This document shows positions 1-64,000 of a DNA stretch of 64,000 nucleotides, piece by piece (positions within the stretch are counted from its first letter, which is position 1; every line of letters starts with the position of its first letter). The DNA lies in IMG/VR virus record IMGVR_UViG_3300021520_000002, positions 1 to 64,000 of that record. One strand, written 5' to 3'. The notes beneath the pieces are model-generated. The model was not told the origin of the DNA. It worked only from the letters and a program-made list of their open reading frames with translations, and searched no databases. The position numbers and the translations under genes were made by a program.

Positions 1-1080
1 GGAACCGCTGGAAGTTCTGGAACAAGTGGTAGTAGTGGAACGTCAGGAGCAGCTGGAGCGCCAGGTACATCTGGAACTTCAGGTTCTGATGGAACAAGTG
101 GAACTTCAGGTTCTGATGGAACCTCTGGAAGTTCTGGAACAAGTGGTAGTAGTGGAACGTCAGGAGCAGCTGGAGCGCCAGGTACAAGTGGAAGTTCAGG
201 AACTTCTGGAAGTTCTGGAACAAGTGGAACTGCAGGTACTTCAGGATCTTCAGGTACATCAGGAAGTTCTGGAACATCTGGTAGTAGTGGAACATCAGGA
301 ACAAGTGGGTCGAGTGGTACATCAGGAAGTTCAGGAACATCAGGAAGTTCAGGTACGAGTGGAGCAGCAGGTACTTCAGGGTCTTCAGGAACATCTGGAA
401 GTTCTGGAACAAGTGGAGCAGCAGGTACTTCAGGGTCTTCAGGAACATCTGGAAGTTCAGGTACGAGTGGAGCAGCAGGTACTTCAGGGTCTTCAGGAAC
501 GAGTGGATCTAGTGGAACATCAGCTCTTAATGGATTACCTTCTGGTGGAACTGATGCACAAGTATTAGCTAAAATAGATGGAACAAATTATAATGTACAA
601 TGGGTAGATCAAACAGGTGGTACTGGAGGAACTGGAACATCTGGTACAAGTGGAACATCTTCTACTGTTGGTGCATATTTACACACTCAGGGTACAGCTG
701 GCACTAGTTGGACTGCATCTCATAATCTTGGTACTAAATATTTGAATATTATGGCTTTTGATAGTACTGATTATGTTGTTATACCAAATTCTGTAATAGG
801 TACAGATGTTAATACAATGGTACTTGATTTTGGTACATCATCAATTTCTGGAAAAGCTTATTTTTCAATTGGTGGAGGAACAAGTGGTAGTTCAGGTTCT
901 TCTGGAACATCTGGAAGTTCAGGTAGTAGTGGAACAAGTGGTTTAGATGGTACTGGTGGAGTTCCTGCTGGTGGTAATACATTTGATATATTAATGAAAA
1001 ATTCAACTAGTGCTTATGATGTTGCATGGAAAGAAGGTGTAACAAAAAGCCAAGCTATAGCGTATGCTATAGTGTTTTAG
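1..1080 (+). CDS. 5'-truncated Gly/Ser/Thr-repeat (G-x-x) virion fibre protein
   Basis: Frame 1 is open from base 1 (GTAGSSGTSGSSGTS...) to TAG at 1078-1080. The track's 742..1080 ORF is only its C-terminus. It has two copies of a phage-fibre-type motif (LPSGGTDAQVLAKIDGTNYNVQW / VPAGGNTFDILMKNSTSAYDVAW). Confidence 0.75.
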   Translation, partial: GTAGSSGTSGSSGTSGAAGAPGTSGTSGSDGTSGTSGSDGTSGSSGTSGSSGTSGAAGAPGTSGSSGTSGSSGTSGTAGTSGSSGTSGSSGTSGSSGTSGTSGSSGTSGSSGTSGSSGTSGAAGTSGSSGTSGSSGTSGAAGTSGSSGTSGSSGTSGAAGTSGSSGTSGSSGTSALNGLPSGGTDAQVLAKIDGTNYNVQWVDQTGGTGGTGTSGTSGTSSTVGAYLHTQGTAGTSWTASHNLGTKYLNIMAFDSTDYVVIPNSVIGTDVNTMVLDFGTSSISGKAYFSIGGGTSGSSGSSGTSGSSGSSGTSGLDGTGGVPAGGNTFDILMKNSTSAYDVAWKEGVTKSQAIAYAIVF

Positions 1081-1088
1081 AAAATATT

Positions 1089-1126
1089 ATATCGGCAAGA
1101 TCTTGTAATATAGATCTTGCCGATAT
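1089..1126. terminator. Hairpin built from paired TTGCCGAT motifs (15-bp perfect stem)
   Basis: ATATCGGCAAGATCT, 8-nt loop, AGATCTTGCCGATAT; intergenic, just after a stop codon. Confidence 0.7.
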
Positions 1127-1154
1127 TAAAAAGTTATAGTTTTTGGGGAGTGAT

Positions 1155-1544
1155 ATGAAAAGGATAATAACTGATTATAATTTTGTAGCATCAACAAAGA
1201 AAATAACATTTCCATTAGAAACAGGTTTTACTATAGATGGTCTTCTTTTAATTACAAATGTTACAGACAATATTATTATTTATAATTTTGCAGATCCTTT
1301 AACTGGGGCATCTGTAGATATAAGTGGTCTTATTATTACTCTTACATATAATACAACATCAATGAGTGATACTGATCATCTTTTAATTTATCATGATGAT
1401 GGATTACCTGCTGTTAATCAAATAACTGGTGAGAAAGGACGAGAAGCAAGTGAAGTAACTAGTAAAGAACAAATGGATATGTTTACTGATATATTAGAAG
1501 AATTGAGAGAGATTAAACTTATTTTAGCATCTAGTTTTGGATAA
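1155..1544 (+). CDS. Hypothetical virion-associated protein
   Basis: ATG at 1155 after GGGGAG. The LLLITNVTDNIIIYNFAD...LTYNTTSMSDTDHLLIY segment is typical of phage structural proteins. Confidence 0.55.
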   Translation: MKRIITDYNFVASTKKITFPLETGFTIDGLLLITNVTDNIIIYNFADPLTGASVDISGLIITLTYNTTSMSDTDHLLIYHDDGLPAVNQITGEKGREASEVTSKEQMDMFTDILEELREIKLILASSFG

Positions 1545-1562
1545 AAAGGAGGAAATGAGAAT

Positions 1563-2234
1563 ATGTTAGTTAAAATAGCTGGAAGGGTAAGAGGATTATT
1601 TGCCGGTAATTATCCCGACAATAGAGAAGATGAACAATTTCATTTAAATAATAGAGGTGATTGGCTTGTTGCACAAGCTTTACCTGAAAGAACTGAAATA
1701 GTTCGAATGGGAGATACTTGGCAAGTTGCAACAGCAAGTAATGCACCAACAGCTACACTTACTGCGTGGCCAACAACTGTAGCTGGACTTGGTATATGGA
1801 ATGGTGAACCACAAGGTGGTAAATGTTATATTATAGATTCTATAGCGGCAACAGAAATTATTGTTGATCAAACACAATCAAACTGTACTGCTTTATTTGT
1901 ATTAAATAATAAAACTCCAGTAGCCACACCAACACAAATTGGTGCTCAAACTATTAGATCAATGAGTGGAAGAACTTATGGTGGTAGATGTGTTATAGCT
2001 TTAACTGCAAACAATGTAACTGATGATGGTTGGTTTCCTGCTGGTAACTCTGTTGCTCCAGCTCCAGCTGTTGCTGGAAGTGGATGGAAACAAACTGATA
2101 TTCCAATAAATGGACTATATATCGTTCCTCCAGGTGGAATGTTTAGTGTTCAAGGAGTAAAAATTGCAAATCTTGCAGCCCAAATGATATACACAATTCG
2201 TTGGCATGAAGTCCAACTTATTTTAAAATCATAA
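1563..2234 (+). CDS. Tandem paralog 1 of 5 (GRVRGLFxGxYPxNREDE...RWHEVQ family), putative virion protein
   Basis: AAGGAGG RBS; clear similarity to the next four ORFs. Confidence 0.7.
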   Translation: MLVKIAGRVRGLFAGNYPDNREDEQFHLNNRGDWLVAQALPERTEIVRMGDTWQVATASNAPTATLTAWPTTVAGLGIWNGEPQGGKCYIIDSIAATEIIVDQTQSNCTALFVLNNKTPVATPTQIGAQTIRSMSGRTYGGRCVIALTANNVTDDGWFPAGNSVAPAPAVAGSGWKQTDIPINGLYIVPPGGMFSVQGVKIANLAAQMIYTIRWHEVQLILKS

Positions 2235-2251
2235 AGATGAGGTAGGAAACT

Positions 2252-2911
2252 ATGTTAATTAAAATAGCTGGAAGGGTAAGAGGATTTTTTGCCGGTAATT
2301 ATCCTGAAAATAAAGAAGATGAAGAATTTCATTTAAATACTAGAGGTGATATGCTTGTTGCACAAGGATTACCTGAAAGAGCTGAACTTACTAGATTAGG
2401 AGATTCTTGGACAGCTTCAAATACAACAGGGATTGCTGCTTTAACTGGTTGGCCAACAACAACAGCAGGATTTGGTATATGGAATGGTGAACCTTCTAAT
2501 GGTAAATGTTATGTTATAGATTCAGTTTCTTGTACAGATATTGTTGTTGATGCAACACAAGGTGATTGTACTGCTTTATTTGTTATGCTTAATAAACCAC
2601 CTGTTGCTCTACCTGCTGGTGGACAACTTATCCGTGGATTAAGTGGAAGAACTTATGGTGGTAGAGCATTAACAGTTTTAACAGCTGTTGCTAGAGTAGA
2701 TGAAGGTTGGTTTCCAGCAGGATCTTCAGCAACTGTTGGAGCAACTGTTGCTGGTTGTAACTTTAAACAACAATATGCTCCATTAAATGGAATGTATATT
2801 GTGCCTCCAGGTGGAATGTTCAGTGTTGCTGCTGCAAAAGTAGCTGCTGCTGCTGCACAAGTTGTATATACAATTTGTTGGCATGAAGTCCAACTTATTC
2901 TAAAATCATAA
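2252..2911 (+). CDS. Tandem paralog 2 of 5
   Basis: Same N- and C-terminal motifs as paralog 1. Confidence 0.7.
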   Translation: MLIKIAGRVRGFFAGNYPENKEDEEFHLNTRGDMLVAQGLPERAELTRLGDSWTASNTTGIAALTGWPTTTAGFGIWNGEPSNGKCYVIDSVSCTDIVVDATQGDCTALFVMLNKPPVALPAGGQLIRGLSGRTYGGRALTVLTAVARVDEGWFPAGSSATVGATVAGCNFKQQYAPLNGMYIVPPGGMFSVAAAKVAAAAAQVVYTICWHEVQLILKS

Positions 2912-2928
2912 AGATGAGGTAGGAAACT

Positions 2929-3603
2929 ATGTTAATTAAAATAGCTGGAAGAGTAAGAGGATTATTTACCGGTAATTATCCTGAAAATAGAGAAGATGAA
3001 GAGTCACATATAAATAGTAGAGGAGATAATTTATTAATTCAAGGATTACCGGAAAAAACTGAATTAGTTAGACATGGTGATTCATGGCAAGTTAGAAACA
3101 CTACTGCAGTTGCAGCTAGAACAGCACTCCCAACGACTAACCCAGGACTTGGAATTTATAATGGTGAACCAACTGGTGGTAAAAGTTATATTATAGATTC
3201 TGTAGCTTGTACAGAAATTGTTGTTGACGCAACACAATCAGATTGTACTGCTTTAATGGTTTGTATGAATAAACTTCCATTAGCAGTTATACCTTTAGCA
3301 AATTATGATGTTTTAGTTCCAAAATCATTAAGTGGAGGAGGAGCATATCCTGGTAAAGCAATATTTCAATTAATAGCTAGAACTTGTGTTAATGATGGTT
3401 GGTATGCTTGTGGAGATTCTGTACCGGTTGCTACAGCAGTTGCCGGTAGCGGATGGAAACAAACTGATGTCGATGTTAGAGGAATGTATATTGTGCCTCC
3501 AGGTGGCCAATTTAATGTTAATGCTGTTAAAGTAGCTGCAGCTGCCAGTCAATGTTCATATACAATTCGTTGGCATGAAGTTCTTATTTTATATAAAACA
3601 TAA
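2929..3603 (+). CDS. Tandem paralog 3 of 5
   Basis: Same motifs; upstream junction is identical to that of paralog 2. Confidence 0.7.
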   Translation: MLIKIAGRVRGLFTGNYPENREDEESHINSRGDNLLIQGLPEKTELVRHGDSWQVRNTTAVAARTALPTTNPGLGIYNGEPTGGKSYIIDSVACTEIVVDATQSDCTALMVCMNKLPLAVIPLANYDVLVPKSLSGGGAYPGKAIFQLIARTCVNDGWYACGDSVPVATAVAGSGWKQTDVDVRGMYIVPPGGQFNVNAVKVAAAASQCSYTIRWHEVLILYKT

Positions 3604-3618
3604 GTGAGGTATAAAAAC

Positions 3619-4281
3619 ATGTCTGAAATAGCAAGAATGTTAGGAAGGGTAAGAGGATTATTTGCCGGTAAATATCCTGAAAATAGAGAAGATGAACAAT
3701 TTCATCTGGACAATATGGGAAATAATATAGTTACTCAAGCACTTCCACCACTTACAGAAATAGTAAGACTTGGTGATTCATGGCAAGTTATGAGTGCAGC
3801 TTTTGCTGGAATAACAACTGTCGGTTCAACAGCAGGAATGTTTACTATGTGGAATGGTGAGGGTGGTAATGGAAAAATATATATTATAGATTCTATAGCT
3901 CTAACTAAAGTAGTTATTGATACTACACAATTAGAAGGTGGATTTTCTCTTCTTGTTCAGATTATTAGATCTATGGCAGCTCCAACTCATGTTGAATATA
4001 CACCATCTGGTTTAAGTGGTAAAAGATATGGTGGTCGTTGTCGAACTCTTGCGTCTTCAACTACAGTGGCTGCTAGTTGGGATATGGTTGGTTCCTCAGG
4101 AAATCCAGCGAGAGCTACTAATGGGTCTGGTTGGCAACAAGTTGATATAAATTTATTTGGAAAATATATACTTCGTCCTGGTGATGCTCTTACACTTCAA
4201 ATATCTGAAGTGACAGCCACAGCTGCAAAATTCAGATCAACAGTAAGATGGCATGAAGTTCAGATACCGTATGTAACATAA
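3619..4281 (+). CDS. Tandem paralog 4 of 5
   Basis: ATG at 3619 after GAGG (MSEIARMLGRVRG); closest to paralog 5. Confidence 0.7.
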   Translation: MSEIARMLGRVRGLFAGKYPENREDEQFHLDNMGNNIVTQALPPLTEIVRLGDSWQVMSAAFAGITTVGSTAGMFTMWNGEGGNGKIYIIDSIALTKVVIDTTQLEGGFSLLVQIIRSMAAPTHVEYTPSGLSGKRYGGRCRTLASSTTVAASWDMVGSSGNPARATNGSGWQQVDINLFGKYILRPGDALTLQISEVTATAAKFRSTVRWHEVQIPYVT

Positions 4282-4294
4282 GTGAGGAAAGAAC

Positions 4295-4957
4295 ATGGCT
4301 CAATTTGGAAAAATGTTAGGAAGAGTAAGAGGATTATTTACCGGTAATTATCCTGAAAATAGAGAAGATGAACAATTTCATGTAGACAATATGGGAAATA
4401 ATATAGTTACTCAAGCACTTCCACCACTTACTGAAATAGTAAGACTTGGTGATTCATGGCAGGTTATGGGAGTTGCATATGCAGCATTAACAGGTGTTGG
4501 TTCAACAGCAGGAAGATTAACTATATGGAATGGTGAACCCTCTAATGGAAAAATATATATTATAGATTCTATAGCTTATACTAAAATTATTATAGATACT
4601 ACACAATTAGAAGGTGGATTTTCTTGTTTGGTTCAAATTATTAAACAAATGACAATACCAACTGATGCTGCTTATGTACCAGCTGGTTTAAGTGGTAAAA
4701 GATATGGTGGTAGAATGAGAACTGTTGCTACTTCAACTACATTAGCTGCTAACTGGGATATGGTTGGTTCTTCAGGAAATCCAGCTGCTGTTATTGCTGG
4801 ATCAGCTTGGCAACAAGTTGATATAAATTTATTTGGAAAATATATACTTCGTCCTGGTGATGCTTTTGCAATTAATATATCAGAAGTAACAAATACAGCC
4901 TCAAAATTTAGAACAACAATAAGATGGCATGAAGTTCAGATACCGTATGTATTTTAG
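4295..4957 (+). CDS. Tandem paralog 5 of 5
   Basis: Long identical blocks with paralog 4 (DNMGNNIVTQALPPLTEIVRLGDSWQVM; WQQVDINLFGKYILRPGDA). Confidence 0.7.
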   Translation: MAQFGKMLGRVRGLFTGNYPENREDEQFHVDNMGNNIVTQALPPLTEIVRLGDSWQVMGVAYAALTGVGSTAGRLTIWNGEPSNGKIYIIDSIAYTKIIIDTTQLEGGFSCLVQIIKQMTIPTDAAYVPAGLSGKRYGGRMRTVATSTTLAANWDMVGSSGNPAAVIAGSAWQQVDINLFGKYILRPGDAFAINISEVTNTASKFRTTIRWHEVQIPYVF

Positions 4958-4966
4958 GAGTTTATT

Positions 4967-5167
4967 ATGAAACTATATGGTGTTGAAGGAGAAGGAAATT
5001 TTGTTCCAGAAATAGTCGCTTCAGTTCCAAGTTACACAGCTGCAGATGAAGGAAGATTAATTTATGTTACAGCGGATAAAAAATATTATTATGCGACAGA
5101 TGCTGCATGGATAGCTGTAGGTTCTGGAGCTGGAGCTGGAATATTAGAATCTCAAGTGTTTGGTTAA
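4967..5167 (+). CDS. Small hypothetical virion protein
   Basis: AGGAG RBS; GRLIYVTADKKYYY...W motif resembles short fibre domains. Confidence 0.5.
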   Translation: MKLYGVEGEGNFVPEIVASVPSYTAADEGRLIYVTADKKYYYATDAAWIAVGSGAGAGILESQVFG

Positions 5168-5176
5168 GGAGGTTAA

Positions 5177-5548
5177 ATGGCTGCTACTACATATACAAAA
5201 AATCATTTATCTAATTCAACAGATGGTAAAGGTATAAAAGTTGCTGGAACATCATCTGGGGGAGCAACAGATATTCATACTGCAAGTACTGCAAGTACTA
5301 CAACTGATTTTGATGAAGTATGGATATGGTGTGTTAATACATCTGCAAGCGCAATAAAACTTACAATAATGTGGGGTGGTACTGGTGATCCAGATGATTT
5401 TATTGAATATACAGTAGCTCCTGAAGATGGGTTAAAATGTATCATACCAGGATTAGTACTACAACATAGTTTAGCTATAAAAGCGTTTGCCGGTACAACT
5501 AATTTACTTGTTATACATGGTTTTGTTAATAGTATGGTTACAGCATAA
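5177..5548 (+). CDS. Hypothetical phage structural protein
   Basis: AAGGAGG RBS; beta-rich; DEVWIW...LTIxWGG...PGLVL...VIHGFVN pattern. Confidence 0.55.
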   Translation: MAATTYTKNHLSNSTDGKGIKVAGTSSGGATDIHTASTASTTTDFDEVWIWCVNTSASAIKLTIMWGGTGDPDDFIEYTVAPEDGLKCIIPGLVLQHSLAIKAFAGTTNLLVIHGFVNSMVTA

Positions 5549-5559
5549 GGATTAATATT

Positions 5560-6645
5560 ATGAGAACTGATTTTTTTAGAAATAGATTATTTATGGGTGA
5601 TATAAAACAGATGCAATCAGAGTTTTTAGTTCCAGAAATTTCTAGTTTAATTGGTTGGTATATTGGTGATGATCTATCGGCAAATTTTGCCGATGAAGAT
5701 GCTATCTTTGCTTGGAAAGATCATTATTCTGGAAATACAGCATATCAAGAAGATGATACTATTACTCAAAGACCTGTTTATAAAGCAAATATAATTAATG
5801 ATCATGGTGTTGCTAGATTTGATAATGCTACATATTCACAAAATTTAATACTTACTAATCCAAAACCATCAACAAAAACTGCTTTTATTGTTGCTAAGAA
5901 AACAGCCACAAGTAATAGTTGTTCAGTTCTTTATCAAACAAATACTAATGTTTTTAATTTCCCAACACCAACCAGTGGAAATGGACAATTATCAATCTCT
6001 GAAGGAACAGTTACTGTTTATACTCATATGGTGGATGCAACTGGATTACACATATTAACAGCAAGAAGAGTATATTCAGATACAGCTTGTGTTGCTAGAG
6101 TAGATGGTGTTGAAGGTTTTCCAGCTAATACAGCAAATTATTGGAATATATCACGTATAGGTTATAATGGTACACGAACTTCATGTTTTGATGGGGATAT
6201 TGCAGAAGTAATATTATTTTCAGATATATTATCTGATGCGAGTGTTATAACTATAGAATGTTATTTATCAAATAAATATGGAATTACTTTTACTGGAGAA
6301 ATGACTGAATCTGTATTAGTATCTGCTGACTGGACATTTGAAAATGCTGCTTGGTCAATAACCGCTGGTGTTTTAAGCTGTACAGGTTCAGGAAATTGTT
6401 ATCCTAATTATGCTGCTCAATCTCCTCCAAAAGTTGGATTAGGTTATGATATTGTTATAACAGTAACAGCTTGTTCTGGAACAATATATTTTTCTTATGC
6501 TGGTAATGCAACAACATTTGAGTTTTCATCAACTGGTACAAAAACATATACAAATATAATAACTTCTGATGCAACAACAATGTATTTAATGAGTATTGGT
6601 GGTACATGTTCTATATCAGCTATAAGTTGTAAAGAACATGTATAA
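5560..6645 (+). CDS. LamG/concanavalin-like domain protein with C-terminal carbohydrate-binding-like domain
   Basis: W-x-D-x-SGN, RPVYKANIIN and FDGDIAEVILF...IECYLSNKYGI signatures; C-terminus is homologous to 34025..34435. Confidence 0.6.
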   Translation: MRTDFFRNRLFMGDIKQMQSEFLVPEISSLIGWYIGDDLSANFADEDAIFAWKDHYSGNTAYQEDDTITQRPVYKANIINDHGVARFDNATYSQNLILTNPKPSTKTAFIVAKKTATSNSCSVLYQTNTNVFNFPTPTSGNGQLSISEGTVTVYTHMVDATGLHILTARRVYSDTACVARVDGVEGFPANTANYWNISRIGYNGTRTSCFDGDIAEVILFSDILSDASVITIECYLSNKYGITFTGEMTESVLVSADWTFENAAWSITAGVLSCTGSGNCYPNYAAQSPPKVGLGYDIVITVTACSGTIYFSYAGNATTFEFSSTGTKTYTNIITSDATTMYLMSIGGTCSISAISCKEHV

Positions 6646-6658
6646 TGGAGGTTCATAA

Positions 6659-7381
6659 ATGTATCAAAGAAATAGATATGAATCAGGACCTACACAATTA
6701 GGTAGACCATGGTTGCCAATAGATGTTCCTAATTGTAAATTATGGGTACCGGCACATTCATATATTGGTGCTGATAATGATGCTGTTGGTACTTGGCCAG
6801 ATTTAAGTGGAAATAATAATCATCCAACTCAAGGAACTACTACTAGAAAAGCAATATATAAAACAAATATTCTTAATGGTTATCCAATAATGAGAGCTGA
6901 TGGAACTACACGAATGTCATTCACAGAAATAACAGATATTCGAGCTTGTTATGCTGTTGTTAAAAAAGATGATGTTTCCAATTCAAGTACTTATATAACG
7001 ACAGATCAATCTAATACTGGATATATTCAGTGTTCTGATGAAAATCCTGGAAACACATCTCATCGTGGTAGAATAAGTGGACAAGATATTGAAGCTGGAC
7101 CAGTATTTACAGTCGCAAATACTTGGCATATTTCTGCGATGATATCATATGGTACATATAGAATAATGCGAGTTGATGGAGTAACAGTTACTTGGGCAGC
7201 GATAACTGGTGATCATCAGGTATATCAGGATCTTCTTTATGATTATGACGCTGGTTATTCTTATGATGGTGATATGGCAGAATGTATTATTTATACAACT
7301 GCTGATTTAACATTAAGAAACATGTATTTAATTGAAAGATATTTAGCTATTAAATATGGTTTAACTACTGGTTTGAAATAA
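6659..7381 (+). CDS. LamG/concanavalin-like domain protein
   Basis: LWV...VGTWPDLSGNNNH...YDGDMAECIIY...IERYLAIKYGL; paralogous to the preceding ORF. Confidence 0.6.
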   Translation: MYQRNRYESGPTQLGRPWLPIDVPNCKLWVPAHSYIGADNDAVGTWPDLSGNNNHPTQGTTTRKAIYKTNILNGYPIMRADGTTRMSFTEITDIRACYAVVKKDDVSNSSTYITTDQSNTGYIQCSDENPGNTSHRGRISGQDIEAGPVFTVANTWHISAMISYGTYRIMRVDGVTVTWAAITGDHQVYQDLLYDYDAGYSYDGDMAECIIYTTADLTLRNMYLIERYLAIKYGLTTGLK

Positions 7382-7412
7382 TTTTTAATTTAAGTTTATA
7401 GAGGTAATTACA

Positions 7413-7796
7413 ATGGCTGAAGATTATACAAAAATACTTCTAGAGTTAACAGATCGTCAGTTTAGAAGATATGATGAAACGATTGATGATGTTGCTCGAC
7501 TAGAAATTAAAACTCAAGATTTAGAAGTATCAATCAATAGATTTGATGTGGATTTAGATAATGAGAAAAAAGAACGTGTAAAAATAGAATTGTCAATTAA
7601 AGAGAATATAGACAATTTACATAAAGTTGATAAATCTTTATCAAATTTATCTGGAAGAGTTTGGGTGATAATTGGTTTTTTTATGGCTATTATTGGTTCA
7701 GCAACAGGAGTTCTTATTCATGTTTTTTCTAAAATTGGAGATATTTCTGGTAAAATTGGATGGTTAGAAGGATCACTTTCAAAAATTATTAAATAG
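7413..7796 (+). CDS. Coiled-coil protein with C-terminal transmembrane helix (possible lysis accessory)
   Basis: Heptad-rich N-terminus followed by VWVIIGFFMAIIGSATGVLIHVF. Confidence 0.5.
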   Translation: MAEDYTKILLELTDRQFRRYDETIDDVARLEIKTQDLEVSINRFDVDLDNEKKERVKIELSIKENIDNLHKVDKSLSNLSGRVWVIIGFFMAIIGSATGVLIHVFSKIGDISGKIGWLEGSLSKIIK

Positions 7797-7805
7797 AGGG
7801 TTAGA

Positions 7806-10565
7806 ATGTTAACTGAAGACATAAAAAATAAATATCAAATTCAAAGAGAAAAAGCGGCAGCAGATCTTGCCGAAATAAAAAATATAATAACTTTAATAGA
7901 AAAGAAAGACAGTCAAATAAAAGAGAAATGTGATTTTTTACAAACTCTAGTTGATAGTTTACCAACTCCAATTTATGTTAAAGATCTTAATTTAAGATAT
8001 AAAGTTTGTAATGATGCTTTAGCCATTTTAATGGGAGTTAATAGAGAAAGTATTATCGGCAAAACTCTAACAGAGATCTATTCAGATAATGATGAAAGTA
8101 GATTTATGTATGAAAAAGATATGGAACTTCTTGAAAATGGTGGAACACAAACTTTCGATTATGAAATTGCTGGGATAGGTAAACATCCACAAATTTTAAA
8201 TTTTAACAGATCTATATTTAGAGATGAAAATAGACAGATTGCTGGTATTATTGGTTCTTGTTTTGATATAACTGATAGAGTTAAAAAAGAAAAAGAACTT
8301 AGGGTAGAAAGAGAAAAATTTTATAATGCTTTTGATCAGAGTCCTATACCTAAAGTAATAATACAATATGGAACAGGATTAATTTTAGAGATCAACGAAA
8401 CAGCATTAGAAATGTTTGGTTTTACTCGAGAAGAAATTAAAGACAAAACTGTATATGATTTAAGAACGAATAGTGGAAAATCATTAATTAAAGATTATCA
8501 AGATTTTACTCAAGAATTTTTCTTAAGTCAATTAGATGAAAATAATGGTAGAATTAAAAGTATTGATATTATTATATATACTAAAAATGATGAAGAAAAA
8601 GTTATAGCACTTTCAGCTTCAAAGTATCGAGTTAATGGTGGATTTTGTGTTTTATCTATTTTAAAAGATATTACATATCGAGTATTAGCTGAAAATAAGG
8701 TAAAACAAATTCAACGTAATTATGAAATATTTTTTAACACAATTAATGAATTTCTTTTTGTTCTTGATGAAAATGGAAATATCATTCATATGAATTCGAC
8801 AGTTATTGATCGTCTTGGATATACTAAAGAAGAACTTAAATGTATGAATATTATTTCTCTTCATCCAATTGAACGTCAGGATGATACTAAAAAAATTATT
8901 AGAGATATGCTTGATAAAATTATATCAATATGTCCAATTCCAATCATTACAAAACAAGGCATTCAAATACCAGTTGAAACAAAAATTGCACATGGAGTTT
9001 GGAATGATAAACCTGTAATTTTTGGTGTTTCAAAAGATATTTCAGATCTTAAACTATCAGAAGAAAAATTTTCAAAATTATTTTATATTAATCCGACTGT
9101 TTGTGGTTTAAGTGAATTTGATTCTCATCGATATATTGATGTTAATGAAGCTTTTTATACTTTGCTTGGTTTTGAAAAAGACGAAGTTATTGGTAAAACA
9201 GTACATGAATTAAATATTATAACTCATGATCAAATGAATAAAATATTATTAAATGCTGATATTAATGGAAATATAAAGAATATTGAATCTGATATAAGAT
9301 CTAAAAATGGTAATATAAAACATGTTATATTTTCTTCAGAGAGTTTTTTTGTTCAAGATAAAAAATATCGGTTTGTAGTAGTTCAGGATATTACTGAAAG
9401 AAAAAGAATGGAACAAGAAAATATTAAAATAAAAGAAGAATGGGAAGAAACTTTTAATGTTGTTCCTGAGCTTATTGCTATTTTAGATAATGATCATACT
9501 ATAATTAGAGTTAACAAATCTTTTACCGATAGATTTAATAATTCAATGGATTATTTTATCGGCAAGAAATGTTATGAAATTGTTCATAATAATGATAATG
9601 TACCAGAAGAATGTCCACATGCTCAATTATTATTAGATGGAAAACAACATGTTCAGGAAGGATATGATAATCTTCTTAAAGGTTATTTTATAGTAACTTG
9701 TTCTCCAATATTTAATGATAATAAAGAATTGATTGGAAGTGTACATTCAATGATTGATATTACTAAGAGGAAAGAAACAGAAGATAAACTTAAAGAAATT
9801 AGTGAACAATACCAAACTGCTATAGAATTATCAAATGATGCTGTAGCTATTGTTCAAGATGGTAAACATGTTTTTGTTAATAAAAGATTTTTAGAAATTT
9901 TTGGAATTGATTCTTTTGAAGATATTATTGGTAAAGAATATATTAATGTTTATCATAATGATATTGAATTTGTTAGAGATATAAATAGAAGAAGAACTGA
10001 AGGATTAAGAGTACCAAGTAAATATGAATTTAGAGGTTTAAAACTTGGTGATAGAAGAAGTATGTGTATTGAAGTTTCAGCGGCAAAAATTACTTATAAA
10101 GGTAGAGTGGCTACTTTATCATATCTAAGAGATGTTACTGAAAGAAAGAGATATGAGCAATTTCAAAATTTGCCGATATCAACTTTAGATACTATTCCAG
10201 AAATGGTTTGTAGACACGATTCTAATTTTAAATTTACATACGCTAATGAAACATATTGTAAGTTTATTGGTAAGACAAGAGAAAAACTTGAAACTATGAC
10301 TTTATTTGATTTTATGCCATCAGAAGAAGTTGAAAGAGTAAAAGATTATTTAGCTTCTTTTTCAGTTAATAAAACATCTAGTAGTATAGTTAATAAAGTA
10401 ATATTATATAGTGGAGAAATTGTTTACATATATTGGATGAATAGAGCATTTTTCGATTCTGATAATCAATTAATTGAATTACAATCGATAGGTAGAGTTA
10501 GTGATGTATTCGAAATAGAAGATAAGTCAAATAGAAGATTGGATAAGAAAAATTTGGAGAGATAA
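7806..10565 (+). CDS. Multi-PAS/PAC domain protein (about 7 PAS domains), no kinase or GGDEF output domain
   Basis: Six PAC ends (DITDR, DITYR, DISDL, DITER, DITKR, DVTER) plus a seventh PAS (IPEMVCRHD...YANETYC...WMNRAFFD...QSIGR). No H-box or GGDEF follows. Confidence 0.85.
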   Translation: MLTEDIKNKYQIQREKAAADLAEIKNIITLIEKKDSQIKEKCDFLQTLVDSLPTPIYVKDLNLRYKVCNDALAILMGVNRESIIGKTLTEIYSDNDESRFMYEKDMELLENGGTQTFDYEIAGIGKHPQILNFNRSIFRDENRQIAGIIGSCFDITDRVKKEKELRVEREKFYNAFDQSPIPKVIIQYGTGLILEINETALEMFGFTREEIKDKTVYDLRTNSGKSLIKDYQDFTQEFFLSQLDENNGRIKSIDIIIYTKNDEEKVIALSASKYRVNGGFCVLSILKDITYRVLAENKVKQIQRNYEIFFNTINEFLFVLDENGNIIHMNSTVIDRLGYTKEELKCMNIISLHPIERQDDTKKIIRDMLDKIISICPIPIITKQGIQIPVETKIAHGVWNDKPVIFGVSKDISDLKLSEEKFSKLFYINPTVCGLSEFDSHRYIDVNEAFYTLLGFEKDEVIGKTVHELNIITHDQMNKILLNADINGNIKNIESDIRSKNGNIKHVIFSSESFFVQDKKYRFVVVQDITERKRMEQENIKIKEEWEETFNVVPELIAILDNDHTIIRVNKSFTDRFNNSMDYFIGKKCYEIVHNNDNVPEECPHAQLLLDGKQHVQEGYDNLLKGYFIVTCSPIFNDNKELIGSVHSMIDITKRKETEDKLKEISEQYQTAIELSNDAVAIVQDGKHVFVNKRFLEIFGIDSFEDIIGKEYINVYHNDIEFVRDINRRRTEGLRVPSKYEFRGLKLGDRRSMCIEVSAAKITYKGRVATLSYLRDVTERKRYEQFQNLPISTLDTIPEMVCRHDSNFKFTYANETYCKFIGKTREKLETMTLFDFMPSEEVERVKDYLASFSVNKTSSSIVNKVILYSGEIVYIYWMNRAFFDSDNQLIELQSIGRVSDVFEIEDKSNRRLDKKNLER

Positions 10566-10570
10566 AGAAA

Positions 10571-10960
10571 ATGACAACAACTAAATGGATTTTAGTTTTA
10601 TTAGGTATTGTTGCTATATTTGGTTTAGCTTGGGGTGTTGATAATCATTTTAGAACTGCTAGTGAACAGAAACGTATTGATGCAGAAATTAAAAAGAAAA
10701 CGGATGAAATTACAAAAACATACACTGATCAAAAAACAGTTCTTGAAGGTCAAGTTACTAACAAGCAAAATGAGATAGCTAATAAAAACATTTTACTGAA
10801 AGAGAAGGATAAGAAACTTAAAGAGTCTGAAACAAAGGTAGCAGCACTTCAAGTTGATAAAGTTAGGTTAGAAAAACTGTTAGCGTCAGTTCTTCTTCCT
10901 ACAAATATTGAAGAGACAAAGAAAAGGTTACAAGATTTAGGAGTTGTATTATGCAAATAA
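10571..10960 (+). CDS. Putative inner-membrane spanin (Rz-like)
   Basis: N-terminal TM helix plus long coiled coil; overlaps the next ORF. Confidence 0.5.
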   Translation: MTTTKWILVLLGIVAIFGLAWGVDNHFRTASEQKRIDAEIKKKTDEITKTYTDQKTVLEGQVTNKQNEIANKNILLKEKDKKLKESETKVAALQVDKVRLEKLLASVLLPTNIEETKKRLQDLGVVLCK

Positions 10961-11439
10961 AACCATTATATAAGTATTTAGTTTTTGCCTTTAGTATTTT
11001 AATGTTCATTTTTCTTTTATTAGCATCCACAGCATTTTCTCAAGAAATTAAAACAATACCAATTCAAACTTGTGTTCCGATAAATTCTGATTCTGCAGCT
11101 AAGATGGTTGTTGAATTAGAACAGTGTCGAATTAGAACACAGGAACTGGATAACATCAATTTACAAGCAGGTGAATTGGTAAAACAAGTAGTTACTTATA
11201 AAGAGCGTGAAGAAATATTTCTTCAGAAAGAGGAACTATATAAACAAATAATTGAATTACAGAAACAACAGATAGTTGCAGCTGAGACTGCTATGACCCA
11301 ATATAAAGAACATATTAAGTTTGTTCAGACAAGTTATCAACAATTATTAAAAGATGCTAAACCAAATCCTTTTGTAGATTTTTTAAAATCTCTTTTATTT
11401 ATGGGAGCTGGTGTAGCAGCAGGAGTTGCTATTCATTAG
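10951..11439 (+). CDS. Secreted/membrane coiled-coil protein, possible spanin partner
   Basis: Signal-peptide-like N-terminus (no clear lipobox), coiled coil, hydrophobic C-terminus. Confidence 0.4.
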   Translation: MQIKPLYKYLVFAFSILMFIFLLLASTAFSQEIKTIPIQTCVPINSDSAAKMVVELEQCRIRTQELDNINLQAGELVKQVVTYKEREEIFLQKEELYKQIIELQKQQIVAAETAMTQYKEHIKFVQTSYQQLLKDAKPNPFVDFLKSLLFMGAGVAAGVAIH

Positions 11440-11454
11440 AAATGGAGGTTAATT

Positions 11455-11781
11455 ATGTTAGAGAGATTTAGAGCAGTATTTAAAGATAGTTGGAATTGGA
11501 CAATGATAGAACTTGAGCGTATGTGGTTTGTATTAATACTTTCAATATTGATAATTGTTCCAAGTGATAATCGTAGTATTGTTATTTTTGCATTGGGTAT
11601 TGTTACATTAACTACAATTGTTATGCATTTAACAAGAAAAACAATTTGGAGTTATATTGATCTTAAAAAATTAGTCGAGAAAGCGGCAGAATCGTCTACA
11701 GGTGCTGCAGTTGTTGTAGCTGCTGTTATATATTTAATGGCAGTAACAATTCAGTCTGTAATGATATTTTTAAAACCATAG
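11455..11781 (+). CDS. Putative holin (3 TM helices)
   Basis: 108 aa with three hydrophobic segments; WSYIDLKKLVEKAAESSTGAAVV loop; lies near the spanin-like and endolysin genes. Confidence 0.55.
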   Translation: MLERFRAVFKDSWNWTMIELERMWFVLILSILIIVPSDNRSIVIFALGIVTLTTIVMHLTRKTIWSYIDLKKLVEKAAESSTGAAVVVAAVIYLMAVTIQSVMIFLKP

Positions 11782-11788
11782 AAAGGGG

Positions 11789-12178
11789 GTGTGGTTGATC
11801 AAACGTTATATTGCTTATTTGGTTCGGTGGCAATTGTCGACACCTATTCTTGCACCTATAGTTGCTTACTTCAAACATTCACCAGGATTATTTGGTACTT
11901 TTGAAGATTGGATTGGTTCAGCAGTTGCTAATTTAGTTGGTGGATTAATCTTTTTCTGGATTGATAGATTTATATTTTATCATAAACTTAATTTTCCAAT
12001 ATGGCAGATAGAACAAGAAATAATATGTCATGATTGTGGTAAATTAGGAAGAGGTTATCGTTTAGTAAAAGATGATAATCTTAAATATGATAGAACTAAA
12101 GATTTACAACCAGAATTTAGATGTGAATATTGTTCCAAAATAAAACACAATACAATTTGTGTATCAGAATTAAATTAA
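11789..12178 (+). CDS. Membrane protein with C-terminal Cys4 zinc finger
   Basis: Hydrophobic N-terminal half; CHDC...CEYC. Confidence 0.5.
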   Translation: MWLIKRYIAYLVRWQLSTPILAPIVAYFKHSPGLFGTFEDWIGSAVANLVGGLIFFWIDRFIFYHKLNFPIWQIEQEIICHDCGKLGRGYRLVKDDNLKYDRTKDLQPEFRCEYCSKIKHNTICVSELN

Positions 12179-12196
12179 ATAAGGAGAAACAGAGAA

Positions 12197-12367
12197 ATGT
12201 CAGATGATAAGATAGTTTGTAAAGAATGTAACGAAGAATTTGAATTTACGGAAGGTGAACAGAAGTTTTTTGCCGATAAAGGATTTCCCGCACCTATAAG
12301 ATGTCCTGAATGTCGTAAGTCTAAAAAATCTAATGGCAATAAAAGTCAAGATGGTAACAAAAAATAA
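12197..12367 (+). CDS. Small zinc-ribbon protein (zf-trcl-like), absent from the ORF track
   Basis: AAGGAG RBS; MSDDKIVCKECNEEFEFTEGEQKFFADKGFPAPIRCPECRKSKK..., 56 aa. Confidence 0.75.
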   Translation: MSDDKIVCKECNEEFEFTEGEQKFFADKGFPAPIRCPECRKSKKSNGNKSQDGNKK

Positions 12368-12749
12368 AAGAAGAAAGAGATATCAATATAAAGGTAAAAG
12401 AATATCGAAGGGTGAAAAACGAGTTGCCCAGTTCTTAGACACGTATAATATAAACTACATAAGAGAATATAAATTCCTTGATTGTCTTAGTGAACTGGGT
12501 AACCCTCTTCGTTTTGATTTTTATTTACCAACATTTAATTTATTAATTGAATATGACGGAATGCAACATTTTAAGCCGATAAATAAATATCCAAAGGCAA
12601 AAAAATCTCATATACTAACAGTAGTTCATGATTATATTAAAAAGGTATATGTTGAGAAAAATAATATTTATTTTTTTAGAATTTCATATAAAGATTATGA
12701 AAATATTGAAACATTATTAAAACAGTTTTTAAACATAGGAGAGAACTAG
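12333..12749 (+). CDS. PD-(D/E)XK (DUF559/Vsr-like) endonuclease
   Basis: SKGE...LRFDFYLP...LIEYDGMQHF...RISY. Confidence 0.75.
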   Translation: MAIKVKMVTKNKRRKRYQYKGKRISKGEKRVAQFLDTYNINYIREYKFLDCLSELGNPLRFDFYLPTFNLLIEYDGMQHFKPINKYPKAKKSHILTVVHDYIKKVYVEKNNIYFFRISYKDYENIETLLKQFLNIGEN

Positions 12750-12752
12750 AAA

Positions 12753-13337
12753 ATGATAAGAGAAATAAAAATAGATGTAAATAATCATCCATTTAAATTA
12801 GAAGAAGTATTATATGGTAATGAATTTGTACAATTATCGGAAAGAGTTTTATTATGTCATTTAGCGGCAGAATGTACTGGAAATATTTTAGAAATTGGTT
12901 GTAATAAAGGAATAACAACACGTATGCTTGCTTTAAATAATCCATATAAAATTATTTATGGAGTTGATTATGTTGAAGAGAATACAGGTGATCTTCAACA
13001 AGCTGCAGAAAAACCACCAGAAATAGCTATGTATGCTAGGGATCTTAAAAATGTAGTATTACTTGACTTGGATTCAAGGAAACTTAACTATGATTTATTA
13101 TTTCAGAATGTTGAATTAATATTTCTTGATGGAAATCACACATATGATTTTGTTAAAATTGATAGTGAAAAAGCTCTTAGTTATATGAAGAAAAGAGGTA
13201 GTGGAACAATTATATGGCACGATTATTGGAAGCCACAACCATGGATAGGTGTAATGGATTATGTAGATCAATTCATAGCACCAAATTATGAAATGATTAA
13301 AATTGGGGGAATGGTCGCTTGCCGATTTAAATTCTAA
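12753..13337 (+). CDS. Class I SAM-dependent methyltransferase (Methyltransf_24-like)
   Basis: ILEIGCNKG; LIFLDGNHTYD; GTIIWHDY. Confidence 0.8.
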   Translation: MIREIKIDVNNHPFKLEEVLYGNEFVQLSERVLLCHLAAECTGNILEIGCNKGITTRMLALNNPYKIIYGVDYVEENTGDLQQAAEKPPEIAMYARDLKNVVLLDLDSRKLNYDLLFQNVELIFLDGNHTYDFVKIDSEKALSYMKKRGSGTIIWHDYWKPQPWIGVMDYVDQFIAPNYEMIKIGGMVACRFKF

Positions 13338-13347
13338 GGTGGTAATT

Positions 13348-14130
13348 ATGAAGATTATTAGAATAATTTTAATGATAGTTATGGCTGGAGTAATTTTATG
13401 TTTTATTATTGGTGATTTATTTCCACAGGATAAAATTCCACCAAATTCAGTTCAATATCTTCCAGTACTTAAACAATTACTTGAAAGAGATTGGCCGCAA
13501 GGAACTCCTAAATCTTTAATGGCTGGTCAAGTTGAACAAGAGACTTGTATATCTTTAACTCATAAAAAATGTTGGTCACCAACAGCTGAATTAAAGACAA
13601 GTAGAGAATATGGCTTTGGATTAGGTCAAATAACTATTGCGTATGATGCTTCAGGTAAAGAACGTTTTAATAATTTTTTAGATGTTAAAAAAATAGATAA
13701 AAGATTAGAGAAGTGGGAATGGACTGATAGATATAATCCAAATTATCAACTACAAGCTTTAGTTATGAAAGATAGATATAATTATAATCTTATGAAAGGT
13801 TGGGCTGCTGATCACGAGAATAAGATGAATTTTACAATGAATGCTTATAATGGTGGTCTTGGTGGATTAATAAAAGATAGACAATTATGTCAAACTAAAG
13901 CTAATTGTAATCCAAATATTTGGTTTGGTAATGTTGCATTATATTCTTATAAAGCTAAAAATAAAGTTGCTGGCTATGGTAAATCGTTTTTTGAGATTAA
14001 TAGAGAATATGTTGATAATATTAGAAATAAGAGAAGTGCTAAATATACTAGTTATTTAGAACCATTACCGGCAAAAAAAGAAATCTTGCCGGTTAAAAAA
14101 GATTGTTGGATAACTTTAATATTTAAATAA
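13348..14130 (+). CDS. Lytic transglycosylase (SLT-like) endolysin with N-terminal signal/anchor
   Basis: ATG at 13348 after AAGGTGG; hydrophobic N-terminus; QVEQE (catalytic Glu), GFGLGQ, AYNGG, NREYV. Confidence 0.75.
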   Translation: MKIIRIILMIVMAGVILCFIIGDLFPQDKIPPNSVQYLPVLKQLLERDWPQGTPKSLMAGQVEQETCISLTHKKCWSPTAELKTSREYGFGLGQITIAYDASGKERFNNFLDVKKIDKRLEKWEWTDRYNPNYQLQALVMKDRYNYNLMKGWAADHENKMNFTMNAYNGGLGGLIKDRQLCQTKANCNPNIWFGNVALYSYKAKNKVAGYGKSFFEINREYVDNIRNKRSAKYTSYLEPLPAKKEILPVKKDCWITLIFK

Positions 14131-14147
14131 AAATAGGAAAAATAAAA

Positions 14148-15839
14148 ATGATAAGAGAAATAAAAATAGATTTTTTAGAAAGAGTGAGAGTTGAAATTCT
14201 TGGAGAACCAGATGGTAATAAATATTTGGTAGAATTTATTAATCAAGATACTAGAATATTAGAATATTCAAGAGAGATGTATATTAATAATTGGGCAGTT
14301 TATATTAAATCATATTTTGTTAATTGGTTAATAAGAGTTACTGGACCAAATTATAAATATGAATATAAATATGATTGTACTGATAAAAAAGTAGTTGTTT
14401 ATTTTTCAGGTACAGGATTAGGTGATGCAATTGCTTGGTTACCAGCTTGTGTGGAATTTGTTAAGAAACATAATTGTAATTTATATGTTATGACAAATTG
14501 GGCAAAATTATTTAGTAAAGTTTATCCTGAAATCAACTTTGTAAATTTTGCCGATACAACAAATGAATATGCTCGATATAGAATTAATCTTTATCATAAT
14601 GATAAGAATAGAAATCACCAACCAAATGATTGGAGAACAATTCCTTTACAACAAATATCATCTGATATTCTTGGAATAGAATATAAAGAATCTGCTCCTA
14701 AAATAGATGTTAGTAATATAAAAACTTCTATGGTAAAAAGACCAAAAAAATATGTTTGTATATCTGAACATACTGCTTTAGGTTATTGTAAGTTATGGCA
14801 TTATCCAGGAGGATGGCAAGAAGTTGTTGATTATTTAATATCTAAAGATTATGAGGTTGTTGTTATAAGTACAGAACCAACTAAATTAGTTAATGTAATT
14901 GATATGACAAACAATTCTATTGAAGTTACTATGGGATTGTTAATGAATTGTGAGTTTTATATTGGAGTAGCATCTGGTTTAGCTTGGTTATCATGGACTT
15001 TAGGTAAGAGAGTTATTATGTTTTCTGGATTCAGTTTACCGTGGTGTGAGTTTCAAACAAACAACTATAGAATTTCTGGTGTAGGAAATTGTGTAGGTTG
15101 TTTACATGATGTATTTATCGACACATCCAGGTGGAACTCAAACTGTCCCAGAAACCAAGATAACACTTGTACTAAACAAATAACACCAAAGATGGTAACT
15201 AATATGATTGATAGATTGGTTCCATCAATAAACATTCCAATAAGTTCATTTCAAGGAGATTATGTGTTTGAAACTACAAAGGCAAATAAAAGAAGACAAA
15301 AGATAGAATTATTTCATAGAATTTTTAAAGGAAAAGGAATTGATATTGGTGCTGGTCAAGATAATGTAAATAAAGATAATATTTTTAAAGATGTTGAGTA
15401 TTGTGAGAGTTTTGATGTTGGACATGGAGATGCTCAATATATAAATTCTTATAAGCCAGAAAATTTTTATGATTTTGTACATAGTTCACATTGTTTAGAA
15501 CATATGGTTGATCCTTTTGAAGCTATTAAAAATTGGTTTTCTTTAGTTAAACCAGGTGGTTATTTAGTAGTTACAGTTCCAGATGAAGATTTATATGAAC
15601 AAGGATATTGGCCATCAAAGTTTTCAACATGTCACAATTGGACTATGACAATTAATAAAGAAAAATCATGGAGTCCAAAATCAGTTAATGTTTTAGGACT
15701 AATTCAATCTCTTGAAAAATATGAAATTATTAAAATTGAATTAGTTGATGTGAATTATAATTATTCTTTAAAGAATTTCGATCAATGTTTAAATGAAGCA
15801 GAATGTTGTGTTGAATTTATAATTCGTAAAAAAGAATAA
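14148..15839 (+). CDS. Aah/TibC-like (BAHT, GT9-related) glycosyltransferase fused to a C-terminal SAM methyltransferase
   Basis: GLGDAIAWLP, KLWHYPGGWQ, YIGVASGLAWLSW, SGFSLPWCEF, CxxC...CP...CT iron-finger cysteines; then IDIGAG...HSSHCLEH...KPGG. Confidence 0.75.
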   Translation: MIREIKIDFLERVRVEILGEPDGNKYLVEFINQDTRILEYSREMYINNWAVYIKSYFVNWLIRVTGPNYKYEYKYDCTDKKVVVYFSGTGLGDAIAWLPACVEFVKKHNCNLYVMTNWAKLFSKVYPEINFVNFADTTNEYARYRINLYHNDKNRNHQPNDWRTIPLQQISSDILGIEYKESAPKIDVSNIKTSMVKRPKKYVCISEHTALGYCKLWHYPGGWQEVVDYLISKDYEVVVISTEPTKLVNVIDMTNNSIEVTMGLLMNCEFYIGVASGLAWLSWTLGKRVIMFSGFSLPWCEFQTNNYRISGVGNCVGCLHDVFIDTSRWNSNCPRNQDNTCTKQITPKMVTNMIDRLVPSINIPISSFQGDYVFETTKANKRRQKIELFHRIFKGKGIDIGAGQDNVNKDNIFKDVEYCESFDVGHGDAQYINSYKPENFYDFVHSSHCLEHMVDPFEAIKNWFSLVKPGGYLVVTVPDEDLYEQGYWPSKFSTCHNWTMTINKEKSWSPKSVNVLGLIQSLEKYEIIKIELVDVNYNYSLKNFDQCLNEAECCVEFIIRKKE

Positions 15840-15855
15840 ATTTTAAGAGGATGAT

Positions 15856-16551
15856 ATGATGTCTGTAATGTACTTATTTGAAGGTAAACCAGATAATCCA
15901 AACAGTGTAATTCTGTTGAATGAATACTATCCTAAAGGATTAACTCAACAACAAATCTATGATTATTACATGAATAATAAGAATAAGGTTCTCAATCAAG
16001 TTAAGAATAGAGAAGTGATGTTCTTTTTTGCAGTATCAAAGAATCAATTTATTGTTCGAAGAAAAGCTGCTGATGAATATTATAAACTTACTCCTGAGAA
16101 CTATGAAGACATGATTAATGGAAGAGTTGTATCAATTCATTCAACAATGAGTTCAAATGAAGAGTTTGGTATTATTGATATTGATTTTCATATTTTTGAT
16201 CAATGTAAGAAAGCTGCCGCTGAAATATATGATTATTTATTTAAGTTTTATAATAAGAATCTACAAATAAGATATACAGGTAAACAATCATTTCATATTG
16301 TTTATAATTTTAATAGATCATATAGAATTGAAACTGTTAAAGATTATTTGAAAGATGCTTTACATGGGCTTAATAAACAATATATTATTGGCGGCAAAAG
16401 ATCTGAAGAAAAAATAAATCTTGATCTTTCAAGTAATAAATATCGTGGTGGTTTTATTACTTTAAATTCATTATCAATAAATGGACTAAGATGTATGGAA
16501 ATAAAAAGAGAAGACTTAGACAAGTTTGTACAGAATCAGGCAAGAATCTAA
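15856..16551 (+). CDS. LigD-type primase-polymerase (AEP) domain protein with MxS leader
   Basis: LTQQQIYDYY, IIDID (DxD), YTGKQSFHI (motif II), INLD. Starts MMSVMYLFE. Confidence 0.65.
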   Translation: MMSVMYLFEGKPDNPNSVILLNEYYPKGLTQQQIYDYYMNNKNKVLNQVKNREVMFFFAVSKNQFIVRRKAADEYYKLTPENYEDMINGRVVSIHSTMSSNEEFGIIDIDFHIFDQCKKAAAEIYDYLFKFYNKNLQIRYTGKQSFHIVYNFNRSYRIETVKDYLKDALHGLNKQYIIGGKRSEEKINLDLSSNKYRGGFITLNSLSINGLRCMEIKREDLDKFVQNQARI

Positions 16552-16563
16552 GTTGGGGGTTTT

Positions 16564-16797
16564 ATGGTGTCTATATCTAATTTATTCGAAATCAATTTAA
16601 AATATGTGCCGATAGAAAAACAGAAAATGGGTGTAAGTGATAATTTTAAACATTATCTTGAAAGACTTAAATCAGATAGAGAAAAGATATTAGGTAAATC
16701 AGAAAGTGAAAATATTAATCCATTAAGACAATTTGGAAAAACAGAAACTGTAAATAGCAATCCAAATCCAATGAAACAGTTTGGGGTAGAAATATGA
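16564..16797 (+). CDS. MIS-leader family small protein
   Basis: Starts MVSISNLFE. Confidence 0.6.
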   Translation: MVSISNLFEINLKYVPIEKQKMGVSDNFKHYLERLKSDREKILGKSESENINPLRQFGKTETVNSNPNPMKQFGVEI

Positions 16798-17051
16798 TTA
16801 GTATAATTAATTTATTTGAAGAAATGAATATGGAAGTTCCTGGGAATTTTTCTGGAAGTGGAATAACCAGAGTAGTATCAAATAATAGTGGTGATGCACG
16901 AGAGGCAGAATTAGCAGCTTTCATGAAACGCCAAAGAGCAGCATTAAAAGAACAATCTGAATTACCACCAGGAGCAGAAAAAAGTCAAAAAAGACTTATG
17001 TTTAATCGTGGAGAAGAAATTAATGAGTTAGTAAGTAAATCAAAGAGGTAA
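16794..17051 (+). CDS. MIS-leader family small protein
   Basis: Starts MISIINLFE. Confidence 0.6.
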   Translation: MISIINLFEEMNMEVPGNFSGSGITRVVSNNSGDAREAELAAFMKRQRAALKEQSELPPGAEKSQKRLMFNRGEEINELVSKSKR

Positions 17052-17055
17052 TATT

Positions 17056-17247
17056 ATGATTAGTATTATATTTGAATTTAATTTTGATGATTTAAGTTTT
17101 GGTGGTGTCACTAGTAATGCTAAAAAATTAATAGCGGCAAAAACCGAACAAGATCAAAAACCAGGTTTACTTTCTAATATGTTAAAAAATAAAATTAAAG
17201 CAGGTATAGAAAATAAAATTAATACTTTAACTACAAAACCAATGTAA
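17056..17247 (+). CDS. MIS-leader family small protein
   Basis: Starts MISIIFE. Confidence 0.6.
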   Translation: MISIIFEFNFDDLSFGGVTSNAKKLIAAKTEQDQKPGLLSNMLKNKIKAGIENKINTLTTKPM

Positions 17248-17257
17248 GGGGTAAACT

Positions 17258-17464
17258 ATGATTAGTATTGTTGAAATGTTTAATACATCACCACAAGCTC
17301 TTTCCGATAAATGGAAATATTATAATAATGAAGCACAGAAATCTGGTAATATTGATTTACAAAATAAAGCTCAGAAAGCAGCAGCTCTTTCTAATGCCTC
17401 TTTATATCCTACTGGTTCAATATCATGGAAAAAATATATGGATAGAGCTAAAGGAGTTAATTGA
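17258..17464 (+). CDS. MIS-leader family small protein
   Basis: Starts MISIVE. Confidence 0.6.
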   Translation: MISIVEMFNTSPQALSDKWKYYNNEAQKSGNIDLQNKAQKAAALSNASLYPTGSISWKKYMDRAKGVN

Positions 17465-17583
17465 TGTTATCTATTATTGATTTATTTGAAACTAAACAAG
17501 ATAAAAAGAAAGAAAAAGAATCTGATAAATCAAAAACTAAAAAATATGATGAAGAACATGAAGGAGATGAAGACGATGATTAG
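17464..17583 (+). CDS. MIS-leader family 39-aa peptide, absent from the ORF track
   Basis: AAGGAG RBS; TGATG coupling with the upstream stop; MLSIIDLFETKQDKKKEKESDKSKTKKYDEEHEGDEDDD. Confidence 0.6.
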   Translation: MLSIIDLFETKQDKKKEKESDKSKTKKYDEEHEGDEDDD

Positions 17584-18013
17584 TTTAACTAATTTGTTTG
17601 AAATATCTCCAGAACATGTTGTGACTCCAGATTCAGATATTAATGGAAAATTTCTTGTCCATTTTCATCAAGCTAGAAAAGCTGGGGATCATTTTGATAT
17701 CAGATTAGGAAAAGATGGAGCTTTAGTTTCTTGGGCAACTAAAAAACTTCCAGAATTAATTGATGAAGAATCTAAGAAAATTATGTTGTTCAAACAACCA
17801 GATCATGATGCTGCTTGGTTCAATTTCAAAGGTGAAATTACTGATGGATATGGAGCTGGAAATGTCAATATCTGGGATAAGGGAAAATATAAGGTTTTGA
17901 AATGGGAAAAGAATATTATAACTGTTGATTTTAAAGGAACTAAAATAAAAGGAGTTTATACATTTCTTTTCTATGGTGAAGATAAATGGTTATTATTTAA
18001 ATCTAAGGGGTGA
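17576..18013 (+). CDS. LigD 3'-phosphoesterase (PE) domain protein with MIS leader
   Basis: ATG at 17576 after AAGGAG (MISLTNLFE); FLVHFHQA...HFDIRL...LVSWA...PDH...GYGAGNVNIWDKG...G.Y...WL. Confidence 0.85.
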   Translation: MISLTNLFEISPEHVVTPDSDINGKFLVHFHQARKAGDHFDIRLGKDGALVSWATKKLPELIDEESKKIMLFKQPDHDAAWFNFKGEITDGYGAGNVNIWDKGKYKVLKWEKNIITVDFKGTKIKGVYTFLFYGEDKWLLFKSKG

Positions 18014-18017
18014 TAGT

Positions 18018-18596
18018 ATGAAGAATATGATATTAATTGTGGAAGCATTTACAGAAGCTGAAAAAAGAAGAATTAAACGGGAATTAGATAGAGTAGAAGA
18101 ATTTAAAGCGAGAAATGAAGCAGGAACAAACACAGAAACTCCAAATCAAGCTGGAACTAAATTATATGATGAACATGTTATTAGAACTCATAGAGATGTA
18201 AATAATTCTCTTAACGCACATTTAGCTGCTAATAAATATGCACCAGATAAAGATAAAAGTTTATTTAATAAATTTATGGCTAATTATACTAAAGGTATAG
18301 CTGATATACATGCTGGGCGAGTAGATAGAGCTACTAAAATAATGAATGAAAGATTAAAGAATAATAATTTTAATCGTCCAGTTACTTGGAATGAAAAAAC
18401 AGAAGATATAATCAAAAATAAAGTTATTCCAACTGTAAGAGATAAAGTTATTCCAGCGGCAAAAAATATTGGAAATGCAGCTTTAACTAACGCTCAAAAA
18501 ATTGGAGTGGCTGTAGCAACTCGAGCTAAAACTGCAGCTAGTAATATTAGGAATTATACACAAACAAAATTTCAAAATTTTAAATCTAAACCATAA
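18018..18596 (+). CDS. Basic hypothetical protein with leader-like N-terminus
   Basis: ATG at 18018 after AAGGGG; starts MKNMILIVE. Confidence 0.5.
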   Translation: MKNMILIVEAFTEAEKRRIKRELDRVEEFKARNEAGTNTETPNQAGTKLYDEHVIRTHRDVNNSLNAHLAANKYAPDKDKSLFNKFMANYTKGIADIHAGRVDRATKIMNERLKNNNFNRPVTWNEKTEDIIKNKVIPTVRDKVIPAAKNIGNAALTNAQKIGVAVATRAKTAASNIRNYTQTKFQNFKSKP

Positions 18597-18699
18597 AAAA
18601 TAAACTTCACTTTTTATACAGAAATATTACATTTAAAAATGATCAACTGGAGGTTTTATGCCTTAGCTTTTTTAATTAATTTTTAGGGAGGTAGTCAAA

Positions 18700-19170
18700 G
18701 TGATTATTAAAACACCTAACATTTTTTTCCTTACATGTGGAAATTCAGAGGGATTTTCTTTATTGAATGCTTTTGATGGAGCACTTTTAAATTCAGGTAT
18801 TGGAGATATGAATTTAGTTAGACTAAGTTCAATATTACCACCATATTGTCAAGAAGTAGAAAAAATTAATATTCCTTACGGTTCTCTTGTACCAACAGCA
18901 TATGCTTCAATTACAAGTGATATTCCTGGAGATATTATTTCTTCTGCTGTAGCAGTTGGTGTTTCCGAAGATCCCAATCTTGCTAGTCTTATAATGGAAT
19001 ATTCAGCTCGTGCCGATAAAGAAACCGTTGAAATACAAGTTAGAAAAATGGCAGAAGAGGGAATGAAATTTAGGAATAGAAATATTAAAGAAATAAAATC
19101 AATATCAGCAACTCATAAAGTTATATCTTATGGTGCGACTTTTGCTGCAGTTATTTTGTGGTCAAATTAA
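18700..19170 (+). CDS. pdaD: Pyruvoyl-dependent arginine decarboxylase
   Basis: LNAFDGALLNSGIGDMNLVRLSSILPP (Ser-Ser autocleavage site), GSLVPTAYA, LIMEY. Confidence 0.9.
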   Translation: MIIKTPNIFFLTCGNSEGFSLLNAFDGALLNSGIGDMNLVRLSSILPPYCQEVEKINIPYGSLVPTAYASITSDIPGDIISSAVAVGVSEDPNLASLIMEYSARADKETVEIQVRKMAEEGMKFRNRNIKEIKSISATHKVISYGATFAAVILWSN

Positions 19171-19187
19171 AATGGAGAAAATAAATA

Positions 19188-19745
19188 ATGGAAAGAAAAA
19201 GAAATGATCCTAATGAAATCATTGTTGAAGATGATATTTGTCGAATGAAATTATATAATAATAAATGTGAAGAAGTTGCAGAAACTATTTTTGATCTTAA
19301 ATATAAATCTGAAATTGAAAAATATAAGTGGCATTTACAAAAAGGTTATGTAGCAACTGATTGGTTTGATGAAAATGATAAACATGTACAAATGTGTTTA
19401 CATCAAGCAATCATTCAAATATCTGGACAAGAAGTACCAGAAGGATATGAAATAGATCACAAAGATACAATTAAATTAAATAATTTAGAAGAAAATTTAA
19501 GAGTTTGTACAAGATATCAAAATCAACATAATAGAACAAAACAAAGAAATAACACAAGTGGTTATAAAGGTATTACTTGGCAAGAACAATCTAAAAAATG
19601 GAGAGCTCAAATTCGTGTTAATAATAAAAAGATATTTTTAGGATTATTTGAAAAAGATTTAGATGCAGCACAAGCTTATAATAATGCCGCTCTTCAATAT
19701 CATGGAGAGTTTGCTCAAATAAATCCAATTTCAACAGGAGTATAA
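19188..19745 (+). CDS. HNH endonuclease with C-terminal AP2 DNA-binding domain (homing endonuclease)
   Basis: IDHKD...NNLEENLR...N; SGYKGITW...KWRAQI...LGLF...AAQAYN. Confidence 0.9.
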   Translation: MERKRNDPNEIIVEDDICRMKLYNNKCEEVAETIFDLKYKSEIEKYKWHLQKGYVATDWFDENDKHVQMCLHQAIIQISGQEVPEGYEIDHKDTIKLNNLEENLRVCTRYQNQHNRTKQRNNTSGYKGITWQEQSKKWRAQIRVNNKKIFLGLFEKDLDAAQAYNNAALQYHGEFAQINPISTGV

Positions 19746-19747
19746 TC

Positions 19748-19981
19748 ATGATATCAATTTCTAATTTATTTGAACAGGACGAAACCTGGATACAAGACGC
19801 GAAGCCAAAGAAAGGTTTACTTCATAGAAAATTAGGAGTTCCACAAGATGAAAAGATACCACAGGAGAAGTTACAAAGTATAAAAGATAGATTACACAAT
19901 AAAGCTGAAAAAGGAAAATTATCTCCTTCTGAACTTAAAACTTCAAGAAGAGTTAATTTTGCAATAAACGCACAAGGATAA
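19748..19981 (+). CDS. MIS-leader family small basic protein
   Basis: Starts MISISNLFE; WIQDA...KGLLHRKLGVPQDEKIP. Confidence 0.6.
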   Translation: MISISNLFEQDETWIQDAKPKKGLLHRKLGVPQDEKIPQEKLQSIKDRLHNKAEKGKLSPSELKTSRRVNFAINAQG

Positions 19982-19984
19982 AAA

Positions 19985-20959
19985 ATGAAAGATTTGATTT
20001 GGATTATTGATGCTTATATCAATACCGAAGAAAAAGAACAGATGACAATTGATTTGATTAAAAATTTAAGAACTAGAGATGGTGATATTGCTATAGTTTC
20101 ACATTTGCCGATATCTAAAACAATTCAAGAGATGGTTGATTATACAATTTATGATAAAAATAATTTATTCATTAATTGGGGACATGAAGTATTTTATATG
20201 TTTGATGATTTAAAAATATGTTTTAAAAAAAGAGATATTTATCATGGTCTAGCCATATATATGAATCGGAAAAATGCATGTGATTTATTTGCCGATAGAT
20301 ATAAACTTGGAAATTTTATTGAATATGATTTCAATATAAAATCTTTAACTGAATATATTGAAAAGACTAAAGACTTTCTTTTTAAATATGATGTGATTAG
20401 TAGACCATTTTATAGTGATCCGTCTGGAAAAACATCTGGAATTTTAACTGATCTTTATACTGTTAATTTATCTTGGGCTAATAAAATTTTACCTTATGTA
20501 GATACAGCAGAAGATTATATGAATTTACATTATGGTTATATGATTGAAAATTTACTTTATAATTTATTTTTAAAAGGTCAAGGAGAAATAAAATTTATAG
20601 AAATGGAAAGAATTATTAATAGTTGTTCTTCAGATAATGATAATAATCTTATTGTACTTTTGTGTGATACAATAGAAAGTAATATTATTGCTGCATTTAT
20701 TTTTAACCAATCAAATGAAGTAAAAGAATATTTTATAAACGATCAAAAACACATATTAGGTTCACAACAGTGGCATTGGTCTAGATTATCTCGAGAAAAT
20801 TTAAAAATAATAACAGATAATAAAGAATATATAATTGAACAAGATATAAAGTACAACAATTGTAGATTTATTTTTAGTAAAAGTAATATGATGGTTTGTC
20901 CTTATTGGACAGAAAGTGATAGTATATTTTTTGGATTAACAACTAAAATGGAGGCGTAA
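19985..20959 (+). CDS. Hypothetical protein, possible glycosyltransferase-like; paralog of the central domain of 21461..25276
   Basis: IIDAY...VSHLP...VDYTIYDKNN...YHGL...FIEYD aligns with IVDCY...TTHY...VDYVVYDKRN...YHSL...FIEYD. Confidence 0.55.
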   Translation: MKDLIWIIDAYINTEEKEQMTIDLIKNLRTRDGDIAIVSHLPISKTIQEMVDYTIYDKNNLFINWGHEVFYMFDDLKICFKKRDIYHGLAIYMNRKNACDLFADRYKLGNFIEYDFNIKSLTEYIEKTKDFLFKYDVISRPFYSDPSGKTSGILTDLYTVNLSWANKILPYVDTAEDYMNLHYGYMIENLLYNLFLKGQGEIKFIEMERIINSCSSDNDNNLIVLLCDTIESNIIAAFIFNQSNEVKEYFINDQKHILGSQQWHWSRLSRENLKIITDNKEYIIEQDIKYNNCRFIFSKSNMMVCPYWTESDSIFFGLTTKMEA

Positions 20960-21468
20960 TGGAAAATGTAGTAGAAAAAGAAAAGAAGTCAGTAGATTTT
21001 ATTTCAAGACAACAGAGACGTCAACAAGAAAGAGATCAAGAAAAGTATAATGAAGCAATGAGAAAACAGATGGCAGCAAATGCAACAAAAGGTGATTTGA
21101 TGATGTTGGTCCAATCATTTCAGAAACTGAGAGATAGATTGTTTCAGATGGATATTATTAATTCAGCTTTAGAAAAAATTATAATTAGTAAAGGACTTGC
21201 AACAAGAGATGAAATTAAAGAAGCTGTTGGTCAAGAAGCTAATAGAGCAGTAAAAATGAAAGAAGTATCTGAAGAAAAAGGAAATTATGAAAAGAGACTT
21301 GAAACATGTAAAGAATGGGATATAGTAGCTGATATGACTAATATTCCAATTCAAATTTTACAGGATAATTCTTTGACTGAAGTTCAGAAAAGAGAACTTG
21401 CTGAAAAATATGAATTACAAAGTGTTTTAGATAAATTAGACGGAAAAGAGGAAAATAAAAATGTTTGA
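20959..21468 (+). CDS. Hypothetical helical protein
   Basis: GGAGG RBS; charged, helical. Confidence 0.55.
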   Translation: MENVVEKEKKSVDFISRQQRRQQERDQEKYNEAMRKQMAANATKGDLMMLVQSFQKLRDRLFQMDIINSALEKIIISKGLATRDEIKEAVGQEANRAVKMKEVSEEKGNYEKRLETCKEWDIVADMTNIPIQILQDNSLTEVQKRELAEKYELQSVLDKLDGKEENKNV

Positions 21469-24400
21469 TTTAGTATTAGGAAATAGTAGCTATTTAGGAC
21501 ACACAGGCTACGCTCATCACTCAAGAGAATTTTTTACAAGATTAAGTAGAAGAGTTCCTGTTAGAATCAGAAATTTCGCATATGTTGAAAGTCTTGATTA
21601 TTTAACACAAGAACAAAAAGATTTAGTCATTCATCAGACTTGGAATCAACCACCTTATGAAGTTGGTAAACCATTTGAAAGAAATCCAAAAGATAAAATT
21701 GTGAATATTGTTCTTAATGAAACAAACCATTTTTATTTTTATGATAAGTATGAAGGTCCTAAAATAGCTTATAATGTTTGGGAAAGCACCATACAACCTT
21801 TCGGGTTTTTTAATAAGTTATTAGAATATGATCAATTGTGGGTACCTACAAAATGGCAAAGAGATTGTTCCATTGGACAAGGATTTCCAGCGGCAAGAGT
21901 TAAAATTGTTCCAGAAGGAATAGATGGAACAAAGTTCTGTCCTGGTGATAGTGATATATCTTTAACACAACTTAGAAAAGATGAATTTAATTTTACGTTA
22001 ATTGGTCGTTGGGATAATCGTAAATCAACAACTGAAATTATTAGAGCTTTTTTAAATGAATTTAAAGAAGATGAGCCAGTTAATTTATATCTTCATGTTG
22101 ATAATCCTTGGGGCGAGAAAATAGATGGTTTTAAAACAACTGAAGAACGTATGAAACATTATGGATTTGATCCAGAATATAAAAGATTTGTTCTTATTAG
22201 AGGTCTTGAACGAGTTGAGAATGATGATCTTTATATTAATTATCTTCGTAATGCTAATTGTTTTATAAGTTGTGCCAAAGCTGAAGGATGGAATATTCCT
22301 TTAATTCAAGCAATATGTTGTGGAACACCAACTATATCTTCTAATTATGGAGCACAATTAGATTTTGCCGATCAAGTATCCCATCTTGTAAATATAAAAA
22401 GATATGTAAAACCATATAAAGTTTTTATGCAAGATGATAATACTCCTGGAGTTGTTGCTGAACCAGATTATGAACATCTTCAACAAGTAATGAGAGACGT
22501 TTATAATAATTATAAAGAGTATAAGGAAATTGCATTAAATGATTCTATAACTATTAGAGAAAAATTTGATTGGGAAAAAGCTGTAGATAAAGCAATGCCA
22601 GCTTTGGAAGAACTTTATCAAAGATATTACCCACCAAGAGTAAGACTCAATCTTGGTTCTGGTAATTTTATAAAAGATGGATATATTAATATTGATGAAT
22701 TTGTTGAATCAGAAGATATTAGAAAAATGAGTATGCTCAGTTTAGATTTTGCCGATAATAGTGTTGATGAAGTATATACTTCCCATTCTTTGGAACATTT
22801 TGGTAAAGATGGAGTAAATCAAGTTCTTAAAGAATGTAATCGGGTATTAAAACCAAATGGAATTATTGTAATTGAAGTTCCTAATCTTGAAAGTGTTTTA
22901 CAACATTGGTTGAATACAAAAGAAGAAGATAGATGGGGATTTCCTTTAGATACTATTTTTGGTATGCAAACTACTCCTGGTGAATATCATAAAACAGGAT
23001 TTACAAAACAACGTTTATCTGAAGTGGTTAAACAAGCTGGATTTGAAGTTGATGAAATTAAAGACATAGATAGTCATGCTCAAGAATGTATTTTATTAAC
23101 TGCTCATAAAATTAATATTAGAGAAAACAGTGTAGTTATTGTTGATTGCTATCCAGATAATGAATTGAAACAAAATTTATTAATTAAACAAATTCAATAT
23201 CTTAAACAATTCGGTATGCCAATTTTATTAACTACTCACTATTCAGGATTATCAAAAGAAATTATTGAATTAGTTGATTATGTTGTTTATGATAAAAGAA
23301 ATATTATGAGTGAAGATAGTTTAGGATATTTCTTTGTTCAAGAAAAATTTATTAAAGTTAAAAGTGTAATTTCGAAAAAATACCATTCTTTAACTGTTCA
23401 TATGAATCTTAAGAATGCTTTAACGTTTTGTAGAAACAAATTTAAATATGCACATTTTATAGAATATGATGTTAATGTAGATTTTTCGAGACATTTAGAA
23501 GTTGTTGAAAAGTCTTTATTAGAATCTAAATTTTGTGCATACTCATATGATGAAGAAATGGAAAATCTTAAAAAAGTATCTCAAAATAAAGATATTAGTG
23601 GAATAGTTACTAATCTTTTATCTTTTAATGTTGATTGGTTAGATGATAATTTTATTAATATTGATAATTGGAATTCATATAAACAAATAGCTTATGCATC
23701 ATCGATAAAAAATCATAAATTTGCAGATCTGATTTATGAAAATTGGTTATATGATTATTTTAAAGCAGGAGATTTATTTAAAAATATTAAGCTTTTTGAT
23801 AGAGATTTGAAAAATGAAATAATAAAAGAAAGAAGTGTAGTATCTTCTGAAATGTTTGATAACAAAATTGTTTTTCTCACATCAGAAACAGATCAACACG
23901 AAGTTATTCTATTTGTAATAAATCATTTTTCAGATCATGAAGTTGATTATAAATTTATTTGTAATGATCATACTAGTGAAGGTAAAATACCTACAAACGG
24001 TTTAGCATATTATGTTGCTAATAAAATTGATAAAGTTAGAGTTATAATTGATGGAAGAGTTGAAGATCTATCTTTTGATTTTGCAAAATTATATGCTGAA
24101 ACTAGATTTAAATTTGGTGATGATAGATTTAAATGTTTTGTGTGGACAGATGATGATGATGATGGTTTTACTCCTGGAAGGGAAAAGAAAGTTGCCGATG
24201 TTAGATTCCATTATGTTGATGGGGCTTTTGTTGAATTACTTGGAAAAAGTTCTGATGAAAAATTATTTGAGGTTGAGTTTTCTGATCAAGATGAAAATAA
24301 AAAATTATACTCAACTAGATTATCACCGAACATGTGGTCAAAATCTGACTATAAATACTTTATAAATTGGAAAACCCTTGTAAAATATAAGAATGATGTT

Positions 24401-25276
24401 ATCTTTGAACATTTATATAATGCAAAAGGTAAAAGAGTTCTGATAACGGTTGATAGTAAAGCTATGGGTGATACTGTGGCTTGGGTACCTTATCTTGAAG
24501 AATTTAGAAAGAAACATGAATGTCAACTTATTGTAACAACTTTTTGGAATAAACTTTATAAAGACATGTATCCAGAAATCGAATTTCACGAACCTGGTGA
24601 AGGATTAAGAGATTTATATGCTCAGTATGTTGTTGGTGTTTTTGATGATGATTATAATCGTAATAAGATTCATTGGAGATCTATACCGTTACAAAAAGTA
24701 GCATCAGATTTACTTGGTTTAGAGTATAAAGAAATTAAACCAAGAATTTTAATTAAACCAGAAGAGAAAAGAGAAATTAAACAAAAATATGTTGTATTAT
24801 CTCAGCATAGTACTTTTCAATGTAAGTTTTGGTTATATCCAAATGGTTGGCAACGTATAGTTGATTATTTAAGTGGTTTAGGATATAAAGTTGCAATAGT
24901 TTCTTTACAAAAACCATTAGAAGTTAAAAATGTAATTGATTGTACTGGTAGAGATATATTTGATAGTATTAATATTATTAAAAATGCTGAATTTTTTATA
25001 GGTATTAGTTCTGGTCCAACTTGGTTAGCTTGGGCATTAGATATTCCAACTATTTTAATTTCAGGATATAGTTCTGAATGGGCAGAAATGCAAGAAACAG
25101 ATACAGCTATTAGAGTTATAAATAAAAATGTTTGTAATAGTTGTTGGCAAGATTCAAGTCAACCAATTGATAGAGGAAAATGGGATTGGTGTCCTAGAGA
25201 TAAGAGAATGGAGTGTACAACACAAATAACTCCGAAAATGGTAATTGATGCAATAGAAAAAATTAGAATCAAGTAA
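21461..25276 (+). CDS. Four-domain enzyme: GT4-type glycosyltransferase + SAM methyltransferase + unknown domain + Aah/TibC-like (BAHT) glycosyltransferase
   Basis: GT4: TGYAHH, GRWDNRK, AEGWNIPLIQA. MTase: LNLGSG, SHSLEH, RVLKPNG. BAHT: AMGDTVAWVPY, KFWLYPNGWQ, FIGISSGPTWLAWAL, CNSCW...WCP...ECT. Confidence 0.8.
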   Translation: MFDLVLGNSSYLGHTGYAHHSREFFTRLSRRVPVRIRNFAYVESLDYLTQEQKDLVIHQTWNQPPYEVGKPFERNPKDKIVNIVLNETNHFYFYDKYEGPKIAYNVWESTIQPFGFFNKLLEYDQLWVPTKWQRDCSIGQGFPAARVKIVPEGIDGTKFCPGDSDISLTQLRKDEFNFTLIGRWDNRKSTTEIIRAFLNEFKEDEPVNLYLHVDNPWGEKIDGFKTTEERMKHYGFDPEYKRFVLIRGLERVENDDLYINYLRNANCFISCAKAEGWNIPLIQAICCGTPTISSNYGAQLDFADQVSHLVNIKRYVKPYKVFMQDDNTPGVVAEPDYEHLQQVMRDVYNNYKEYKEIALNDSITIREKFDWEKAVDKAMPALEELYQRYYPPRVRLNLGSGNFIKDGYINIDEFVESEDIRKMSMLSLDFADNSVDEVYTSHSLEHFGKDGVNQVLKECNRVLKPNGIIVIEVPNLESVLQHWLNTKEEDRWGFPLDTIFGMQTTPGEYHKTGFTKQRLSEVVKQAGFEVDEIKDIDSHAQECILLTAHKINIRENSVVIVDCYPDNELKQNLLIKQIQYLKQFGMPILLTTHYSGLSKEIIELVDYVVYDKRNIMSEDSLGYFFVQEKFIKVKSVISKKYHSLTVHMNLKNALTFCRNKFKYAHFIEYDVNVDFSRHLEVVEKSLLESKFCAYSYDEEMENLKKVSQNKDISGIVTNLLSFNVDWLDDNFINIDNWNSYKQIAYASSIKNHKFADLIYENWLYDYFKAGDLFKNIKLFDRDLKNEIIKERSVVSSEMFDNKIVFLTSETDQHEVILFVINHFSDHEVDYKFICNDHTSEGKIPTNGLAYYVANKIDKVRVIIDGRVEDLSFDFAKLYAETRFKFGDDRFKCFVWTDDDDDGFTPGREKKVADVRFHYVDGAFVELLGKSSDEKLFEVEFSDQDENKKLYSTRLSPNMWSKSDYKYFINWKTLVKYKNDVIFEHLYNAKGKRVLITVDSKAMGDTVAWVPYLEEFRKKHECQLIVTTFWNKLYKDMYPEIEFHEPGEGLRDLYAQYVVGVFDDDYNRNKIHWRSIPLQKVASDLLGLEYKEIKPRILIKPEEKREIKQKYVVLSQHSTFQCKFWLYPNGWQRIVDYLSGLGYKVAIVSLQKPLEVKNVIDCTGRDIFDSINIIKNAEFFIGISSGPTWLAWALDIPTILISGYSSEWAEMQETDTAIRVINKNVCNSCWQDSSQPIDRGKWDWCPRDKRMECTTQITPKMVIDAIEKIRIK

Positions 25277-25284
25277 AGTATTTA

Positions 25285-25329
25285 AAAAAGAATCAATATC
25301 TTCTAAATAAGAGGATATTGATTCTTTTT
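25285..25329 (+). terminator. Intrinsic terminator-like hairpin
   Basis: AAAAAGAATCAATATC...GATATTGATTCTTTTT after the glycosyltransferase gene. Confidence 0.7.
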
Positions 25330-25351
25330 AATTTTAAAGAGAGGTTAAATT

Positions 25352-27970
25352 ATGCCTATTACTTTTGAATATGAACCTTCTATAAATATGATGAGATTTT
25401 CAGCGGGTCTTACAAGTGATGTAACAGTTCATGATAATGAAGACAATACAATAACTGTTAGTGAAGTTACTGCAAGACTATTTACAACCACAGATTATAC
25501 TGGTGAATTTATTGATTGTATTGTTGCTGGTGGAATTTTTTCTGTACCAATAAATACTACACGTTATATAGTTGTTAACTATAATAACGGAGTACCAGTA
25601 ATGCAATGCATAACAGATTCAGCTAATATAAATGAGTCTAATGTTATTCCAGTAACATCTGTATTTAATGATAATGCTGAAATACACTACAGAACATTTG
25701 ATTATTGGGCAATTGGAGCATTAAATAAACACAATCAACGATTAGTATATACTCGTAAATATCTGAGACAATCAGGATTATCTATTTCTGAATCTGGAAC
25801 AAGATATCTTACAGTAAGTGCTGGAAAATTGTGGTATGGTATCAAACAGTATGTGACAGGAATAGTTACAACAGCTGTTCATGAAAAATTTTATCAGTGG
25901 TATCATGATCCAAGTGCTCCTAGTAGTTGGACAAATGTAAAAATTTCTCAGTCATATAATAATACTCATTTCGATGATATATTATTAGGTTATAAAGAAA
26001 TGACTGGTGGTAAATATGGTGTAAATTGGATTTATTTAATGGTTACTGATGATGAAAATGAATTAATGTACACCATGAGTAGATATGAATATAATTCAGT
26101 TGGAGAAGCACAAGCGGCAACTATTCCAACAGCACCAACAACTATAGATAGTCATTGTCTTCTTGTTGGTAGAGTTATATTTTTAAAGGGAGCGGCAACA
26201 GGACTTATTGAATCTGCATTTGATACAACTTTTACTGGTTCTCAAATAAGTGAACATAATTCATTAACAAATCTTCAAGGTGGACAAGCTGATGAATATT
26301 ATCACTTAGAAAAAACTGAACATGATACATTAACAGATGGTTCTGATGCTGACGCTTTACATATACATGATAGTAAAGCAGACAAAGTATCATCACCTAC
26401 AAATGGAAATTTTGCTGGATTGGATGCATCAGGAAATCTTACAGATTCTGGAAAGAAAGATGCTGATTATTCAACTGCTGGGCATACACATGATAGTAGA
26501 TACTATACAGAATCTGAAATGGATATTTCTTTAGCTGGAAAGTCTGGAACAAGTCACACTCATGATGATAGATATTTTACTGAAACTGAACTTGATAATG
26601 GTCAGTTAGATAATCTATATTATGGGACTTCAGCAGTAGATACTCTTCTACTTGGAAAGTCTGGAACAGCTCACAATCACAATGATTTATATTATGGAAC
26701 ATCAGCTGTAGACACTTTGCTACTTGGAAAATCAGGAACAAGTCACACCCATGATGGTAGATATTATACTGAAACAGCACTTGATAATGGTCAGTTAGAT
26801 AATAGATATTATACAGAAACTGAACTTGATAATGGTCAGTTGGATAATCTATACTATGGAACTTCAGCTGTAGATACTTTACTTGATGGAAAATCAGGAA
26901 CTGCACATAATCATAACGATTTATACTATGGAACATCAGCTGTAGATACCTTACTTGATGGAAAATCAGGAACATCTCATACTCATGATGATAGATATTA
27001 TACTGAAACTGAACTGAATAATGGTCAGTTAGATAATCTATATTATGGCACATCAGCTGTAGATACATTGTTACTTGGAAAGTCTGGAACATCTCACACC
27101 CATGATGATAGATACTTTACTGAAACTGAACTGAACAATGGTCAGTTAGATAATTTATATTATGGAACTTCAGCAGTAGATACTCTACTGCTTGGAAAAT
27201 CTGGAACGGGTCATAATCACAACGATTTATATTATGGAACATCAGCTGTAGATACTCTTCTACTTGGAAAGTCTGGAACATCTCACACTCATGATGATAG
27301 ATACTTTACTGAAACTGAATTAAACAATGGACAGTTAGATAATCTATATTATGGAACATCAGCTGTAGATACTCTTCTACTTGGAAAGTCTGGAACAGCA
27401 CATAATCATAACGATTTGTATTATGGAACATCAGCTGTAGATACTCTACTGCTTGGAAAATCTAGTACATCACATAATCATAATACATTATATTATGGAA
27501 CATCAGCTGTAGATACTTTATTGCTTGGAAAATCTAGTACGTCTCATACTCATTTAAAAGCGGCTGTAACAGATTTTGTCGAAGCAAATTATGTACATGT
27601 GACTGGAAATGAATCTATTGCAGGAGATAAAACATTTACTGGACAACTTATTAGACCTTGGGGTGGTTTAACTTTATCAACAACTAATAATAATGTTGTT
27701 ATTGGAGATTATAAAAATTTTAGAATAACTGGTCCAACTGGAAATTTTACAATTTCTGGTTTACAAGGTGGAGTTGATGGAAGAGATATAGTATTATATA
27801 ATACAGTTGGATATAGAATGACTTTAACTAATGAAGGTGCAAATTCTTCAGCGGCAAATAGAATTACTACATTGTCTGGTGGTGATTTTCAAACAACAAC
27901 TCAAGGTGTTGTTAATTTAGTTTATGATGGTGCTGCATCAAGGTGGATTATTACAGGAACAGTAACATAG
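25352..27970 (+). CDS. Tail-fibre-like protein with His-x-His repeats
   Basis: HNSLTNLQGG...YYHL motif; repeated HTHDDRY(Y/F)TETE and HNHNDLYY units; ESIAGDKTFTG near the C-terminus. Confidence 0.7.
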   Translation: MPITFEYEPSINMMRFSAGLTSDVTVHDNEDNTITVSEVTARLFTTTDYTGEFIDCIVAGGIFSVPINTTRYIVVNYNNGVPVMQCITDSANINESNVIPVTSVFNDNAEIHYRTFDYWAIGALNKHNQRLVYTRKYLRQSGLSISESGTRYLTVSAGKLWYGIKQYVTGIVTTAVHEKFYQWYHDPSAPSSWTNVKISQSYNNTHFDDILLGYKEMTGGKYGVNWIYLMVTDDENELMYTMSRYEYNSVGEAQAATIPTAPTTIDSHCLLVGRVIFLKGAATGLIESAFDTTFTGSQISEHNSLTNLQGGQADEYYHLEKTEHDTLTDGSDADALHIHDSKADKVSSPTNGNFAGLDASGNLTDSGKKDADYSTAGHTHDSRYYTESEMDISLAGKSGTSHTHDDRYFTETELDNGQLDNLYYGTSAVDTLLLGKSGTAHNHNDLYYGTSAVDTLLLGKSGTSHTHDGRYYTETALDNGQLDNRYYTETELDNGQLDNLYYGTSAVDTLLDGKSGTAHNHNDLYYGTSAVDTLLDGKSGTSHTHDDRYYTETELNNGQLDNLYYGTSAVDTLLLGKSGTSHTHDDRYFTETELNNGQLDNLYYGTSAVDTLLLGKSGTGHNHNDLYYGTSAVDTLLLGKSGTSHTHDDRYFTETELNNGQLDNLYYGTSAVDTLLLGKSGTAHNHNDLYYGTSAVDTLLLGKSSTSHNHNTLYYGTSAVDTLLLGKSSTSHTHLKAAVTDFVEANYVHVTGNESIAGDKTFTGQLIRPWGGLTLSTTNNNVVIGDYKNFRITGPTGNFTISGLQGGVDGRDIVLYNTVGYRMTLTNEGANSSAANRITTLSGGDFQTTTQGVVNLVYDGAASRWIITGTVT
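26483..27555 (+). repeat. Intragenic tandem repeats (about 39-aa and 24-aa units)
   Basis: 10 copies of YYGTSAVDTLL(L/D)GKS and 12 HxH motifs, with synonymous variation between copies. Confidence 0.9.
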
Positions 27971-27992
27971 TAATTAAAGGAGAGGTTAAATT

Positions 27993-29087
27993 ATGCCTAA
28001 ATATTTAAATGAAGCAAGCTATCCAATTTTTTATGGTAATAGTGTTTTTTATTTTGGAAATCCTATTGAAACACTAGATGTCATAGACAATCAAGCTTTT
28101 ATGTTTGGAACTGTTGGTGAAACCTATAATATTGTTGGTGGAGTAAATGATACTCTTATTTATAGATTCAATGAAGAAGATACATGGCTTACTGTAAAAC
28201 TTACAGCTGGTGCTGCTCAGACAGCAACAGATATAGCTAATGATATTAATGCTGCATATGGATATACTGTTGCTTTTGATGAAGGTGGAAGACTTAAAAT
28301 AGTTGCACCAAAAAGAAGTAGTGATTTATATGATATTTGGCTTGCTGTTACTGGTGGAACAGCAAATGCTACTTTAGGTTTAATTGGTCATGATCGTAAT
28401 CCATCGGCACTTTGTGCAAAACAGGTCTTTTTAAATTCAACAAATTTATCAACATATAATATCACAACAGCTAATAATACTTTTATTTTTAAATTTAATG
28501 GTGAAGCTTGGACAACAGTAATTTTAACTGTTGGAGCGGCAAGAACTGCACAAGAGATTGCTGATGAAATTAATACAGCATATCGTGTAGCTACTGGAAA
28601 ATTTGAAACAGTAGCTGATTCTGTAGAACTTATTACTGGAAGTGGTGATATTCAACTTCAATTAATTTCACCAGTTGTTGATAATTATAAATCATCAATT
28701 TATATTAAAACGTTGGGAAACACAGCTTTAACAGTTCTTGGATTTGATAGTGATGATAAATTACCTTTAGTTATTAATGGTTATCCTCAACTAACTCAAC
28801 AAGAGATTTTGCCGTTATTCAATCCTTTAGTTTCCAGCACTTTATTAACATTCCCAGGAGTTGGATGGACAACATTCTATACAAATGCTGGAGTTACTGC
28901 TTTTGAATTTATCAGAGTAACTGGTTCTGCTGTAAATATTTATATTGAAGATGTACATAATATTCCAGCTATAAATTTAGCAGTTGGTGAGAAGATAACT
29001 GTTAACCATAAGATAGCAAGAATTAACAAGTTTATAATTCAAGCACTTGGTGCTGGGACTATGACAATTTTAGAATTGAATGATTAA
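27993..29087 (+). CDS. Virion structural protein with an internal duplicated domain
   Basis: TYNI...LTAGAAQTATDIANDINAA and TYNI...LTVGAARTAQEIADEINTA. Confidence 0.55.
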   Translation: MPKYLNEASYPIFYGNSVFYFGNPIETLDVIDNQAFMFGTVGETYNIVGGVNDTLIYRFNEEDTWLTVKLTAGAAQTATDIANDINAAYGYTVAFDEGGRLKIVAPKRSSDLYDIWLAVTGGTANATLGLIGHDRNPSALCAKQVFLNSTNLSTYNITTANNTFIFKFNGEAWTTVILTVGAARTAQEIADEINTAYRVATGKFETVADSVELITGSGDIQLQLISPVVDNYKSSIYIKTLGNTALTVLGFDSDDKLPLVINGYPQLTQQEILPLFNPLVSSTLLTFPGVGWTTFYTNAGVTAFEFIRVTGSAVNIYIEDVHNIPAINLAVGEKITVNHKIARINKFIIQALGAGTMTILELND

Positions 29088-29124
29088 TTAAATGGTTTTT
29101 AATTTTTAAGGAGGTTTAATAATT

Positions 29125-30006
29125 ATGGATGACGAAAGAATTTATATTGGACGAGGAATGGGTACAAGTGGAACATCAGGAATAGGTGTAAGTGGTTCTA
29201 GTGGAACATCTGGAACAACACCCCCTGGATTAACTTCAGGTACAGATGGAACAAGTGGTTCGAGTGGAACAACAGGAAGTTCAGGTACAAGTGGTTCAAG
29301 TGGAACGTCTGGGTCTGGCACTTCGGGTAGTTCTGGAACATCTGGTGTAGCTGGAACATCTGGAACAACCCCTCCTGGATTAACTTCAGGAACAGATGGA
29401 ACAAGTGGTTCTAATGGCACATCAGGTTCTTCTGGAACAAGTGGAGCAGCTGGTACTGCTGGATCAAGTGGAACAAGTGGTGTAAATGGAACATCTGGAA
29501 CAACCCCTCCTGGATTAACTTCAGGTACAGATGGTACTTCTGGAACTTCTGGTGTAGATGGAACAAGTGGAACTTCTGGTGTATCTGGTTCAAGTGGAAC
29601 TTCTGGTGTATCTGGTTCAAGTGGAACATCAGGAAGTTCAGGAACAACTGGTTCATCTGGAACATCTGGAACATCAGGTTCTGGAACAAGTGGAACATCT
29701 GTAGCTTTTAGTTTAAATTATTTTGATTATAATCAAACAGTTACTGATGACGGTTCATTTGATCTTCCAGCAATTACTAATATTGGTAATGGTTGGATTG
29801 TGGCTGGTCAGAATCAGGAAAGAAGTTGGTTTATAGTTGGACCTGTTGGAACAGTTACTTTGATAAATAATACAACTAATGTTGTTGCTGGTGAAGATAC
29901 TAATAATAAATTATGTATTGGAACTGCAGTAGTTCAAGAACCCGTAACTATTAAAAATCGTTTAGGTTCATCAATGAATGTAATGTTACAGATGTGGTAT
30001 GATTAA
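29125..30006 (+). CDS. Gly/Ser/Thr-repeat fibre protein
   Basis: About 180 aa of G-x-x repeats with three TTPPGLTSGTDG kinks, then a globular C-terminus. Confidence 0.7.
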   Translation: MDDERIYIGRGMGTSGTSGIGVSGSSGTSGTTPPGLTSGTDGTSGSSGTTGSSGTSGSSGTSGSGTSGSSGTSGVAGTSGTTPPGLTSGTDGTSGSNGTSGSSGTSGAAGTAGSSGTSGVNGTSGTTPPGLTSGTDGTSGTSGVDGTSGTSGVSGSSGTSGVSGSSGTSGSSGTTGSSGTSGTSGSGTSGTSVAFSLNYFDYNQTVTDDGSFDLPAITNIGNGWIVAGQNQERSWFIVGPVGTVTLINNTTNVVAGEDTNNKLCIGTAVVQEPVTIKNRLGSSMNVMLQMWYD

Positions 30007-30041
30007 GAGATAAGTAACTTAATTTTTAGGAGGTTTTATTT

Positions 30042-31286
30042 ATGAATTTACCACCTTATGGAGATGATAGTAAGAGAAATTTTGCTCATTTTGGTACTCT
30101 TAAAGTAAGCTCACAAGACATACCAAATATGACTATAAAAATATCACCTGGTGGGTTCTGGTATTATACAAGTACTGGACCAATTTATGTTGAATTTGCT
30201 GGTGGTAATTCACCAACAATAACTAAACCGGGTACTAATGCTAAATGGGTAATAATAGCACTAAATTCTAGTGCTCAAATTGTTTTAATTGATGGTTCGA
30301 TTAGTGCACATCCTCAGGTACCAACAATTCCTAGAGGAAGAGTAATTCTTGCCGCTGTTTATGTTCAATCATCAACAACAGAAATTACTAATGATATGAT
30401 TTTTGATACAAGAGCATTGTTTGCTCAGTTTCCAACAGATCATAGAGATTTAGCTGGAACAACTGAAACTGGTTCACATCCAGTTTCATCGATTTCTGGA
30501 TTACAAACTATTTTAGATGATTTAGTTACAGAAGAAGACTTAACTACAGGTTTAGCAACAAAAGCAAATCAAACTGGTACTAATGAGTCTTCTTTTATTT
30601 TAAATGAAGATTTTCTTGGTACTCCTGCTTCTGATGTTAGTTTAATGGTTGAAAGAGGTAGTGAGAGTAATGTTGGTATAAAGTGGAATGAAACTTTAGA
30701 TCAATGGCAAGTAACTTCAGATGGTAGTATATGGAATACATTTGGTTCTGTTTCTACTAGTGGTGTGTCTGGTAGTTCAGGTACATCTGGCACAAGTGGA
30801 AGTGGCACAAGTGGAACTTCAGGTTCTGGAACAAGTGGTTCAAGTGGAACCTCTGGAATAGCTGGTTCTTCAGGAACTTCTGGAGCAGATGGAACTTCAG
30901 GTTCTTCAGGAACATCTGGAATAAATGGTTCTTCAGGCACTTCTGGTGTATCAGGTAGTAGTGGAACTTCTGGAAGTTCAGGTTTATCAGGTTCTGATGG
31001 AACAAGTGGGTCGAGTGGGTCGAATGGAACTTCAGGTTCTTCAGGTACATCAGGAGTAGATGGAACATCAGGTTCTTCAGGAACTTCTGGAGCAGATGGA
31101 ACAGCTGGTAGTTCTGGAACAAGTGGAGCAGATGGAACTTCAGGTTCTTCAGGAACGAGTGGAACATCTGGAACTGGTTGGAGTGGAACATGTTATGTTG
31201 GTAATACTTCAGGCACTTCAGCAGAACTTAATTATTATTTAACAATTAGTAATGGGATAGTTACTAATTTTGTTGGACCAGTGTAA
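30042..31286 (+). CDS. MNxPPYG-domain fibre paralog 1 with GST repeats
   Basis: Shared N-terminal domain; ERG...W...W module; GST repeats. Confidence 0.7.
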   Translation: MNLPPYGDDSKRNFAHFGTLKVSSQDIPNMTIKISPGGFWYYTSTGPIYVEFAGGNSPTITKPGTNAKWVIIALNSSAQIVLIDGSISAHPQVPTIPRGRVILAAVYVQSSTTEITNDMIFDTRALFAQFPTDHRDLAGTTETGSHPVSSISGLQTILDDLVTEEDLTTGLATKANQTGTNESSFILNEDFLGTPASDVSLMVERGSESNVGIKWNETLDQWQVTSDGSIWNTFGSVSTSGVSGSSGTSGTSGSGTSGTSGSGTSGSSGTSGIAGSSGTSGADGTSGSSGTSGINGSSGTSGVSGSSGTSGSSGLSGSDGTSGSSGSNGTSGSSGTSGVDGTSGSSGTSGADGTAGSSGTSGADGTSGSSGTSGTSGTGWSGTCYVGNTSGTSAELNYYLTISNGIVTNFVGPV

Positions 31287-31302
31287 TTTTTTAGAAACTC
31301 AA

Positions 31303-31331
31303 AAAGAGGGAGATGATATTTCTCCCTCTTT
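31303..31331 (+). terminator. Intrinsic terminator-like hairpin
   Basis: AAAGAGGGAGA, 7-nt loop, TCTCCCTCTTT. Confidence 0.7.
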
Positions 31332-31360
31332 AATTAAAATTTAGTTTCGGAGGGCTTTAT

Positions 31361-34021
31361 ATGAATGTGCCGCCCTATGGAAATGATTTAAAAAATGCAT
31401 TTGCTCATTTTGGTGTTCTTAGAGTGACTGCTCAAGATCCACCAAATATGACCGTGAAAATTTCACCAGGTGGATTTTGGTATTATGTAAGTACTGGACC
31501 TGTTTATGTTGAATTTGCCGGTGGAGATTCACCAATAATAACAACATCTATGGATAATTCATATTGGGTTTTAATTACAATAAGTCCAGAAGGTTTAATA
31601 ATTTTAGTTGAAGGAGAACATGCGGTAGAACCTGTGTTGCCTTATGTTCCTCGAGGAAGAGTAATTCTTGCCGCTATTTATGTTCAATTTGATATACATA
31701 CAATTACTGATGATATGATTTTTGATACGAGAACACTGTTCACTCAATATCCAACGGATCATAGAGATTTAACCGGAACATCTGAAATTAATATACATTC
31801 AATTTCATCAATTTCTGGATTACAAACAGCTCTTAATGATAAAGTAGATGTTGATGATTTAAGTGTTTTATTATTAACTAAAGCTGATATATTTGGTACT
31901 CCTAATATTGTTTTTAAATTTAATCAAGATTTTACCGGCACACCAACTGATAATATTATATTAGAAGTTGAAAGAGGAACGGAATCAAATGCTGCTATAA
32001 GATGGAATGAAACATCAAAAATGTGGGAACATTCAAAAGATAGTATTATTTGGCAAGGTATTGGAACATCTGGTGTTTCTGGAACATCAGGAACAAGCGG
32101 TACATCAGCAAGTTCTGGAACATCTGGAACAACTGGAACCTCGGGTTCTAGTGGAACATCAGCAACTGGTGGATCTTCTGGAACAAGTGGAACTTCATTT
32201 TATGGAGTAACATCTGGAACCTCTGGAAGTGCAGGAACATCAGGTAGTTCAAGTACATCTGGAACATCTGGAAGTGCAGGAACATCTGGAAGTTCTGGAA
32301 CATCTGGAAGTTCTGGAACATCAGGTTCATCTGGTAGTTCTGGTTCATCAGGAAGTTCAGGTAGTAGTGGAACATCACCTCCTGGATTCACTTCTGGAAC
32401 ATCAGGAAGTTCTGGAACATCAGGAAGTTCTGGAACAAGTGGATCGGGTGGTACTTCTGGTAGTTCTAGTACAAGTGGTTCATCAGGAACATCTGGAAGT
32501 TCTGGTTCAAGTGGAAGTTCTGGAATATCTGGGAGTTCTGGATCATCAGGAAGATCTGGAACAAGTGGGTCGAGTGGTACAGCTGGTAGTTCTGGTACAA
32601 GTGGAAGTGCAGGAACTTCAGGTTCTGATGGTACTTCTGGAAGTTCTGGTACAAGTGGGTCGAGTGGAACATCAGGAAGTTCTGGTTCAAGTGGTTCTGA
32701 TGGAACATCTGGTAGTTCTGGTTTTGATGGTACCTCAGGATCTTCTGGAACAAGTGGGTCGAGTGGAAGTTCAGGTTCAAGTGGAAGTTCTGGTTCTTCT
32801 GGAACATCTGGAAGCTCTGGTACAAGTGGTAGTAGTGGAACATCAGGGAGCTCTGGAAGTTCAGGTTCTTCAGGCACAAGTGGTGATGGTTTTTATTGGG
32901 TTGGTGCTTGGACACTTACTGATCATTATGATATAGATGATATAGTTGAAAATGATGGTAATTCATATGTTTGTAAATTAGCAAATACTGCAGATGCAAA
33001 TAATGAACCAGGTGTTGGTGGAAGTTGGGCAACATATTGGGATTTATTTACACAAGGTGGTACAGGAACATCTGGTACTTCAGGTAGTTCTGGAACAAGT
33101 GGGTCAAGTGGAACAACAGGTAGTTCTGGAACAAGTGGGTCGAGTGGAACAACAGGTAGTTCTGGAACAAGTGGAAGTAGTGGTACATCTGGAAGTTCAA
33201 GTACAAGTGGTAGTAGTGGAACATCTGGAACTTCAGGTTCTGATGGTACCTCTGGAAGTTCTGGTACAAGTGGATCGAGTGGAACATCTGGGTCTTCAGG
33301 TACTGCTGGAAGTTCTGGTACATCCCCTCCTGGTTTAACATCAGGTACAGATGGAACATCAGGAAGTTCTGGTACAAGTGGAAGTAGTGGAACATCAGGA
33401 AGTTCTGGTACAAGTGGTATAGATGGTACATCTGGAAGTTCTGGAACAAGTGGATCGAGTGGCACATCTGGAAGTTCTGGAACAAGTGGATCATCTGGTA
33501 GTTCTGGTTCTTCTGGAACAAGTGGTATAAATGGAACGTCTGGGTCTTCAGGTACTGCTGGTAGTTCTGGAACATCCCCTCCTGGTTTAACATCAGGTAC
33601 TGATGGCACATCAGGTAGTTCTGGTACAAGCGGAAGTAGTGGTACATCAGGAAGTTCTGGAACTTCAGGTTCTGGAACAAGTGGGTCTTCAGGTGATGGA
33701 ACATTATCAGTATATACAAAAGGAACAAGTGGTACATTATCAGCTGATGAAGTTAAAGGAACGCTTATAAAAATAACAGCAGCTATAACTTTAACATTAC
33801 CTGCTGGTTCTTCAGGATATAATTCAATTTTTTATAGTAGTACCTCTGCTGCTGTATCAGTAGATCCAAACAGTAGTGAAGTTATGGTTTTAAATGGGGT
33901 ACCTTTAACTGGTGGATATAAAGTTACAAGTCCTGGAACAAGAGGAGATACATTAACTGTTGCTCATGATGGAACTAACTGGCTTTGTTTAGGTGCAAGT
34001 AACTGGACTAGTGGAGGATAA
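31361..34021 (+). CDS. MNxPPYG-domain fibre paralog 2 with long GST repeats and an internal CBM5/12-like module
   Basis: Two GST tracts flank WVGAW...YDIDDIVENDGNSYVC...PG...YWDL. Confidence 0.7.
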   Translation: MNVPPYGNDLKNAFAHFGVLRVTAQDPPNMTVKISPGGFWYYVSTGPVYVEFAGGDSPIITTSMDNSYWVLITISPEGLIILVEGEHAVEPVLPYVPRGRVILAAIYVQFDIHTITDDMIFDTRTLFTQYPTDHRDLTGTSEINIHSISSISGLQTALNDKVDVDDLSVLLLTKADIFGTPNIVFKFNQDFTGTPTDNIILEVERGTESNAAIRWNETSKMWEHSKDSIIWQGIGTSGVSGTSGTSGTSASSGTSGTTGTSGSSGTSATGGSSGTSGTSFYGVTSGTSGSAGTSGSSSTSGTSGSAGTSGSSGTSGSSGTSGSSGSSGSSGSSGSSGTSPPGFTSGTSGSSGTSGSSGTSGSGGTSGSSSTSGSSGTSGSSGSSGSSGISGSSGSSGRSGTSGSSGTAGSSGTSGSAGTSGSDGTSGSSGTSGSSGTSGSSGSSGSDGTSGSSGFDGTSGSSGTSGSSGSSGSSGSSGSSGTSGSSGTSGSSGTSGSSGSSGSSGTSGDGFYWVGAWTLTDHYDIDDIVENDGNSYVCKLANTADANNEPGVGGSWATYWDLFTQGGTGTSGTSGSSGTSGSSGTTGSSGTSGSSGTTGSSGTSGSSGTSGSSSTSGSSGTSGTSGSDGTSGSSGTSGSSGTSGSSGTAGSSGTSPPGLTSGTDGTSGSSGTSGSSGTSGSSGTSGIDGTSGSSGTSGSSGTSGSSGTSGSSGSSGSSGTSGINGTSGSSGTAGSSGTSPPGLTSGTDGTSGSSGTSGSSGTSGSSGTSGSGTSGSSGDGTLSVYTKGTSGTLSADEVKGTLIKITAAITLTLPAGSSGYNSIFYSSTSAAVSVDPNSSEVMVLNGVPLTGGYKVTSPGTRGDTLTVAHDGTNWLCLGASNWTSGG

Positions 34022-34024
34022 AAT

Positions 34025-34435
34025 ATGATAAGAGGTTCTGCATTTTTGGGAGCAATTAGACCATATATTCCTTCAACAGGTAATCCAGAAATGATGGTAC
34101 TTCCAATGGTTACTAGTGGTTGGTCTTTAAATGCTAATTGGACAATTTCAAGTGGTATTTTGTCATGTGGTGGAGGTGGAGGTTGGGATGATTGTTTTCC
34201 TAATTATACTACAGGTATGGTTCAACCAACAGCTGGAGTAAGTTATGATCTTATTTTTTCTGTTTCAGCCAATAGTGGCACAATATATTTTAATTTTTCA
34301 GCTGCTGGAATACAATCATTTTCAGGAACTGGTGATAAGAGTTTTACTTTAACATCGGTTGATGGAACATCAATATATATAGTAAGTATGGGTGCTTCAT
34401 GTTCTATAACAAAGATAAGTTGTAAAGTACATTAG
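34025..34435 (+). CDS. Small carbohydrate-binding-like protein, homologous to the C-terminus of 5560..6645
   Basis: W.I..G.LSC, C(Y/F)PNY, YD...V.A.SGTIYF, CSI..ISCK.H are shared. Confidence 0.55.
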   Translation: MIRGSAFLGAIRPYIPSTGNPEMMVLPMVTSGWSLNANWTISSGILSCGGGGGWDDCFPNYTTGMVQPTAGVSYDLIFSVSANSGTIYFNFSAAGIQSFSGTGDKSFTLTSVDGTSIYIVSMGASCSITKISCKVH

Positions 34436-34444
34436 AAATGTTTG

Positions 34445-34476
34445 ATCGGCAAGATTTAGAAATAGATCTTGCCGAT
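34445..34476. terminator. Hairpin built from paired TTGCCGAT motifs
   Basis: ATCGGCAAGAT...ATCTTGCCGAT, intergenic. Confidence 0.65.
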
Positions 34477-34508
34477 AATTAATTGGTATTTAATAGGAGG
34501 TAATTTTA

Positions 34509-36839
34509 ATGAATGTACCACCTTATGGAAATAATTATAAAAAAATGGGTGCATATTTTTCAAACTTACAGGTAACATCTAGATCTACACCTGATATGAC
34601 AGTAAAAGTTTTACCAGGTGGTTTTTGGAGACATACGGTCAATGGACCAGTTTATGTTGAATGTGTTGGAGGTTATTCAACAACAATCACAGCACCTGTT
34701 AGTTATTCAAAATGGGTAATGATTACTCTTAATGAAAGTGGACAAATTGTTCTTTTAGATGGGGCATCTGCTAGCAATCCAGATTTACCAACTGTTCCAC
34801 GTGGTAGGATGACTTTAGCTGTTATTCGTATAAATTCAACAACAACTGAAATCAATGATGATATGATTTATGATCTTAGACCTTTGTTTGCACAGTATCC
34901 AACAGATTATCGGGATTTAACTGCTCCTGATGAGTCTACTTATAATCCAACTTCAGGATCGTCAGGAAGTTCTGGAACATCAGGTAGATCAGGAACGAGT
35001 GGATATTCTGGATTAAGTGGCACATCTGGTAGTTCTGGTTCTTCTGGAACATCTGGAAGCTCTGGTACAAGTGGGTCGAGTGGAACATCAGGTTCTTCAG
35101 GAACATCAGGTTCTTCTGGAACAAGTGGTTCAAGTGGTTCTTCAGGAAGTTCAGGTACATCTGGAAGTTCAAGTACATCAGGTTCTTCAGGAACATCAGG
35201 TTCTTCTGGAACAAGCGGAAGTTCTGGTTCAAGTGGTTCTGATGGTACTTCAGGAAGTTCAGGAACATCAGGTTCTTCAAGTACATCAGGAAGTTCTGGA
35301 ACAAGTGGAACATCAGGTTCTTCAGGTTCTTCAGGTTCTGATGGAACAAGTGGTTCTTCTGGAACGAGTGGGTCGAGTGGTACATCTGGAAGTTCTGGAA
35401 CAAGTGGAAGTAGTGGAACTTCAGGTTCTGATGGTACTTCAGGTAGTTCTGGAACAAGTGGAAGTAGTGGAACTTCAGGAACAGATGGAACAAGTGGTTC
35501 TAGTGGAACATCAGGTTCTTCAGGAACAAGTGGTATAGATGGTTCTTCAGGAACAAGTGGAAGTTCAAGCACATCTGGAAGTTCTGGAACAAGTGGAACA
35601 GATGGAACAAGTGGTACAGATGGAACAAGCGGTTCTAGTGGAACATCAGGAAGTTCTGGAACAAGTGGTTCATCAGGCACTTCAGGGTCAAGTGGACTTG
35701 CTGGTGGAACTTCTGGATATTTAGCTGTTTGGTCTGGAGATGATTCGATAGAGAATTCGGGAATATTTAGAAGTGTTGAAAAATATTTTATAGGTACTAG
35801 TGGTATTAATACAAAATTAACTATTGGTTTAACTATTAATCAAGATAATAGTGATGATGAAATAATTTCTTTAAAATCATCTGATGTTTCTCATGCAATG
35901 ACTGGTGTTACTGAAACTGATACATATGGATGTTTTGGTAAAAGTGTTCATGATAAAGGAGGTTTATCAGTTCAAGGTTTTACTGAAAGTATTATTGGAC
36001 TTACTCTTTATGGATATGCAGCTACATCTGCAACAAATGCATCTCAAGCACCAATAGTACTTAATGCTTATGAAACTGGTACTAGAGGATGGTTTAATGC
36101 AACAGATAATCTTATTTTATTTATAAATGGTGGTAGTGCAGCTAGTAGAATTATGGGAGATGGTAGTTATTTTATCAATGAAAGCATCAATACAAAACAA
36201 AATATGGGTATTACAATTAATCAATATACTTATGATACTGAATATATTTCTCTTAAACAAAATTTTACTCATGGAATGTCAAATATTACAGAAACTGATA
36301 CATATGGAATTATGAGAGAAGTTTTGATAGACCATGGTGGATTAGATATTAAAGGTTTATCAGATCAAATTAAAGGTGTTCAAATTAATGGATATGCTGG
36401 CACATCTGGCACATCTACTGCAACAACATCCGAATCTACTATTTATGTTAATGCTTATTTAAAAAATAGTACTACTTCAGGTTCTCATGGAACTGATGCT
36501 AATTTATTTGCTGTTGCAAATAATAGTGATGTTCAATTTATAGTTAAAGGAAATGGTGATATATTTTATAATGGTACATCTGGAACACCATTTGATGATT
36601 ATCAAGATGCTTTAGCGTGTCAAGATCTTTCTTATAACTTAAGTAGTGAATATGGTAAAATACTCATGTATAATAAAGAACAATTTGTTCAAATGGGTGT
36701 TATGACTGAAGATGGATTTGTTAGTAGAAAGAATATGGATATGTTACAGCTTGGTGCTGTAGGTGAATTATATCGAGTGTGTTTGACGTTATGTGATGAA
36801 CTTGGTATATCATTTGATGATGCTAAAAAAATGAATTAA
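34509..36839 (+). CDS. MNxPPYG-domain fibre paralog 3 with GST repeats and a duplicated C-terminal beta domain
   Basis: NTK..G.TINQ...D.E.ISLK...H.M...TETDTYG occurs twice. The C-terminal helical segment (FDDYQDAL...LQLGAVGELY) could be an intramolecular chaperone. Confidence 0.7.
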   Translation: MNVPPYGNNYKKMGAYFSNLQVTSRSTPDMTVKVLPGGFWRHTVNGPVYVECVGGYSTTITAPVSYSKWVMITLNESGQIVLLDGASASNPDLPTVPRGRMTLAVIRINSTTTEINDDMIYDLRPLFAQYPTDYRDLTAPDESTYNPTSGSSGSSGTSGRSGTSGYSGLSGTSGSSGSSGTSGSSGTSGSSGTSGSSGTSGSSGTSGSSGSSGSSGTSGSSSTSGSSGTSGSSGTSGSSGSSGSDGTSGSSGTSGSSSTSGSSGTSGTSGSSGSSGSDGTSGSSGTSGSSGTSGSSGTSGSSGTSGSDGTSGSSGTSGSSGTSGTDGTSGSSGTSGSSGTSGIDGSSGTSGSSSTSGSSGTSGTDGTSGTDGTSGSSGTSGSSGTSGSSGTSGSSGLAGGTSGYLAVWSGDDSIENSGIFRSVEKYFIGTSGINTKLTIGLTINQDNSDDEIISLKSSDVSHAMTGVTETDTYGCFGKSVHDKGGLSVQGFTESIIGLTLYGYAATSATNASQAPIVLNAYETGTRGWFNATDNLILFINGGSAASRIMGDGSYFINESINTKQNMGITINQYTYDTEYISLKQNFTHGMSNITETDTYGIMREVLIDHGGLDIKGLSDQIKGVQINGYAGTSGTSTATTSESTIYVNAYLKNSTTSGSHGTDANLFAVANNSDVQFIVKGNGDIFYNGTSGTPFDDYQDALACQDLSYNLSSEYGKILMYNKEQFVQMGVMTEDGFVSRKNMDMLQLGAVGELYRVCLTLCDELGISFDDAKKMN

Positions 36840-36846
36840 AAAGAAG

Positions 36847-36879
36847 ATCGGCAAGATTTAGAAATTAGATCTTGCCGAT
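36847..36879. terminator. Hairpin built from paired TTGCCGAT motifs
   Basis: ATCGGCAAGAT...ATCTTGCCGAT, intergenic. Confidence 0.65.
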
Positions 36880-36900
36880 AATTTAGTTGGAGGTAATTTA

Positions 36901-38553
36901 ATGAAGGTACCACCTTATGGAGATGATAACAAACGAATAGGTGCCTACTTTTCTAATTTACAAGTTAAGGCTCAAATTATACCAGATATGACCGTGTATA
37001 TCTCTTCTGGTGGATTCTGGTACTATACTAGTACTAGTCCAATTTATGTTGAATATGTTGGTGGTAGTTCACCTGAAATTAGTTGCCCTTTTGCTAATTC
37101 AAAATTTGTAGTAATAACAATTAGTGAAATGGGAGAAATTGTACTTATAGATGGGGATTCAAATGCTACACCAGTATTACCATCAATTCCACGTGGTAGA
37201 ATGATATTGGCAGTTGTTGAAATCAATTCGTCAACAATTAAAATAACAGATGATATGATTTTTGATACAAGAACTTTATTTGCTCAATTTCCAACTGATT
37301 ATAGAGATATATCTTCAGCGTTTTATGGTACTAATGGAACTTCTGGTACTTCTGGTTCATCAGGAAGTTCAGGTACTGGTGGAACTTCTGGTTCTTCAGG
37401 TAGAGCTGGATTTAGTGGTAGTAGTGGAACTAGTGGAACTTCTAGTACAAGTGGAAGTTCTGGAACATCTGGAACATCTGGAACATCTGGAACATCTGGA
37501 AGTAGTGGAACATCTGGATCATCTGGAACAAGTGGATTTGGAATAACTGGTACTGGTGGAACTTCAGGAAGTAGTGGAACATCAGGAACATCAGGTATTT
37601 CTTTTTATGGAGTAACATCTGGATCATCTGGAAGTTCTGGAACAAGTGGTAGTTCTAGTACTAGTGGAACTTCAGGAACTAGTGGAACTTCAGGAACTAG
37701 TGGAACTTCAGGAACATCTGGAACTTCAGGAACATCTGGAAGTAGCGGTTCTTCAGGAACATCAGCAACTAGTGTAACATCAGGTTCATCTGGAATAAGT
37801 GGTACAGCTGGTTCATCGGGAAGTTCTGGTTCAAGTGGATCGAGTGGAACAACAGGAAGTTCAGGTTCTAGTGGAACTTCAGCAACTTCTATAACTTCTG
37901 GAAGTAGTGGAACTTCGGGTAGTTCTGGTTCGAGTGGAAGTAGTGGAACATCTGGAAGTTCTGGAACAGGTGGATCTTCAGGTTCATCTGGAAGTTCAGG
38001 AACAGGTGGTTCATCTGGAAGTTCAGGAACAGGTGGTTCATCTGGAAGTTCAGGAACAGGTGGTTCATCTGGAAGTTCAGGAACAGGTGGTTCATCTGGA
38101 AGTTCTGGTTCTGATGGTAGTTCTGGATCAAGTGGTTCTTCTGGAAGTTCTGGATCTGGTGGGACATCTGGTTCATCTGGAACATCAGGTTCTAGTGGAC
38201 CTGCTGGAACAAGTGGATCGAGTGGAACATCTGCAACTTTAGGAACAAGTGGTGTTTTTGGAGCTTGGTCAACAGCTGGAGAATATGGAGCAGGAACTAG
38301 TTATCAAGCATCTGTTGATGGATTTGTACTTGTTCATCTTGCTGGGGGTGCTGGGGTATCATCTATTGGTTATACAGATTCTGCTGATCCACCAACAGTT
38401 ATAAGAGCAAGTGCTGGATGTGATGTTGTAAATGGAGGAGATTATAGTGTACATGTATATTATAATTCTTTTACCATGCCTGTTAAAAAAGGAGATTATT
38501 GGAAAGTTAGTGCTGCAACTCAATTATATTGGCTACCACTAATGAGTATTTAA
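36901..38553 (+). CDS. MNxPPYG-domain fibre paralog 4 with GST repeats
   Basis: Shared N-terminal domain; C-terminal YQASVDGFV...FTMPVKKGDYWKV domain. Confidence 0.7.
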   Translation: MKVPPYGDDNKRIGAYFSNLQVKAQIIPDMTVYISSGGFWYYTSTSPIYVEYVGGSSPEISCPFANSKFVVITISEMGEIVLIDGDSNATPVLPSIPRGRMILAVVEINSSTIKITDDMIFDTRTLFAQFPTDYRDISSAFYGTNGTSGTSGSSGSSGTGGTSGSSGRAGFSGSSGTSGTSSTSGSSGTSGTSGTSGTSGSSGTSGSSGTSGFGITGTGGTSGSSGTSGTSGISFYGVTSGSSGSSGTSGSSSTSGTSGTSGTSGTSGTSGTSGTSGTSGSSGSSGTSATSVTSGSSGISGTAGSSGSSGSSGSSGTTGSSGSSGTSATSITSGSSGTSGSSGSSGSSGTSGSSGTGGSSGSSGSSGTGGSSGSSGTGGSSGSSGTGGSSGSSGTGGSSGSSGSDGSSGSSGSSGSSGSGGTSGSSGTSGSSGPAGTSGSSGTSATLGTSGVFGAWSTAGEYGAGTSYQASVDGFVLVHLAGGAGVSSIGYTDSADPPTVIRASAGCDVVNGGDYSVHVYYNSFTMPVKKGDYWKVSAATQLYWLPLMSI

Positions 38554-38569
38554 TTATTTAGAAAAGAAG

Positions 38570-38603
38570 ATCAGCAAGATTTATATTTCAAGATCTTGCC
38601 GAT
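38570..38603. terminator. Degenerate hairpin of the TTGCCGAT family
   Basis: ATCAGCAAGAT...ATCTTGCCGAT (one mismatch). Confidence 0.55.
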
Positions 38604-38625
38604 AAATTTATAGGAGGTAATTTTA

Positions 38626-39513
38626 ATGAATGTACCACCTTATGGCGATGGTTATAAACGTGTAGGTGCTTATTTTTCAAATTTACAAGTAACAGCCCAA
38701 ACAGTACCAGGTATGACAGTAAAAATATCTGCTGGTGGATTTTGGTACTATTCTAATACAGGAGCTTCATATGTTGAATATGTTGGTGGTAATTCACCAG
38801 CTATGACTGCTCCAGTAGGTAATGCAAAATGGGTTATAATTACAATTGGACAGAGTGGTATAATTTCTATTGTTGATGGTTCACCTGGAGCACATCCAGT
38901 TTTACCAGCTGTTCCTGGAAAAGGGAGAATACCTTTAGCAGCAATTTATATTAATGCTGGAACAACTTCAATTACTAATGATATTATTTTTGATATTCGT
39001 CCATTATTTCCAATGGAAGTAAGAGATCATAGTGACTTAGAAGGTACTGGTGCAACAGGTTTACACCCAATAACATCAATTTCTGGTCTTGTTGATTCTC
39101 TTGCACAGTTAGTTTCAATGACTGCATTAGCTGCATATTTAGCTGATAAAGCAGATAAAACAGGTACAGTTGAAACAAATTTTATTTTAAATAAAGATTA
39201 CACAGGTACACCTGGATCAGATTGTTTATTTGAAATTGAAAGAGGTAGTGAAAGTAATACAGCTTTAAAATGGGATGAATATATAAATAAGTGGAGATTT
39301 ACTGATGATGGATCTGCTTGGATAACTTTTAGTGATTTTTATTTGAATGATGGAACACAAGAATTAAAAATATTAAGTTATACACAAGCAACAGAGCCAG
39401 ATCTTGCCGCTGATTCAAATATGGCTATATGGGTAGATTCTTCAGTTTCAAATCGTGTATATTTGGTTTATCGTAGGGGAACCGCAGATCAGGTTAAAAT
39501 AGAGTTAACATAA
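38626..39513 (+). CDS. MNxPPYG-domain paralog 5 (no GST repeats)
   Basis: Shared N-terminal domain and ERGSESN...W..W module. Confidence 0.7.
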   Translation: MNVPPYGDGYKRVGAYFSNLQVTAQTVPGMTVKISAGGFWYYSNTGASYVEYVGGNSPAMTAPVGNAKWVIITIGQSGIISIVDGSPGAHPVLPAVPGKGRIPLAAIYINAGTTSITNDIIFDIRPLFPMEVRDHSDLEGTGATGLHPITSISGLVDSLAQLVSMTALAAYLADKADKTGTVETNFILNKDYTGTPGSDCLFEIERGSESNTALKWDEYINKWRFTDDGSAWITFSDFYLNDGTQELKILSYTQATEPDLAADSNMAIWVDSSVSNRVYLVYRRGTADQVKIELT

Positions 39514-39525
39514 TAGTATAGATCT

Positions 39526-39568
39526 ATGTGGTTGGTGGGAGTTCTTTTAATGTTCTTACCGACCACAT
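39526..39568 (+). terminator. Hairpin with G:U pairs ending the fibre block
   Basis: ATGTGGTTGGTGGGA pairs with TCTTACCGACCACAT using three G:U pairs on the + strand. Confidence 0.55.
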
Positions 39569-39640
39569 GCTAATTTTGTGAACCCTTTACATTTTTTATG
39601 TCATGCTTAGACAGCTAACTATAATAATAGAGAGGTAATT

Positions 39641-39982
39641 ATGGCAAATCAATTCAAGATTCAAGAAGCTGTGACTTTCGCGCAGCAGACACCACCGGAA
39701 ACATTTAGACTTATGGATATTACCATTCAGGTCGTTCCTGTAGCTTATGAACATGGAATGATTATAGCTGAGAGTGAAGTTGTTGATCTTAAAGTCTCTG
39801 AAGAAGTTAATATTTTTATTTTAAATTGTGCTAGCGGCGTGAGCTTAAAAGTAGGTAGCACAACAAACCCAGCAATGACCAATGTTACACATTATTCTTA
39901 TCAAGGTGCGAAAACATCTTTCTGGGTCTCTAATAGTGGAACAGAAGATATTACTATTAGTTTCGCAACCGCAAGTATCTAA
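39641..39982 (+). CDS. Hypothetical protein
   Basis: GAGG RBS; 113 aa, beta-rich. Confidence 0.55.
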   Translation: MANQFKIQEAVTFAQQTPPETFRLMDITIQVVPVAYEHGMIIAESEVVDLKVSEEVNIFILNCASGVSLKVGSTTNPAMTNVTHYSYQGAKTSFWVSNSGTEDITISFATASI

Positions 39983-39996
39983 AAAGAGGTGTAGAA

Positions 39997-40149
39997 ATGG
40001 CAGATGAAATGGTTGAAATACAGAAAAAAATTAGTGAAGCGTTACAGAAACAAAATGAAATTATAAAAAAGAATCAACGTGAAATGCTTGAGAAAATGAA
40101 AAAGATGGGTGAAATTAAAATAGAGAAACCAGCTAAACCAACATTATAA
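39997..40149 (+). CDS. Small coiled-coil peptide (50 aa), absent from the ORF track
   Basis: GAGGTG RBS; MADEMVEIQKKISEALQKQNEIIKK... Confidence 0.5.
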   Translation: MADEMVEIQKKISEALQKQNEIIKKNQREMLEKMKKMGEIKIEKPAKPTL

Positions 40150-40159
40150 CGGAGTATAT

Positions 40160-40363
40160 ATGATTTCAATTTCTAGTTTATTTGAAGCTCCAAATGTGCC
40201 TTCTGAACAAGCAAATGGATTAACTGTGCCGTTTGGAAATTATAATCCAGCAAAAAGAAATAATGAAGTTTTAGGTAATCTTCAAGGTTTAAACAAGTTA
40301 CCACTCGAAGATCAGGTTAAGAAGTTACGTGATAGTGGAGTTGATATTGGTACTTTTATATAA
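40160..40363 (+). CDS. MIS-leader family small protein
   Basis: Starts MISISSLFE. Confidence 0.6.
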   Translation: MISISSLFEAPNVPSEQANGLTVPFGNYNPAKRNNEVLGNLQGLNKLPLEDQVKKLRDSGVDIGTFI

Positions 40364-40374
40364 TAGGAGTATTT

Positions 40375-40560
40375 ATGATTTCAGTAAGTATATTATTTGA
40401 AGATGACAGTTCAATACAAAAAAATTTTATTCCAAAATTAGATCAAAAAGAAAATCAACAAACTATTCTTGGACTTATTAAAAAACCAATCAAAAAAATA
40501 CAAAATATTTTTATAGGAAATCCAGATTTTTCAGGAACAATTGCTGGATCACGTGGATAA
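40375..40560 (+). CDS. MIS-leader family small protein
   Basis: Starts MISVSILFE. Confidence 0.6.
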   Translation: MISVSILFEDDSSIQKNFIPKLDQKENQQTILGLIKKPIKKIQNIFIGNPDFSGTIAGSRG

Positions 40561-40569
40561 GGAGTACTT

Positions 40570-40743
40570 ATGATTTCTGTAAGTAGATTATTTGAAGATG
40601 GTAATTTAGTACAAAATACAAATCAAGAGAATAAAAATATTATTCAAGAAATTGTTAAAAAAGCAATTAAAAAAATATCTGTAGCTGTTGAAGGTAAAGT
40701 GGATGTTAGTGGACCTACAGCTGTTACTGGTATACGTGGATAA
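40570..40743 (+). CDS. MIS-leader family 57-aa protein, absent from the ORF track
   Basis: AAGGAG RBS; MISVSRLFEDGN...SGPTAVTGIRG; paralog of the previous ORF. Confidence 0.6.
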   Translation: MISVSRLFEDGNLVQNTNQENKNIIQEIVKKAIKKISVAVEGKVDVSGPTAVTGIRG

Positions 40744-40755
40744 GAGAGGAAGATT

Positions 40756-40929
40756 ATGATATCAATTATATTTGAATTTGATTTAGAAAAAACTAGACAA
40801 GGATTTTTTAATAAACAAGTTAAAGAATTAGAAAATAAAAAAGAAATTCCTGGTACGATAGCTGAGAAATTACATCAAAAAAATATTGACAATATGAAAA
40901 TCGAAGCTAGTGGAAAGTATCCGAAATAA
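40756..40929 (+). CDS. MIS-leader family 57-aa protein, absent from the ORF track
   Basis: GAGGA RBS; starts MISIIFEFD. Confidence 0.6.
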   Translation: MISIIFEFDLEKTRQGFFNKQVKELENKKEIPGTIAEKLHQKNIDNMKIEASGKYPK

Positions 40930-40945
40930 AATTGAGGGTTAACAG

Positions 40946-42574
40946 ATGTTAATTCATAACTTCTATGCAGATTTATTATTATCAACTAGAGTTTTATTTG
41001 ATAACTTTATTTTTCAAAATGAAAGATATATTAGAAGGTATGAATTTAATATCGGTAATAGATCTTTCCAAATGCCTAAAGATTTTACAACACAGTTTGA
41101 ATTTCCAAATATTATAGCTGTTATTAATGATGAAACACCAGCATGGGGACAAAGACCAGATGTGTCTCAATCTATTTCTGGTTATAATGTTGATCAAGTC
41201 CCAGTTTTATATGATTTAACAAATGAAAATGTTTTATATCTTCAAGAGGAAATGGTAACAGTTCCAATATCAATAATTATAAATTGTGAATCTCCATTAC
41301 AAGCAAAAGAAATTGCAAATGTTATAAGGAGATGGTTACCTTATAATAAATATATTCAATTTTTAGAATATACTTCATTTTTAGAAATGTCAAAACCATT
41401 TTTATCTAATAGTGGATTTGATATTAATAATGATAATATTGTGAATCTTTATACAAAATTAAATCATCGTGATGGTCAAATTTATAATTGTTTTGCAGTA
41501 CAATATAAACCATTTATTAGATTAGATGGTATTGGAACAACTATTCCAGATTCAACTCAAAGATCTTTTCAAGTGAGTGTTGATTTAACATATATGGTTC
41601 AATTTCCTTTACATCTTTTTAGTAGTTTAGTATCAGGATATATTGAAAGAATTGATATATCATTTAGTATGAATAGTTTTGAACCTATAGCTGATTATCC
41701 ATCAGCAAAAATGGTAAATCAATCTCTTGATAATGTTGATGAATTAAAAAAAGGGTATGTAAGAAGACAGTATTTAGTTTATGATAATAATTCAACAGAA
41801 AATCTTATTATGCTTGATGGTTTATTAATGCAACCAACAACAATAACAGCTAAATCAGATAGATTACAAGCAACAAGAACAGCTACAAATTTTATTTATA
41901 TAACTGTTGATAATGATGAAACTCGCCGATATAAAGCGAACATTTCAAATATACCAATTGATGGAATAACAATTCCAATAGATGTAGATTATTATTTGAT
42001 ACTTACAAGTGATGACTCTGGAAATATAAGTATTGGATACAGACAGAAAGGAAAAGATTTAGTAATACAATTTAATAAAGAAGATTTTATAATAAATCCA
42101 AGATACTCTTATAATCTAATTTGTGGAATTACAATTATAAAGAATTTTATAGATTATCAAATTGATGAAGATTTGAATTGTATCACATTTTCGATTATTG
42201 AAAGTATGTGGTTAAGTCTTACACCTTCATTAACAAGACCACTTATTATTCAATTTTATGATGATGAGTATAAATATCCACATAGTTATGGTGGAATAGC
42301 TCCAGAATTAGATAATATAAAAATAGCAGAGAAGAATTCAACATCAGTAATTATTACATGGACTTCTGGAATAGAAACAACAACATGTGTTGAATATGGT
42401 CCAACAGCTGAATATGGATTTTTTACTGAACTTAATAATAATTTTGTTCAAACTCATAAAGCTGTAATTTATTCTCTGCAACCTTTTACATTTTATCATT
42501 ATCGAGTTAATACACTTGATGTTGATGGAAATGAGATTATATCTGAAGATTTTACGTTTACAACTAGTCCTTAG
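40946..42574 (+). CDS. Putative virion protein with C-terminal fibronectin-III-like domain
   Basis: TSVIITWTS...VEYGPT..YG...H...L.P.T.YHYRV...G...SEDFTFTT. Confidence 0.6.
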   Translation: MLIHNFYADLLLSTRVLFDNFIFQNERYIRRYEFNIGNRSFQMPKDFTTQFEFPNIIAVINDETPAWGQRPDVSQSISGYNVDQVPVLYDLTNENVLYLQEEMVTVPISIIINCESPLQAKEIANVIRRWLPYNKYIQFLEYTSFLEMSKPFLSNSGFDINNDNIVNLYTKLNHRDGQIYNCFAVQYKPFIRLDGIGTTIPDSTQRSFQVSVDLTYMVQFPLHLFSSLVSGYIERIDISFSMNSFEPIADYPSAKMVNQSLDNVDELKKGYVRRQYLVYDNNSTENLIMLDGLLMQPTTITAKSDRLQATRTATNFIYITVDNDETRRYKANISNIPIDGITIPIDVDYYLILTSDDSGNISIGYRQKGKDLVIQFNKEDFIINPRYSYNLICGITIIKNFIDYQIDEDLNCITFSIIESMWLSLTPSLTRPLIIQFYDDEYKYPHSYGGIAPELDNIKIAEKNSTSVIITWTSGIETTTCVEYGPTAEYGFFTELNNNFVQTHKAVIYSLQPFTFYHYRVNTLDVDGNEIISEDFTFTTSP

Positions 42575-42586
42575 GGAGGAAAATTT

Positions 42587-42880
42587 ATGATTTCAATAGT
42601 AATGTTTATGGAAGCAATGTCTGATACTTTAGCAAATGCTGGAGAAGAAATGTTAAGTGGATTTAAAAAGACAGCTCAAGGTGCTGCTAGAGCTACTGGA
42701 GTTGGAGTTGATTCTGCTGGACATGGAATGAGTAAAGTTGCTGGTTGGGTTCAAAGTGGTGGAAAAGAATTGCAGAAAGATCCATTAGGAACTCCAGGAA
42801 TGATTCTTGGTGGTGTTGCTGGTCTTAGTGCTGCAGCTCTTTTAGCAAGAAGAAATAAACAGAAACAATATAGTGAATAA
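42587..42880 (+). CDS. MIS-leader protein with Gly/Ala hydrophobic tail
   Basis: MISIVMFME; ILGGVAGLSAAALLARRNKQ. Confidence 0.6.
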   Translation: MISIVMFMEAMSDTLANAGEEMLSGFKKTAQGAARATGVGVDSAGHGMSKVAGWVQSGGKELQKDPLGTPGMILGGVAGLSAAALLARRNKQKQYSE

Positions 42881-42893
42881 TAGAGAGGTCAAT

Positions 42894-43322
42894 ATGATTT
42901 CTGTGATTAGTGAAGGTTGGTGGGCTGAAAAACAAAAAGAAAAAGCATTAAATCAAGAACAGTTTTCTCGTGATAATCTCAATAGTAAAATAAGAGAACG
43001 AGAAAAAGAAGAACAGTTTAAAATTTCAACTAAGAAAAAATTAGATGATAATTTAACAGATATGAGAGCTAAACTTAAAGCTGGAAAAATTGATCAGAAA
43101 GAATATAATGAATATGAAAAAGGTCATTTAAATACTAGATCTAAAGTTCTTGGAAATAAAGATCTTCCAGATGAACCTACTGTTAAACCATCTAGTGGAA
43201 AAATTATGGATTTAGTATCAGAACATCCATTAGCAGCAGCTGCAATTGGAGCTGTTGGTGTTGGTCTTGGTGCTCATGCTCTTCTTGGTGGTAGAAATAA
43301 ACAACAATCACCTAGTTATTAA
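42894..43322 (+). CDS. MIS-leader protein with Gly/Ala hydrophobic tail
   Basis: ATG at 42894 after GAGAGG; MISVISE; AAAAIGAVGVGLGAHALLGGRNKQ. Confidence 0.6.
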   Translation: MISVISEGWWAEKQKEKALNQEQFSRDNLNSKIREREKEEQFKISTKKKLDDNLTDMRAKLKAGKIDQKEYNEYEKGHLNTRSKVLGNKDLPDEPTVKPSSGKIMDLVSEHPLAAAAIGAVGVGLGAHALLGGRNKQQSPSY

Positions 43323-43347
43323 AAATAATATTTTTGGAGGTTTTTTT

Positions 43348-43911
43348 ATGAGTTTAGATATTAATAGAGTTATTATGGAGGCAACAAGTAGTCTTTTAGA
43401 GACTCAGAATACTGTTGATGATAAAGGGGATAAACCACAAGTTTCTGCTGATAAGAACAGTCTTCATGTTCCTGCTGATAAACCATCATCTACATCAACT
43501 ACTGCTCCTGTGAAACCAGTAACTGAAACAGAAGCTGAAACAGAAGCTGTGAAACCAGTGACTGAAACAGAAACAGCTCCTGTAAAAACAGAAACAGTTT
43601 CTGTAAAACCAGTAACTGAAAGTGCAGTTACAGATGTTATTAAAAAGATAAAGGATAAAATTACAACAGCTAAAGCAGAAGGTAGCAAAGAAGGTTATCA
43701 AGCTGGTCCTCAGAGTGCTGAACCTGCTCTTTCTAAAGTAGAGGGAGATGCTTATACACCGAGTGGAGCAGATGTTGAAACTGATTACATGTCTGCAATG
43801 AAAAAACTTAAGAATTATGGTTTACCAACTGCAGCAATCGCAGCTGGTCTTGGTGCAGTAGCTTTAGCAAAGAAACTTAGAAAAGCAAAGAAAGCAGCTA
43901 AAAAAGCGTAA
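43348..43911 (+). CDS. Low-complexity protein with VKPVTE repeats and AIAAGLGAVALAKKLRKAKK tail
   Basis: ATG at 43348 after GGAGG. Confidence 0.6.
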   Translation: MSLDINRVIMEATSSLLETQNTVDDKGDKPQVSADKNSLHVPADKPSSTSTTAPVKPVTETEAETEAVKPVTETETAPVKTETVSVKPVTESAVTDVIKKIKDKITTAKAEGSKEGYQAGPQSAEPALSKVEGDAYTPSGADVETDYMSAMKKLKNYGLPTAAIAAGLGAVALAKKLRKAKKAAKKA

Positions 43912-43941
43912 ATAAAAACAAAATTATGGAGGTAATATAAT

Positions 43942-44271
43942 ATGAATCTTACAAAAATTATCGATGAATCAGTACAGGCAGTTTTGACAGAAAAAAAAGA
44001 TGTTGGTGCATATGAACCAGGTCCTAATGTTGGTCCAGGAAAGTCTCCTTCAGAATATGTTCCTGCAGGTGGAGAACAGGAAAGTAACGCTACTAGGATA
44101 TTAAGAAAAGTAAAAGAAGGGGCTGAGGGAGTTGGTAAGAAAGTTGTTGGTGCAATTAAATCTGAACCAGTTGCAGCTTCAACTGCAGCTGCAATCGCAG
44201 CGGGTCTTGGCGCAGTAGCCTTAGCAAAGAAACTTAGAAAAGCAAAGAAATCTGCTAAAGCTAAAGCATAA
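43942..44271 (+). CDS. Protein with an identical AIAAGLGAVALAKKLRKAKK tail
   Basis: GGAGG RBS; 60-bp near-identical duplication of the previous gene's 3' end. Confidence 0.6.
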   Translation: MNLTKIIDESVQAVLTEKKDVGAYEPGPNVGPGKSPSEYVPAGGEQESNATRILRKVKEGAEGVGKKVVGAIKSEPVAASTAAAIAAGLGAVALAKKLRKAKKSAKAKA

Positions 44272-44292
44272 CTTTTAAATAGGAGTTGACTT

Positions 44293-44673
44293 ATGAAATT
44301 TAACGTCAACAAGATTATAACCGAAACAGTTTCTGAAAAAATAGTTAATGAATTTGAGATGGCTGATATTGGTGGAGCGGCTGTTAAAGGTTATAAGAAG
44401 GCTGAAGATGTTCTTGGTGGAGCTCTTTATAAAGCTTCTGGTTTAGAAAAGCATGATAAAGATGTTAATGAAATGCAAGATAAAGCAGGATCAATGCTTG
44501 TAAATGCTATAAAGAAAAAGAAATCAGCTTTAGCATCACTTCCACCGGAAGAACCATATACACCACCACCATCACTACCAACACCAGAAACAGATGATTA
44601 TGGACCAGCAGCAGGACTAGCTCTTGTTGGAGGTCTTGGGGCTTATGCTCTATCAAAAAAATCAAAAAAATAA
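44293..44673 (+). CDS. Protein with Gly/Ala hydrophobic segment and Lys tail
   Basis: AAGLALVGGLGAYALSKKSKK. Confidence 0.55.
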   Translation: MKFNVNKIITETVSEKIVNEFEMADIGGAAVKGYKKAEDVLGGALYKASGLEKHDKDVNEMQDKAGSMLVNAIKKKKSALASLPPEEPYTPPPSLPTPETDDYGPAAGLALVGGLGAYALSKKSKK

Positions 44674-44696
44674 AACAACAATCGGAGGATAATAAT

Positions 44697-45005
44697 ATGT
44701 TAGACAGAATTAATACCCTTATGGAAAGTGAAGATACACAGAAACTTTTGACTGAAAATGAGCAGTTACTTACTGAAGCAGTAGGTGATACTGTACAGTT
44801 TTCAAACACGTTGAAAGCATTCGTCATCAAACATCCTGAAGAATTTCTTGGTGAGAATACCGAAGAGACTTATAAGAATGTTAGATTATTTACTGAAGTA
44901 GCTACTTCACAGTTTCTTACTGAAGTGACTCATGTTTACGGTTCACAGATTCCAGAACCGATTCAGGAAACTCAGCAGCAGGAAGGTCTTGATCAATATC
45001 TGTAA
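44697..45005 (+). CDS. Acidic hypothetical protein, possible prohead core component
   Basis: GGAGG RBS; multiple L-x-E sites (LME, LTE). Confidence 0.45.
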   Translation: MLDRINTLMESEDTQKLLTENEQLLTEAVGDTVQFSNTLKAFVIKHPEEFLGENTEETYKNVRLFTEVATSQFLTEVTHVYGSQIPEPIQETQQQEGLDQYL

Positions 45006-45017
45006 AAAGAGGTTGTT

Positions 45018-45266
45018 ATGACAAACGATTCGATCAACGAAGCTATTGATCCAGTAACTGCAGTAATAGCTGCTGGTATAGCGGCTTATGCTGGTCATAA
45101 ACTTTATAAAAACTATAAACAAAAAAAGACTCTTGAAAAATTTGGTGTTAAAGAAGAACCAAAAAAAGATAGTACTTCAGATGATGAAGATTCTGCAAGA
45201 GATATAGCATACTATAATGCCGTTGATTTACCATCAAGTATAACTTATAATACACCAAAGAGGTAA
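45018..45266 (+). CDS. Small protein with Gly/Ala hydrophobic segment
   Basis: AVIAAGIAAYAGHKLYKNYKQKK. Confidence 0.5.
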   Translation: MTNDSINEAIDPVTAVIAAGIAAYAGHKLYKNYKQKKTLEKFGVKEEPKKDSTSDDEDSARDIAYYNAVDLPSSITYNTPKR

Positions 45267-45271
45267 ATATT

Positions 45272-45493
45272 ATGGTATCAGTGGTTGAATATTTGAATGA
45301 AGGTAGAATTTGGAATTCATTAAAATCTAGTTTTGCTAATCTTTTTGGTGGACCGGCAAAAATTAAGAAATCAGATTTATCTTCAAATGATAAAATTGAT
45401 AACTCAGAAGCATCATATCGTCGTTTAACACCAAAACCATTAGCATCAACTAGAAATAAGCTTGGTTATAAACCTAAGAAAACTACAGTTTAA
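45272..45493 (+). CDS. MIS-leader family small protein
   Basis: Starts MVSVVEYLNE. Confidence 0.55.
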   Translation: MVSVVEYLNEGRIWNSLKSSFANLFGGPAKIKKSDLSSNDKIDNSEASYRRLTPKPLASTRNKLGYKPKKTTV

Positions 45494-45505
45494 CATAAAA
45501 AAGAA

Positions 45506-45542
45506 TTATCGGCAAGACCTTTAAAATAGGTCTTGCCGATAA
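45506..45542. terminator. Bidirectional terminator-like hairpin of the TTGCCGAT family between convergent genes
   Basis: TTATCGGCAAGACCT, 7-nt loop, AGGTCTTGCCGATAA; perfect 15-bp stem. Confidence 0.75.
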
Positions 45543-45544
45543 AA

Positions 45545-46885
45545 TTAATTATTTATCATTATTTGTGAGATGTTTGTATAGCTTGGATCAAAAGTCATCA
45601 TCTTTCCACCTTTCACTATAATGAAAGTTAATGGAATATTATTTTTAATCCAGTTATATTTTGTATAGTTGTATTCAATATCTGAATGCATGTCTGTTAA
45701 ACTAATAACCATGCTTAAATCATCCTTATTCTTGTCCCAATATTCTTTTTCAACTAAGTCAAAAACACCTTTATGTGATGTTCCTCCACGACCTTTATAA
45801 CCTTCTTTTTTTAAGAAGTCATAAAAGGTATGAATATTTTCTAATGTGAATACTTTTTGTTGGTGGATAACTGAGTCATGTGTAATTAAATGTATTTCTT
45901 TGAAATGTCTCATACTATTTTCTGTTACACTTGAAAATTGTTTGAGATTTCGATCAGTGATAGATCCGGAAGTGTCAGTAAAAATTACTAATGTTCCTAC
46001 TCCTTCTACATCTTCTGTAAATGAATATCCTGGGAGTATTAGTCCATGAGGAATATAAATTTTATTTAATTGACGCCAACTTCTATCATCTGGTTTCATG
46101 ATGACATTTGTTTTAATTGATTTTTCAACTAAACGTTCCCAAGGTATTTCAACTTTTAGAAGTTCTTCTAAATATGTTGTTAAGTATCCTGGTAAGTCAC
46201 CTTTTGATTTAATTGTTTCAAAAACGGCTCTGGCTTCTGAAACTAATTGTTCAAGTTGATATGTGGCTTCTGGAGATTCAGTCATATCTTCTTTTTCAGA
46301 CTGACCTAGATCATCTGTCATTTCAAATAGTATATTATCATATTGATCTTTTACTATTATTGTATTCGGATCAGATCCAGAACCTATTATCATTTCAATA
46401 TGAATAAATTTTTCATTTTTCATTAACCAATCATATGCTTTTTCAACAGAACAATTTGGAAGAGCGTATTCTAATTTCTCAACAATATTGTATCTGTTTT
46501 GATATGGTTTTATAAGGTGTGATAAGTTTTTTCTTAGATATGTTTCAATAACATGATCTGCTGCAACACACCAAATTTCATGAATTCGATTATCTTTTCT
46601 TAGTCCATGTCTGTTTAAAATATGCATCAATTCATGACACAGAAGATAAACTAAATGAACAAATGAATAATCTGTTTTGCTCAAATAAAATTCATTTAAG
46701 TGAATCTTGCCGCTCTCAATGGATGATAAATCTTTTTCATTAAATCTTACAAATCCTTCTGCTGAAGGATGAAATTCATAAACCATCCAATCGAATTTAT
46801 GAAGCATCATTCCAAAAAAGATCAGTTCTTTTGTAAATAGTTTTATTTTGCTTAATCTAATTAAATCACCAATTCTGGGATTCAT
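45545..46885 (-). CDS. DUF2201-like metallopeptidase / vWA-domain protein
   Basis: HELMH (HExxH), W..AAD..I, DTSGS MIDAS, HDS, GRGGT, LTD. Confidence 0.8.
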   Translation of the reverse strand: MNPRIGDLIRLSKIKLFTKELIFFGMMLHKFDWMVYEFHPSAEGFVRFNEKDLSSIESGKIHLNEFYLSKTDYSFVHLVYLLCHELMHILNRHGLRKDNRIHEIWCVAADHVIETYLRKNLSHLIKPYQNRYNIVEKLEYALPNCSVEKAYDWLMKNEKFIHIEMIIGSGSDPNTIIVKDQYDNILFEMTDDLGQSEKEDMTESPEATYQLEQLVSEARAVFETIKSKGDLPGYLTTYLEELLKVEIPWERLVEKSIKTNVIMKPDDRSWRQLNKIYIPHGLILPGYSFTEDVEGVGTLVIFTDTSGSITDRNLKQFSSVTENSMRHFKEIHLITHDSVIHQQKVFTLENIHTFYDFLKKEGYKGRGGTSHKGVFDLVEKEYWDKNKDDLSMVISLTDMHSDIEYNYTKYNWIKNNIPLTFIIVKGGKMMTFDPSYTNISQIMINN

Positions 46886-46888
46886 TTT

Positions 46889-48130
46889 TTATACCTCGGA
46901 CATTGATTGACTAATTTCAATTACTGACTTTAAAACTTCTGAAGCTCTAGTTGGATCAATTTTTTGAATTTGTAAAATTATTTGATCGACAATATTCCTT
47001 TTCTTTAAAGTCTTTTCTAATTGTTTCATTTCTTTGAGCATCATAATAGAAAGCTCTGGAGCGTGTATCATAAATTGATCAATTAGATATGCTAAATTTT
47101 GTGTATATTTGGAACGATCAGATCTACCAATATAATTAGTTATTAATGCATAAGCTAAAGCATATCTTTTTACAGGGTCATCAGGAAGTTCATAACTTGA
47201 AGCACTCATTAAGATGCCATCAATATCGAATTCTGAATATACCTTGTAATAAATTACGAAATCACTTGCTCCTTCTTTTCCAACATATCCTGTTCCAAGA
47301 TATGAACAAATGTCTGAAGAAATTGTTTTTGTATACCATTCTTCACGTATTAAAATTTCTCTAGCGAATCTTGTCCATGATCTTGGAGAGCCCCAAGCTT
47401 GATCAACTTGTTCTTCTTCATGAAAATATTTTCTATATTGATTATGTCCAAGAAATGAAATAACGGCAGGATGGATTTTTACACCTTCTGTTAATGCATA
47501 ATTAGTTTTCCATCCATCAAAATCTGTATGGACTGGCATCATAACACATCTGTTTACGATAGCGCTAAATAAAGTTTTAGCACCTGATTTATTAGATGTA
47601 TTTCCAGCCATAACAATAGCAACATTCTGTGGAAGCTTATAGCTACGTAATGAACGTTCTGTTAAAAGTTCATACAAAAGAGCCATGTGGATTGGACTTA
47701 AAAGATGAGCATCGTCAAGCAACCAAATTACAAGTTTAGGTTTCTGTTCGATTATTTCTTTACCATCTTTATCTTTGGCTTTAACACTAATAGTTTCACT
47801 AGCTAATTCAAATAATGTTTTCATAATATCTGGAAAAGACCATATAGTTCCAATCATTGGTTTTCCATTAATTATGATGTTTTCAAATTGTGGAATACCT
47901 CCAGTTTCTTCTAATGGTTTAAGTGCCAAATGTGTTGATAAAATTCCAAAATTATATAAAGTACTTAAATAATGTAAACTGGCTGTTTTTCCACCACCAG
48001 GCGCACCACAAATAAAAGGTGTTCCTACATCGTAACCTTGAACTTGAAGATAACAATTTTCAATCACAAGATTAATAACTTCATGTAAAGCTTTTGATCC
48101 TTTTGTAAATTGTTCGTTGTCTGTAAGCAT
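46889..48130 (-). CDS. MoxR-like AAA+ ATPase
   Basis: Walker A GAPGGGKT, Walker B WLLDD, MAGN, NR, SPRSW; GGAGG RBS on the minus strand. Confidence 0.85.
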   Translation of the reverse strand: MLTDNEQFTKGSKALHEVINLVIENCYLQVQGYDVGTPFICGAPGGGKTASLHYLSTLYNFGILSTHLALKPLEETGGIPQFENIIINGKPMIGTIWSFPDIMKTLFELASETISVKAKDKDGKEIIEQKPKLVIWLLDDAHLLSPIHMALLYELLTERSLRSYKLPQNVAIVMAGNTSNKSGAKTLFSAIVNRCVMMPVHTDFDGWKTNYALTEGVKIHPAVISFLGHNQYRKYFHEEEQVDQAWGSPRSWTRFAREILIREEWYTKTISSDICSYLGTGYVGKEGASDFVIYYKVYSEFDIDGILMSASSYELPDDPVKRYALAYALITNYIGRSDRSKYTQNLAYLIDQFMIHAPELSIMMLKEMKQLEKTLKKRNIVDQIILQIQKIDPTRASEVLKSVIEISQSMSEV

Positions 48131-48221
48131 TATACCTCCTTAAAGTTTTGAAACAAAAATATTGTATCTTTATTATTTCTATATGAAAAATTTAAAAATT
48201 AAATTTAGAGGTAACTAATCT

Positions 48222-48431
48222 ATGAAGAATATTAATGAGATTAGATTTGGAGTTGTGTTAAGTAAAATACTTTCTGATGCAGATATGTATAATCCAGACA
48301 AATCGGTTACACCAAAGATGAATTCATATCTTGATAAACAAGCTGCTGCTGCTAAAGCACAAGTAGAAAAACTTATGGCAGTAAGAGAATCACAATCACA
48401 ACCAAAGCCAGGGATGCAAATGAGGTCTTAA
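48222..48431 (+). CDS. Small hypothetical protein (NE-x-RFG N-terminus)
   Basis: Starts MKNINEIRFGV. Confidence 0.5.
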   Translation: MKNINEIRFGVVLSKILSDADMYNPDKSVTPKMNSYLDKQAAAAKAQVEKLMAVRESQSQPKPGMQMRS

Positions 48432-48803
48432 ATGGCAGAACAACAAGTATTAGTAGATCAATATTATAAATTTCAACCATATGATGTTAAAAATGTTTTT
48501 ACAGAATTTGCAAAACCAATTTTTGATAATGCTTTTTTTAACAATTTAGCAACATTGAGAATTAATGCTGATTTTATTAATTTCAATACTGAAAGATGGC
48601 AACAACGACCAACTGTTTTTTGTTTAGATTTATATGAAGAACCACAGTTATATCCTGTGATTATGTTGATTAATAATGTTAAAAGTTTTTTAGAGTTTGT
48701 TCCCGAATATTTTTCTAGAGTTCGTGAGCCACCATATCAAAGTTATGTTATTATTGCTCCTTATCGTTCTGAGATTAAAAGAGTTTTGAATTTTGTTTCA
48801 TAG
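48432..48803 (+). CDS. Baseplate wedge protein, T4 gp53-like
   Basis: RPTVFCLDLYEEPQLYPVIMLINN resembles the gp53/LysM-like RP...LYG.P.LYW..L..N motif. Confidence 0.55.
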   Translation: MAEQQVLVDQYYKFQPYDVKNVFTEFAKPIFDNAFFNNLATLRINADFINFNTERWQQRPTVFCLDLYEEPQLYPVIMLINNVKSFLEFVPEYFSRVREPPYQSYVIIAPYRSEIKRVLNFVS

Positions 48804-48815
48804 GAGTTCCAATAT

Positions 48816-49793
48816 ATGTCGAATATAGATAAAAATTTCCAATCCAAATTCTTTTCTAATTCTGATGTGAATAATATTTTACTTGACAGCGAACAGAAAA
48901 TGTTAATAGTAGATAAAAATAAGGAATCAATTGAAGTTTATAAAACATTTAATGATGATCTTTCAACATATTTATCTAAACTATCTAACGGTTCTGTGAG
49001 ACAACAAGTGCAAAATTTACTGAATAAGGATTTAATATTTCTTGGTTTATCGAAAACCAAAATAGATAATATTTTTTCCAGATTGCTTATAACAACTGAT
49101 AATAAATTAGCAGGAGTAGTATTAGATACTCAACAATTAGCAATAGATCCATTGACTGGATCTTGTGAGTCTGCTGATGAATGTGTTTATGCTGTTTATT
49201 TTGGTTTAGTTCGCGCCGCTGTCTTACTTAATAAAGATGAAATTAGAAAAGATAAAGATTTACACAAATTAATGACAACATATTTGTATTTATTATTATT
49301 GAAAGCAGTTGGAGTTGATAAAGTATATTCAGAAAAATTTAAATCATTTATTCACATTTTATCTGTTTACATGTACTATAAATATTATTTAAAAGAGAAA
49401 CATAATTATATCATATCTATTATTGAAAGAGATTATGAACCATTTATTGGAAAGAAAAACATTGATGAATTTTTGCCGACAATTGAAAAATTTGAATCAT
49501 ATATGTCAATAAAAGACTTTCCAAAAATGTTGGTTGATGCTAAACTTTGGTCAGAGAATCCCAATAGTATTATAGTTTCATTGTTGAAAACTTTGAAACC
49601 AACTGGATTTTATTGTTTGCTTGGTCCATTAGATTATTTTGTAAGTCTAGCAGTTGTTTCAAAATATCCAGTTGAATTCTTTTCAAAGAAAAGTTTAGTA
49701 AATGAAAAAGTACAAGGAGCAATAGAAGATATTATAACAGGTTATATGAATAAAATAAAATATGATTTAAGCGCAATACCGAAAAAAGAATAA
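48816..49793 (+). CDS. Hypothetical protein
   Basis: 325-aa ORF with AGGAG RBS; no recognised motif. Confidence 0.6.
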   Translation: MSNIDKNFQSKFFSNSDVNNILLDSEQKMLIVDKNKESIEVYKTFNDDLSTYLSKLSNGSVRQQVQNLLNKDLIFLGLSKTKIDNIFSRLLITTDNKLAGVVLDTQQLAIDPLTGSCESADECVYAVYFGLVRAAVLLNKDEIRKDKDLHKLMTTYLYLLLLKAVGVDKVYSEKFKSFIHILSVYMYYKYYLKEKHNYIISIIERDYEPFIGKKNIDEFLPTIEKFESYMSIKDFPKMLVDAKLWSENPNSIIVSLLKTLKPTGFYCLLGPLDYFVSLAVVSKYPVEFFSKKSLVNEKVQGAIEDIITGYMNKIKYDLSAIPKKE

Positions 49794-49813
49794 AATTTAG
49801 GAGGATTTAAATT

Positions 49814-50995
49814 ATGTCATACGATTATATGTTACCAAGACAGGATGCAAATGATTTTTTCATGGAAGTAGCAAAAGGAACAGTTAATAATATGTCAGCT
49901 CTTCGTATGTTTGGTAGTAGAGTTGTTGCTGGTGCAGCTACTGATGTTTGGAAAGTTGTAGCAGCAGTGGATGGTGAACCTGTAGCAAAGACTCTTCCAT
50001 CAGTAGCAAAACTTCTTTCAATTTCTTCATCTGATGTTCTAGATATCACTCAGTATGTAACAGTAAATGGTTTGGATGCTAATTATCAGCCCATTTCAGT
50101 AACTAAGAAATTAGCTGGTAGAACTGAAACAGCACTTAGCACAACTGTTTATTTTCTTAGAGTAACATCAGTAACACTTGATGCTGCTTGTCTTGGAAAT
50201 GTTTTTGTTTATGATGCAGCAAGCGCAGTAACTAATGGAGTACCAAATTCAAAGAATAAGATTTTAGCAACAATTACTATTGCTGATCTTGAATCCTATG
50301 ATTGTTATGCTTGTACACCATATAACAAGAAAGGTTGGGTTTACAATATTAAATGGCATTCAAATAGTGCAGCAGTTGCAAAGGAAGTTCTTTTAACATT
50401 AGTTGTAAAAACTGATGCTGGCGTAACTACAACTTATAATATTGCAAGTTATACAGATCCAGGTTCTGGTCAATTACAGCTTGCTTATAAACCAATTGAA
50501 GTTGCTCCTAAATCAGATATTAAACTTATGGCAAGTCTTGTGGGTGGAAGTGCATTAGCTCTTGAGACTGAAGTTAATATCGTTCTTGAAGATGTAACAG
50601 CAGCTGGTGATATTGTAACTGTTTTAACAAAGTCACAGTTTGATGCTCAACTTGCTCCTCATACTCTTGCTTCAACAAAACTTTATCTTATTGGTCTTGC
50701 TGAAGTTCCTTCAGTATTTCCAACGACAGTTGATCTTAATGATACTCTTGCTATTATAACTGGTGAAGCTATTGCTGTTGGACATAATGGTTATCATGTT
50801 GCGGCAACTACTGAAGTTGCATTTAACATGGATGTTTTCAGAACTGGTATTTTAGTTCAGACTACACAGAAAGCAATTGCTTGTGTTTGGAGATGTGTTG
50901 ATAGTAATGGTGATGTATTGTATAATGCTGGATTAACTCCTCAGATAATCACTCTGGGTGGTAAAACTTTAAAGACAATATTCAGCGAAATTTAA
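49814..50995 (+). CDS. Putative virion structural protein
   Basis: Val/Ala/Thr-rich beta protein; GGAGG RBS; followed by a terminator. Confidence 0.5.
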   Translation: MSYDYMLPRQDANDFFMEVAKGTVNNMSALRMFGSRVVAGAATDVWKVVAAVDGEPVAKTLPSVAKLLSISSSDVLDITQYVTVNGLDANYQPISVTKKLAGRTETALSTTVYFLRVTSVTLDAACLGNVFVYDAASAVTNGVPNSKNKILATITIADLESYDCYACTPYNKKGWVYNIKWHSNSAAVAKEVLLTLVVKTDAGVTTTYNIASYTDPGSGQLQLAYKPIEVAPKSDIKLMASLVGGSALALETEVNIVLEDVTAAGDIVTVLTKSQFDAQLAPHTLASTKLYLIGLAEVPSVFPTTVDLNDTLAIITGEAIAVGHNGYHVAATTEVAFNMDVFRTGILVQTTQKAIACVWRCVDSNGDVLYNAGLTPQIITLGGKTLKTIFSEI

Positions 50996-51010
50996 TTATG
51001 TAACTAAGTA

Positions 51011-51038
51011 GGGAGATCAGATTAACTTCTGATCTCCC
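51011..51038 (+). terminator. Intrinsic terminator-like hairpin
   Basis: GGGAGATCAGA, 6-nt loop, TCTGATCTCCC. Confidence 0.7.
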
Positions 51039-51056
51039 ACTCTTTATCGTATAAGA

Positions 51057-51067
51057 TATATAGAAAT
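51057..51067 (+). promoter_or_regulatory. Candidate phage promoter element YATAYAGAAAT
   Basis: Also at 18615-18625 (+), 59919-59929 (+) and 48175-48185 (-); each intergenic and 45-75 nt upstream of a gene-block start. Confidence 0.4.
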
Positions 51068-51127
51068 AAAAACATTAAAACTGTAAATAATAATCTTGAA
51101 ATAAGATTTTGAAATAAAGGAGAAGAA

Positions 51128-51331
51128 ATGATTTCAGTTTCTGATTTATTCGAAATATCTCCAATTAATATTGATAATTATAAAAATACAAATCGAGAAC
51201 CAGAAGCAAAAATAATAAATCATTTGATTAATATTAAAGGTAAAGATCCACAAGCATATAAAGCTGAAAGACCATATTTATTGAATCAGATAAAACAAAA
51301 TAAAGTTGCCGATAATAGGAGTTTATCATGA
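51128..51331 (+). CDS. MIS-leader family small protein
   Basis: Starts MISVSDLFE. Confidence 0.6.
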   Translation: MISVSDLFEISPINIDNYKNTNREPEAKIINHLINIKGKDPQAYKAERPYLLNQIKQNKVADNRSLS

Positions 51332-51678
51332 TTAGTGTTAGTCAAATATTTGAGTCTGAATTAGATGGACCTTTAGATGATTATTCATATCTTTTACATC
51401 ATGTTGAAGTAGATGATAAAGGTAATGAGAATTTACATCATTGTTTTGTATATGATCATTTGGGTAATATGTTTACTCAAGATACAATTATTATTAAAGA
51501 TGGAAAATGTTATGATGGAAATAATAAATTATTAAAAGATGGAACTTATCATTCAATTTCAGGTTTAGAACCAGAACAAGAAGTTTGTTGGAGTGATTCA
51601 CAAGCAGAAGAAAATGGAATTAAACCAAAACGTATGGTTGCAGGAATGACATATAAACAGAAAGCTAAGGAGTGGTAA
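51328..51678 (+). CDS. MIS-leader family protein, His-rich
   Basis: Starts MISVSQIFE; LLHH..., LHHC, HSI. Confidence 0.6.
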   Translation: MISVSQIFESELDGPLDDYSYLLHHVEVDDKGNENLHHCFVYDHLGNMFTQDTIIIKDGKCYDGNNKLLKDGTYHSISGLEPEQEVCWSDSQAEENGIKPKRMVAGMTYKQKAKEW

Positions 51679-52385
51679 TGATCATTAATCCTATTAATTG
51701 GAGAAGTATAGGAAAAGTTCCTACGATTGAACAAATAGAGGATTATATTTTTGAAGTTATTAATAATCTTGATTGTAGAAATTTAGCCTTATCTGGAGGA
51801 ATAGATAGTTCTTATATGTTATGGTGTATGGTGCAAAAATTTGGAAATGACATAAATTGTTTTACCATAGCTTTAAATCATAGTCATCCTGATTATATTT
51901 ATTCAAAACAGATAACAAAATTATTAGGAGTTAATTGGCATTGTTATATTCCTTCAGATAAAGAAGTTAAAGAATTACTTGAAGATAAAAATGGAGATTT
52001 AATAGTTGCAAAATTTTTTACTTGGTTAGAAGCTAAAGAAAGAATAACTGAAATAATTTGTTGTGATGGTATTGATGAATTTATGGGTGGTTATTATGAT
52101 CATCTTCATAATCCTACACATGAAACCTATTATGATTATATGATTAGATTACAAAAAGAACAATTTGAACCTCTTCATAAAAATTCTGGTAAAATAGATG
52201 TGTTGTTACCATATATGAATAGAAATCTTATTGAATTATATAATAGAATTCCTATGATTGATAGATTTGATGCTGTTGGTGGTAGAAAAAAGATAATGGT
52301 TGAATTAGCAAAAGATAAAATTCCAGAAGAAATAATTAATCGAAGAAAATATGGATTTATTGACGCTATGAAAATAAAGGAGTAA
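51678..52385 (+). CDS. Stand-alone asparagine-synthetase-like ATP-pyrophosphatase domain (no glutaminase)
   Basis: LALSGGIDSS PP-loop, DGIDEFMGGY, LPYM, K......IPEEIINRRKYGF; ATG at 51678 after AAGGAG. Confidence 0.8.
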   Translation: MIINPINWRSIGKVPTIEQIEDYIFEVINNLDCRNLALSGGIDSSYMLWCMVQKFGNDINCFTIALNHSHPDYIYSKQITKLLGVNWHCYIPSDKEVKELLEDKNGDLIVAKFFTWLEAKERITEIICCDGIDEFMGGYYDHLHNPTHETYYDYMIRLQKEQFEPLHKNSGKIDVLLPYMNRNLIELYNRIPMIDRFDAVGGRKKIMVELAKDKIPEEIINRRKYGFIDAMKIKE

Positions 52386-52388
52386 ATT

Positions 52389-52826
52389 ATGATTAGTGTA
52401 AATTATTTATTTGAAGGTGATGAACCTAAAGGGGTTATAACAGATGAAAATATTTTAAAGGATGTAAAAAAGACACAAGAAATTCAAGATGCTGTTATAA
52501 GACTTATTATAGACAAAAAACTAAGACCGGATGATGATGACATTCATAATCTTGCCGGTAAATTTAATATGGACCCACATGAGTTTGAAGAAGTTATTTA
52601 TGCTTTACTTGGTGATTTAATTACTAAAAGTGCTGGAAAACATAAGGATATTCCAATATCAAAATTTGATCCAAAACAAGTTAAGATAGGGATGAAAATA
52701 GAAAAAGAACATTCAGACAATCCAGCGATAAGAGCAGAAATAACTAAAGATCATTTAGCTGAATTTCCAAAAGATTATTATACAAGATTAGTTAAATTGG
52801 AAAAAGATGCTAAGAAAAATAAATAA
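52389..52826 (+). CDS. MIS-leader protein with DUF5661-like C-terminal domain
   Basis: MISVNYLFE; FDPKQVKIGMKIEKEH...ITKDHLAEFPKDYYTRL. Confidence 0.6.
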   Translation: MISVNYLFEGDEPKGVITDENILKDVKKTQEIQDAVIRLIIDKKLRPDDDDIHNLAGKFNMDPHEFEEVIYALLGDLITKSAGKHKDIPISKFDPKQVKIGMKIEKEHSDNPAIRAEITKDHLAEFPKDYYTRLVKLEKDAKKNK

Positions 52827-52836
52827 GGAGAACATT

Positions 52837-53244
52837 ATGCCAAAAGATAATGAAGCGTGGTATAAAAAACTTTCTGGTATATTAGGAATAGTAGTAGTTG
52901 TTATTGGTTTAATAACAACATTATTTGCTATTGATAGTAGATATGCAAAATGTCAAGATTTACAACAACAAAAAATTGATACTTCTAAAACTCTTCAACA
53001 AATCAGAATTGATATGAGACAAGATAGATATCTTGATAGATATGATAGATTAAAATCTAGAAAGAAAGATCTTGAATATCAAGTTAAGAGATATCCAAAT
53101 GATAGAGATTTAAAAAATGATCTCGAAGAAACAAAAGAAGAATTAGCTATAGCTAGACAACAAATAAATGAAATGGAAAAAATTCAAACTCGTCAACAAG
53201 GTAAGTTTGATGCTCCGTTAGCACCTGCACCGGCAAAAAAATAA
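52837..53244 (+). CDS. Single-TM coiled-coil protein
   Basis: ATG at 52837 after AAGGAG; GILGIVVVVIGLITTLFAI. Confidence 0.55.
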   Translation: MPKDNEAWYKKLSGILGIVVVVIGLITTLFAIDSRYAKCQDLQQQKIDTSKTLQQIRIDMRQDRYLDRYDRLKSRKKDLEYQVKRYPNDRDLKNDLEETKEELAIARQQINEMEKIQTRQQGKFDAPLAPAPAKK

Positions 53245-53259
53245 ATTTGGAGATTAATT

Positions 53260-53454
53260 ATGATTAGCGTTATAGCTGAAATATACAACAATCAAAAATT
53301 TCAACCAAATACAGTTGAAATTCCTAATCAGAATCAGCCACTTCCCCCAACAAATCTTTCTAGAGAAATACCAGTTCCACAACCACAAAATAAAAGAGTT
53401 ACAACTGTGACTAATCCTATTTTTAAAAATTCACCAGTTCCAGTTGGAGGATGA
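53260..53454 (+). CDS. MIS-leader family small protein
   Basis: Starts MISVIAE. Confidence 0.55.
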   Translation: MISVIAEIYNNQKFQPNTVEIPNQNQPLPPTNLSREIPVPQPQNKRVTTVTNPIFKNSPVPVGG

Positions 53455-53455
53455 G

Positions 53456-53761
53456 ATGATAAGTATATGTGAATTTCAAGATGAAGTTCTCGCTAAATAT
53501 GAAGCCCAAAGAAAAGAGTTATATAATAGAGTACATCCAGATGAAGCTCATAGTGGTTTAGATAAGGCTAGTAAAGCATTAGAAAGTAAACCAGAAGTTA
53601 GAAATTATAGAGCTGTAGAACTACCAGTTAATAAAGAACCTTTTGATAAAAAAATATTAAAAAAAGTTGGTCAAGGTATAGATAATGCAGATGGTGGAGT
53701 AAGAAAAATATTTACTTCATTCAATCAAGCTGGTCAAAATATATATTCTGCAACTCATTAA
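53456..53761 (+). CDS. MIS-leader family protein
   Basis: ATG at 53456 after GGAGG; starts MISICE. Confidence 0.55.
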   Translation: MISICEFQDEVLAKYEAQRKELYNRVHPDEAHSGLDKASKALESKPEVRNYRAVELPVNKEPFDKKILKKVGQGIDNADGGVRKIFTSFNQAGQNIYSATH

Positions 53762-53773
53762 TGAGAGGTAATT

Positions 53774-53965
53774 ATGATAAGTATGGTGGCTGAACAGATT
53801 ACAGATGAAGAGATAAATGAATTTATGGGTAATCTTGGTAAATCTTTAAAGAAAAATAAAGAAGAAAATCAATCTGAAGGTGAAAAACTAAAAGATAAAA
53901 TAGATCAAGAAAAACCATTTAAAAATTTTCCTTGGCAAGATAAAAATAAACAAACACAGGTGTAA
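53774..53965 (+). CDS. MIS-leader family small protein
   Basis: Starts MISMVAE. Confidence 0.55.
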   Translation: MISMVAEQITDEEINEFMGNLGKSLKKNKEENQSEGEKLKDKIDQEKPFKNFPWQDKNKQTQV

Positions 53966-53967
53966 TT

Positions 53968-54294
53968 ATGATATCAATTTCTAGTTTATTTGAGGGAGAA
54001 AATATTATAGAAAAAGTTGTTGATGAAAAAAAATTTAGAAAAAAATTTGATCAAGGTTCTTTAAGATATAATATGATGTTGGGTTCATTAATAGCACCAG
54101 CTTCATTAGCGGCAAAAACTGCATTTGTTGATAAAGATATTTTAAATAAATTAAATCAGGATCATACATTGGCTGCTCCTGCTGCGTTAGCTGCAGCATC
54201 AGCTCTTGGTGCTGGAAGTGCAGCCGCTATACATGGGGTTGTTAAAAGTTATTTTAAAGTAAGAGATAAAATTAAAAGGAGAAAGAAACAATGA
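53968..54294 (+). CDS. MIS-leader protein with Ala/Gly hydrophobic segment and basic tail
   Basis: MISISSLFE; AALAAASALGAGSAAAIHGVV...KRRKKQ. Confidence 0.6.
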   Translation: MISISSLFEGENIIEKVVDEKKFRKKFDQGSLRYNMMLGSLIAPASLAAKTAFVDKDILNKLNQDHTLAAPAALAAASALGAGSAAAIHGVVKSYFKVRDKIKRRKKQ

Positions 54295-54497
54295 TATCAA
54301 TTCTTTCCGATATTAATCAATTTGCTGGACTTATGAGAACTGATCCAAGATTACTAATACAAATAGCTGCTAAAAAAGCAGCATCAAAAGGAACAACATC
54401 AGATGAAATTAATCAACATGTTGATAACACTGCTAAAGAAGGTACAGGAAAAGTTACTAAAAAGACTATAAAAAATATTATAGATGCAGGAAGGTAA
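54291..54497 (+). CDS. MIS-leader family small protein
   Basis: Starts MISILSD. Confidence 0.55.
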   Translation: MISILSDINQFAGLMRTDPRLLIQIAAKKAASKGTTSDEINQHVDNTAKEGTGKVTKKTIKNIIDAGR

Positions 54498-54499
54498 TT

Positions 54500-55333
54500 A
54501 TGATATCTATTATGGAAATTTTTGATAGACCATCACCGGATACTAGATCATTTGCTCAAAAAGCTTTTGGTGCTAAAGCTCCTGAAAGAACCCCAAATCT
54601 TGCCGATAAATTAAAATCTTCATATCAAGACAAGATTAAAGAGACTAAAGATTTTCGTAGAGATATTATAAATAAGAATGTAGAAAATTTAAAATTAAAA
54701 ACATCCAATTGGATTAAGCCTAAGGATGAAAACAACACATCTAAATTTAGTAAATTTAGAACTGGTGTGTCTAATTTAATAAGACCTGAAAATGCTGAGA
54801 ATATTAAACCAAGAAATCTTGTTGATGATGCGCGTGATATGATTGGTTCTAGAAGGGTTGAAAAAGGTTTTGAACAAAAAATTGGTAGATTAAATCAATT
54901 ACAAAAGAATCAACAAGCTAAAAGAAATCTTAGTGATTTAACTAATGCTTCTGATAAATATAGAGAACAACATCCTATTAGAACGGCAATTTTCGGTGGT
55001 ACTCCACAAGAACGAACTGGATTTTTAGGAGTTAAAGGAATATCTGATTTAGAAAAAGCTCAAATAAGAGCAGATAATGTGAAATCAACTTCACCATTAA
55101 AAAATCAAAGTGGTGCTTATAAAAGTGCCGATAGATTTTTAGATACTGTTGAAAATAGGAATAGAAAAGGAATAGGTGTTGCACAACCAGCTTTAAATAC
55201 AACTAATCCAATTCCACAACCAGCTGCAACTAATCCAACAACTATAACTCAACCAATACAAAATGTTATTAATGGTCAAGCTGTAGCAAAAAGAAAAAAG
55301 AGATTAAATGATATGGGTGTATCAACTGCTTAA
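54500..55333 (+). CDS. MIS-leader basic protein
   Basis: Starts MISIME. Confidence 0.6.
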   Translation: MISIMEIFDRPSPDTRSFAQKAFGAKAPERTPNLADKLKSSYQDKIKETKDFRRDIINKNVENLKLKTSNWIKPKDENNTSKFSKFRTGVSNLIRPENAENIKPRNLVDDARDMIGSRRVEKGFEQKIGRLNQLQKNQQAKRNLSDLTNASDKYREQHPIRTAIFGGTPQERTGFLGVKGISDLEKAQIRADNVKSTSPLKNQSGAYKSADRFLDTVENRNRKGIGVAQPALNTTNPIPQPAATNPTTITQPIQNVINGQAVAKRKKRLNDMGVSTA

Positions 55334-55359
55334 AATTTTATTTACGAGAGGATATAATT

Positions 55360-55737
55360 ATGTCGACCATGAAAGAAAAATTAAAATCATTTAAAGATTC
55401 CATATCTAGAAATAAAGGTAATATAGAAAAGGTAGCGGCAGGTTCAGCTGGAGCAGCTGGGGTTGTTGGTGGATTGGGAACAGCAAAAGGAGCACAAATA
55501 TATCATGATGCATATGATGAAACTTTTAAAAGTTATAAAGAAAGTCCACAATATAAAATTTTAAAAAATATAGATCCTATAGGTACAGCAAAAATGGAAG
55601 GTAATATTACATTTGAAAAGGGAATGGTAAAAGGAGTTAGAGATCTTGGTCTTGCAGGAGCTGGTATTGGTGGAGCAGTTTTAGCTGGAGTTATAGCTAA
55701 ACACTATCATGATAAGAAAAAGAAGAAATCCAAATAA
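55360..55737 (+). CDS. Glycine-zipper-like membrane protein with Lys tail
   Basis: AAGSAGAAGVVGGLG; LGLAGAGIGGAVLAGVIAKHYHDKKKKKSK. Confidence 0.55.
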   Translation: MSTMKEKLKSFKDSISRNKGNIEKVAAGSAGAAGVVGGLGTAKGAQIYHDAYDETFKSYKESPQYKILKNIDPIGTAKMEGNITFEKGMVKGVRDLGLAGAGIGGAVLAGVIAKHYHDKKKKKSK

Positions 55738-55745
55738 GGTGAAAA

Positions 55746-56825
55746 ATGAAACTCATAGATCAAGAGTGGCTTGGTGTTATATTAGAAGATGATGATAATA
55801 AACACCAAGGTCGTTATAAAGTTCATATACCACAACTTCAACCTCATATGAGCAAGGATACCGGTATATGGGCTAAAAACCATGTTACTAATTATAGAAT
55901 ATCTCCATCTGAAGATGGGGTGTATGGAAGTTATTTTCCTTTACATCCAAATACACAAGTAATTGTTAAATTTTTTACCAATCAGTTTGAATCTGCTTAT
56001 ATTGATAGAATCACATCAGATCATAATCCTGAATCTATGCCGTATGAAATTATTGATAGGGATGATTATTATCAAATTATAAGAACTCCAAAAAATAATC
56101 ATTTAATTGCCTTATGTGAAGAAACGGAAACCGGTGGAGCTGCCGATACTCCTAACTCAATACATATCTATTATAATGATAAAACAATAACTATTGTTAT
56201 GGATAGTACTGGTTTAAATATTAATGTCGCGAAAGTGGAACCTGAAGAAGGTGAAGAAGAAGATGATGAGAGTGGTAATATTAATTTAAAAACTGAAGCT
56301 AGTACATTTATTCAAGTTGATGAAGATTTACATATAAAAGTAACTGGGACTGTTTACATTCAATCTGAAACTGATATTAATATTTTAGCGTCAGAAAATA
56401 TTAATGTTGAATCTGAAAATGCTAATATTAATATTTTAGCGTCAGAAAATATTAATATTCAATCAGATTCAGATTTAAACATTAAAGCTTCAGGAAATGT
56501 TAATATTCAGTCAGAGTCAGATATGAATATTAATTCTGGAGGTCTTTGTAATATTGAAGCAGAATCAGATGTTAATATTTTAGCTACTGGTAATTGTAAT
56601 ATAGAATCTACTTCAACAACTAGTATTAGAGCTGCTGGACTTTGTAATATTGATGGTGCTATGGTTAATTTAAATTGTGGTGGAGCTCAAAGTGCTGAGG
56701 GTGCTGATGAAGCTGAAGATGCAGAACCAGCTGAACCAGCAGAAGATTATACAGAACCAAATTTAATAGATACAGATAGTGAGTTTGAATATTATGAAGG
56801 AAGTGATGGGACAGTTATTATTTAA
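55746..56825 (+). CDS. Baseplate central spike / hub (T4 gp5- or gpV/VgrG-like)
   Basis: N-terminal OB-like D...GRYKVHIP...WA...G.YFP...V.V.F; 8-residue beta-helix repeats (INILASEN, VNIQSESD); ends GAMVNLN. Confidence 0.75.
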   Translation: MKLIDQEWLGVILEDDDNKHQGRYKVHIPQLQPHMSKDTGIWAKNHVTNYRISPSEDGVYGSYFPLHPNTQVIVKFFTNQFESAYIDRITSDHNPESMPYEIIDRDDYYQIIRTPKNNHLIALCEETETGGAADTPNSIHIYYNDKTITIVMDSTGLNINVAKVEPEEGEEEDDESGNINLKTEASTFIQVDEDLHIKVTGTVYIQSETDINILASENINVESENANINILASENINIQSDSDLNIKASGNVNIQSESDMNINSGGLCNIEAESDVNILATGNCNIESTSTTSIRAAGLCNIDGAMVNLNCGGAQSAEGADEAEDAEPAEPAEDYTEPNLIDTDSEFEYYEGSDGTVII

Positions 56826-56837
56826 GGAGTTATATTT

Positions 56838-57251
56838 ATGATATCGATTATAGCTGAAGTTAGTAAAAGTTTTAATATGAGAGATAAATTATATAAAGCT
56901 AGTAATGAATATAAAGATGCTGCTAAAAATTCTTCAATTTTTGCTCCGTTTAAAAAAGCACAATTATATGCAGCATCAGTAAGAGCTGATAAATTAGGAA
57001 AACTTATCAATTCAAAAATAAATGATGAACATTTAGTTTATGATAAAAGTGATATAAATTTGGCGAAAGTATTTCAACATCCAAAACGGGAATTAATTGA
57101 TAGAATTAATAATCAACCAGAAGTTAAAGAAATGATAAATAGAGCTGAAGGTGGTAAATCAAAAGTTCCTGAAAATTTAAAAAATTTATCATCAGCTTTA
57201 AAACAAACTGGAATGGGTATAAGAAATAAAATTTTTAAATCTTTTAAATAA
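56838..57251 (+). CDS. MIS-leader family protein
   Basis: Starts MISIIAE. Confidence 0.6.
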   Translation: MISIIAEVSKSFNMRDKLYKASNEYKDAAKNSSIFAPFKKAQLYAASVRADKLGKLINSKINDEHLVYDKSDINLAKVFQHPKRELIDRINNQPEVKEMINRAEGGKSKVPENLKNLSSALKQTGMGIRNKIFKSFK

Positions 57252-57269
57252 TTTTTTAGCGAGTTAAAT

Positions 57270-57776
57270 ATGATATCAATAACAGAAGTTCAGAAAGGGT
57301 ATTCCGGATATAAAATGGAACATGTGGGATCTGGTGTTGGAAAAATAATTGGAGGAACAGTTCCTGGTCCAGCAGCTGTAATAACAATTCCACTTGGTCA
57401 TTATATAGGAAAAAATGTTCCTAAAGATCCAGAGAAAGATATTGATGAATCTAAGAGAACTCATAGAGTTGCAGCTATTGCTGATGAAAGACTTAGAGCC
57501 AAAAGAATGTTAAAACATGCAGCTGTAGGCGCATCTATTGGTGCTGCTGTAGGGGCAACAATAGGAAAGAAAAAAGGAGCAGTTATTGGTGGAGGAGTAG
57601 GATCAGTTCTTGGATTAATTTCTGCTGGTGCAGTAGGTGGTTGGAGAGGTGCTGAAAAGCTTGGTTATGGACCAATTGGTAAAACTTCTGCCGCTCTTCC
57701 TTTTCCAGGAGAATATACTGGATTGTTAGCTCCTTCAGGAATAAAAATAGATGCTGTTCCGGAGGAAAAGAAATAA
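57270..57776 (+). CDS. MIS-leader glycine-zipper protein
   Basis: MISITE; AAVGASIGAAVGATIGKKKGAVIGGGVGSVLGLISAGAVGG. Confidence 0.6.
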   Translation: MISITEVQKGYSGYKMEHVGSGVGKIIGGTVPGPAAVITIPLGHYIGKNVPKDPEKDIDESKRTHRVAAIADERLRAKRMLKHAAVGASIGAAVGATIGKKKGAVIGGGVGSVLGLISAGAVGGWRGAEKLGYGPIGKTSAALPFPGEYTGLLAPSGIKIDAVPEEKK

Positions 57777-57796
57777 AATAAACAATAGAGGTAACA

Positions 57797-58447
57797 ATGT
57801 ACATCAACTACGACAGTACATGTAAGATAATAGCAGAAGGAGAATTGGATGAATTAATAAACAATTTTGATCGTCTTGATAGTACTGCTGATAGACCAGC
57901 AATACAAAATAAATTTACTATCAATATGAGACCGCAAGGAATTATTGTTTATGATTCTTATAATAACCCATTTTTTCCAATTAGACCTAGACCAAGAATA
58001 GATGATGCTAAAATGAATCTATTTGAAGTTTATAGGCGTACAAGAGAATTGTATGAAGCTTTTGCGCCGATAATTCTTCCTTGGCATTATATAATTGAAT
58101 TTATTAACGATCGTTATTTTGTTTTCGCGACAAGACCAATTGATATGAAATTTCCAGCTTCAAATCAAGATGTAACTGATGATAGACAAAAATTCTGGGA
58201 TGATGCAACAAAAGATTTTATGAAAGATAATTTATTTGATATTAGAGAATGTATTCATATTCTCATCCTTGGTGATTCTAATATTGATGTTTATACCAAG
58301 AAATTTTATGAGTTATTAGGACGTATTTGTGTTGTACCATTTGTAAGATATTTTAAATTGCCGGAAGGTATAGGTCAACGCATTTTTTATTTAAACATGG
58401 GGATTAAATTCCATGGTCAATTAATAATGAAGTTTATTAGGAGGTAG
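57797..58447 (+). CDS. Hypothetical protein (weak resemblance to an amidase-like fold)
   Basis: PWHYIIE...CIHILILGD is reminiscent of Amidase_2; catalytic residues are not evident. Confidence 0.4.
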   Translation: MYINYDSTCKIIAEGELDELINNFDRLDSTADRPAIQNKFTINMRPQGIIVYDSYNNPFFPIRPRPRIDDAKMNLFEVYRRTRELYEAFAPIILPWHYIIEFINDRYFVFATRPIDMKFPASNQDVTDDRQKFWDDATKDFMKDNLFDIRECIHILILGDSNIDVYTKKFYELLGRICVVPFVRYFKLPEGIGQRIFYLNMGIKFHGQLIMKFIRR

Positions 58448-58448
58448 A

Positions 58449-58637
58449 ATGATTAGTATTGTTGAAACAAAATTTGGTGTAGGTTTATCAGAACAATTAA
58501 GAAGAATTAATCCATTAAATCTTCCAGGCATTACTAAACTTGAACCTATTGATTTAAGTAAAAGATTAAATTCTCAAAATAGAGATTTAAATAATTTAAA
58601 AATGACATTATCATTGTTTAAACAAAAATCTAAATAA
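58449..58637 (+). CDS. MIS-leader family small protein
   Basis: Starts MISIVETKFGV. Confidence 0.55.
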   Translation: MISIVETKFGVGLSEQLRRINPLNLPGITKLEPIDLSKRLNSQNRDLNNLKMTLSLFKQKSK

Positions 58638-58662
58638 TCAAAAAACTAAAGGAGATTTTACT

Positions 58663-58866
58663 ATGAAGACTAACGAAGTGAAGTTTGGCGTAGCAGTTGT
58701 AGCATCTATTTATGAAGTTGAAAATGCAATATCTACAGAAGGTGCATCTGATGTAACGACTCCAGCATGTATTGCAAAAGCTATTCAGAGTGTTCTTGGT
58801 GTTCAGGGTTCTGATTCAGTTCAGGAAGCAAAAGCAACTGGTGGAGATGTGACAGCTGATAGGTAA
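58663..58866 (+). CDS. Small hypothetical protein (NE-x-KFG N-terminus)
   Basis: Starts MKTNEVKFGV; AAGGAG RBS. Confidence 0.5.
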   Translation: MKTNEVKFGVAVVASIYEVENAISTEGASDVTTPACIAKAIQSVLGVQGSDSVQEAKATGGDVTADR

Positions 58867-58899
58867 TTTTTGCCGATAAAAATAGTAAATGGAGGTTTT

Positions 58900-59061
58900 A
58901 TGATTTCAATAATGGAATCATTTTTTTGGAATTATTCAAACTGGGGAGAGAAAACCCCAAAATCAGTTTATACACTTACAGATGAAGAAGCTAATAAAAA
59001 AGATACTGAGATCAATAAAGATAATTTAATAATTCGTGATGAAAACATTACAGTTACATAA
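58900..59061 (+). CDS. MIS-leader family small protein
   Basis: ATG at 58900 after GGAGG; starts MISIME. Confidence 0.55.
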   Translation: MISIMESFFWNYSNWGEKTPKSVYTLTDEEANKKDTEINKDNLIIRDENITVT

Positions 59062-59070
59062 GAGGTTATT

Positions 59071-59883
59071 ATGATAAACAATGAAACTGCATTTGGAGCA
59101 GAATTAGCTATTGAGCTTAAAATGTTAATTGAGATTGGTGGTCAAAAAGGTGCTCTTGAAGACGCCTTAACACATGTAAGAAAAGAGAAAGCAGCATTAA
59201 GTCAAGAAAAAGGTGGTATTGGTTTTTGGAAAGGTCATTTTACAAAAGAAGGAAAAGAACATAAAAGGAAACTTGATGATGCTTTAGATCTTGTAAAGAA
59301 AAAAGAACATGATTATAAATCAGTTAATCGTGAAGTTAAGATGCATGATCGACCTTTAGCAAAAGCTAATAGATGGTTGTCTGGTTTTCTTGGACGTAAA
59401 GATGCAGCGGCACAATATGATGCTAAAGATGCAGATTTACATAAAAGAATTCAGAATATAAAAACTGGACAAGAGTATACTGATAGAGCTAATCTTGTAC
59501 AAAAAAATTTAAAAGATTGGAAAGAAGAAGCTCCTGGAATTTCAAACAAGGCTAAAGATGCAGCTGAAAAACTTAAAAATACTAGAATTGAAAATGCTGG
59601 AATTAAACCTAATTATACACCACCAGTCGATACAACTCCTCCAAAATTTGAAAAGGAAGATACATCTTCACTTTTGAAAAATTTTGGAACAAAGATTGTT
59701 GATAAGTTTAAACCAGCTTCAGAAACTCCAAAATCTGCTCCTGTAGATGTTCCTAAACCAGCTGCTGCTCCTGTAGAAGCACCAAAAGTTGAGGCTCCAG
59801 CATCAACGACAAATCAAAATTATAAAGCACCATCTCGGATAATTACCAAACCAATGTTTAGTCATCTTAGAGCAAAAGGATAA
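59071..59883 (+). CDS. Basic helical protein with Pro-rich tail
   Basis: Starts MINNETAFG. Confidence 0.55.
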   Translation: MINNETAFGAELAIELKMLIEIGGQKGALEDALTHVRKEKAALSQEKGGIGFWKGHFTKEGKEHKRKLDDALDLVKKKEHDYKSVNREVKMHDRPLAKANRWLSGFLGRKDAAAQYDAKDADLHKRIQNIKTGQEYTDRANLVQKNLKDWKEEAPGISNKAKDAAEKLKNTRIENAGIKPNYTPPVDTTPPKFEKEDTSSLLKNFGTKIVDKFKPASETPKSAPVDVPKPAAAPVEAPKVEAPASTTNQNYKAPSRIITKPMFSHLRAKG

Positions 59884-59966
59884 ACGGAAGAGTAACATTT
59901 TAATGTTGCTTCTAAAAATATATAGAAATTATACAATTTGAAAGCTTTTTAAAAAAAGAATAAATT

Positions 59967-61256
59967 GTGAGGATTAAAATGTTTTTAGAGGCGTTTGGAG
60001 TGGATGCATCAAAAACTGATGTAAGTTTAGATATATCTTATAAGCTTTTATTTTATCATATTAATGATGAATTACTAAAAGCTTCGGGTGACAGTAATAT
60101 TATTATTGCCACTAAGTTAATTGAGAGGTATTGGAAAGATTTAGATAGTAATCTTGGTGATACAATTCAAGATAGACATCCTTTAGTTAAAGGATTATAT
60201 TTTTTGTATCAAACAGGTAATGCTCTAAATAGATTCAATGAAAACGATTTAAAAATATCTAAAATTAAATTTCGTTCTAAAGTTTTATTTCCGTATTTAA
60301 TTTATATTCTTCAACAATATTTACCTAAGGTTCGACAATTTTTACAATATATTGTTTGGTCATCTTATGAAGAGATGAAAAAGAAATCGGCAGGTGCTGT
60401 CAATTTCTATGTTAATTCATTATATCTTGATCAAGATGTAATTAAACATGAGGTATTATTAGAATTTTTAGGTAATGCAATGATTAAATTTAGTCCATTA
60501 GATGTAGGAAATGTTAATGCATTTTATAAGAAAATCTTCAGAAATATTTTTAATTTTTATTTTAAGTATAAACAAAGTAATCAACCAATTTGGTCTAATT
60601 TTTGGAGTATTGAAAATGCTATAACATCAGTTAATACATCGGCAAGATTATCTGTTTATCGGGATGTTTTATATGGTCTCGAAGTTGAAAAACTTTATAA
60701 AGATTCACCAATGTTATCTCAGTTAGGTTATAATTATAAAATTTTTAGAAATTTAATTATCAATAATGAAATTCAAGATATTTATATGTCATTAGATCCA
60801 TGTAGTGCTGTTGGTATTTCCAATAACGAATATAAATTGCTTAAAATTTATGATGATGATATTATGAATGAGCGTCTTATAGACAAAATTCGCAAACTAC
60901 CAACAGTATTTAAATTACTTAAATGTATTCATATTGTTAATCCAAAAGGTAAACCACATAATGAAATGGTTATCAAACCAGAATTATTAAAATTTGCCGT
61001 TAGAGATGAATTAGTACATCCATTTAGAAATTTCTTTAATGATAATTATTTATTACCTATTTTAGATAAGGTTGCTGAAAATTTTGTAAACTCTTTATTG
61101 ATGGGTGATTATATAAATTTAATAACGTTGGCACCCATAAGAATTAATCAAATTAGTTTTGTAGAACAGATACGAAAATTTGTACGCATCTGTTTAGATG
61201 AAATGTCCAACGTTGGAGGCGAAATAGAAGATGTTAGAATCAGAGCAATTCGATAA
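59967..61256 (+). CDS. Hypothetical protein
   Basis: 429-aa ORF; true start may be ATG at 59979. Confidence 0.6.
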   Translation: MRIKMFLEAFGVDASKTDVSLDISYKLLFYHINDELLKASGDSNIIIATKLIERYWKDLDSNLGDTIQDRHPLVKGLYFLYQTGNALNRFNENDLKISKIKFRSKVLFPYLIYILQQYLPKVRQFLQYIVWSSYEEMKKKSAGAVNFYVNSLYLDQDVIKHEVLLEFLGNAMIKFSPLDVGNVNAFYKKIFRNIFNFYFKYKQSNQPIWSNFWSIENAITSVNTSARLSVYRDVLYGLEVEKLYKDSPMLSQLGYNYKIFRNLIINNEIQDIYMSLDPCSAVGISNNEYKLLKIYDDDIMNERLIDKIRKLPTVFKLLKCIHIVNPKGKPHNEMVIKPELLKFAVRDELVHPFRNFFNDNYLLPILDKVAENFVNSLLMGDYINLITLAPIRINQISFVEQIRKFVRICLDEMSNVGGEIEDVRIRAIR

Positions 61257-61713
61257 ACAAGAAATATCATCTAAATTTGAAGATCAAAGATCACAATTAG
61301 ATGCACAAATTACCCAACTTGGGAGTAGAATTTTATCTTTACAAAAACATATTATATCTTTAGAACATGCTAATAGTGTCCTTGATCAACTTGCAAAAAA
61401 TGAAAAAGATGGAACTAAAATAAAACAATATTATGGTGCAATGAAACAAAATATTGAATTATTAGCAAAACTTTATGAAGTTATTAAAGAATATGAAGGA
61501 ATAAAATTTAAATATTATAAAGAAATAGATGATATTATGATTAGTAAATATAGAATGATTTCAGTCGATATTAAGAAACTTGAAGAAAGACTTAATGGTG
61601 CTGATGATGTGTTTGGTTTCTTTGAAAGATTAACAGAAGCTTTAAAAAATTCTGGGTCTAAAAGGGAGCTAGTTAAAAGCGAATTACAAAGTGATCCAGA
61701 TTATAAGTTGTAG
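61231..61713 (+). CDS. Coiled-coil hypothetical protein
   Basis: Heptad pattern; GGAGG upstream. Confidence 0.55.
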   Translation: MLESEQFDKQEISSKFEDQRSQLDAQITQLGSRILSLQKHIISLEHANSVLDQLAKNEKDGTKIKQYYGAMKQNIELLAKLYEVIKEYEGIKFKYYKEIDDIMISKYRMISVDIKKLEERLNGADDVFGFFERLTEALKNSGSKRELVKSELQSDPDYKL

Positions 61714-61724
61714 GAGGAATTAAT

Positions 61725-62105
61725 ATGATATCTATTATAAGACCGGGGGCATTTTCTGGAGGGGAATTTCCTGATAATGATAGAGCTATTCCACTCGGTG
61801 GTAAAATAGTTAGAATAATAAGAATAAGAGCAATTCCGATAAAGTCTGATGAAGAAGAGGTAAAAGATATGGTAGATGAAAAATTAAATCAGATTCCAGA
61901 TGAAGAATTAAATCAGGAACCAGATGAGAATGAATTTGATGATGAAATAGAACAAATTTCGGATGATGAATTGGATGAAATTCCAGATGAAGATGAAGAA
62001 TTAGATGAACTTCCTGAATTTGATGTTGATGAATTAGATGAAGATGATGCTGAAGATTTTGAAGATGAAGAAGAAGATTTTGAAGGAATGGAAGACGATA
62101 TATGA
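61725..62105 (+). CDS. Highly acidic protein with MISII start
   Basis: C-terminal two-thirds dominated by D/E with (Q/E)IPDEEL repeats. Confidence 0.6.
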   Translation: MISIIRPGAFSGGEFPDNDRAIPLGGKIVRIIRIRAIPIKSDEEEVKDMVDEKLNQIPDEELNQEPDENEFDDEIEQISDDELDEIPDEDEELDELPEFDVDELDEDDAEDFEDEEEDFEGMEDDI

Positions 62106-62287
62106 TTAAGGAAGATCAGAAAATAGATTTAGATCAGTTAATTAATGAATTTGTACAAATGGTGGATGAAAACAGTCCTGAAGCAAGTACTGATCCAAAT
62201 GTTAAACGTGTAAAAGTAATTAGAGCACAGGGTGGTTGTGCTTGTGGAAATTGTTTTGATGAAGAAGACTTTGGTGAAACTCAATGA
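62102..62287 (+). CDS. Small hypothetical protein with CxCxxC
   Basis: GGCACGNC. Confidence 0.45.
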   Translation: MIKEDQKIDLDQLINEFVQMVDENSPEASTDPNVKRVKVIRAQGGCACGNCFDEEDFGETQ

Positions 62288-62514
62288 AATTAACAAAATT
62301 TGATCAAGAAATAAGTCAAAGAATTTCTAGTTCTATAATTCATGAAAAATATGATATATATGAAATTGAACAAAAAATTAAAAATAGTATAAAAGATTTA
62401 GTTAATGGATGGTATAAATTTACAATTAATAAATTAATTGATAAATTTTCTATTGAATTTACTTATTGTCCTACTGAATTTAGTATGAAAACAATTTTAA
62501 TCATTATCAAATAG
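62284..62514 (+). CDS. Small hypothetical protein
   Basis: ATGA overlap with the previous ORF. Confidence 0.4.
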   Translation: MKLTKFDQEISQRISSSIIHEKYDIYEIEQKIKNSIKDLVNGWYKFTINKLIDKFSIEFTYCPTEFSMKTILIIIK

Positions 62515-62544
62515 TTAAAATTTTTTGGAGGCGTAAAATAAATA

Positions 62545-63948
62545 ATGGCAAGAAAAAAAGAAGATACAAATAGAAGCGCAACTAATAGTTTTGATTCATC
62601 TTCATTTGAAGATGCATCAACAGAACAAGCTGAAAAGTTAGGAACAGCATTTGAAAGTATAATTACAAGTAAGTATGGTTTTGCAAGAGCACCGGAACCA
62701 TATCTAACTCCATTTGGTATTCAGCATCTTGATACATTAATTGGTGGAGGAATAACATCTTCTGCTCCAGTTATGTTAACATCAACACCTGAAACTGGAA
62801 AGAGTACTTTAGCATTTCAACTTTCATCTATATTTCAAATATTGTATCCTAATTCAATGGTTGTTTATTTAGATATTGAAACAGCTGCTAATAAATCAAA
62901 TAAGAATAATGCAATGTCAAGAGTTAATATATTTAAAATTGATGAGAAGAGATTTAGATATGAACCTTTGGTTATTAATATAAATCAGTTGTTTGAATTG
63001 ATTGAACAATTATGTGCTGTTAAACAGTTGTTTGAAGAGAAATCTCAGAAAGAGTTTAAAGTGTTAATTATTTGGGATAGTATAGCGGCAACTCCATCTT
63101 CTAAAGTTGAAGATGCAGAAGATCCGAATAAAATTATTGGTGTTAAAGCACGTCAGCTTACATTCGCTCTCGAGAAATATTTGCCGATGATGGCATTCAA
63201 TAGAATAACATTTCTAGCTATTGATCAGGTTCGTGCAAATCTTAATATTGATCCTTATGCTCAAAAAGAAAAATCTGTTGGAGTATTTAAAGACTATCGT
63301 GCCGCTACATCTATATCTGCATTAAATCATAGAGTTGCTCAATGGTTATTTTTATCCAGAAAAGCAGCTATTACACCAGATGATGGATTAGGCATTAATG
63401 GTTGGTATATGAGTATGTATGTTGAGAAGAATAAAATTGCTCCATCTCAGGAAGCTATTACTTGTGTTTTTGATAAGAGAAATGGTCTTCATAAATTTTG
63501 GAGTGAGTATACATTTCTTAGTGAGATGATGCCATCTGAAAAGAAGTATTATAAAACTGAAGATAAAATACCATTTCCATTATCTATTAAAAAATCTGGT
63601 CCTCAAGTATATCTTGAATTTATAGATCCAACATCAGGAAGTGTTGCATACACATCTGAAAAAATGTATAAGAAGAATATGAATAAAGCTTATATTGAAG
63701 ATAGTACTTTTAGACAAGCTTTTGATTATGTAACAAGTATGGCTGTTGAACTTAGAATTAGACAAGGACTTTTTAGGGAAAGTGAAACTGCTATTAATAT
63801 AAGTTCTGAAGTAATTGAAGAATTTGAAGCTGAAAGTCTTTCAGATGATAATTTTGATAAACCAAAAATTTCAGTTGCTGAACAAGTTGCCGCTACAATA
63901 CCTTCTATCGATGGAGAACAAGAAGCTACTTATGAATCAATATTTTAA
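62545..63948 (+). CDS. uvsX: RecA/UvsX-like recombinase
   Basis: LDTLIGGGI, Walker A STPETGKST, YLDIE, Walker B IIWDSIAA, IDQVR, KNKIAP. Confidence 0.8.
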   Translation: MARKKEDTNRSATNSFDSSSFEDASTEQAEKLGTAFESIITSKYGFARAPEPYLTPFGIQHLDTLIGGGITSSAPVMLTSTPETGKSTLAFQLSSIFQILYPNSMVVYLDIETAANKSNKNNAMSRVNIFKIDEKRFRYEPLVININQLFELIEQLCAVKQLFEEKSQKEFKVLIIWDSIAATPSSKVEDAEDPNKIIGVKARQLTFALEKYLPMMAFNRITFLAIDQVRANLNIDPYAQKEKSVGVFKDYRAATSISALNHRVAQWLFLSRKAAITPDDGLGINGWYMSMYVEKNKIAPSQEAITCVFDKRNGLHKFWSEYTFLSEMMPSEKKYYKTEDKIPFPLSIKKSGPQVYLEFIDPTSGSVAYTSEKMYKKNMNKAYIEDSTFRQAFDYVTSMAVELRIRQGLFRESETAINISSEVIEEFEAESLSDDNFDKPKISVAEQVAATIPSIDGEQEATYESIF

Positions 63949-64000
63949 TATTGGAGACTATTATGGATGTTAGATTTTTAAAAGAGATTAGTGAAGCGTA

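What the first reader, a model, noticed from the sequence alone, without database searches (positions are those of the whole stretch)
700..38310. GTS(G) peptide is implanted even in folded, non-repeat parts of virion proteins, suggesting a modification sequon
SEEN outside the low-complexity tracts: GTAGTSW and DFGTSS (first ORF), VAGTSSGG (5177), YYGTSAV x10 and GKSGTS in the His-repeat fibre (where sister repeats read YYTETE), GNTSGTSAE (30042), KGTSGTL (31361), FIGTSGI, YAGTSGTS and YNGTSGTP (34509), LGTSGV and GAGTSY (36901). INFERENCE: convergent acquisition of GTS in unrelated surface loops suggests an enzyme recognition site, such as a glycosylation acceptor, rather than slippage expansion alone.
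Basis: inference. Interest (0 to 1): 0.6.

Follow-up and report, generated by a model that had tools for sequence, protein, structure and literature searches.

The report
Serine-rich collagen fibres with phage heptosyltransferases
The scattered GTS peptides are mostly frayed ends, one amplified repeat unit and one-step variants of Ser/Thr-rich loops, so they do not look like an implanted sequon. The Gly-Thr-Ser/Gly-Ser-Ser collagen-like stalks they resemble do co-occur with phage-encoded TibC-type protein heptosyltransferases and are probably sugar-coated.

Summary
Every listed peptide is present. The window is the first 64 kb of a 285.6-kb jumbo phage.

"GTS" is the commonest Gly-X-Y triplet in Pro-free collagen-like stalks of nine fibre proteins. 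There are 1016 triplets: GTS 44%, GSS 35%, Ser at Y 82%.

Counts of GTS outside the tracts:
- **Tract-bearing fibres:** 14 observed against 5.2 expected (P=0.003). Beyond 30 residues from a tract it is 6 against 4.0.
- **21 tract-free proteins of the same modules:** 2 against 2.0.
- **Rest of the genome:** 9 against 12.2.
- **120 tract proteins of other phages:** 73 against 60.6±7.3.

"YYGTSAV x10" is one lineage-specific repeat unit amplified in tandem. The sites in ORFs 34509 and 5177 align with G/S/T-rich loops of tract-less homologs, one or two substitutions away. Convergent implantation is therefore not supported.

The glycosylation idea survives at tract level. The phage has two TIGR04414 (Aah/TibC) O-heptosyltransferase domains and a complete ADP-heptose pathway. 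In IMG/VR, 23 of 72 records sampled by a Gly-(Ser/Thr)-(Ser/Thr) repeat pattern carry this enzyme, against 0 of 66 controls. Among records at least 75% complete with GSS/GTS tracts, 6 of 7 carry it. No searched paper describes this link. Heptosylation itself is inferred, not shown.

The parts
1..1080 (+). C-terminal 359 aa of a collagen-like fibre of about 2030 aa. Its first 1671 aa are encoded at the other end of the record (G000 280559-285571). Tracts lie at nt 1-522 and 877-966. Isolated GTAGTSW is at 691-711 and DFGTSS at 826-843.
   Evidence: the ORF runs off the end of the record and continues at base 1. Pfam Collagen PF01391, E=5.6e-26.
5177..5548 (+). 123-aa protein of the virion module (phrog_30535) with a single GTS (VAGTSSGG, nt 5240-5263).
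   Evidence: The alignment with the Pseudanabaena phage PA-SR01 and Pam2 homologs and the EBPR podovirus 3 homolog shows NATTSGS / NTTSAIS at this position. None of those three records has a BAHT.
14148..15839 (+). BAHT copy 1: a TibC/Aah-type O-heptosyltransferase domain (residues 4-356) fused to a class I methyltransferase domain (residues about 392-487).
   Evidence: TibC 4rap, E=3.2e-35. TIGR04414, 215 bits against a cut-off of 200. Pfam Methyltransf_23 and Methyltransf_11.
21461..25276 (+). 1271-aa multidomain enzyme: GT4-type glycosyltransferase, methyltransferase, an unassigned middle region, and BAHT copy 2 (residues 911-1268). It ends 76 nt before the first fibre gene.
   Evidence: TIGR04414, 265 bits. 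37% identity to copy 1. An ortholog sits in the same position in the related contig L004.
25352..27970 (+). His-repeat (PTR, PF12789-type) fibre. The repeat array lies at about nt 26537-27556, with YYGTSAV x10, GKSGTS x5 and YYTE[TS] x7.
29125..30006 (+). 293-aa collagen-like protein. The tract spans residues 13-192 (nt 29161-29700).
   Evidence: The ortholog in L004 has a different tract length.
30042..31286 (+). Fibre paralog with the shared N-terminal domain. The tract is at nt 30762-31178. GNTSGTSAE lies 12 residues after the tract.
31361..34021 (+). Fibre paralog with two tract blocks (nt 32064-32890 and 33056-33676). KGTSGTL lies 16 residues after the last tract.
34509..36839 (+). Fibre paralog with a tract at nt 34956-35711, followed by a duplicated beta-rich unit and a helical C-terminal domain. 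Isolated FIGTSGI, YAGTSGTS and YNGTSGTP lie in this part.
36901..38553 (+). Fibre paralog with a tract at nt 37327-38232. LGTSGV lies 4 residues and GAGTSY 21 residues after the tract.
38626..39513 (+). Tract-less paralog with the same N-terminal domain and no GTS. It is 40% identical to Bacillus phage G gp255.

Best explanation
GTS is the commonest Gly-X-Y unit of Pro-free, Ser/Thr-rich collagen-like stalks, (GTS/GSS)n, in the tail-fibre paralogs of this jumbo phage. It is not a free-standing sequon.

The copies outside the tracts are a mixture of three things:
1. Degenerate tract ends and short GTSG-type linkers within about 30 residues of a tract.
2. One lineage-specific variant of a PTR repeat unit that was then amplified tenfold.
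3. Single-step variants of G/S/T-rich loops that tract-less homologs also have.

The glycosylation link is real but sits at the level of the tracts. The phage makes ADP-heptose with GmhA-HldC, HldA and GmhB. It encodes two TibC/Aah-type O-heptosyltransferase domains beside the fibre genes. These most likely heptosylate the many serines of the collagen-like stalks, chiefly the Y-position Ser, in the infected cell before assembly.

What is shown:
- the collagen periodicity and triplet composition;
- the enzyme family and its conserved catalytic and iron-finger residues;
- the sugar-nucleotide pathway;
- the co-occurrence across phages.

What is inferred:
- that the fibres are the substrate;
- that Ser is the acceptor;
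- that the sugar helps triple-helix stability, hydration or protection.
For: **Tracts**
- 1016 triplets: GTS 44%, GSS 35%, Y = Ser 82%, Pro at only 11 of 2032 X/Y positions.
- Pfam Collagen hits down to E=2.6e-32.
- PHROG hits to tail fibre and collagen-like minor tail families.

**Isolated GTS**
- The enrichment occurs only in tract proteins and decays with distance from a tract.
- There is none in 21 tract-free module proteins or in the rest of the genome.
- There is none in 120 tract proteins of other phages (73 against 60.6±7.3; beyond 30 residues from a tract, 44 against 42.7).

**Enzymes**
- TibC, E=3.2e-35.
- TIGR04414 is above its cut-off for both copies.
- The Asp110, Lys230, Trp305 and four-Cys equivalents are invariant in 35 phage BAHT domains.
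- HldA is above its cut-off. GmhB and the GmhA-HldC fusion match their families strongly.

**Co-occurrence**
- 17 of 27 loci fetched with the BAHT domain have a (GSS/GTS)n ORF within 10 kb, usually upstream and often cut by the contig start.
- 23 of 72 records fetched by a (Gly-S/T-S/T)x8 DNA pattern have a BAHT, against 0 of 66 controls (P=4.6e-8).
- Among records at least 75% complete with GSS/GTS tracts, 6 of 7 have a BAHT.
- None of 10 records with only GST, GTT, GDT or GAS tracts, or a spurious in-frame match to the pattern, has one.
- All 9 BAHT sequence clusters include a member with a tract in its locus.
- TibC modifies Ser, not Thr (PMC4358343). This fits the association with Gly-X-Ser tracts rather than Gly-X-Thr tracts.
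- The phage has no autotransporter beta-domain or AIDA repeat, so the canonical substrate is absent.
Against: - No direct evidence of modification exists.
- The co-occurrence could partly reflect shared ancestry or host range. The main control sample was drawn with a GC-rich pattern. The composition-matched internal control is small (0 of 13; P=0.006).
- One complete BAHT-positive record (G140, 319 kb) shows no Gly-X-[S/T] x8 pattern. Its BAHT lies 3 kb from a contig end.
- One 84%-complete tract-bearing record (G028) has no BAHT.
- Both window BAHT copies have T or S where TibC has the sugar-binding Arg286. The thumb hairpin region is about 9 residues shorter in the alignment.
- Known BAHTs act on beta-helix strand-loop-strand motifs, not on collagen.
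- Against the "fraying" account: near tracts only GTS is found, never GSS (8 against 0). YYGTSAV is also a genuine lineage-specific replacement of YYTE[TSA].
Confidence: 0.6

Rival explanations
1. GTS(G) is a portable acceptor motif for the phage's heptosyltransferases. It has been selected independently in exposed loops of several fibre proteins as well as in the tracts.
For: - GTS is 2.7-fold over expectation and GTSG 8-fold in the non-tract parts of the tract fibres.
- GSS is not enriched there, which simple tract decay would not predict.
- YYGTSAV and SGTSHTH replace the family consensus YYTE[TSA] and D[TS]GHxH only in this lineage.
- Exact GTS is absent at the homologous positions of the BAHT-less homologs.
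- Several sites follow hydrophobic strand-like residues and lie in predicted coil. This loosely recalls the TibA acceptor sites QNS*GG and NTS*AA (PMC4358343).
Against: - There is no excess beyond 30 residues from a tract (6 against 4.0).
- There is none in the 21 tract-free proteins of the same modules (2 against 2.0) or elsewhere in the genome.
- There is none in 120 tract proteins of other phages, many with a BAHT nearby.
- The Ser of GKSGTS varies among repeat copies.
- The sites were picked because they read GTS, and the independent events number only about 8-10.
- Published BAHT recognition works on the folded TibA beta-helix, and no linear sequon is described (PMC4358343).
Confidence: 0.2
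2. The heptosyltransferases have nothing to do with the fibres. They modify host envelope components or host proteins, for example to block superinfection or remodel receptors. The tracts are unglycosylated flexible collagen-like spacers produced by slippage, and every isolated GTS is composition and chance.
For: - Phage glycosyltransferases in tail-fibre hypervariable regions have been interpreted as host-surface modifiers (PMC7029224).
- Most BAHT-positive phage records lack their own gmhA (3 of 27).
- The canonical BAHT substrates are bacterial autotransporters (PMC4358343).
- There is no biochemical evidence here.
Against: - The association is specific and two-way, between BAHT and Gly-X-Ser collagen-like genes. 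It holds across 9 BAHT clusters and genome sizes from 66 to 548 kb.
- The genes are typically adjacent on the same strand.
- None of 66 controls and none of 13 records without GSS/GTS tracts carries a BAHT.
Confidence: 0.15

Closest known systems
Bacterial autotransporter heptosyltransferases (BAHT: TibC, Aah) acting on TibA and AIDA-I (PMC4358343)
   Same: - Same enzyme family by a curated model (TIGR04414 above its cut-off, twice).
- Catalytic Asp, Lys230, Trp305 and the four iron-finger cysteines are conserved.
- The donor pathway for ADP-heptose is encoded by the phage.
- Ser-rich, highly repetitive acceptor proteins fit a hyperglycosylating enzyme.
   Different: - Encoded by a phage, and fused to methyltransferase or GT4 domains.
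- There is no autotransporter or AIDA repeat in the genome.
- The presumed substrate is a collagen-like Gly-X-Ser stalk, not a beta-helix.
- The Arg286 equivalent is T or S in this phage.
- The thumb hairpin that builds the TibC dodecamer appears shortened.
Bacillus anthracis exosporium protein BclA (collagen-like GXT repeats, O-glycosylated on Thr). This comparison is from my own knowledge and was not checked here.
   Same: A prokaryotic, Pro-poor collagen-like filament whose hydroxy-amino-acid-rich triplets carry O-linked sugars.
   Different: BclA carries rhamnose-based oligosaccharides on Thr, added by unrelated enzymes. Here the sugar would be heptose on Ser, added by a GT9/BAHT enzyme, and the protein is a phage fibre.
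Collagen-like tail-fibre proteins of phages and prophages (for example the E. coli O157 prophage collagens, PMC3368898; PHROG 'collagen like minor tail')
   Same: Gly-X-Y tracts flanked by trimeric fibre domains. Tract length varies between relatives (window compared with L004).
   Different: Those described are typically Pro-, Gln- or charge-rich and are not linked to a dedicated glycosyltransferase. Here X/Y are almost only Thr/Ser, and a BAHT co-occurs.
Phage tail repeat (PTR, Pfam PF12789) His-x-His fibres
   Same: ORF 25352-27970 belongs to this very large family (2717 hits). It carries the canonical YYTE[TS]E...HxH units.
   Different: A sub-repeat reads YYGTSAV...GKSGT[SAG]HxH. Among 120 homologs this was seen only in this lineage.
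O-glycosylated virion proteins of mycobacteriophages and glycosylated collagen-like fibrils of giant viruses (PMC4691112 for the giant viruses; the mycobacteriophage case is from my own knowledge)
   Same: Virus-encoded glycosyltransferases that decorate the virus's own surface proteins.
   Different: Different enzyme families, sugars and acceptor types. None involves heptose or BAHT.

Membership tests
BAHT (Aah/TibC O-heptosyltransferase, TIGR04414) | Whole-domain similarity above the curated equivalog cut-off | tested here: met
   215 bits (ORF 14148, residues 4-356) and 265 bits (ORF 21461, residues 911-1268) against a cut-off of 200. TibC 4rap, E=3.2e-35 over 340 residues.
BAHT (Aah/TibC O-heptosyltransferase, TIGR04414) | Catalytic base Asp110 and sugar-binding Lys230 and Trp305 (PMC4358343) | tested here: met
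   The equivalents are conserved in both window copies. They are invariant in 35 phage BAHT domains.
BAHT (Aah/TibC O-heptosyltransferase, TIGR04414) | Sugar-binding Arg286 | tested here: not met
   By alignment the position is T in copy 1 and S in copy 2. It is R in 27 of the 35 phage domains. This rests on alignment only, so a shifted equivalent cannot be excluded.
BAHT (Aah/TibC O-heptosyltransferase, TIGR04414) | Four-cysteine iron finger (Cys339, 342, 358, 370) | tested here: met
   All four align with Cys in both copies and in all 35 phage domains. Iron binding itself was not tested.
BAHT (Aah/TibC O-heptosyltransferase, TIGR04414) | Beta-hairpin thumb that builds the dodecameric ring | tested here: inconclusive
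   The HMMER alignment to TibC has two gaps, about 9 residues in all, across the thumb region. No structure was predicted.
BAHT (Aah/TibC O-heptosyltransferase, TIGR04414) | Substrate is an autotransporter beta-helix passenger (strand-loop-strand motif) | tested here: not met
   There is no Autotransporter (PF03797) or AIDA (PF16168) match in the 285.6-kb phage record. A host substrate cannot be excluded.
BAHT (Aah/TibC O-heptosyltransferase, TIGR04414) | Transfers heptose from ADP-heptose to Ser | not testable with these tools
   Indirect evidence only. The phage encodes GmhB, HldA (348.6 bits against a cut-off of 345) and an HldC-GmhA fusion.
Collagen triple-helix repeat (PF01391) | Uninterrupted Gly at every third residue over tens of triplets, with a match to the Pfam model | tested here: met
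   There are 1016 triplets in 9 proteins, with runs of up to several hundred residues. PF01391 E-values range from 2.3e-16 to 2.6e-32.
Collagen triple-helix repeat (PF01391) | Forms a trimeric triple helix | not testable with these tools
   The Pro content is almost nil. Stability without modification is doubtful, but that is an inference.
   The excess occurs only in tract-bearing fibres and within about 30 residues of tracts. The counts are 2 against 2.0 in tract-free module proteins, 9 against 12.2 in the rest of the genome, and 73 against 60.6±7.3 in 120 tract proteins of other phages.
   Exact GTS is absent from the three BAHT-less homologs of ORF 5177. They have ATTS / TTSA at the same place. 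The BAHT status of the homologs of ORF 34509 and of the PTR fibre is unknown.
Phage tail repeat fibre (PTR, PF12789) | Tandem YYTExE...HxH units with similarity to family members | tested here: met
   2717 proteins at E<=1e-5, many precomputed as PF12789. There are 7 YYTE[TS] units in the window protein.

The most novel reading that the evidence does not exclude
Phage TibC-type enzymes define a new kind of glycosylated collagen. In this reading, O-heptosylation of the Y-position serines takes the place of hydroxyproline in stabilising Pro-free (Gly-Thr/Ser-Ser)n triple helices. That would explain why the two genes travel together. GTS(G) would then be a portable minimal acceptor that is also modified in strand-loop-strand loops of the fibre heads, such as YYGTSAV, FIGTSGI and VAGTSSGG.
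Probability: 0.2. Interest if true: 0.8.

Novelty: new variant of a known kind. Interest (0 to 1): 0.55.

Why it matters
**As stated**, a GTS sequon implanted in folded virion proteins is mostly not real and would not matter.

**What lies behind it** is more interesting. A protein-glycosylating enzyme family is known only as a virulence accessory of E. coli-type autotransporters. Here it turns up in many unrelated large phages, and nearly always together with Ser-rich collagen-like fibre genes.

If the fibres are heptosylated, three things would follow:
- It would be a new substrate class for BAHTs.
- It would be a new chemical solution for stabilising or shielding a Pro-free collagen helix.
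- It would be a widespread form of virion glycosylation, with consequences for host recognition, protease resistance and phage immunogenicity.

It is directly testable with one co-expression experiment in E. coli, which supplies ADP-heptose.

Tried and rejected
- **Codon usage.** I compared codons of isolated and in-tract GTS to detect DNA-level copying from tracts. This was uninformative, because tract and genome codon usage are the same.
- **Tract termini.** I asked whether GTS caps the tracts in this phage. The result was not significant (first triplet 5 of 12, last 3 of 12). In other phages GTS outnumbers GSS at tract starts (63:23) and ends (28:11), although the two are equally frequent overall.
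- **Structure of ORF 34509, residues 536-776.** The AlphaFold2 model had mean pLDDT 65 and pTM 0.41. It is too weak for solvent exposure. It only places YAGTSGTS and YNGTSGTP in coil or linker segments.
- **Complex prediction.** I submitted BAHT copy 2 with a tract segment of ORF 29125.
- **tblastn of the His-repeat region against cultured phages.** This gave only one weak hit.
- **Homologs in five large BAHT-positive genomes.** A search with the ORF 1-1080 C-terminal domain and with ORF 5177 found nothing usable.
- **gmhA in other BAHT-positive records.** Only 3 of 27 have it, so a phage-borne heptose pathway is not general.
- **Literature.** Eight searches found no paper linking BAHT, TibC or heptosylation with phage collagen-like proteins. 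This library is incomplete, so it is no proof of novelty.

Full report
**What the window is.** The window is bases 1-64000 of a 285,572-bp virus record (about 30% GC, CheckV completeness 95%). The last ORF of the record (280559-285571) runs off the end and continues as window 1-1080. The record is therefore circularly permuted, and the "first ORF" is the tail of a fibre of about 2030 aa.

**The tract-bearing proteins.** Window ORFs 30042, 31361, 34509 and 36901, and two more near the other end of the record (277175 and 280559), share an N-terminal domain of about 140 aa (MNVPPYGDD...). ORF 29125 also carries tracts but has its own short N-terminus. ORF 38626 has the shared domain and no tract.
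- The shared domain is 40% identical to Bacillus phage G gp255 and weakly matches a PHROG baseplate family.
- ORF 277175 matches many tail-fibre and "collagen like minor tail" PHROGs.

**What the GTS tracts are.** They are collagen-like Gly-X-Y repeats.
- Pfam Collagen hits reach E=2.6e-32.
- Across nine proteins there are 1016 triplets: GTS 44%, GSS 35%, GSD 4%.
- X is Thr 48% and Ser 41%. Y is Ser 82%. Pro occupies only 11 of 2032 X/Y positions.
- GTS is therefore simply the commonest triplet of a Pro-free, Ser/Thr-rich collagen-like stalk.
- ORF 264548 (2233 aa, CBM_5_12 motifs) also uses GTSGTSTS-type linkers with an 8-residue period. Their glycine spacing is not that of collagen.

**Checking the observation.** To test for excess, I masked the collagen-periodic and G/S/T-rich stretches and shuffled residues within each remaining segment.

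| Protein set | GTS observed | GTS expected |
|---|---|---|
| 10 tract-bearing fibres, non-tract parts (5971 aa) | 14 | 5.2 (P=0.003) |
| Same, excluding residues within 10 aa of a tract | 9 | 4.7 (P=0.06) |
| Same, excluding residues within 30 aa of a tract | 6 | 4.0 (P=0.2) |
| 21 tract-free proteins of the same modules (4453 aa, includes ORF 5177) | 2 | 2.0 |
| Remaining 363 ORFs (72,161 aa) | 9 | 12.2 |
| 120 tract proteins of other phages, non-tract parts (50,949 aa) | 73 | 60.6±7.3 |
| Same, excluding residues within 30 aa of a tract | 44 | 42.7 |

Other motifs in the non-tract parts of the tract-bearing fibres:
- GTSG is 5 against 0.6.
- The cyclic permutations are raised too (TSG 12, SGT 9).
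- GST 5, STG 4 and TGS 6 sit at expectation.

The excess is real but small, about 9 extra copies. It is confined to tract-bearing fibres, sits next to tracts, and is not general.

**The His-repeat fibre.** ORF 25352-27970 has 15 GTS against 0.9 expected. They come from two motifs of one unit, LYYGTSAVDTLLLGKSGT[S/A/G]H[T/N]H.
- The unit is amplified in tandem, with 78-91% DNA identity between copies.
- YYGTSAV occurs 10 times.
- The pre-His motif reads GKSGTS 5 times, GKSGTA 3 times, GKSGTG once and GKSSTS twice.
- "x10" is therefore one or two events, and the Ser of the second motif is not conserved.

The region belongs to the very large PTR family (2717 proteins at E<=1e-5). In the 120 best homologs, [LRK][YF][YF] is followed by TET (512), TES (288) or TEA (102). 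GTS follows only in P0024, the cluster representative of the window's own protein. Before HxH the usual triplets are DTG, DTS, PSS and NTG. The GTS-bearing sub-repeat is thus a genuine lineage-specific variant.

**The other "folded" sites compared with homologs.** The C-terminal part of ORF 34509 has 22 homologs, none of the 12 examined with a long collagen tract. In alignment A1:
- FIGTSGI lies on the consensus [YF]IGD[ST]AN.
- YAGTSGTS lies on a loop that is Thr/Ser-rich in every homolog (G.ATT.(D/N)TT). P0002 even reads GYLGTST in its first unit.
- YNGTSGTP lies on the linker Y(N/D)G(T/A)(G/D), which is YNGTG in P0003.

A low-confidence model (pLDDT 65) puts the last two sites in coil or linker segments.

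VAGTSSGG of ORF 5177 aligns with NATTSGS in Pseudanabaena phages PA-SR01 and Pam2, and with NTTSAIS in EBPR podovirus 3. None of these records has a BAHT.

Each isolated GTS is therefore one or two substitutions away from a G/S/T-rich loop that exists without tracts and without the enzyme. Exact GTS is not present in those homologs.

The other near-tract sites (LGTSGV, GNTSGTSAE, KGTSGTL, GAGTSY) lie 4-21 residues from a tract end. In the 64%-identical relative L004, the corresponding tail of the ORF 30042 ortholog is a different degenerate S/G/T stretch.

**An observation the fraying account does not fully explain.** Within 30 residues of tracts there are 8 isolated GTS and no GSS. In other phages, tract starts and ends also favour GTS over GSS (63:23 and 28:11), although the two are equally common overall. 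Tract borders therefore have a composition of their own. I have no explanation for this.

**The glycosylation machinery.**
- ORF 14148-15839 (residues 4-356) and the C-terminus of ORF 21461-25276 (residues 911-1268) score 215 and 265 bits on TIGR04414 (cut-off 200).
- Copy 1 matches TibC (4rap) at E=3.2e-35.
- The two copies are 37% identical to each other.
- From the TibC paper (PMC4358343), the family's hallmarks are the catalytic Asp110, the sugar-binding Thr226, Lys230, Arg286 and Trp305, a four-Cys iron finger, and a beta-hairpin thumb.
- The Asp, Lys, Trp and four Cys equivalents are invariant in 35 phage BAHT domains. The Arg286 equivalent is R in 27 of them, but T and S in the two window copies.
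- The thumb region is about 9 residues shorter in the alignment.
- Copy 1 is fused to a methyltransferase. Copy 2 is fused to a GT4 glycosyltransferase, a methyltransferase and an unassigned region.

Elsewhere the phage encodes GmhB, HldA (above its cut-off) and an HldC-GmhA fusion at about 111.9-115.6 kb. This is a complete route to ADP-heptose. The genome has no autotransporter beta-domain and no AIDA repeat.

**Co-occurrence across phages, starting from the enzyme.** I fetched 27 IMG/VR loci with the BAHT domain (33-40% identity).
- 17 have a (GSS/GTS)n collagen-like ORF within 10 kb, usually upstream on the same strand and often cut by the contig start.
- One more has the tract just outside the fetched flank.

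**Co-occurrence, starting from the tracts.** A DNA pattern for (Gly-[S/T]-[S/T])x8 hit more than 120 stretches. Of 72 distinct records behind 80 loci, 23 have a TIGR04414 match, although most are fragments under 40% complete. Sorted by tract type:

| Tract type in the record | Records | BAHT-positive |
|---|---|---|
| GSS/GTS-dominated | 58 | 22 |
| Same, at least 75% complete | 7 | 6 |
| Same, at least 60 kb | 18 | 13 |
| Other in-frame G-x-y runs (GST, GTT, GDT, GAS, or spurious GCS/GSC) | 11 | 1 |
| No in-frame tract | 3 | 0 |

The one positive among the "other" records (L045) also carries 86 GSS/GTS triplets.

**Controls.**
- 64 records sampled with a (GGNCCNNNN)x6 pattern, plus phage G and the record behind L005: 0 of 66 BAHT-positive. 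Fisher P=4.6e-8.
- Internal contrast, 23 of 59 against 0 of 13: P=0.006.
- The 35 BAHT domains form 9 clusters at 60% identity or more, and each cluster has a member with a tract in its locus.
- Positive genomes range from 66 to 548 kb.

**Exceptions.**
- G140 (319 kb, complete) is BAHT- and gmhA-positive but has no Gly-X-[S/T]x8 pattern. Its BAHT lies 3 kb from a contig end.
- G028 (84% complete) has tracts but no BAHT.
- Only 3 of 27 other BAHT-positive records carry gmhA.
- Phage G has the fibre N-terminal domain without a tract or any GTS (gp255), and it has no BAHT.

**Interpretation.** TibC modifies Ser, not Thr (PMC4358343). The enzyme associates with Gly-X-Ser tracts rather than Gly-X-Thr tracts. 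The most economical reading is that the phage BAHTs heptosylate the serines of the collagen-like stalks. That step is inferred, as nothing here shows a modified residue. The sugar may stabilise, hydrate or protect a Pro-free triple helix. That idea rests on analogy with glycosylated Thr in other collagens, which I recall from memory and did not check.

The isolated GTS copies may be modified in passing. The evidence does not show that they were selected for it.

**Literature.** Eight full-text searches found no paper linking BAHT, TibC or heptosylation with phage fibres or collagen-like proteins. A pelagimyophage study interprets glycosyltransferases in fibre regions as host-surface modifiers (PMC7029224). 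That is the main rival for the enzyme's role.

**Verdict.**
- Observation: partly confirmed.
- Interpretation: partly supported. It is wrong about implantation in folded domains, and probably right that GTS chemistry is tied to glycosylation.
- The underlying system is a new variant of known kinds: a BAHT enzyme with a collagen-like phage fibre as its presumed substrate.

Noticed in passing
window 7806-10565 (+): A 919-aa phage protein made almost entirely of PAS domains. There are six PAS_9 stretches (E=7.8e-55) and no recognisable output domain. A sensor-type protein inside a virion/fibre module is unusual.
   Followed up: partly
window 1563-4957 (+): Five tandem paralogs of about 220 aa (MLxKIAGRVRG...RWHEVQ). 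They have no Pfam or PHROG match and no GTS at all, and they sit between two fibre genes.
   Followed up: no
G000 111877-115569 (-), locus L035: A complete phage-borne ADP-heptose pathway: GmhB, HldA and an unusual HldC-GmhA fusion protein of 326 aa. Only 3 of 27 other BAHT-positive viral records carry gmhA.
   Followed up: partly
G000 264548-271249 (+), locus L036 548-7249: A 2233-aa protein with many CBM_5_12-like motifs (HTS...EPGVG..W..YW). It also has three C-terminal repeats of about 150 aa, separated by GTSGTSTS linkers with an 8-residue period. That spacing cannot form a collagen helix, so this is a second low-complexity context for GTS.
   Followed up: partly
window 18700-19170 (+) and 17477-18013 (+): A pyruvoyl-dependent arginine decarboxylase (PF01862, E=4.6e-39), conserved in the relative L004. 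There is also a LigD 3'-phosphoesterase domain protein.
   Followed up: no
window 19985-20959 (+) and residues about 550-900 of ORF 21461-25276: A 324-aa ORF resembles the unassigned middle region of the 1271-aa GT4-methyltransferase-BAHT enzyme. I judged this by eye, and it has no Pfam match. It may be a further, undescribed sugar-modifying domain.
   Followed up: no
tract borders in this phage and in loci L006-L157: At the starts and ends of (GSS/GTS)n tracts, GTS outnumbers GSS about 2.6 to 1 (63:23 and 28:11), although the two are equally frequent overall. In this phage, 8 isolated GTS and no GSS lie within 30 residues of tracts. This is unexplained.
   Followed up: partly
IMG/VR contigs behind L008, L009, L013-L020, L023, L024, L027-L029, L031, L032 and L007: Many viral contigs begin or end inside a (GSS/GTS)n gene. 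Assemblies break in these repeats, so tract genes and their neighbours are systematically under-represented in fragmentary records.
   Followed up: no
window 19188-19745 (+): An HNH_3 + AP2 homing-endonuclease-like ORF. A similar ORF sits between fibre genes in L004 (10616-11308) and another at G000 108866-109498.
   Followed up: no

What the first reader, a model, noticed from the sequence alone, without database searches (positions are those of the whole stretch)
1089..45542. The same motif is used in inverted pairs to build intergenic hairpins, with a compensatory change
SEEN: hairpins at 1089-1126, 34445-34476, 36847-36879, 38570-38603 and 45506-45542 all use ATCGGCAAGA / TCTTGCCGAT arms. 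The 45506 copy, between convergent genes, has GACCT/AGGTC in place of GATCT/AGATC, so pairing is preserved. Inverted pairs also occur inside CDSs (5676-5694, 14067-14093). Most lack a clear U-tract. KNOWN: Neisseria and Pasteurellaceae uptake sequences are likewise used in inverted pairs as terminators. INFERENCE: either terminators or RNA-processing sites, or dimeric high-affinity operators for the protein that recognises the single motif.
Basis: partly seen in the sequence, partly recalled or inferred. Interest (0 to 1): 0.6.

Follow-up and report, generated by a model that had tools for sequence, protein, structure and literature searches.

The report
Conserved post-gene RNA hairpins in jumbo phage
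An uncultured freshwater jumbo phage ends about 30 of its genes with nearly the same RNA stem-loop, built from two inverted copies of a short DNA word that is also scattered through its genes. This resembles the way some bacteria turn their DNA-uptake words into terminators.

Summary
The window is the first 64 kb of a 285.6-kb virus record, a jumbo phage that encodes its own multisubunit RNA polymerases. All five hairpins are real. The genome holds 28 strong copies, and relatives down to about 50% protein identity hold about 9-30 each.

The 8-bp core CGGCAAGA/TCTTGCCG never changes. The pairs outside and inside it change on both sides together. The distance between the two cores varies from 12 to 45 nt, which excludes a rigid double-stranded operator.

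The hairpins start a median 8 nt after a stop codon. G·U wobbles favour the sense strand 25:2, and GNRA loops favour it 15:3, so the structure acts in RNA.

Ten of 28 copies carry a U-run of 5 or more (13 of 28 with 4 or more). Four sit in the slot upstream of a phage promoter motif that unique GC-rich terminators fill elsewhere. The rest abut the next ribosome-binding site and are probably read through.

The single word is itself enriched 10-20-fold in coding DNA against synonymous-codon shuffles, on both strands.

Best reading: 3'-end terminator, attenuator or stabiliser hairpins that double as carriers of a phage-specific DNA word, and occasionally as recombination junctions. No transcript ends could be mapped.

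The parts
1089..1126 (+). Family hairpin with perfect 15-bp stem and 8-nt loop. It begins 10 nt after the stop of ORF 742-1080 and ends 18 nt before ORF 1143-1544.
   Evidence: 55-56 bits; -23.5 kcal/mol, z -7.5
34445..34476 (+). Family hairpin with 14-bp stem, one U·G pair on the sense strand and a GAAA tetraloop. It begins 9 nt after the stop of ORF 34025-34435, upstream of a collagen-like tail-fibre gene.
   Evidence: (-20.6 sense vs -15.3 antisense)
36847..36879 (+). Family hairpin between two collagen-like tail-fibre genes, 7 nt after the stop. It has a U·G pair on the sense strand.
   Evidence: (-19.8 vs -15.4)
38570..38603 (+). Family hairpin whose 5' arm carries ATCAGC, giving one mismatch. 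It begins 16 nt after the stop of tail-fibre gene 36901-38553.
   Evidence: 48 bits; -12.5
45506..45542 (-). Family hairpin with the compensated GACCT/AGGTC pair, between convergent genes. On the - strand a U6 run starts 4 nt after the stem, and the hairpin closes a two-gene unit that starts at the promoter-like motif at 48183.
   Evidence: (-25.1/-24.7)
48172..48183 (-). Promoter-like motif TATAGAAATAAT, about 50 copies genome-wide. It lies upstream of minus-strand genes 48130-46889 and 46885-45545, which end at hairpin 45506-45542.
5676..5694 (.). Short palindrome of two back-to-back single words inside CDS 5560-6645. It is not a full family member.
   Evidence: 22.2 bits; -11.4
14067..14093 (.). 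Weak inverted pair (ACCGGCAA ... TTGCCGGT) near the 3' end of CDS 13303-14130.
   Evidence: 16.6 bits; -11.5
9558..9567 (+). Example of the dispersed single word inside a CDS. Other exact 10-mers in the window lie at 54598-54607 (-) and 60638-60647 (+).
31303..31331 (.). Unique GC-rich hairpin with flanking A/T runs in the same post-stop slot. It is an ordinary terminator-type hairpin, included for comparison.
51011..51038 (+). Unique GC-rich hairpin directly upstream of a promoter-like motif at 51059-51070. This is the slot that family hairpins fill elsewhere.

Best explanation
The hairpins are a lineage-specific family of RNA stem-loops formed in the sense transcript just after stop codons. 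The stem has 13-15 bp and the loop is often GNRA.

Where a U-run follows, they most likely end transcription. Ten of 28 copies have a run of 5 or more, and 13 of 28 a run of 4 or more. This fits the conserved-sequence terminators mapped in the jumbo phages phiKZ and 201phi2-1.

Where the next ribosome-binding site follows directly, they are probably read through. This is mostly the case in the late structural operons. There they would act as attenuators or as barriers that protect the 3' end of the upstream message (major head, tail sheath, tail fibres, RNA polymerase subunits).

Their arms are two inverted copies of a phage-specific word, A[T/C]CGGCAAGA, that is itself selected throughout the genome at the DNA level. 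Terminator hairpins therefore serve as cheap carriers of two copies, the same logic as paired uptake sequences in Neisseria and Pasteurellaceae. Being repeated, they also act as recombination junctions.

Shown here: the structure, covariation, strand asymmetry, position and word enrichment. Inferred: termination, stabilisation and any protein that reads the word.
For: There are 28 strong copies in the genome and about 9-30 in each relative.

Across the clade 71 copies have a clear upstream ORF. Of these, 54 start within 12 nt of the stop codon and 64 within 20 nt (median 8).

Changes on both sides occur in 8 of 14 pairs, in 52 cells, and none of 500 shuffles reaches this. Slid controls fall to 19-55% paired against 94%. 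For example, pair 2 reads UA 79, CG 16, GC 4.

The sense strand is the more stable one in 25 copies and the antisense in 2. GNRA tetraloops appear 15 times on the sense strand and 3 on the antisense.

T-runs of 4 or more occur in 13 of 28 copies against 11% of background, and runs of 5 or more in 10 of 28 against 5%.

Four family hairpins sit directly upstream of the T-rich element and promoter motif. At least 15 unique GC-rich hairpins occupy that same slot elsewhere.

In the window, a minus-strand unit runs from the promoter motif at 48183 to hairpin 45506 plus U6.

The hairpins follow the major head, tail sheath, tail fibre and RNA polymerase beta genes.

Relatives at 41-53% capsid identity keep a hairpin after the capsid gene, but with unrelated GC-rich sequences. 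The slot is therefore older than the family.

The phage encodes two sets of RNA polymerase beta-like genes. phiKZ and 201phi2-1 have mapped terminators with conserved stem-loop motifs (PMC10914365, PMC11512511).

Word enrichment: ATCGGCAA occurs 100 times outside hairpins against 13 expected. In CDSs it occurs 47 times sense and 52 antisense, against 2.2 and 4.9 in synonymous shuffles. The relative G001 shows CGGCAAGA 58 times against 5.8 expected.
Against: No transcript 3' ends were available. The only RNA data are assembled contigs.

One 1742-nt contig from an RNA library spans hairpin 106262 with both flanks. That copy is therefore read through, unless the library carries DNA.

About half the copies have no U-run, and in many others the run starts 4-6 nt after the stem. 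This is poor for classical intrinsic termination.

A pure terminator needs no invariant 8-bp core across genomes that share only about 50% protein identity.

The G·U asymmetry could be partly inflated by shared ancestry of copies or by strand-biased mutation. However, both C>T and A>G variants contribute to it.

Three copies lie in reversed loop orientation (72997, 91275, 271260).
Confidence: 0.6

Rival explanations
1. The hairpin is a binding or cleavage site for a sequence-specific phage protein acting on RNA, such as an endoribonuclease or a translational or stability regulator. The invariant core would be the recognition element. 3' ends would arise by processing, not by termination.
For: The 8-bp core is invariant while the flanking pairs covary. 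Many copies lack U-runs and abut the next SD. An RNA-library contig reads through one copy. The giant-virus 'hairpin rule' shows such processing exists (PMC4402537).
Against: No RNase III domain was found in the genome and no candidate protein was identified. The same word is enriched equally on the antisense strand of genes, which an RNA-only reader does not explain. The family shares a slot with ordinary terminators.
Confidence: 0.17
2. The hairpin is a selfish or passively spreading palindromic repeat, like REP or MITE elements. It would persist by recombination or gene conversion, be tolerated in intergenic DNA, and have no dedicated function.
For: The copies are highly similar. A split copy at 98772/99079-99090 holds a small-ORF cassette between its arms and is intact in a relative. 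The UTR and N-terminus are duplicated after several copies. Assembly contigs break at the copies.
Against: Orthologous junctions keep the hairpin at about 50-60% flanking protein identity. Orientation and G·U asymmetry relative to transcription are strong. The distance to the stop codon is tight. No Y1/RAYT transposase was found. Compensated changes imply selection on pairing.
Confidence: 0.1
3. The hairpin is a double-stranded DNA operator. A dimeric DNA-binding protein that reads the single word would bind the inverted pairs with high affinity and regulate the flanking genes.
For: The single word is enriched genome-wide on both strands, which suggests a DNA-level reader. The sites are palindromic.
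Against: The distance between the cores varies from 12 to 45 nt, and the loop from 4 to 8 nt and longer. Arms change on both sides together, which would weaken both half-sites. G·U asymmetry and GNRA loops have no meaning in duplex DNA. The sites lie after stop codons rather than at promoters.
Confidence: 0.05
4. The hairpin is a DNA-level hairpin or cruciform signal. Examples would be a hairpin promoter for a virion RNA polymerase as in phage N4, or a replication or priming site.
For: The phage carries its own polymerases. One copy (235448) lies just downstream of a promoter motif. The word density of about one per 1.4-2.8 kb is on the scale of Okazaki fragments.
Against: Most copies sit 5-40 nt before the next start codon with no consistent downstream start signal. 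The wobble pairs favour the coding strand, not the template strand. A separate, well-conserved promoter motif already exists.
Confidence: 0.05

Closest known systems
Conserved-sequence terminator stem-loops of jumbo phages phiKZ and 201phi2-1 (PMC10914365, PMC11512511)
   Same: The phage has its own multisubunit RNA polymerases. One stem-loop sequence recurs tens of times at gene or transcription-unit ends and is followed by an A/T-rich or U-rich tail. Some copies lie in 5' UTRs, and bidirectional copies occur between convergent genes.
   Different: The sequences are unrelated: an AT-rich 13-15-bp stem with core CGGCAAGA here, against a G/C-rich 7-8-bp stem there. No 3' ends were mapped here. 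About half the copies lack a U-run. The arm word is also dispersed inside genes, which is not reported for phiKZ.
DNA uptake sequences (Neisseria DUS, Pasteurellaceae USS) used as inverted pairs in terminators (own knowledge)
   Same: A short word is over-represented throughout coding DNA on both strands, and inverted pairs sit just downstream of genes and form terminator-like hairpins.
   Different: This is a virus, not a competent bacterium.
PeSLs, composite promoter/stem-loop cassettes of T4-type phages (PMC2839356, PMC4122927)
   Same: Repeated intergenic stem-loops act as terminators or attenuators and are often fused to an early promoter. Recombination between copies shuffles small gene cassettes. 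Here 4-5 copies are fused to the promoter motif, and one split copy holds a cassette.
   Different: PeSLs are defined by sigma-70-type promoters and have variable poly-G/poly-C stems. Here the stem is the conserved part, most copies have no promoter, and the promoter motif is phage-specific.
REP/BIME extragenic palindromes of enterobacteria (own knowledge)
   Same: Conserved imperfect palindromes lie after stop codons inside operons, and are known to protect upstream mRNA from 3' exonucleases.
   Different: No RAYT/Y1 transposase gene was found, there is no GTAG head, and the copy number is far lower.
Mimivirus 'hairpin rule' 3'-end processing (PMC4402537)
   Same: A large virus with its own transcription machinery has long A/T-rich hairpins right after genes that define mRNA 3' ends.
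   Different: Mimivirus hairpins are conserved in structure only and are cut by a viral RNase III. Here the sequence is conserved and no RNase III domain was found.

Membership tests
Intrinsic (factor-independent) terminator | Stable stem-loop in the nascent sense RNA | tested here: met
   Copies fold at -12.5 to -25 kcal/mol, z -4.9 to -10.7. The sense strand is favoured 25:2.
Intrinsic (factor-independent) terminator | U-run directly after the stem | tested here: inconclusive
   T-runs of 4 or more within 12 nt occur in 13 of 28 copies (background 11%), and runs of 5 or more in 10 of 28. Many runs start 4-6 nt after the stem, and about half the copies have none. In the window region 30-49 kb the simple scanner accepts only 45506 and 36847.
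Intrinsic (factor-independent) terminator | Transcript 3' ends at the site | not testable with these tools
   Only assembled contigs of one small RNA library were available.
phiKZ-type conserved terminator motif | Host-independent phage RNA polymerases | tested here: met
   There are two RNA_pol_Rpb2_6 matches, and PHROG RNA polymerase beta hits for genes at 222157-224127 and 237060-239048.
phiKZ-type conserved terminator motif | Sequence match to the published motif (G/C-rich stem followed by TTAT) | tested here: not met
   The published consensus is unrelated to ATCGGCAAGATCT/AGATCTTGCCGAT.
Uptake-sequence-like dispersed word with paired terminators | Word over-represented in coding DNA on both strands beyond codon and protein constraints | tested here: met
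   100 occurrences against 13 expected (order-3 Markov). 47 and 52 against 2.2 and 4.9 in 200 synonymous shuffles. Sense to antisense is 49:49. The relative G001 shows 58 against 5.8.
Uptake-sequence-like dispersed word with paired terminators | A dedicated receptor or reader of the word | not testable with these tools
   No candidate was identified. UvrD-helicase and PDDEXK nuclease domains were not found.
PeSL (promoter-early stem-loop cassette) | Stem-loop fused to an early promoter | tested here: inconclusive
   Four of 28 copies are followed by the promoter motif (120530, 127714, 259705, 263666) and one is preceded by it (235448). Most copies have none.
PeSL (promoter-early stem-loop cassette) | Copies serve as recombination points for cassette indels | tested here: inconclusive
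   There is one clear case, the split hairpin 98772/99079-99090 with a 91-aa ORF cassette, intact in relative L005.
REP/RAYT system | Cognate Y1 (RAYT) transposase gene | tested here: not met
   PF01797 was not found in the 285.6-kb record.
Dimeric double-stranded DNA operator | Fixed spacing of the two half-sites | tested here: not met
   Core-to-core distances range from 12 to 45 nt across copies and genomes.
Any curated RNA family (Rfam 15) | Match at gathering score | tested here: not met
   No match was found in the 64-kb window.

The most novel reading that the evidence does not exclude
The word A[T/C]CGGCAAGA is a virus-encoded genome tag, a self-recognition, Chi-like, priming or other DNA-level signal. 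A protein conserved only in this jumbo-phage subclade would read it. It would be maintained at about 150-200 sites by selection at synonymous positions. Terminator hairpins would have been homogenised into a single family because each one carries two copies at no coding cost. That would be an uptake-sequence-like system in a virus.
Probability: 0.25. Interest if true: 0.85.

Novelty: new variant of a known kind. Interest (0 to 1): 0.6.

Why it matters
Jumbo phages with their own RNA polymerases are transcribed independently of the host, and how their transcripts end is poorly understood. A second, unrelated conserved-sequence 3' hairpin family suggests that sequence-specific end signals may be a general trait of such phages. 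This one comes from an uncultured freshwater clade and has clear covariation and strand asymmetry.

The hairpin arm is also a dispersed word selected at synonymous sites on both strands. I know of no earlier report of this for a virus. It points to an unknown DNA-reading function that could be found by comparative genomics and binding assays. The elements are also ready-made parts (terminators, insulators) and markers for this phage clade in metagenomes.

Tried and rejected
- **Phage records, DNA:** a megablast of 5 kb against phage records found no match.
- **Phage records, protein:** a tblastn of the large terminase found at most 25% identity to any isolated phage, so no characterised close relative exists.
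- **Rfam:** the window gave no match.
- **Domains sought in the genome:** RNase III, PDDEXK nuclease, UvrD helicase and Y1/RAYT transposase were not found.
- **Sequencing runs:** only DNA holders and one small RNA library of assembled contigs were available. These cannot show transcript ends. Contigs carrying the 72997 and 106262 hairpins with their flanks were seen, which shows presence only.
- **Capsid-based locus search:** The search for related loci with the capsid protein or a two-sequence alignment returned only close relatives.
- **More distant relatives:** these were reached through the search for homologous proteins and the look-up of encoding contigs.
- **Host origin of the word:** the rest of the metagenome bin that holds relative G001 has only 12 scattered 10-mers in about 3.2 Mb, against 52 on the phage contig.
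- **Polarity of the single word along the genome (Chi/KOPS-like):** there is only a mild constant bias, 121:85, with no switch.
- **Conservation of single words at orthologous CDS positions in the 78%-identical relative:** 2 of 6 are conserved, too few to judge.
- **Not used:** Complex prediction, structure prediction and the large representative protein search. No claim here depends on them.
- **Genetic code:** none other than table 11 was used.


Full report
**What the window is.** The 64-kb window is the start of a single 285,572-bp IMG/VR virus record with 29.4% G+C, estimated 95% complete. ORFs are dense. Genes lie on the + strand from 1-107 kb, mostly on the - strand from 107-264 kb, and on the + strand again from 264-280 kb. 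PHROG and Pfam hits include collagen-like tail fibres, virion proteins, a UvsX-like recombinase, tail tube and sheath, a gp23-like major head protein, the large terminase, and two sets of multisubunit RNA polymerase beta-like genes. It is therefore a jumbo phage of the kind that brings its own RNA polymerases. The DNA occurs in lake and freshwater metagenomes. The terminase is at most 25% identical to any isolated phage.

**The observation.**
- The 10-mer ATCGGCAAGA occurs 12 times in the window against none expected.
- The hairpins fold at -12.5 to -25.1 kcal/mol, far below shuffles.
- The 45506 copy carries a C on one arm and a G on the other at the same pair.
- The two intragenic 'pairs' are short palindromes of the bare word and score poorly against a model of the family (22 and 17 bits against 45-61).
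- Genome-wide there are 28 strong copies and 2-3 decayed ones.

**Anatomy.** The consensus is ATCGGCAAGATCT, a loop, then AGATCTTGCCGAT, often with one or two further A-U pairs outside.
- *Position.* 71 copies from this genome and its relatives have a clear upstream ORF. In these the first arm starts a median 8 nt after the stop codon. 54 start within 12 nt and 64 within 20 nt. The next start codon follows 10-40 nt later.
- *Flanking genes.* The copies follow the major head gene (97373), the tail sheath (106262), each collagen-like tail-fibre gene (34445, 36847, 38570) and two RNA polymerase beta genes (222121, 237021). They precede the tail tube and terminase genes.

**It acts as a paired structure, not as two fixed half-sites.** Related phage contigs were found with the hairpin pattern. 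The relatives are:
- G003, at 78% nucleotide identity.
- G001, a 256.7-kb contig binned into a Lentimicrobiaceae genome, with median 49% protein identity over 144 shared genes.
- Fragments in several other bins.

They carry about 9-30 copies each. The 8-bp core CGGCAAGA/TCTTGCCG is essentially invariant. The outer pairs change together (pair 2: UA 79, CG 16, GC 4) and so do the inner pairs (UCU/AGA to GCU/AGC or CCU/AGG). One copy even carries a compensated change inside the core. On the model-based alignment, 8 of 14 pairs show changes on both sides in 52 cells. No shuffle out of 500 reaches this, and slid registers collapse to 19-55% paired against 94%. That alignment is fitted to the model and holds both strands. 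The distance between the two cores ranges from 12 to 45 nt, because some relatives have longer distal stems. This excludes a rigid dimeric operator on duplex DNA.

**It acts in the sense RNA.** Some copies differ in stability between the two strands by more than 1 kcal/mol. Among these the gene-sense strand is the more stable in 25 and the antisense in 2 (G000 11:1, G001 7:0, others 7:1; 44 ties). The cause is G·U pairs on the sense strand, which would be A·C mismatches on the other. Both C>T and A>G variants contribute, so a single strand-biased mutation type does not explain it. In this genome the sense-strand loop is a GNRA tetraloop (GAAA or GCAA) in 15 of 28 copies, against 3 of 28 on the antisense. 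Shared ancestry of copies weakens the statistics but not the direction.

**Relation to termination.**
- T-runs of 4 or more within 12 nt downstream occur in 13 of 28 copies against 11% of background, and runs of 5 or more in 10 of 28 against 5%.
- They are common in the minus-strand early/middle region (9 of 15) and rare in the late structural region (1 of 11).
- A strongly conserved promoter-like motif, TATAGAAATAAT, has a T-rich element upstream. It occurs about 50 times in intergenic DNA.
- The 20-70 nt upstream of that motif usually holds a strong hairpin. This is a unique GC-rich one in at least 15 cases and the family hairpin in four (120530, 127714, 259705, 263666). The family hairpin is therefore interchangeable with ordinary terminator hairpins in that slot.
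- In the window, the minus-strand unit from the motif at 48183 through two genes ends at hairpin 45506 plus U6.
- Relatives at 53%, 45% and 41% capsid identity also have a hairpin right after the capsid gene, but with unrelated GC-rich sequences and no family core. The function of the slot is thus older than the family.
- About ten copies abut the next Shine-Dalgarno sequence with no U-run.
- A 1742-nt contig from an RNA library of a source sample spans hairpin 106262 with both flanks. That copy is read through, or the library contains DNA. No reads were available to show transcript ends.

**The single word.** Outside the hairpins, ATCGGCAA occurs 100 times against 13 expected under an order-3 Markov model. 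This is the strongest signal after the collagen repeats. The occurrences split 49 sense to 49 antisense and lie in several reading frames. In coding DNA the counts are 47 and 52, against 2.2 and 4.9 in 200 shuffles of synonymous codons within genes. G001 shows the same (CGGCAAGA 58 against 5.8). The more distant, hairpin-free relatives do not. Neither does the rest of the bin that holds G001. So a phage-specific, DNA-level (strand-symmetric) pressure maintains the word, and it co-occurs with the hairpin family. What reads the word is unknown. No RecB/AddAB-type, RNase III or RAYT genes were detected.

**Recombination.** At 98772 and 99079-99090 the two arms of one hairpin are separated by about 300 bp. 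This segment carries a 91-aa ORF whose leader is identical to the one after hairpin 97373. In the relative G003 this hairpin is intact and the ORF's homologue sits after the other hairpin. Several copies are followed by duplicated leaders and N-termini. Like PeSLs in T4-type phages (PMC2839356, PMC4122927), the repeats can therefore serve as exchange points. Only one clear case was found.

**Comparison with known systems.** The nearest functional precedent is the conserved terminator stem-loop of phiKZ (61 sites) and 201phi2-1 (motif A, 59 sites), mapped by long-read RNA sequencing. The present family has an unrelated sequence, a longer A/U-rich stem, frequent absence of a U-run, and a dispersed copy of its arm in genes. 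It is not in Rfam.

**Verdict.** This is a real, non-random, lineage-specific family of 3'-end RNA hairpins. Most likely they are terminators or attenuators and 3' stabilisers, and they also carry a genome-wide phage word. Termination itself is inferred, not shown. Confidence in the RNA 3'-end role is about 0.6. It is a new variant of a known kind, and the open question with real interest is what selects the word.

Noticed in passing
window 48172-48183 (-), 51059-51070 (+), 59921-59932 (+); about 50 sites genome-wide, mostly - strand 108-264 kb: A strongly conserved promoter-like motif, (TTTCA)TATAGAAATAAT, has a T-rich element 15-25 nt upstream. It usually sits just after a terminator-type hairpin. 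It is also present in relative G001, and a variant occurs in a relative with 41% capsid identity (L157). It is probably the early or middle promoter of a phage polymerase.
   Followed up: partly
whole genome; window examples 9558-9567, 54598-54607, 60638-60647: The single word A[T/C]CGGCAA(GA) is enriched 8-20-fold outside hairpins, on both strands and in several frames. It is built through synonymous codon choice. There is a mild constant bias along the genome (TTGCCG 121 against CGGCAA 85 on the + strand). Its function is unknown.
   Followed up: partly
G000 98772-99090 (locus L141:18772-19090); relatives L004, L005: One hairpin is split by a cassette of about 300 bp. The cassette carries a 91-aa ORF with the same leader as the gene after hairpin 97373. 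The hairpin is intact in the 78%-identical relative, where the ORF homologue sits after the other hairpin.
   Followed up: yes
window 30042-38553: This is a run of collagen-like tail-fibre genes with shared leaders and N-termini (MNVPPYG...). Three of the four downstream gene junctions (34445, 36847, 38570) carry a family hairpin; the junction at 31303 carries a unique hairpin and 34021/34025 none. Their repeats give the most over-represented 8-mers of the genome.
   Followed up: partly
L152:2501-4365 (IMGVR_UViG_3300022664_000125): The major-head-protein homologue of this relative spans about 530 nt more than expected and does not translate in one frame. An intron, intein or homing insertion is possible.
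   Followed up: no
Genome-contig loci L014-L111 (several MAG bins): Contigs of this phage clade are binned into genomes labelled Lentimicrobiaceae, Bacteroidetes, Nitrospiraceae, Geobacteraceae and Patescibacteria. These look like binning artefacts, so they give no reliable host. Strong GGAGG ribosome-binding sites are used throughout.
   Followed up: partly
G000 235448-235505 (locus L148:15448-15505): One family hairpin lies 13 nt downstream of a promoter motif, at the very 5' end of the predicted transcript. It could be a 5' stabiliser or a premature-termination element.
   Followed up: no

Follow-up and report, generated by a model that had tools for sequence, protein, structure and literature searches.

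An Eight-Base DNA Word Iterated About Once per Kilobase in a Clade of Uncultured Jumbo Phages

A clade of uncultured jumbo phages keeps the 8-base word TTGCCGVT at about one copy per kilobase, where it is written into genes with rare codons and paired head-to-head as the stems of intrinsic terminators, a layout that resembles that of bacterial DNA-uptake sequences. The full word is YTTGCCGVTA, with T excluded at V, and no reader protein has been found for it, thus its recognition by a phage or host protein is inferred. The window analyzed here is a stretch of 64,000 bases, corresponding to bases 1-64000 of a 285.6-kb jumbo phage with its own multisubunit RNA polymerases.

Enrichment of the Word

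The over-representation described in an earlier note was confirmed. TTGCCG/CGGCAA occurs 62 times in the window (37 on the + strand and 25 on the - strand), against the approximately 61 copies counted by hand in the note, and every example coordinate given there is correct. Of these copies, 57 extend to TTGCCGNT, whereas the looser core TGCCGNT occurs 77 times. Dinucleotide-preserving shuffles give an expectation of 4.2 +/- 2.0 copies and a second-order Markov model gives 2.8, under which TTGCCG is the most over-represented hexamer (z = 35). A synonymous-codon shuffle within genes gives 17.2 +/- 2.3 copies, and a shuffle that keeps amino acids, codon usage, and exact dinucleotide counts gives 20.9 +/- 2.8, with a maximum of 27; both figures include about 10-12 copies in unshuffled sequence (intergenic or minus-strand genes), about 12 in the case of the strictest shuffle. 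Thus, the disappearance of the enrichment under a codon- and dinucleotide-preserving null, which had been set beforehand as the refuting outcome, was not observed. The scarcity of CpG that had been claimed also holds, with 552 occurrences observed against 1590 expected.

However, one correction is needed. The word had been described as sitting in different reading frames, but the frames are far from random, since 55 of 68 coding TGCCGNT copies fall in two phase classes, sense xTT|GCC|GVT and antisense A|BCG|GCA|A. Moreover, the note missed that 10 copies form five inverted pairs, namely four perfect intergenic hairpins and one pair overlapping the end of a gene; a sixth pair (5678/5687) lies too close together for that count, and there is, in addition, one degenerate intergenic hairpin.

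Single Copies and Inverted Pairs

The word takes two forms, single copies inside genes, which lie on either strand and use rare Ala GCC or NCG codons, and inverted pairs, which form intergenic hairpins that are intrinsic terminators. The features of the window are as follows.

1600..63894 (both strands): about 50 dispersed single copies of YTTGCCGVT(A) inside genes. TTGCCG (+) starts at 1600, 2289, 3440, 3662, 5487, 7867, 10170, 12270, 13319, 14548, 20105, 20289, 22365, 22749, 24192, 28809, 30349, 31515, 31668, 39404, 46707, 49473, 51306, 52552, 54600, 58358, 58870, 60994, 63181, and 63887; CGGCAA (-) starts at 1846, 8057, 9560, 10081, 16392, 17135, 18457, 21891, 26115, 26193, 27852, 28537, 45354, 50802, 53231, 54110, 54984, 60640, and 63086.
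1089..1126 (+): intergenic hairpin made of an inverted pair (CGGCAA 1093, TTGCCG 1117) with a GATCT/AGATC inner stem, between a stop codon at 1080 and the next gene at 1143.
5676..5694 (+): closely spaced inverted pair (5678/5687) inside a virion structural gene.
14067..14093 (+): inverted pair (14069/14086) overlapping the last 60 nt of the gene that ends at 14130.
19188..19745 (+): one of four HNH_3 + AP2-domain endonuclease paralogs of this phage, given as context only and not shown to belong to the system; a speculative candidate reader.
34445..34476 (+): intergenic hairpin (inverted pair at 34447/34469, one G.U wobble on the sense strand), 9 nt after a stop codon and 34 nt before the start of a collagen-like fibre gene.
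36847..36879 (+): intergenic hairpin (inverted pair at 36849/36872), flagged as terminator-like by the consensus scan.
38569..38603 (+): degenerate intergenic hairpin, in which the 5' arm reads CAGCAA (one mismatch) and the 3' arm is TTGCCG at 38596.
45506..45542 (no strand assigned): hairpin of 15 base pairs between two convergent gene ends (45493 on +, 45545 on -), followed on the minus strand by a T tract; it is the intrinsic terminator of the ATPase/DUF2201 operon and is positionally conserved in all relatives.

Within genes, GCC represents 5% of Ala codons overall but 31% in the TT_G context, and 44 of 255 protein-compatible positions (17%) carry the word despite the use of codons of such low frequency. 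The spacing of the copies is Poisson-like, and single copies have no hidden inverted partner and no extra local folding. The same flanks (A at -5, T at -2, Y at -1, V then T then A/R, with T excluded at V) appear in sense copies, antisense copies, and hairpin arms, which points to one recognizer. The arms of terminator hairpins, which work at the RNA level and were also missed in the earlier note, account for about 16% of the copies in the window and 30% genome-wide.

Distribution across the Genome and in Relatives

The word is the top hexamer across the genome, where its density is about 0.9 per kb on both transcription arms with no strong polarity (82 sense to 57 antisense), and also in relatives with at least 60% identity in a neighbouring AAA-type ATPase, albeit with exceptions. 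Without ascertainment, most relatives at or above this identity contain 0.6-1.4 copies per kb and most relatives at 51% or below contain 0.1-0.6 per kb, the exceptions being the relatives labelled L156 and L173 (low), L169 (not significant), and L193 (raised, without the flanks). Codon shuffles confirm the enrichment in eight relatives, although in the 60-66% clade it is only 2-3 fold. Copies are conserved 49% at 79% nucleotide identity, against 23% for hexamers with four G/C and 14% for CG-containing hexamers (p = 1e-4), and yet they turn over, since about half are lineage-specific.

At one orthologous junction, every relative has a hairpin plus T tract, but only the enriched clade builds its stem from the word, whereas more distant relatives have unrelated stems there and lack the enrichment. 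Moreover, one sister lineage, L169, uses the dialect TYGCCG, enriching TCGCCG as well (14 against 2.4 expected), and has CTCGCCGG terminator stems.

Alternative Explanations

Several other readings were considered, none of which seems likely. The first is that the word could be the target of a DNA base-modifying enzyme: the phage makes preQ0, and a DNA guanine transglycosylase (DpdA-type) would insert a 7-deazaguanine at a G of TTGCCGVT or its complement, giving a low-level, site-specific epigenetic mark. The genome encodes QueC, QueD (PTPS), a QueE-like radical-SAM protein, FolE2, and a YhhQ/Vut_1 precursor transporter, the same gene set as the 7-deazaguanine cluster of phage CAjan, and one modified G per copy would be about 480 per million nucleotides, within the range reported for low-level phage modifications (212-3790 per million; PMC10516641). 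Sequence motifs of DpdA have been described (PMC7544227); they include GGC, which lies in the complement CGGCAA, but known DpdA motifs are only 2-3 bases long. However, no DpdA/TGT was found in the Pfam tables of about 250 kb or by phmmer with the CAjan DpdA, although distant DpdA3/4 types could be missed. Besides, a modification target by itself predicts no enrichment and, if the modification protects against a nuclease that reads the word, avoidance would be expected.

About equally unlikely are two further readings. In one of them, the word would be bound by the AP2 domains of the HNH-AP2 endonucleases, which would nick at or near it to give 3' ends that prime recombination-dependent replication, clamp loading, or packaging, like the site-specific nicks of T5-type phages. 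There are four paralogs at 58-66% identity in this genome and homologs in two clade-A relatives, and none of the four genes contains the word. AP2 domains bind short GC-rich words as monomers, such as the GCC box GCCGCC and the DRE element RCCGAC, which resemble GCCGV, though this is an analogy with the AP2 domains of plants, the specificity of bacterial and phage ones being unknown. Nevertheless, HNH-AP2 genes are common selfish homing endonucleases with long, unique targets, zero copies in 2.4 kb is not significant, the genes have no hairpins or word copies next to them, and nick or cut sites tend to be lost by repair, not gained. In the other reading, only the terminator hairpins would be functional, and the coding copies would be a neutral by-product of short ectopic conversion from the many hairpin arms or of a context-specific repair bias of the VSP type. 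Coding copies resemble the wider arm consensus AGATCTTGCCGATA at -5, -2, -1, and +8, hairpin variants with identical loops recur at least 10 times, so arms do spread, and coding enrichment and word-built terminators appear in the same clade. However, coding copies outnumber arm copies 2-5 fold, are conserved above matched controls, and have no partial partner and no extended homology beyond about 14 nt; conversion tracts this short are not known, and single-mismatch neighbours are not depleted.

It is less likely still that the word is a host-specified signal, such as a DNA uptake sequence of a naturally competent host mirrored in its phages. Its anatomy matches DUS/USS, but a hairpin scan of 185,579 species' genomes found word-rich loci only in mis-binned contigs of this phage family, and no bacterial locus showed true enrichment. 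Moreover, the phage looks virulent, with its own replication and transcription machinery, so it does not share the transformation-driven drive of the host, and the same core word recurs in phages from lakes, digesters, and sludge. Similarly doubtful is a recognition site on the lagging-strand template for the phage primase, setting Okazaki fragment starts about every 1-2 kb per strand. The density matches prokaryotic Okazaki fragment length, sites on both strands are needed if forks run both ways, the phage has a primase-like gene, and an 8-nt primase site is reported for the NrS-1 PrimPol (PMC8718748); however, DnaG/T7-type primases read trinucleotides, the NrS-1 8-mer proved dispensable, spacing is random, not regular, and this reading gives no reason for the word to sit in terminator stems.

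Finally, a promoter element, for example the -10 box of a sigma-28-type (FliA/SigD) promoter, whose consensus (T)GCCGATAA the word matches, is already largely refuted: although intergenic arms read TTGCCGATAA/T, identical to many E. coli FliA -10 regions (PMC4203485), and many FliA sites in E. coli are intragenic and in either orientation, there is no TAAA -35 element at the right spacing, 42% of copies have C, G, or T in place of the essential A, the ribosome-binding site starts as little as 5 nt after the word in some copies, one copy sits between convergent gene ends, where no promoter is needed, a different, strictly gene-oriented word, ATATAGAAAT(A/T)AT, occupies promoter positions, and no sigma factor turned up in the roughly 250 kb whose genes were examined in this phage, which has its own RNA polymerases.

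Comparison with Known Iterated Words

The DNA uptake sequences (DUS of Neisseriaceae and USS of Pasteurellaceae) share with this word a short asymmetric sequence at about 1 per kb on both strands, coding copies restricted to a few reading frames, intergenic copies in inverted pairs that form terminator stems, lineage dialects, and copies that are conserved yet turn over (10.1101/2025.10.24.684340; PMC3630211; PMC2397512). However, the carrier here is a lineage of large, apparently virulent phages, not a competent bacterium, no ComP/ComN-type receptor or competence machinery is involved as far as can be seen, the word is 8 bases plus weak flanks rather than 9-12, and no host genome with the word was found. 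Chi sites are likewise words of 5-8 bases over-represented in a genome, embedded in genes, and read by a DNA-end-processing enzyme as a self signal, and some lambdoid phages accumulate them to an extreme degree (PMC3784561). Nevertheless, Chi is strongly polarized and, in lambdoids, concentrated between ori and cos in phages that lack recombinases, whereas this word is spread evenly, is only 59:41 by strand, occurs in a phage with its own recombinase, and is built into terminators.

The stoperators of mycobacteriophage L5 and cluster A phages (reported by Brown et al. 1997) are asymmetric words of about 13 bp iterated 20-30 times across a phage genome and read by one phage protein, but they lie mostly in short intergenic gaps in one orientation relative to transcription and serve a prophage repressor, whereas the present word is mostly inside genes, in both orientations, about 10 times more numerous per genome, and has no known repressor. 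The repeated intergenic stem-loop cassettes of phages (PeSL cassettes of T4-type phages; SAS/ESAS of cluster K mycobacteriophages) are sequence-conserved stem-loops repeated between genes, often next to a promoter, and here a word-hairpin plus T tract is followed about 25 nt later by ATATAGAAAT; however, those elements are not known to have a counterpart inside coding sequence, whereas here two to five times as many copies are single words within genes. HIP1 (GCGATCGC) of cyanobacteria and their phages is also an octamer at about 1 per kb that survives codon-aware nulls, but it is a palindrome tied to a methyltransferase context, whereas this word is asymmetric and has a degenerate position. 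Among the analogues proposed in the earlier note, parS/NAP-type sites and HIP1 are poorer than DNA uptake sequences, and Chi is also a better one.

A Putative Recognition Word Co-opted into Terminators

The interpretation offered in the earlier note, a recognition site for a phage or host protein, is partly supported: its core holds, in that the word is selected at the DNA level and is not a protein or composition effect, as it survives codon- and dinucleotide-preserving nulls, lies on both strands, shares flanking preferences in both orientations, is conserved above background in relatives, and is clade-specific with a dialect, but its recognition by a protein remains an inference. The present analysis establishes DNA-level selection, the two forms of the word, the terminator role of the pairs, the clade specificity, and the dialect, although the sequence alone does not separate selection for density from a neutral recombination-linked drive; by contrast, that a protein reads the word, which protein it is, and what it does are inferred. 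The general statement, a selected protein-recognition word co-opted into terminators, is considered likely, whereas the mechanism proposed below is put forward only tentatively.

The best guess for the reader is a helicase-nuclease or recombination machine that would stop degrading DNA and start recombining when it meets the word (Chi-like), in a phage that replicates with its own UvsX-type recombinase; a packaging or compaction protein would fit the same anatomy. Nevertheless, no AddAB/RecBCD-type gene appears in the roughly 250 kb examined, Chi words are normally strongly polarized, and lambdoid phages that encode their own recombinase avoid Chi (PMC3784561), while this phage encodes UvsX. 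In this view, YTTGCCGVTA would be a lineage-specific DNA recognition word, kept on both strands by selection, or by a recombination-linked drive, for its density, and it would work as a self-mark (Chi-like or uptake-sequence-like) read by a sequence-specific DNA-processing protein. Within genes, the word is fitted in with rare synonymous codons wherever the protein allows and, between genes, it is placed as inverted pairs that double as the stems of intrinsic terminators, as DNA uptake sequences are in Neisseria and Haemophilus.

Occurrence and Definition of the Word

The hexamer TTGCCG/CGGCAA occurs 62 times in the window, with 37 copies on the plus strand and 25 on the minus strand, and it is found at all of the coordinates listed in the earlier note, whose observation of a densely iterated word therefore held. 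Among these copies, 57 continue as TTGCCGNT, whereas the looser core TGCCGNT occurs 77 times. The word is sharply defined, since single-base variants at positions 2-4 are 4 to 60 times rarer and T is nearly excluded at the degenerate position V (A 29, C 18, G 12, T 3). The flanks are also biased, with A at -5, T at -2, Y at -1, and A/R at +8. The expected number of copies is 4.2 from dinucleotide shuffles and 2.8 from a second-order Markov model, under which this is the top hexamer at z = 35, and it rises to 17.2 when synonymous codons are shuffled within genes and to 20.9 +/- 2.8 (maximum 27) when amino acids, codon usage, and exact dinucleotide counts are all kept. The last two figures contain about 10-12 copies in unshuffled sequence. 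Disappearance of the enrichment under a codon- and dinucleotide-preserving null had been set beforehand as grounds for rejecting the finding, and the enrichment did not disappear. Maximal-order Markov statistics were uninformative, because the sub-words are themselves mostly derived from the motif. CpG is depleted to 0.35 of expectation, and the other strongly enriched words come from collagen-like repeats in fibre genes.

Nearly all genes in the window lie on the plus strand, and 96% of the window is coding. Of the 62 copies, 52 are in genes, with 30 sense and 21 antisense in plus-strand genes. Coding copies of the looser core TGCCGNT are not frame-random: 29 are sense xTT-GCC-GVT and 26 are antisense A-BCG-GCA-A (hyphens marking codon boundaries), and a few encode Leu-Pro or Gly-Lys. 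GCC represents 5% of alanine codons overall but 31% in the TT_G context and, of 255 positions whose amino acids allow TTGCCGVT, 44 carry it. Sense and antisense copies share the same flanks in motif orientation, which points to one recogniser acting on DNA. However, not every copy is an independent event, since three of five tandem paralogs of about 220 aa (window 1563-4957) carry the word at the same position in a conserved WKGKRI(I/F)FAGNYP stretch.

The spacing of the copies is random, with a coefficient of variation of the gaps of 1.00, and the regular arrangement that a primase- or nucleosome-like role would suggest was rejected. Hidden hairpins at single copies were likewise rejected, as degenerate inverted partners occur at chance level and the 60-nt folding energy equals that of the control. 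The copies do not cluster at gene starts or ends. Ten copies form five inverted pairs, which are listed here together with two related arrangements:

1089-1126, perfect intergenic hairpin
34445-34476, perfect intergenic hairpin
36847-36879, perfect intergenic hairpin
45506-45542, perfect intergenic hairpin
14067-14093, inverted pair overlapping the end of a gene
38569-38603, degenerate hairpin
5676-5694, closely spaced pair inside a gene

The intergenic hairpins start 7-12 nt after a stop codon, or 17 nt in the case of the degenerate one, and end 16-37 nt before the next start codon.

Genome Context

The source contig, IMGVR_UViG_3300021520_000002, comprises 285,572 bp, the window covers its bases 1-64000, and near-identical assemblies are held at NCBI and ENA. 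It belongs to a myovirus-like jumbo phage with baseplate, sheath, and fibre genes and a UvsX-like recombinase. The phage encodes several split multisubunit RNA polymerase beta/beta' genes, a family B DNA polymerase, an NAD-dependent ligase, ribonucleotide reductase, a topoisomerase, SSBs, helicases, PDDEXK nucleases, and a primase-like protein. No close cultured relatives were found, the best UvsX matches being Herelleviridae at about 25% identity, and the only DNA match is a 400-nt stretch that is 73% identical to a 735-kb uncultured megaphage (LR756501). No tRNAs that could have helped to infer the host were found in the window.

Over the 182 kb that could be placed on the contig, the word occurs 162 times (0.89 per kb) at even density on both transcription arms. 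The strand split is 82 sense to 57 antisense, with the same ratio on both arms, and there are 24 inverted pairs, which hold 30% of the copies. Gene orientation and GC skew switch sign at about 110 kb and about 264 kb of the contig, splitting the genome into a plus arm with the structural genes and a minus arm with replication, transcription, and small genes.

Further features of the genome are given below, where identifiers beginning with L denote loci retrieved in the course of the analysis:

Window 7806-10565, a 919-aa protein made almost entirely of PAS domains (at least six), unusual for a phage structural-gene region
Window 14148-15839 and 21461-25276, large proteins combining glycosyltransferase (GT1, GT9) and methyltransferase domains, next to fibre genes, which may glycosylate virion proteins
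Window 30042-38553, four fibre-like proteins with long collagen triple-helix repeats, whose GGAACAAGTGG-type repeats cause the other top-ranking k-mers, and in whose region the 400-nt megaphage match is placed
Window 19188-19745, L215:1444-2106 and 3200-3760, and L217:12544-13176, four paralogous HNH_3 + AP2-domain endonuclease genes at 58-66% identity, two of which lie near a UDG-domain protein and a separate DNA polymerase B fragment
L011:4220-6190, L017:4428-6416, L207:1-4327, L209:14661-15704, and L212:2851-4041, several split beta- and beta'-like multisubunit RNA polymerase genes, suggesting two phage RNA polymerases as in phiKZ/AR9-type jumbo phages
Source contig about 171.6-174 kb (L207:8593-11309), 201.5-202.3 kb (L013:1497-2345), and 233.4-234.2 kb (L017:801-1592), a complete preQ0 (7-deazaguanine precursor) pathway, with QueC, QueD/PTPS, a QueE-like radical-SAM protein, FolE2, and a YhhQ/Vut_1 transporter
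L003:1814-2566 (contig 117646-118398), a metallo-beta-lactamase-fold protein that matches the anti-Pycsar Apyc1 family (E = 2.5e-28), a likely counter-defence gene

Inverted Pairs and Transcription Terminators

The hairpin at 45506-45542 lies between convergent gene ends, after a DUF2201/VWA gene, and has a 15-bp stem and a TTCTTTTTTA tail on the minus strand. Through the adjacent ATPase gene, 67 loci were retrieved and, at that same junction, every relative with a large enough locus has a strong hairpin followed by a T tract, across 38-100% ATPase identity. The stem is built from the word in almost all relatives of at least 60% identity, with the exceptions of locus L187, which has an unrelated stem, and locus L172, which has only a partial 3' arm, whereas more distant clades use unrelated GC-rich stems. 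Base pairing is maintained by compensatory change, since the inner stems covary (GATCT/AGATC, GAGCT/AGCTC, GACCT/AGGTC, GCTCT/AGAGC, and A-T against C-G at the V position), and 68 distinct inner stem-and-loop sequences were seen. G.U wobbles sit mostly on the sense strand on both genome arms, but a sense-strand C-to-T bias and copying of one hairpin variant could give the same pattern, so that the claim of RNA structure rests on the compensatory pairs instead. The consensus terminator scan ranks these hairpins as the best terminator-like sites, although some plus-arm copies have weak T tracts. No Rfam family matched the window at gathering score.

On the minus arm, the hairpins are followed by a T tract, ATAATTTTTATTTT, and about 25 nt further on there is often a different word, ATATAGAAAT(A/T)AT, which always points with the genes and looks like the real promoter. 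This second conserved word consists of a T-rich stretch followed by TTC-ATATAGAAAT(A/T)ATA and is found in the window at 48175 (-), 51058 (+), and 59920 (+), with about 25 copies in 182 kb of the source contig, for example at contig 263389-264229. It sits in intergenic regions, 20-40 nt before the ribosome-binding site, is commonest on the minus (small-gene) arm, and four promoter-like words cluster at the 264-kb divergence point. It is probably the promoter for one of the phage's own RNA polymerases, and no sigma factor was seen in the roughly 250 kb whose genes were examined.

Distribution among Relatives

In the loci chosen by the ATPase gene, which were not ascertained by the word, TTGCCG runs at 0.6-1.4 per kb and is among the top hexamers in most relatives of at least 60% identity. 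In the 60-66% clade, the extended form is TCTTGCCG, with 142 copies observed against 3.5 expected. In most relatives at 51% identity or below, the density is 0.1-0.6 per kb, with no comparable word. However, there are exceptions in both directions, as L156 (66%) and L173 (62%) are low at 0.22-0.24 per kb and L169 (62%) is not significant under codon shuffles whereas, among the distant relatives, L193 (40%) has 15 copies against a shuffle mean of 5.5, but without the flanks. Codon shuffles confirm the excess in eight relatives. Lineage L169 enriches TCGCCG (14 against 2.4 expected) alongside TTGCCG and has terminators with CTCGCCGG stems, which constitutes a dialect of the form TYGCCG, and flank preferences differ between subclades.

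Against a relative at 79% nucleotide identity, 49% of the copies are conserved, in comparison with 33% for all hexamers, 23% for hexamers with four G/C, and 14% for CG-containing hexamers (p = 1e-4). About half of the copies are lineage-specific, and some gains involve amino-acid changes.

A scan of 185,579 species' genomes for the hairpin pattern, aimed at finding the host, found many copies only in contigs that turned out to be relatives of this phage binned into MAGs of five different phyla, in addition to single chance hits in unrelated bacteria, and no bacterial locus among the hits is truly word-rich. These contigs of the phage family (loci L039-L136, for example JAGVVH01, CAZFOG01, CAZRCF010000001.1, JALNZW01, and CAYSWG010000124.1) sit in public MAGs labelled Bacteroidetes, Nitrospiraceae, Lentimicrobiaceae (one 256.7-kb contig), Patescibacteria, and Geobacteraceae, a binning contamination that the word and hairpin reveal. 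In practice, the word is a compact signature for recognising this phage family.

Comparison with Known Genome Words and Candidate Readers

The layout of the word is that of bacterial DNA uptake sequences (DUS/USS), with about 1 copy per kb on both strands beyond coding and composition effects, frame-biased coding copies, inverted repeats in terminators, and dialects (10.1101/2025.10.24.684340), although the word has 8 bases plus flanks instead of the 9-12 bases of an uptake sequence. With the host unidentified, the scan hits gave no support to a competent host with a word-rich genome and a word-specific receptor (ComP/ComN), since the enriched loci are phage contigs. The word also recalls the Chi enrichment of some lambdoid phages (PMC3784561), being short and over-represented, but it lacks the strong strand polarity of Chi, although a circularly permuted genome might not need polarity. 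No RecBCD/AddAB-type helicase-nuclease gene appears in the roughly 250 kb of phage examined, and the host is unidentified.

The earlier note had proposed a recognition site for a phage or host protein, and this interpretation is partly supported. The sequence evidence establishes that a DNA-level word is under selection, that it is used singly in genes and in pairs as terminator stems, that it is restricted to one phage clade, and that its sequence drifts between lineages; that a protein reads the word, by whatever mechanism, and that many copies are advantageous are inferences. A self-mark for a DNA-end-processing or recombination machine (Chi-like) is tentatively favoured, with packaging or compaction as variants, since the function must be density-dependent, orientation-tolerant, and useful anywhere in the genome. 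Weak strand polarity, the phage's own recombinase, and the absence of any identified reader speak against this view. The same core in phages from different habitats, with drifting flanks, suggests that the reader travels with the phage, but a host factor is not excluded.

A site for 7-deazaguanine modification could also be considered. The preQ0 pathway and the precursor transporter are the same set as the DNA-modification cluster of phage CAjan, so the phage DNA is probably 7-deazaguanine-modified, and one modified G per word would fall within reported low-level modification densities (PMC10516641). However, no DNA guanine transglycosylase was found in the Pfam tables or by phmmer with the CAjan DpdA, in searches that left out about 12% of the genome and could miss distant DpdA3/4 types, which need profile or fold searches. 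A 223-aa orphan between QueC and YhhQ gave nothing in PHROGs or the ESM Atlas. A modification target alone does not explain the enrichment. The four HNH-AP2 endonuclease paralogs are putative readers by analogy only, since AP2 domains of plants bind GCC-box-type words, and no word copies lie in or beside these genes.

Stoperator-type repressor sites, which lie mainly between genes in one orientation relative to transcription, do not correspond to a word with most copies in genes and in both orientations. A sigma-70 or sigma-28 (FliA/SigD) promoter role was rejected. The sigma-28 -10 element GCCGATAA is matched by the intergenic arms and by 27 of 62 copies, whereas 16 copies have GCCGCT, 11 GCCGGT, and 3 GCCGTT, and a literature search for the word itself returned only primers and the E. 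coli FliA promoter table. Despite the resemblance of TTGCCGATAA to the sigma-28 -10 box, the position matrix shows no TAAA signal of a -35 element 15 nt upstream, copies lie on both strands, the ribosome-binding site is as close as 5 nt, one copy lies at convergent gene ends, and the separate word ATATAGAAAT(A/T)AT looks like the real promoter.

Significance of the Word for the Phage Lineage

The word is a real, strongly supported, and unusual feature, and it belongs to the known class of selected genome words, here in a virus and with a reader still to be identified. Over-represented genome words with a known reader (Chi, DUS/USS, KOPS) have taught much about how cells tell self DNA from foreign DNA, whereas comparable cases in viruses are few and far less dense. 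A bolder possibility, doubtful on present evidence but not excluded, is that a virus lineage has evolved its own uptake-sequence-like genome word, in which case a phage-encoded reader would recognise YTTGCCGVTA on phage DNA to mark it as self for replication priming, recombination, packaging, or protection. Candidates would be an AP2-domain nickase, a long-motif 7-deazaguanine transglycosylase, or a packaging or compaction protein, and the specificity of the reader would drift into dialects together with the word. This would be the first such system described in a virus, and it would come with a built-in set of natural specificity variants. The jumbo-phage lineage pays a measurable coding cost, in the form of rare codons and amino-acid changes between relatives, to keep about 250-280 copies of one word, and it also offers natural controls, in sister clades without the word and one with a dialect, which make the question of what reads the word, and what for, directly testable.
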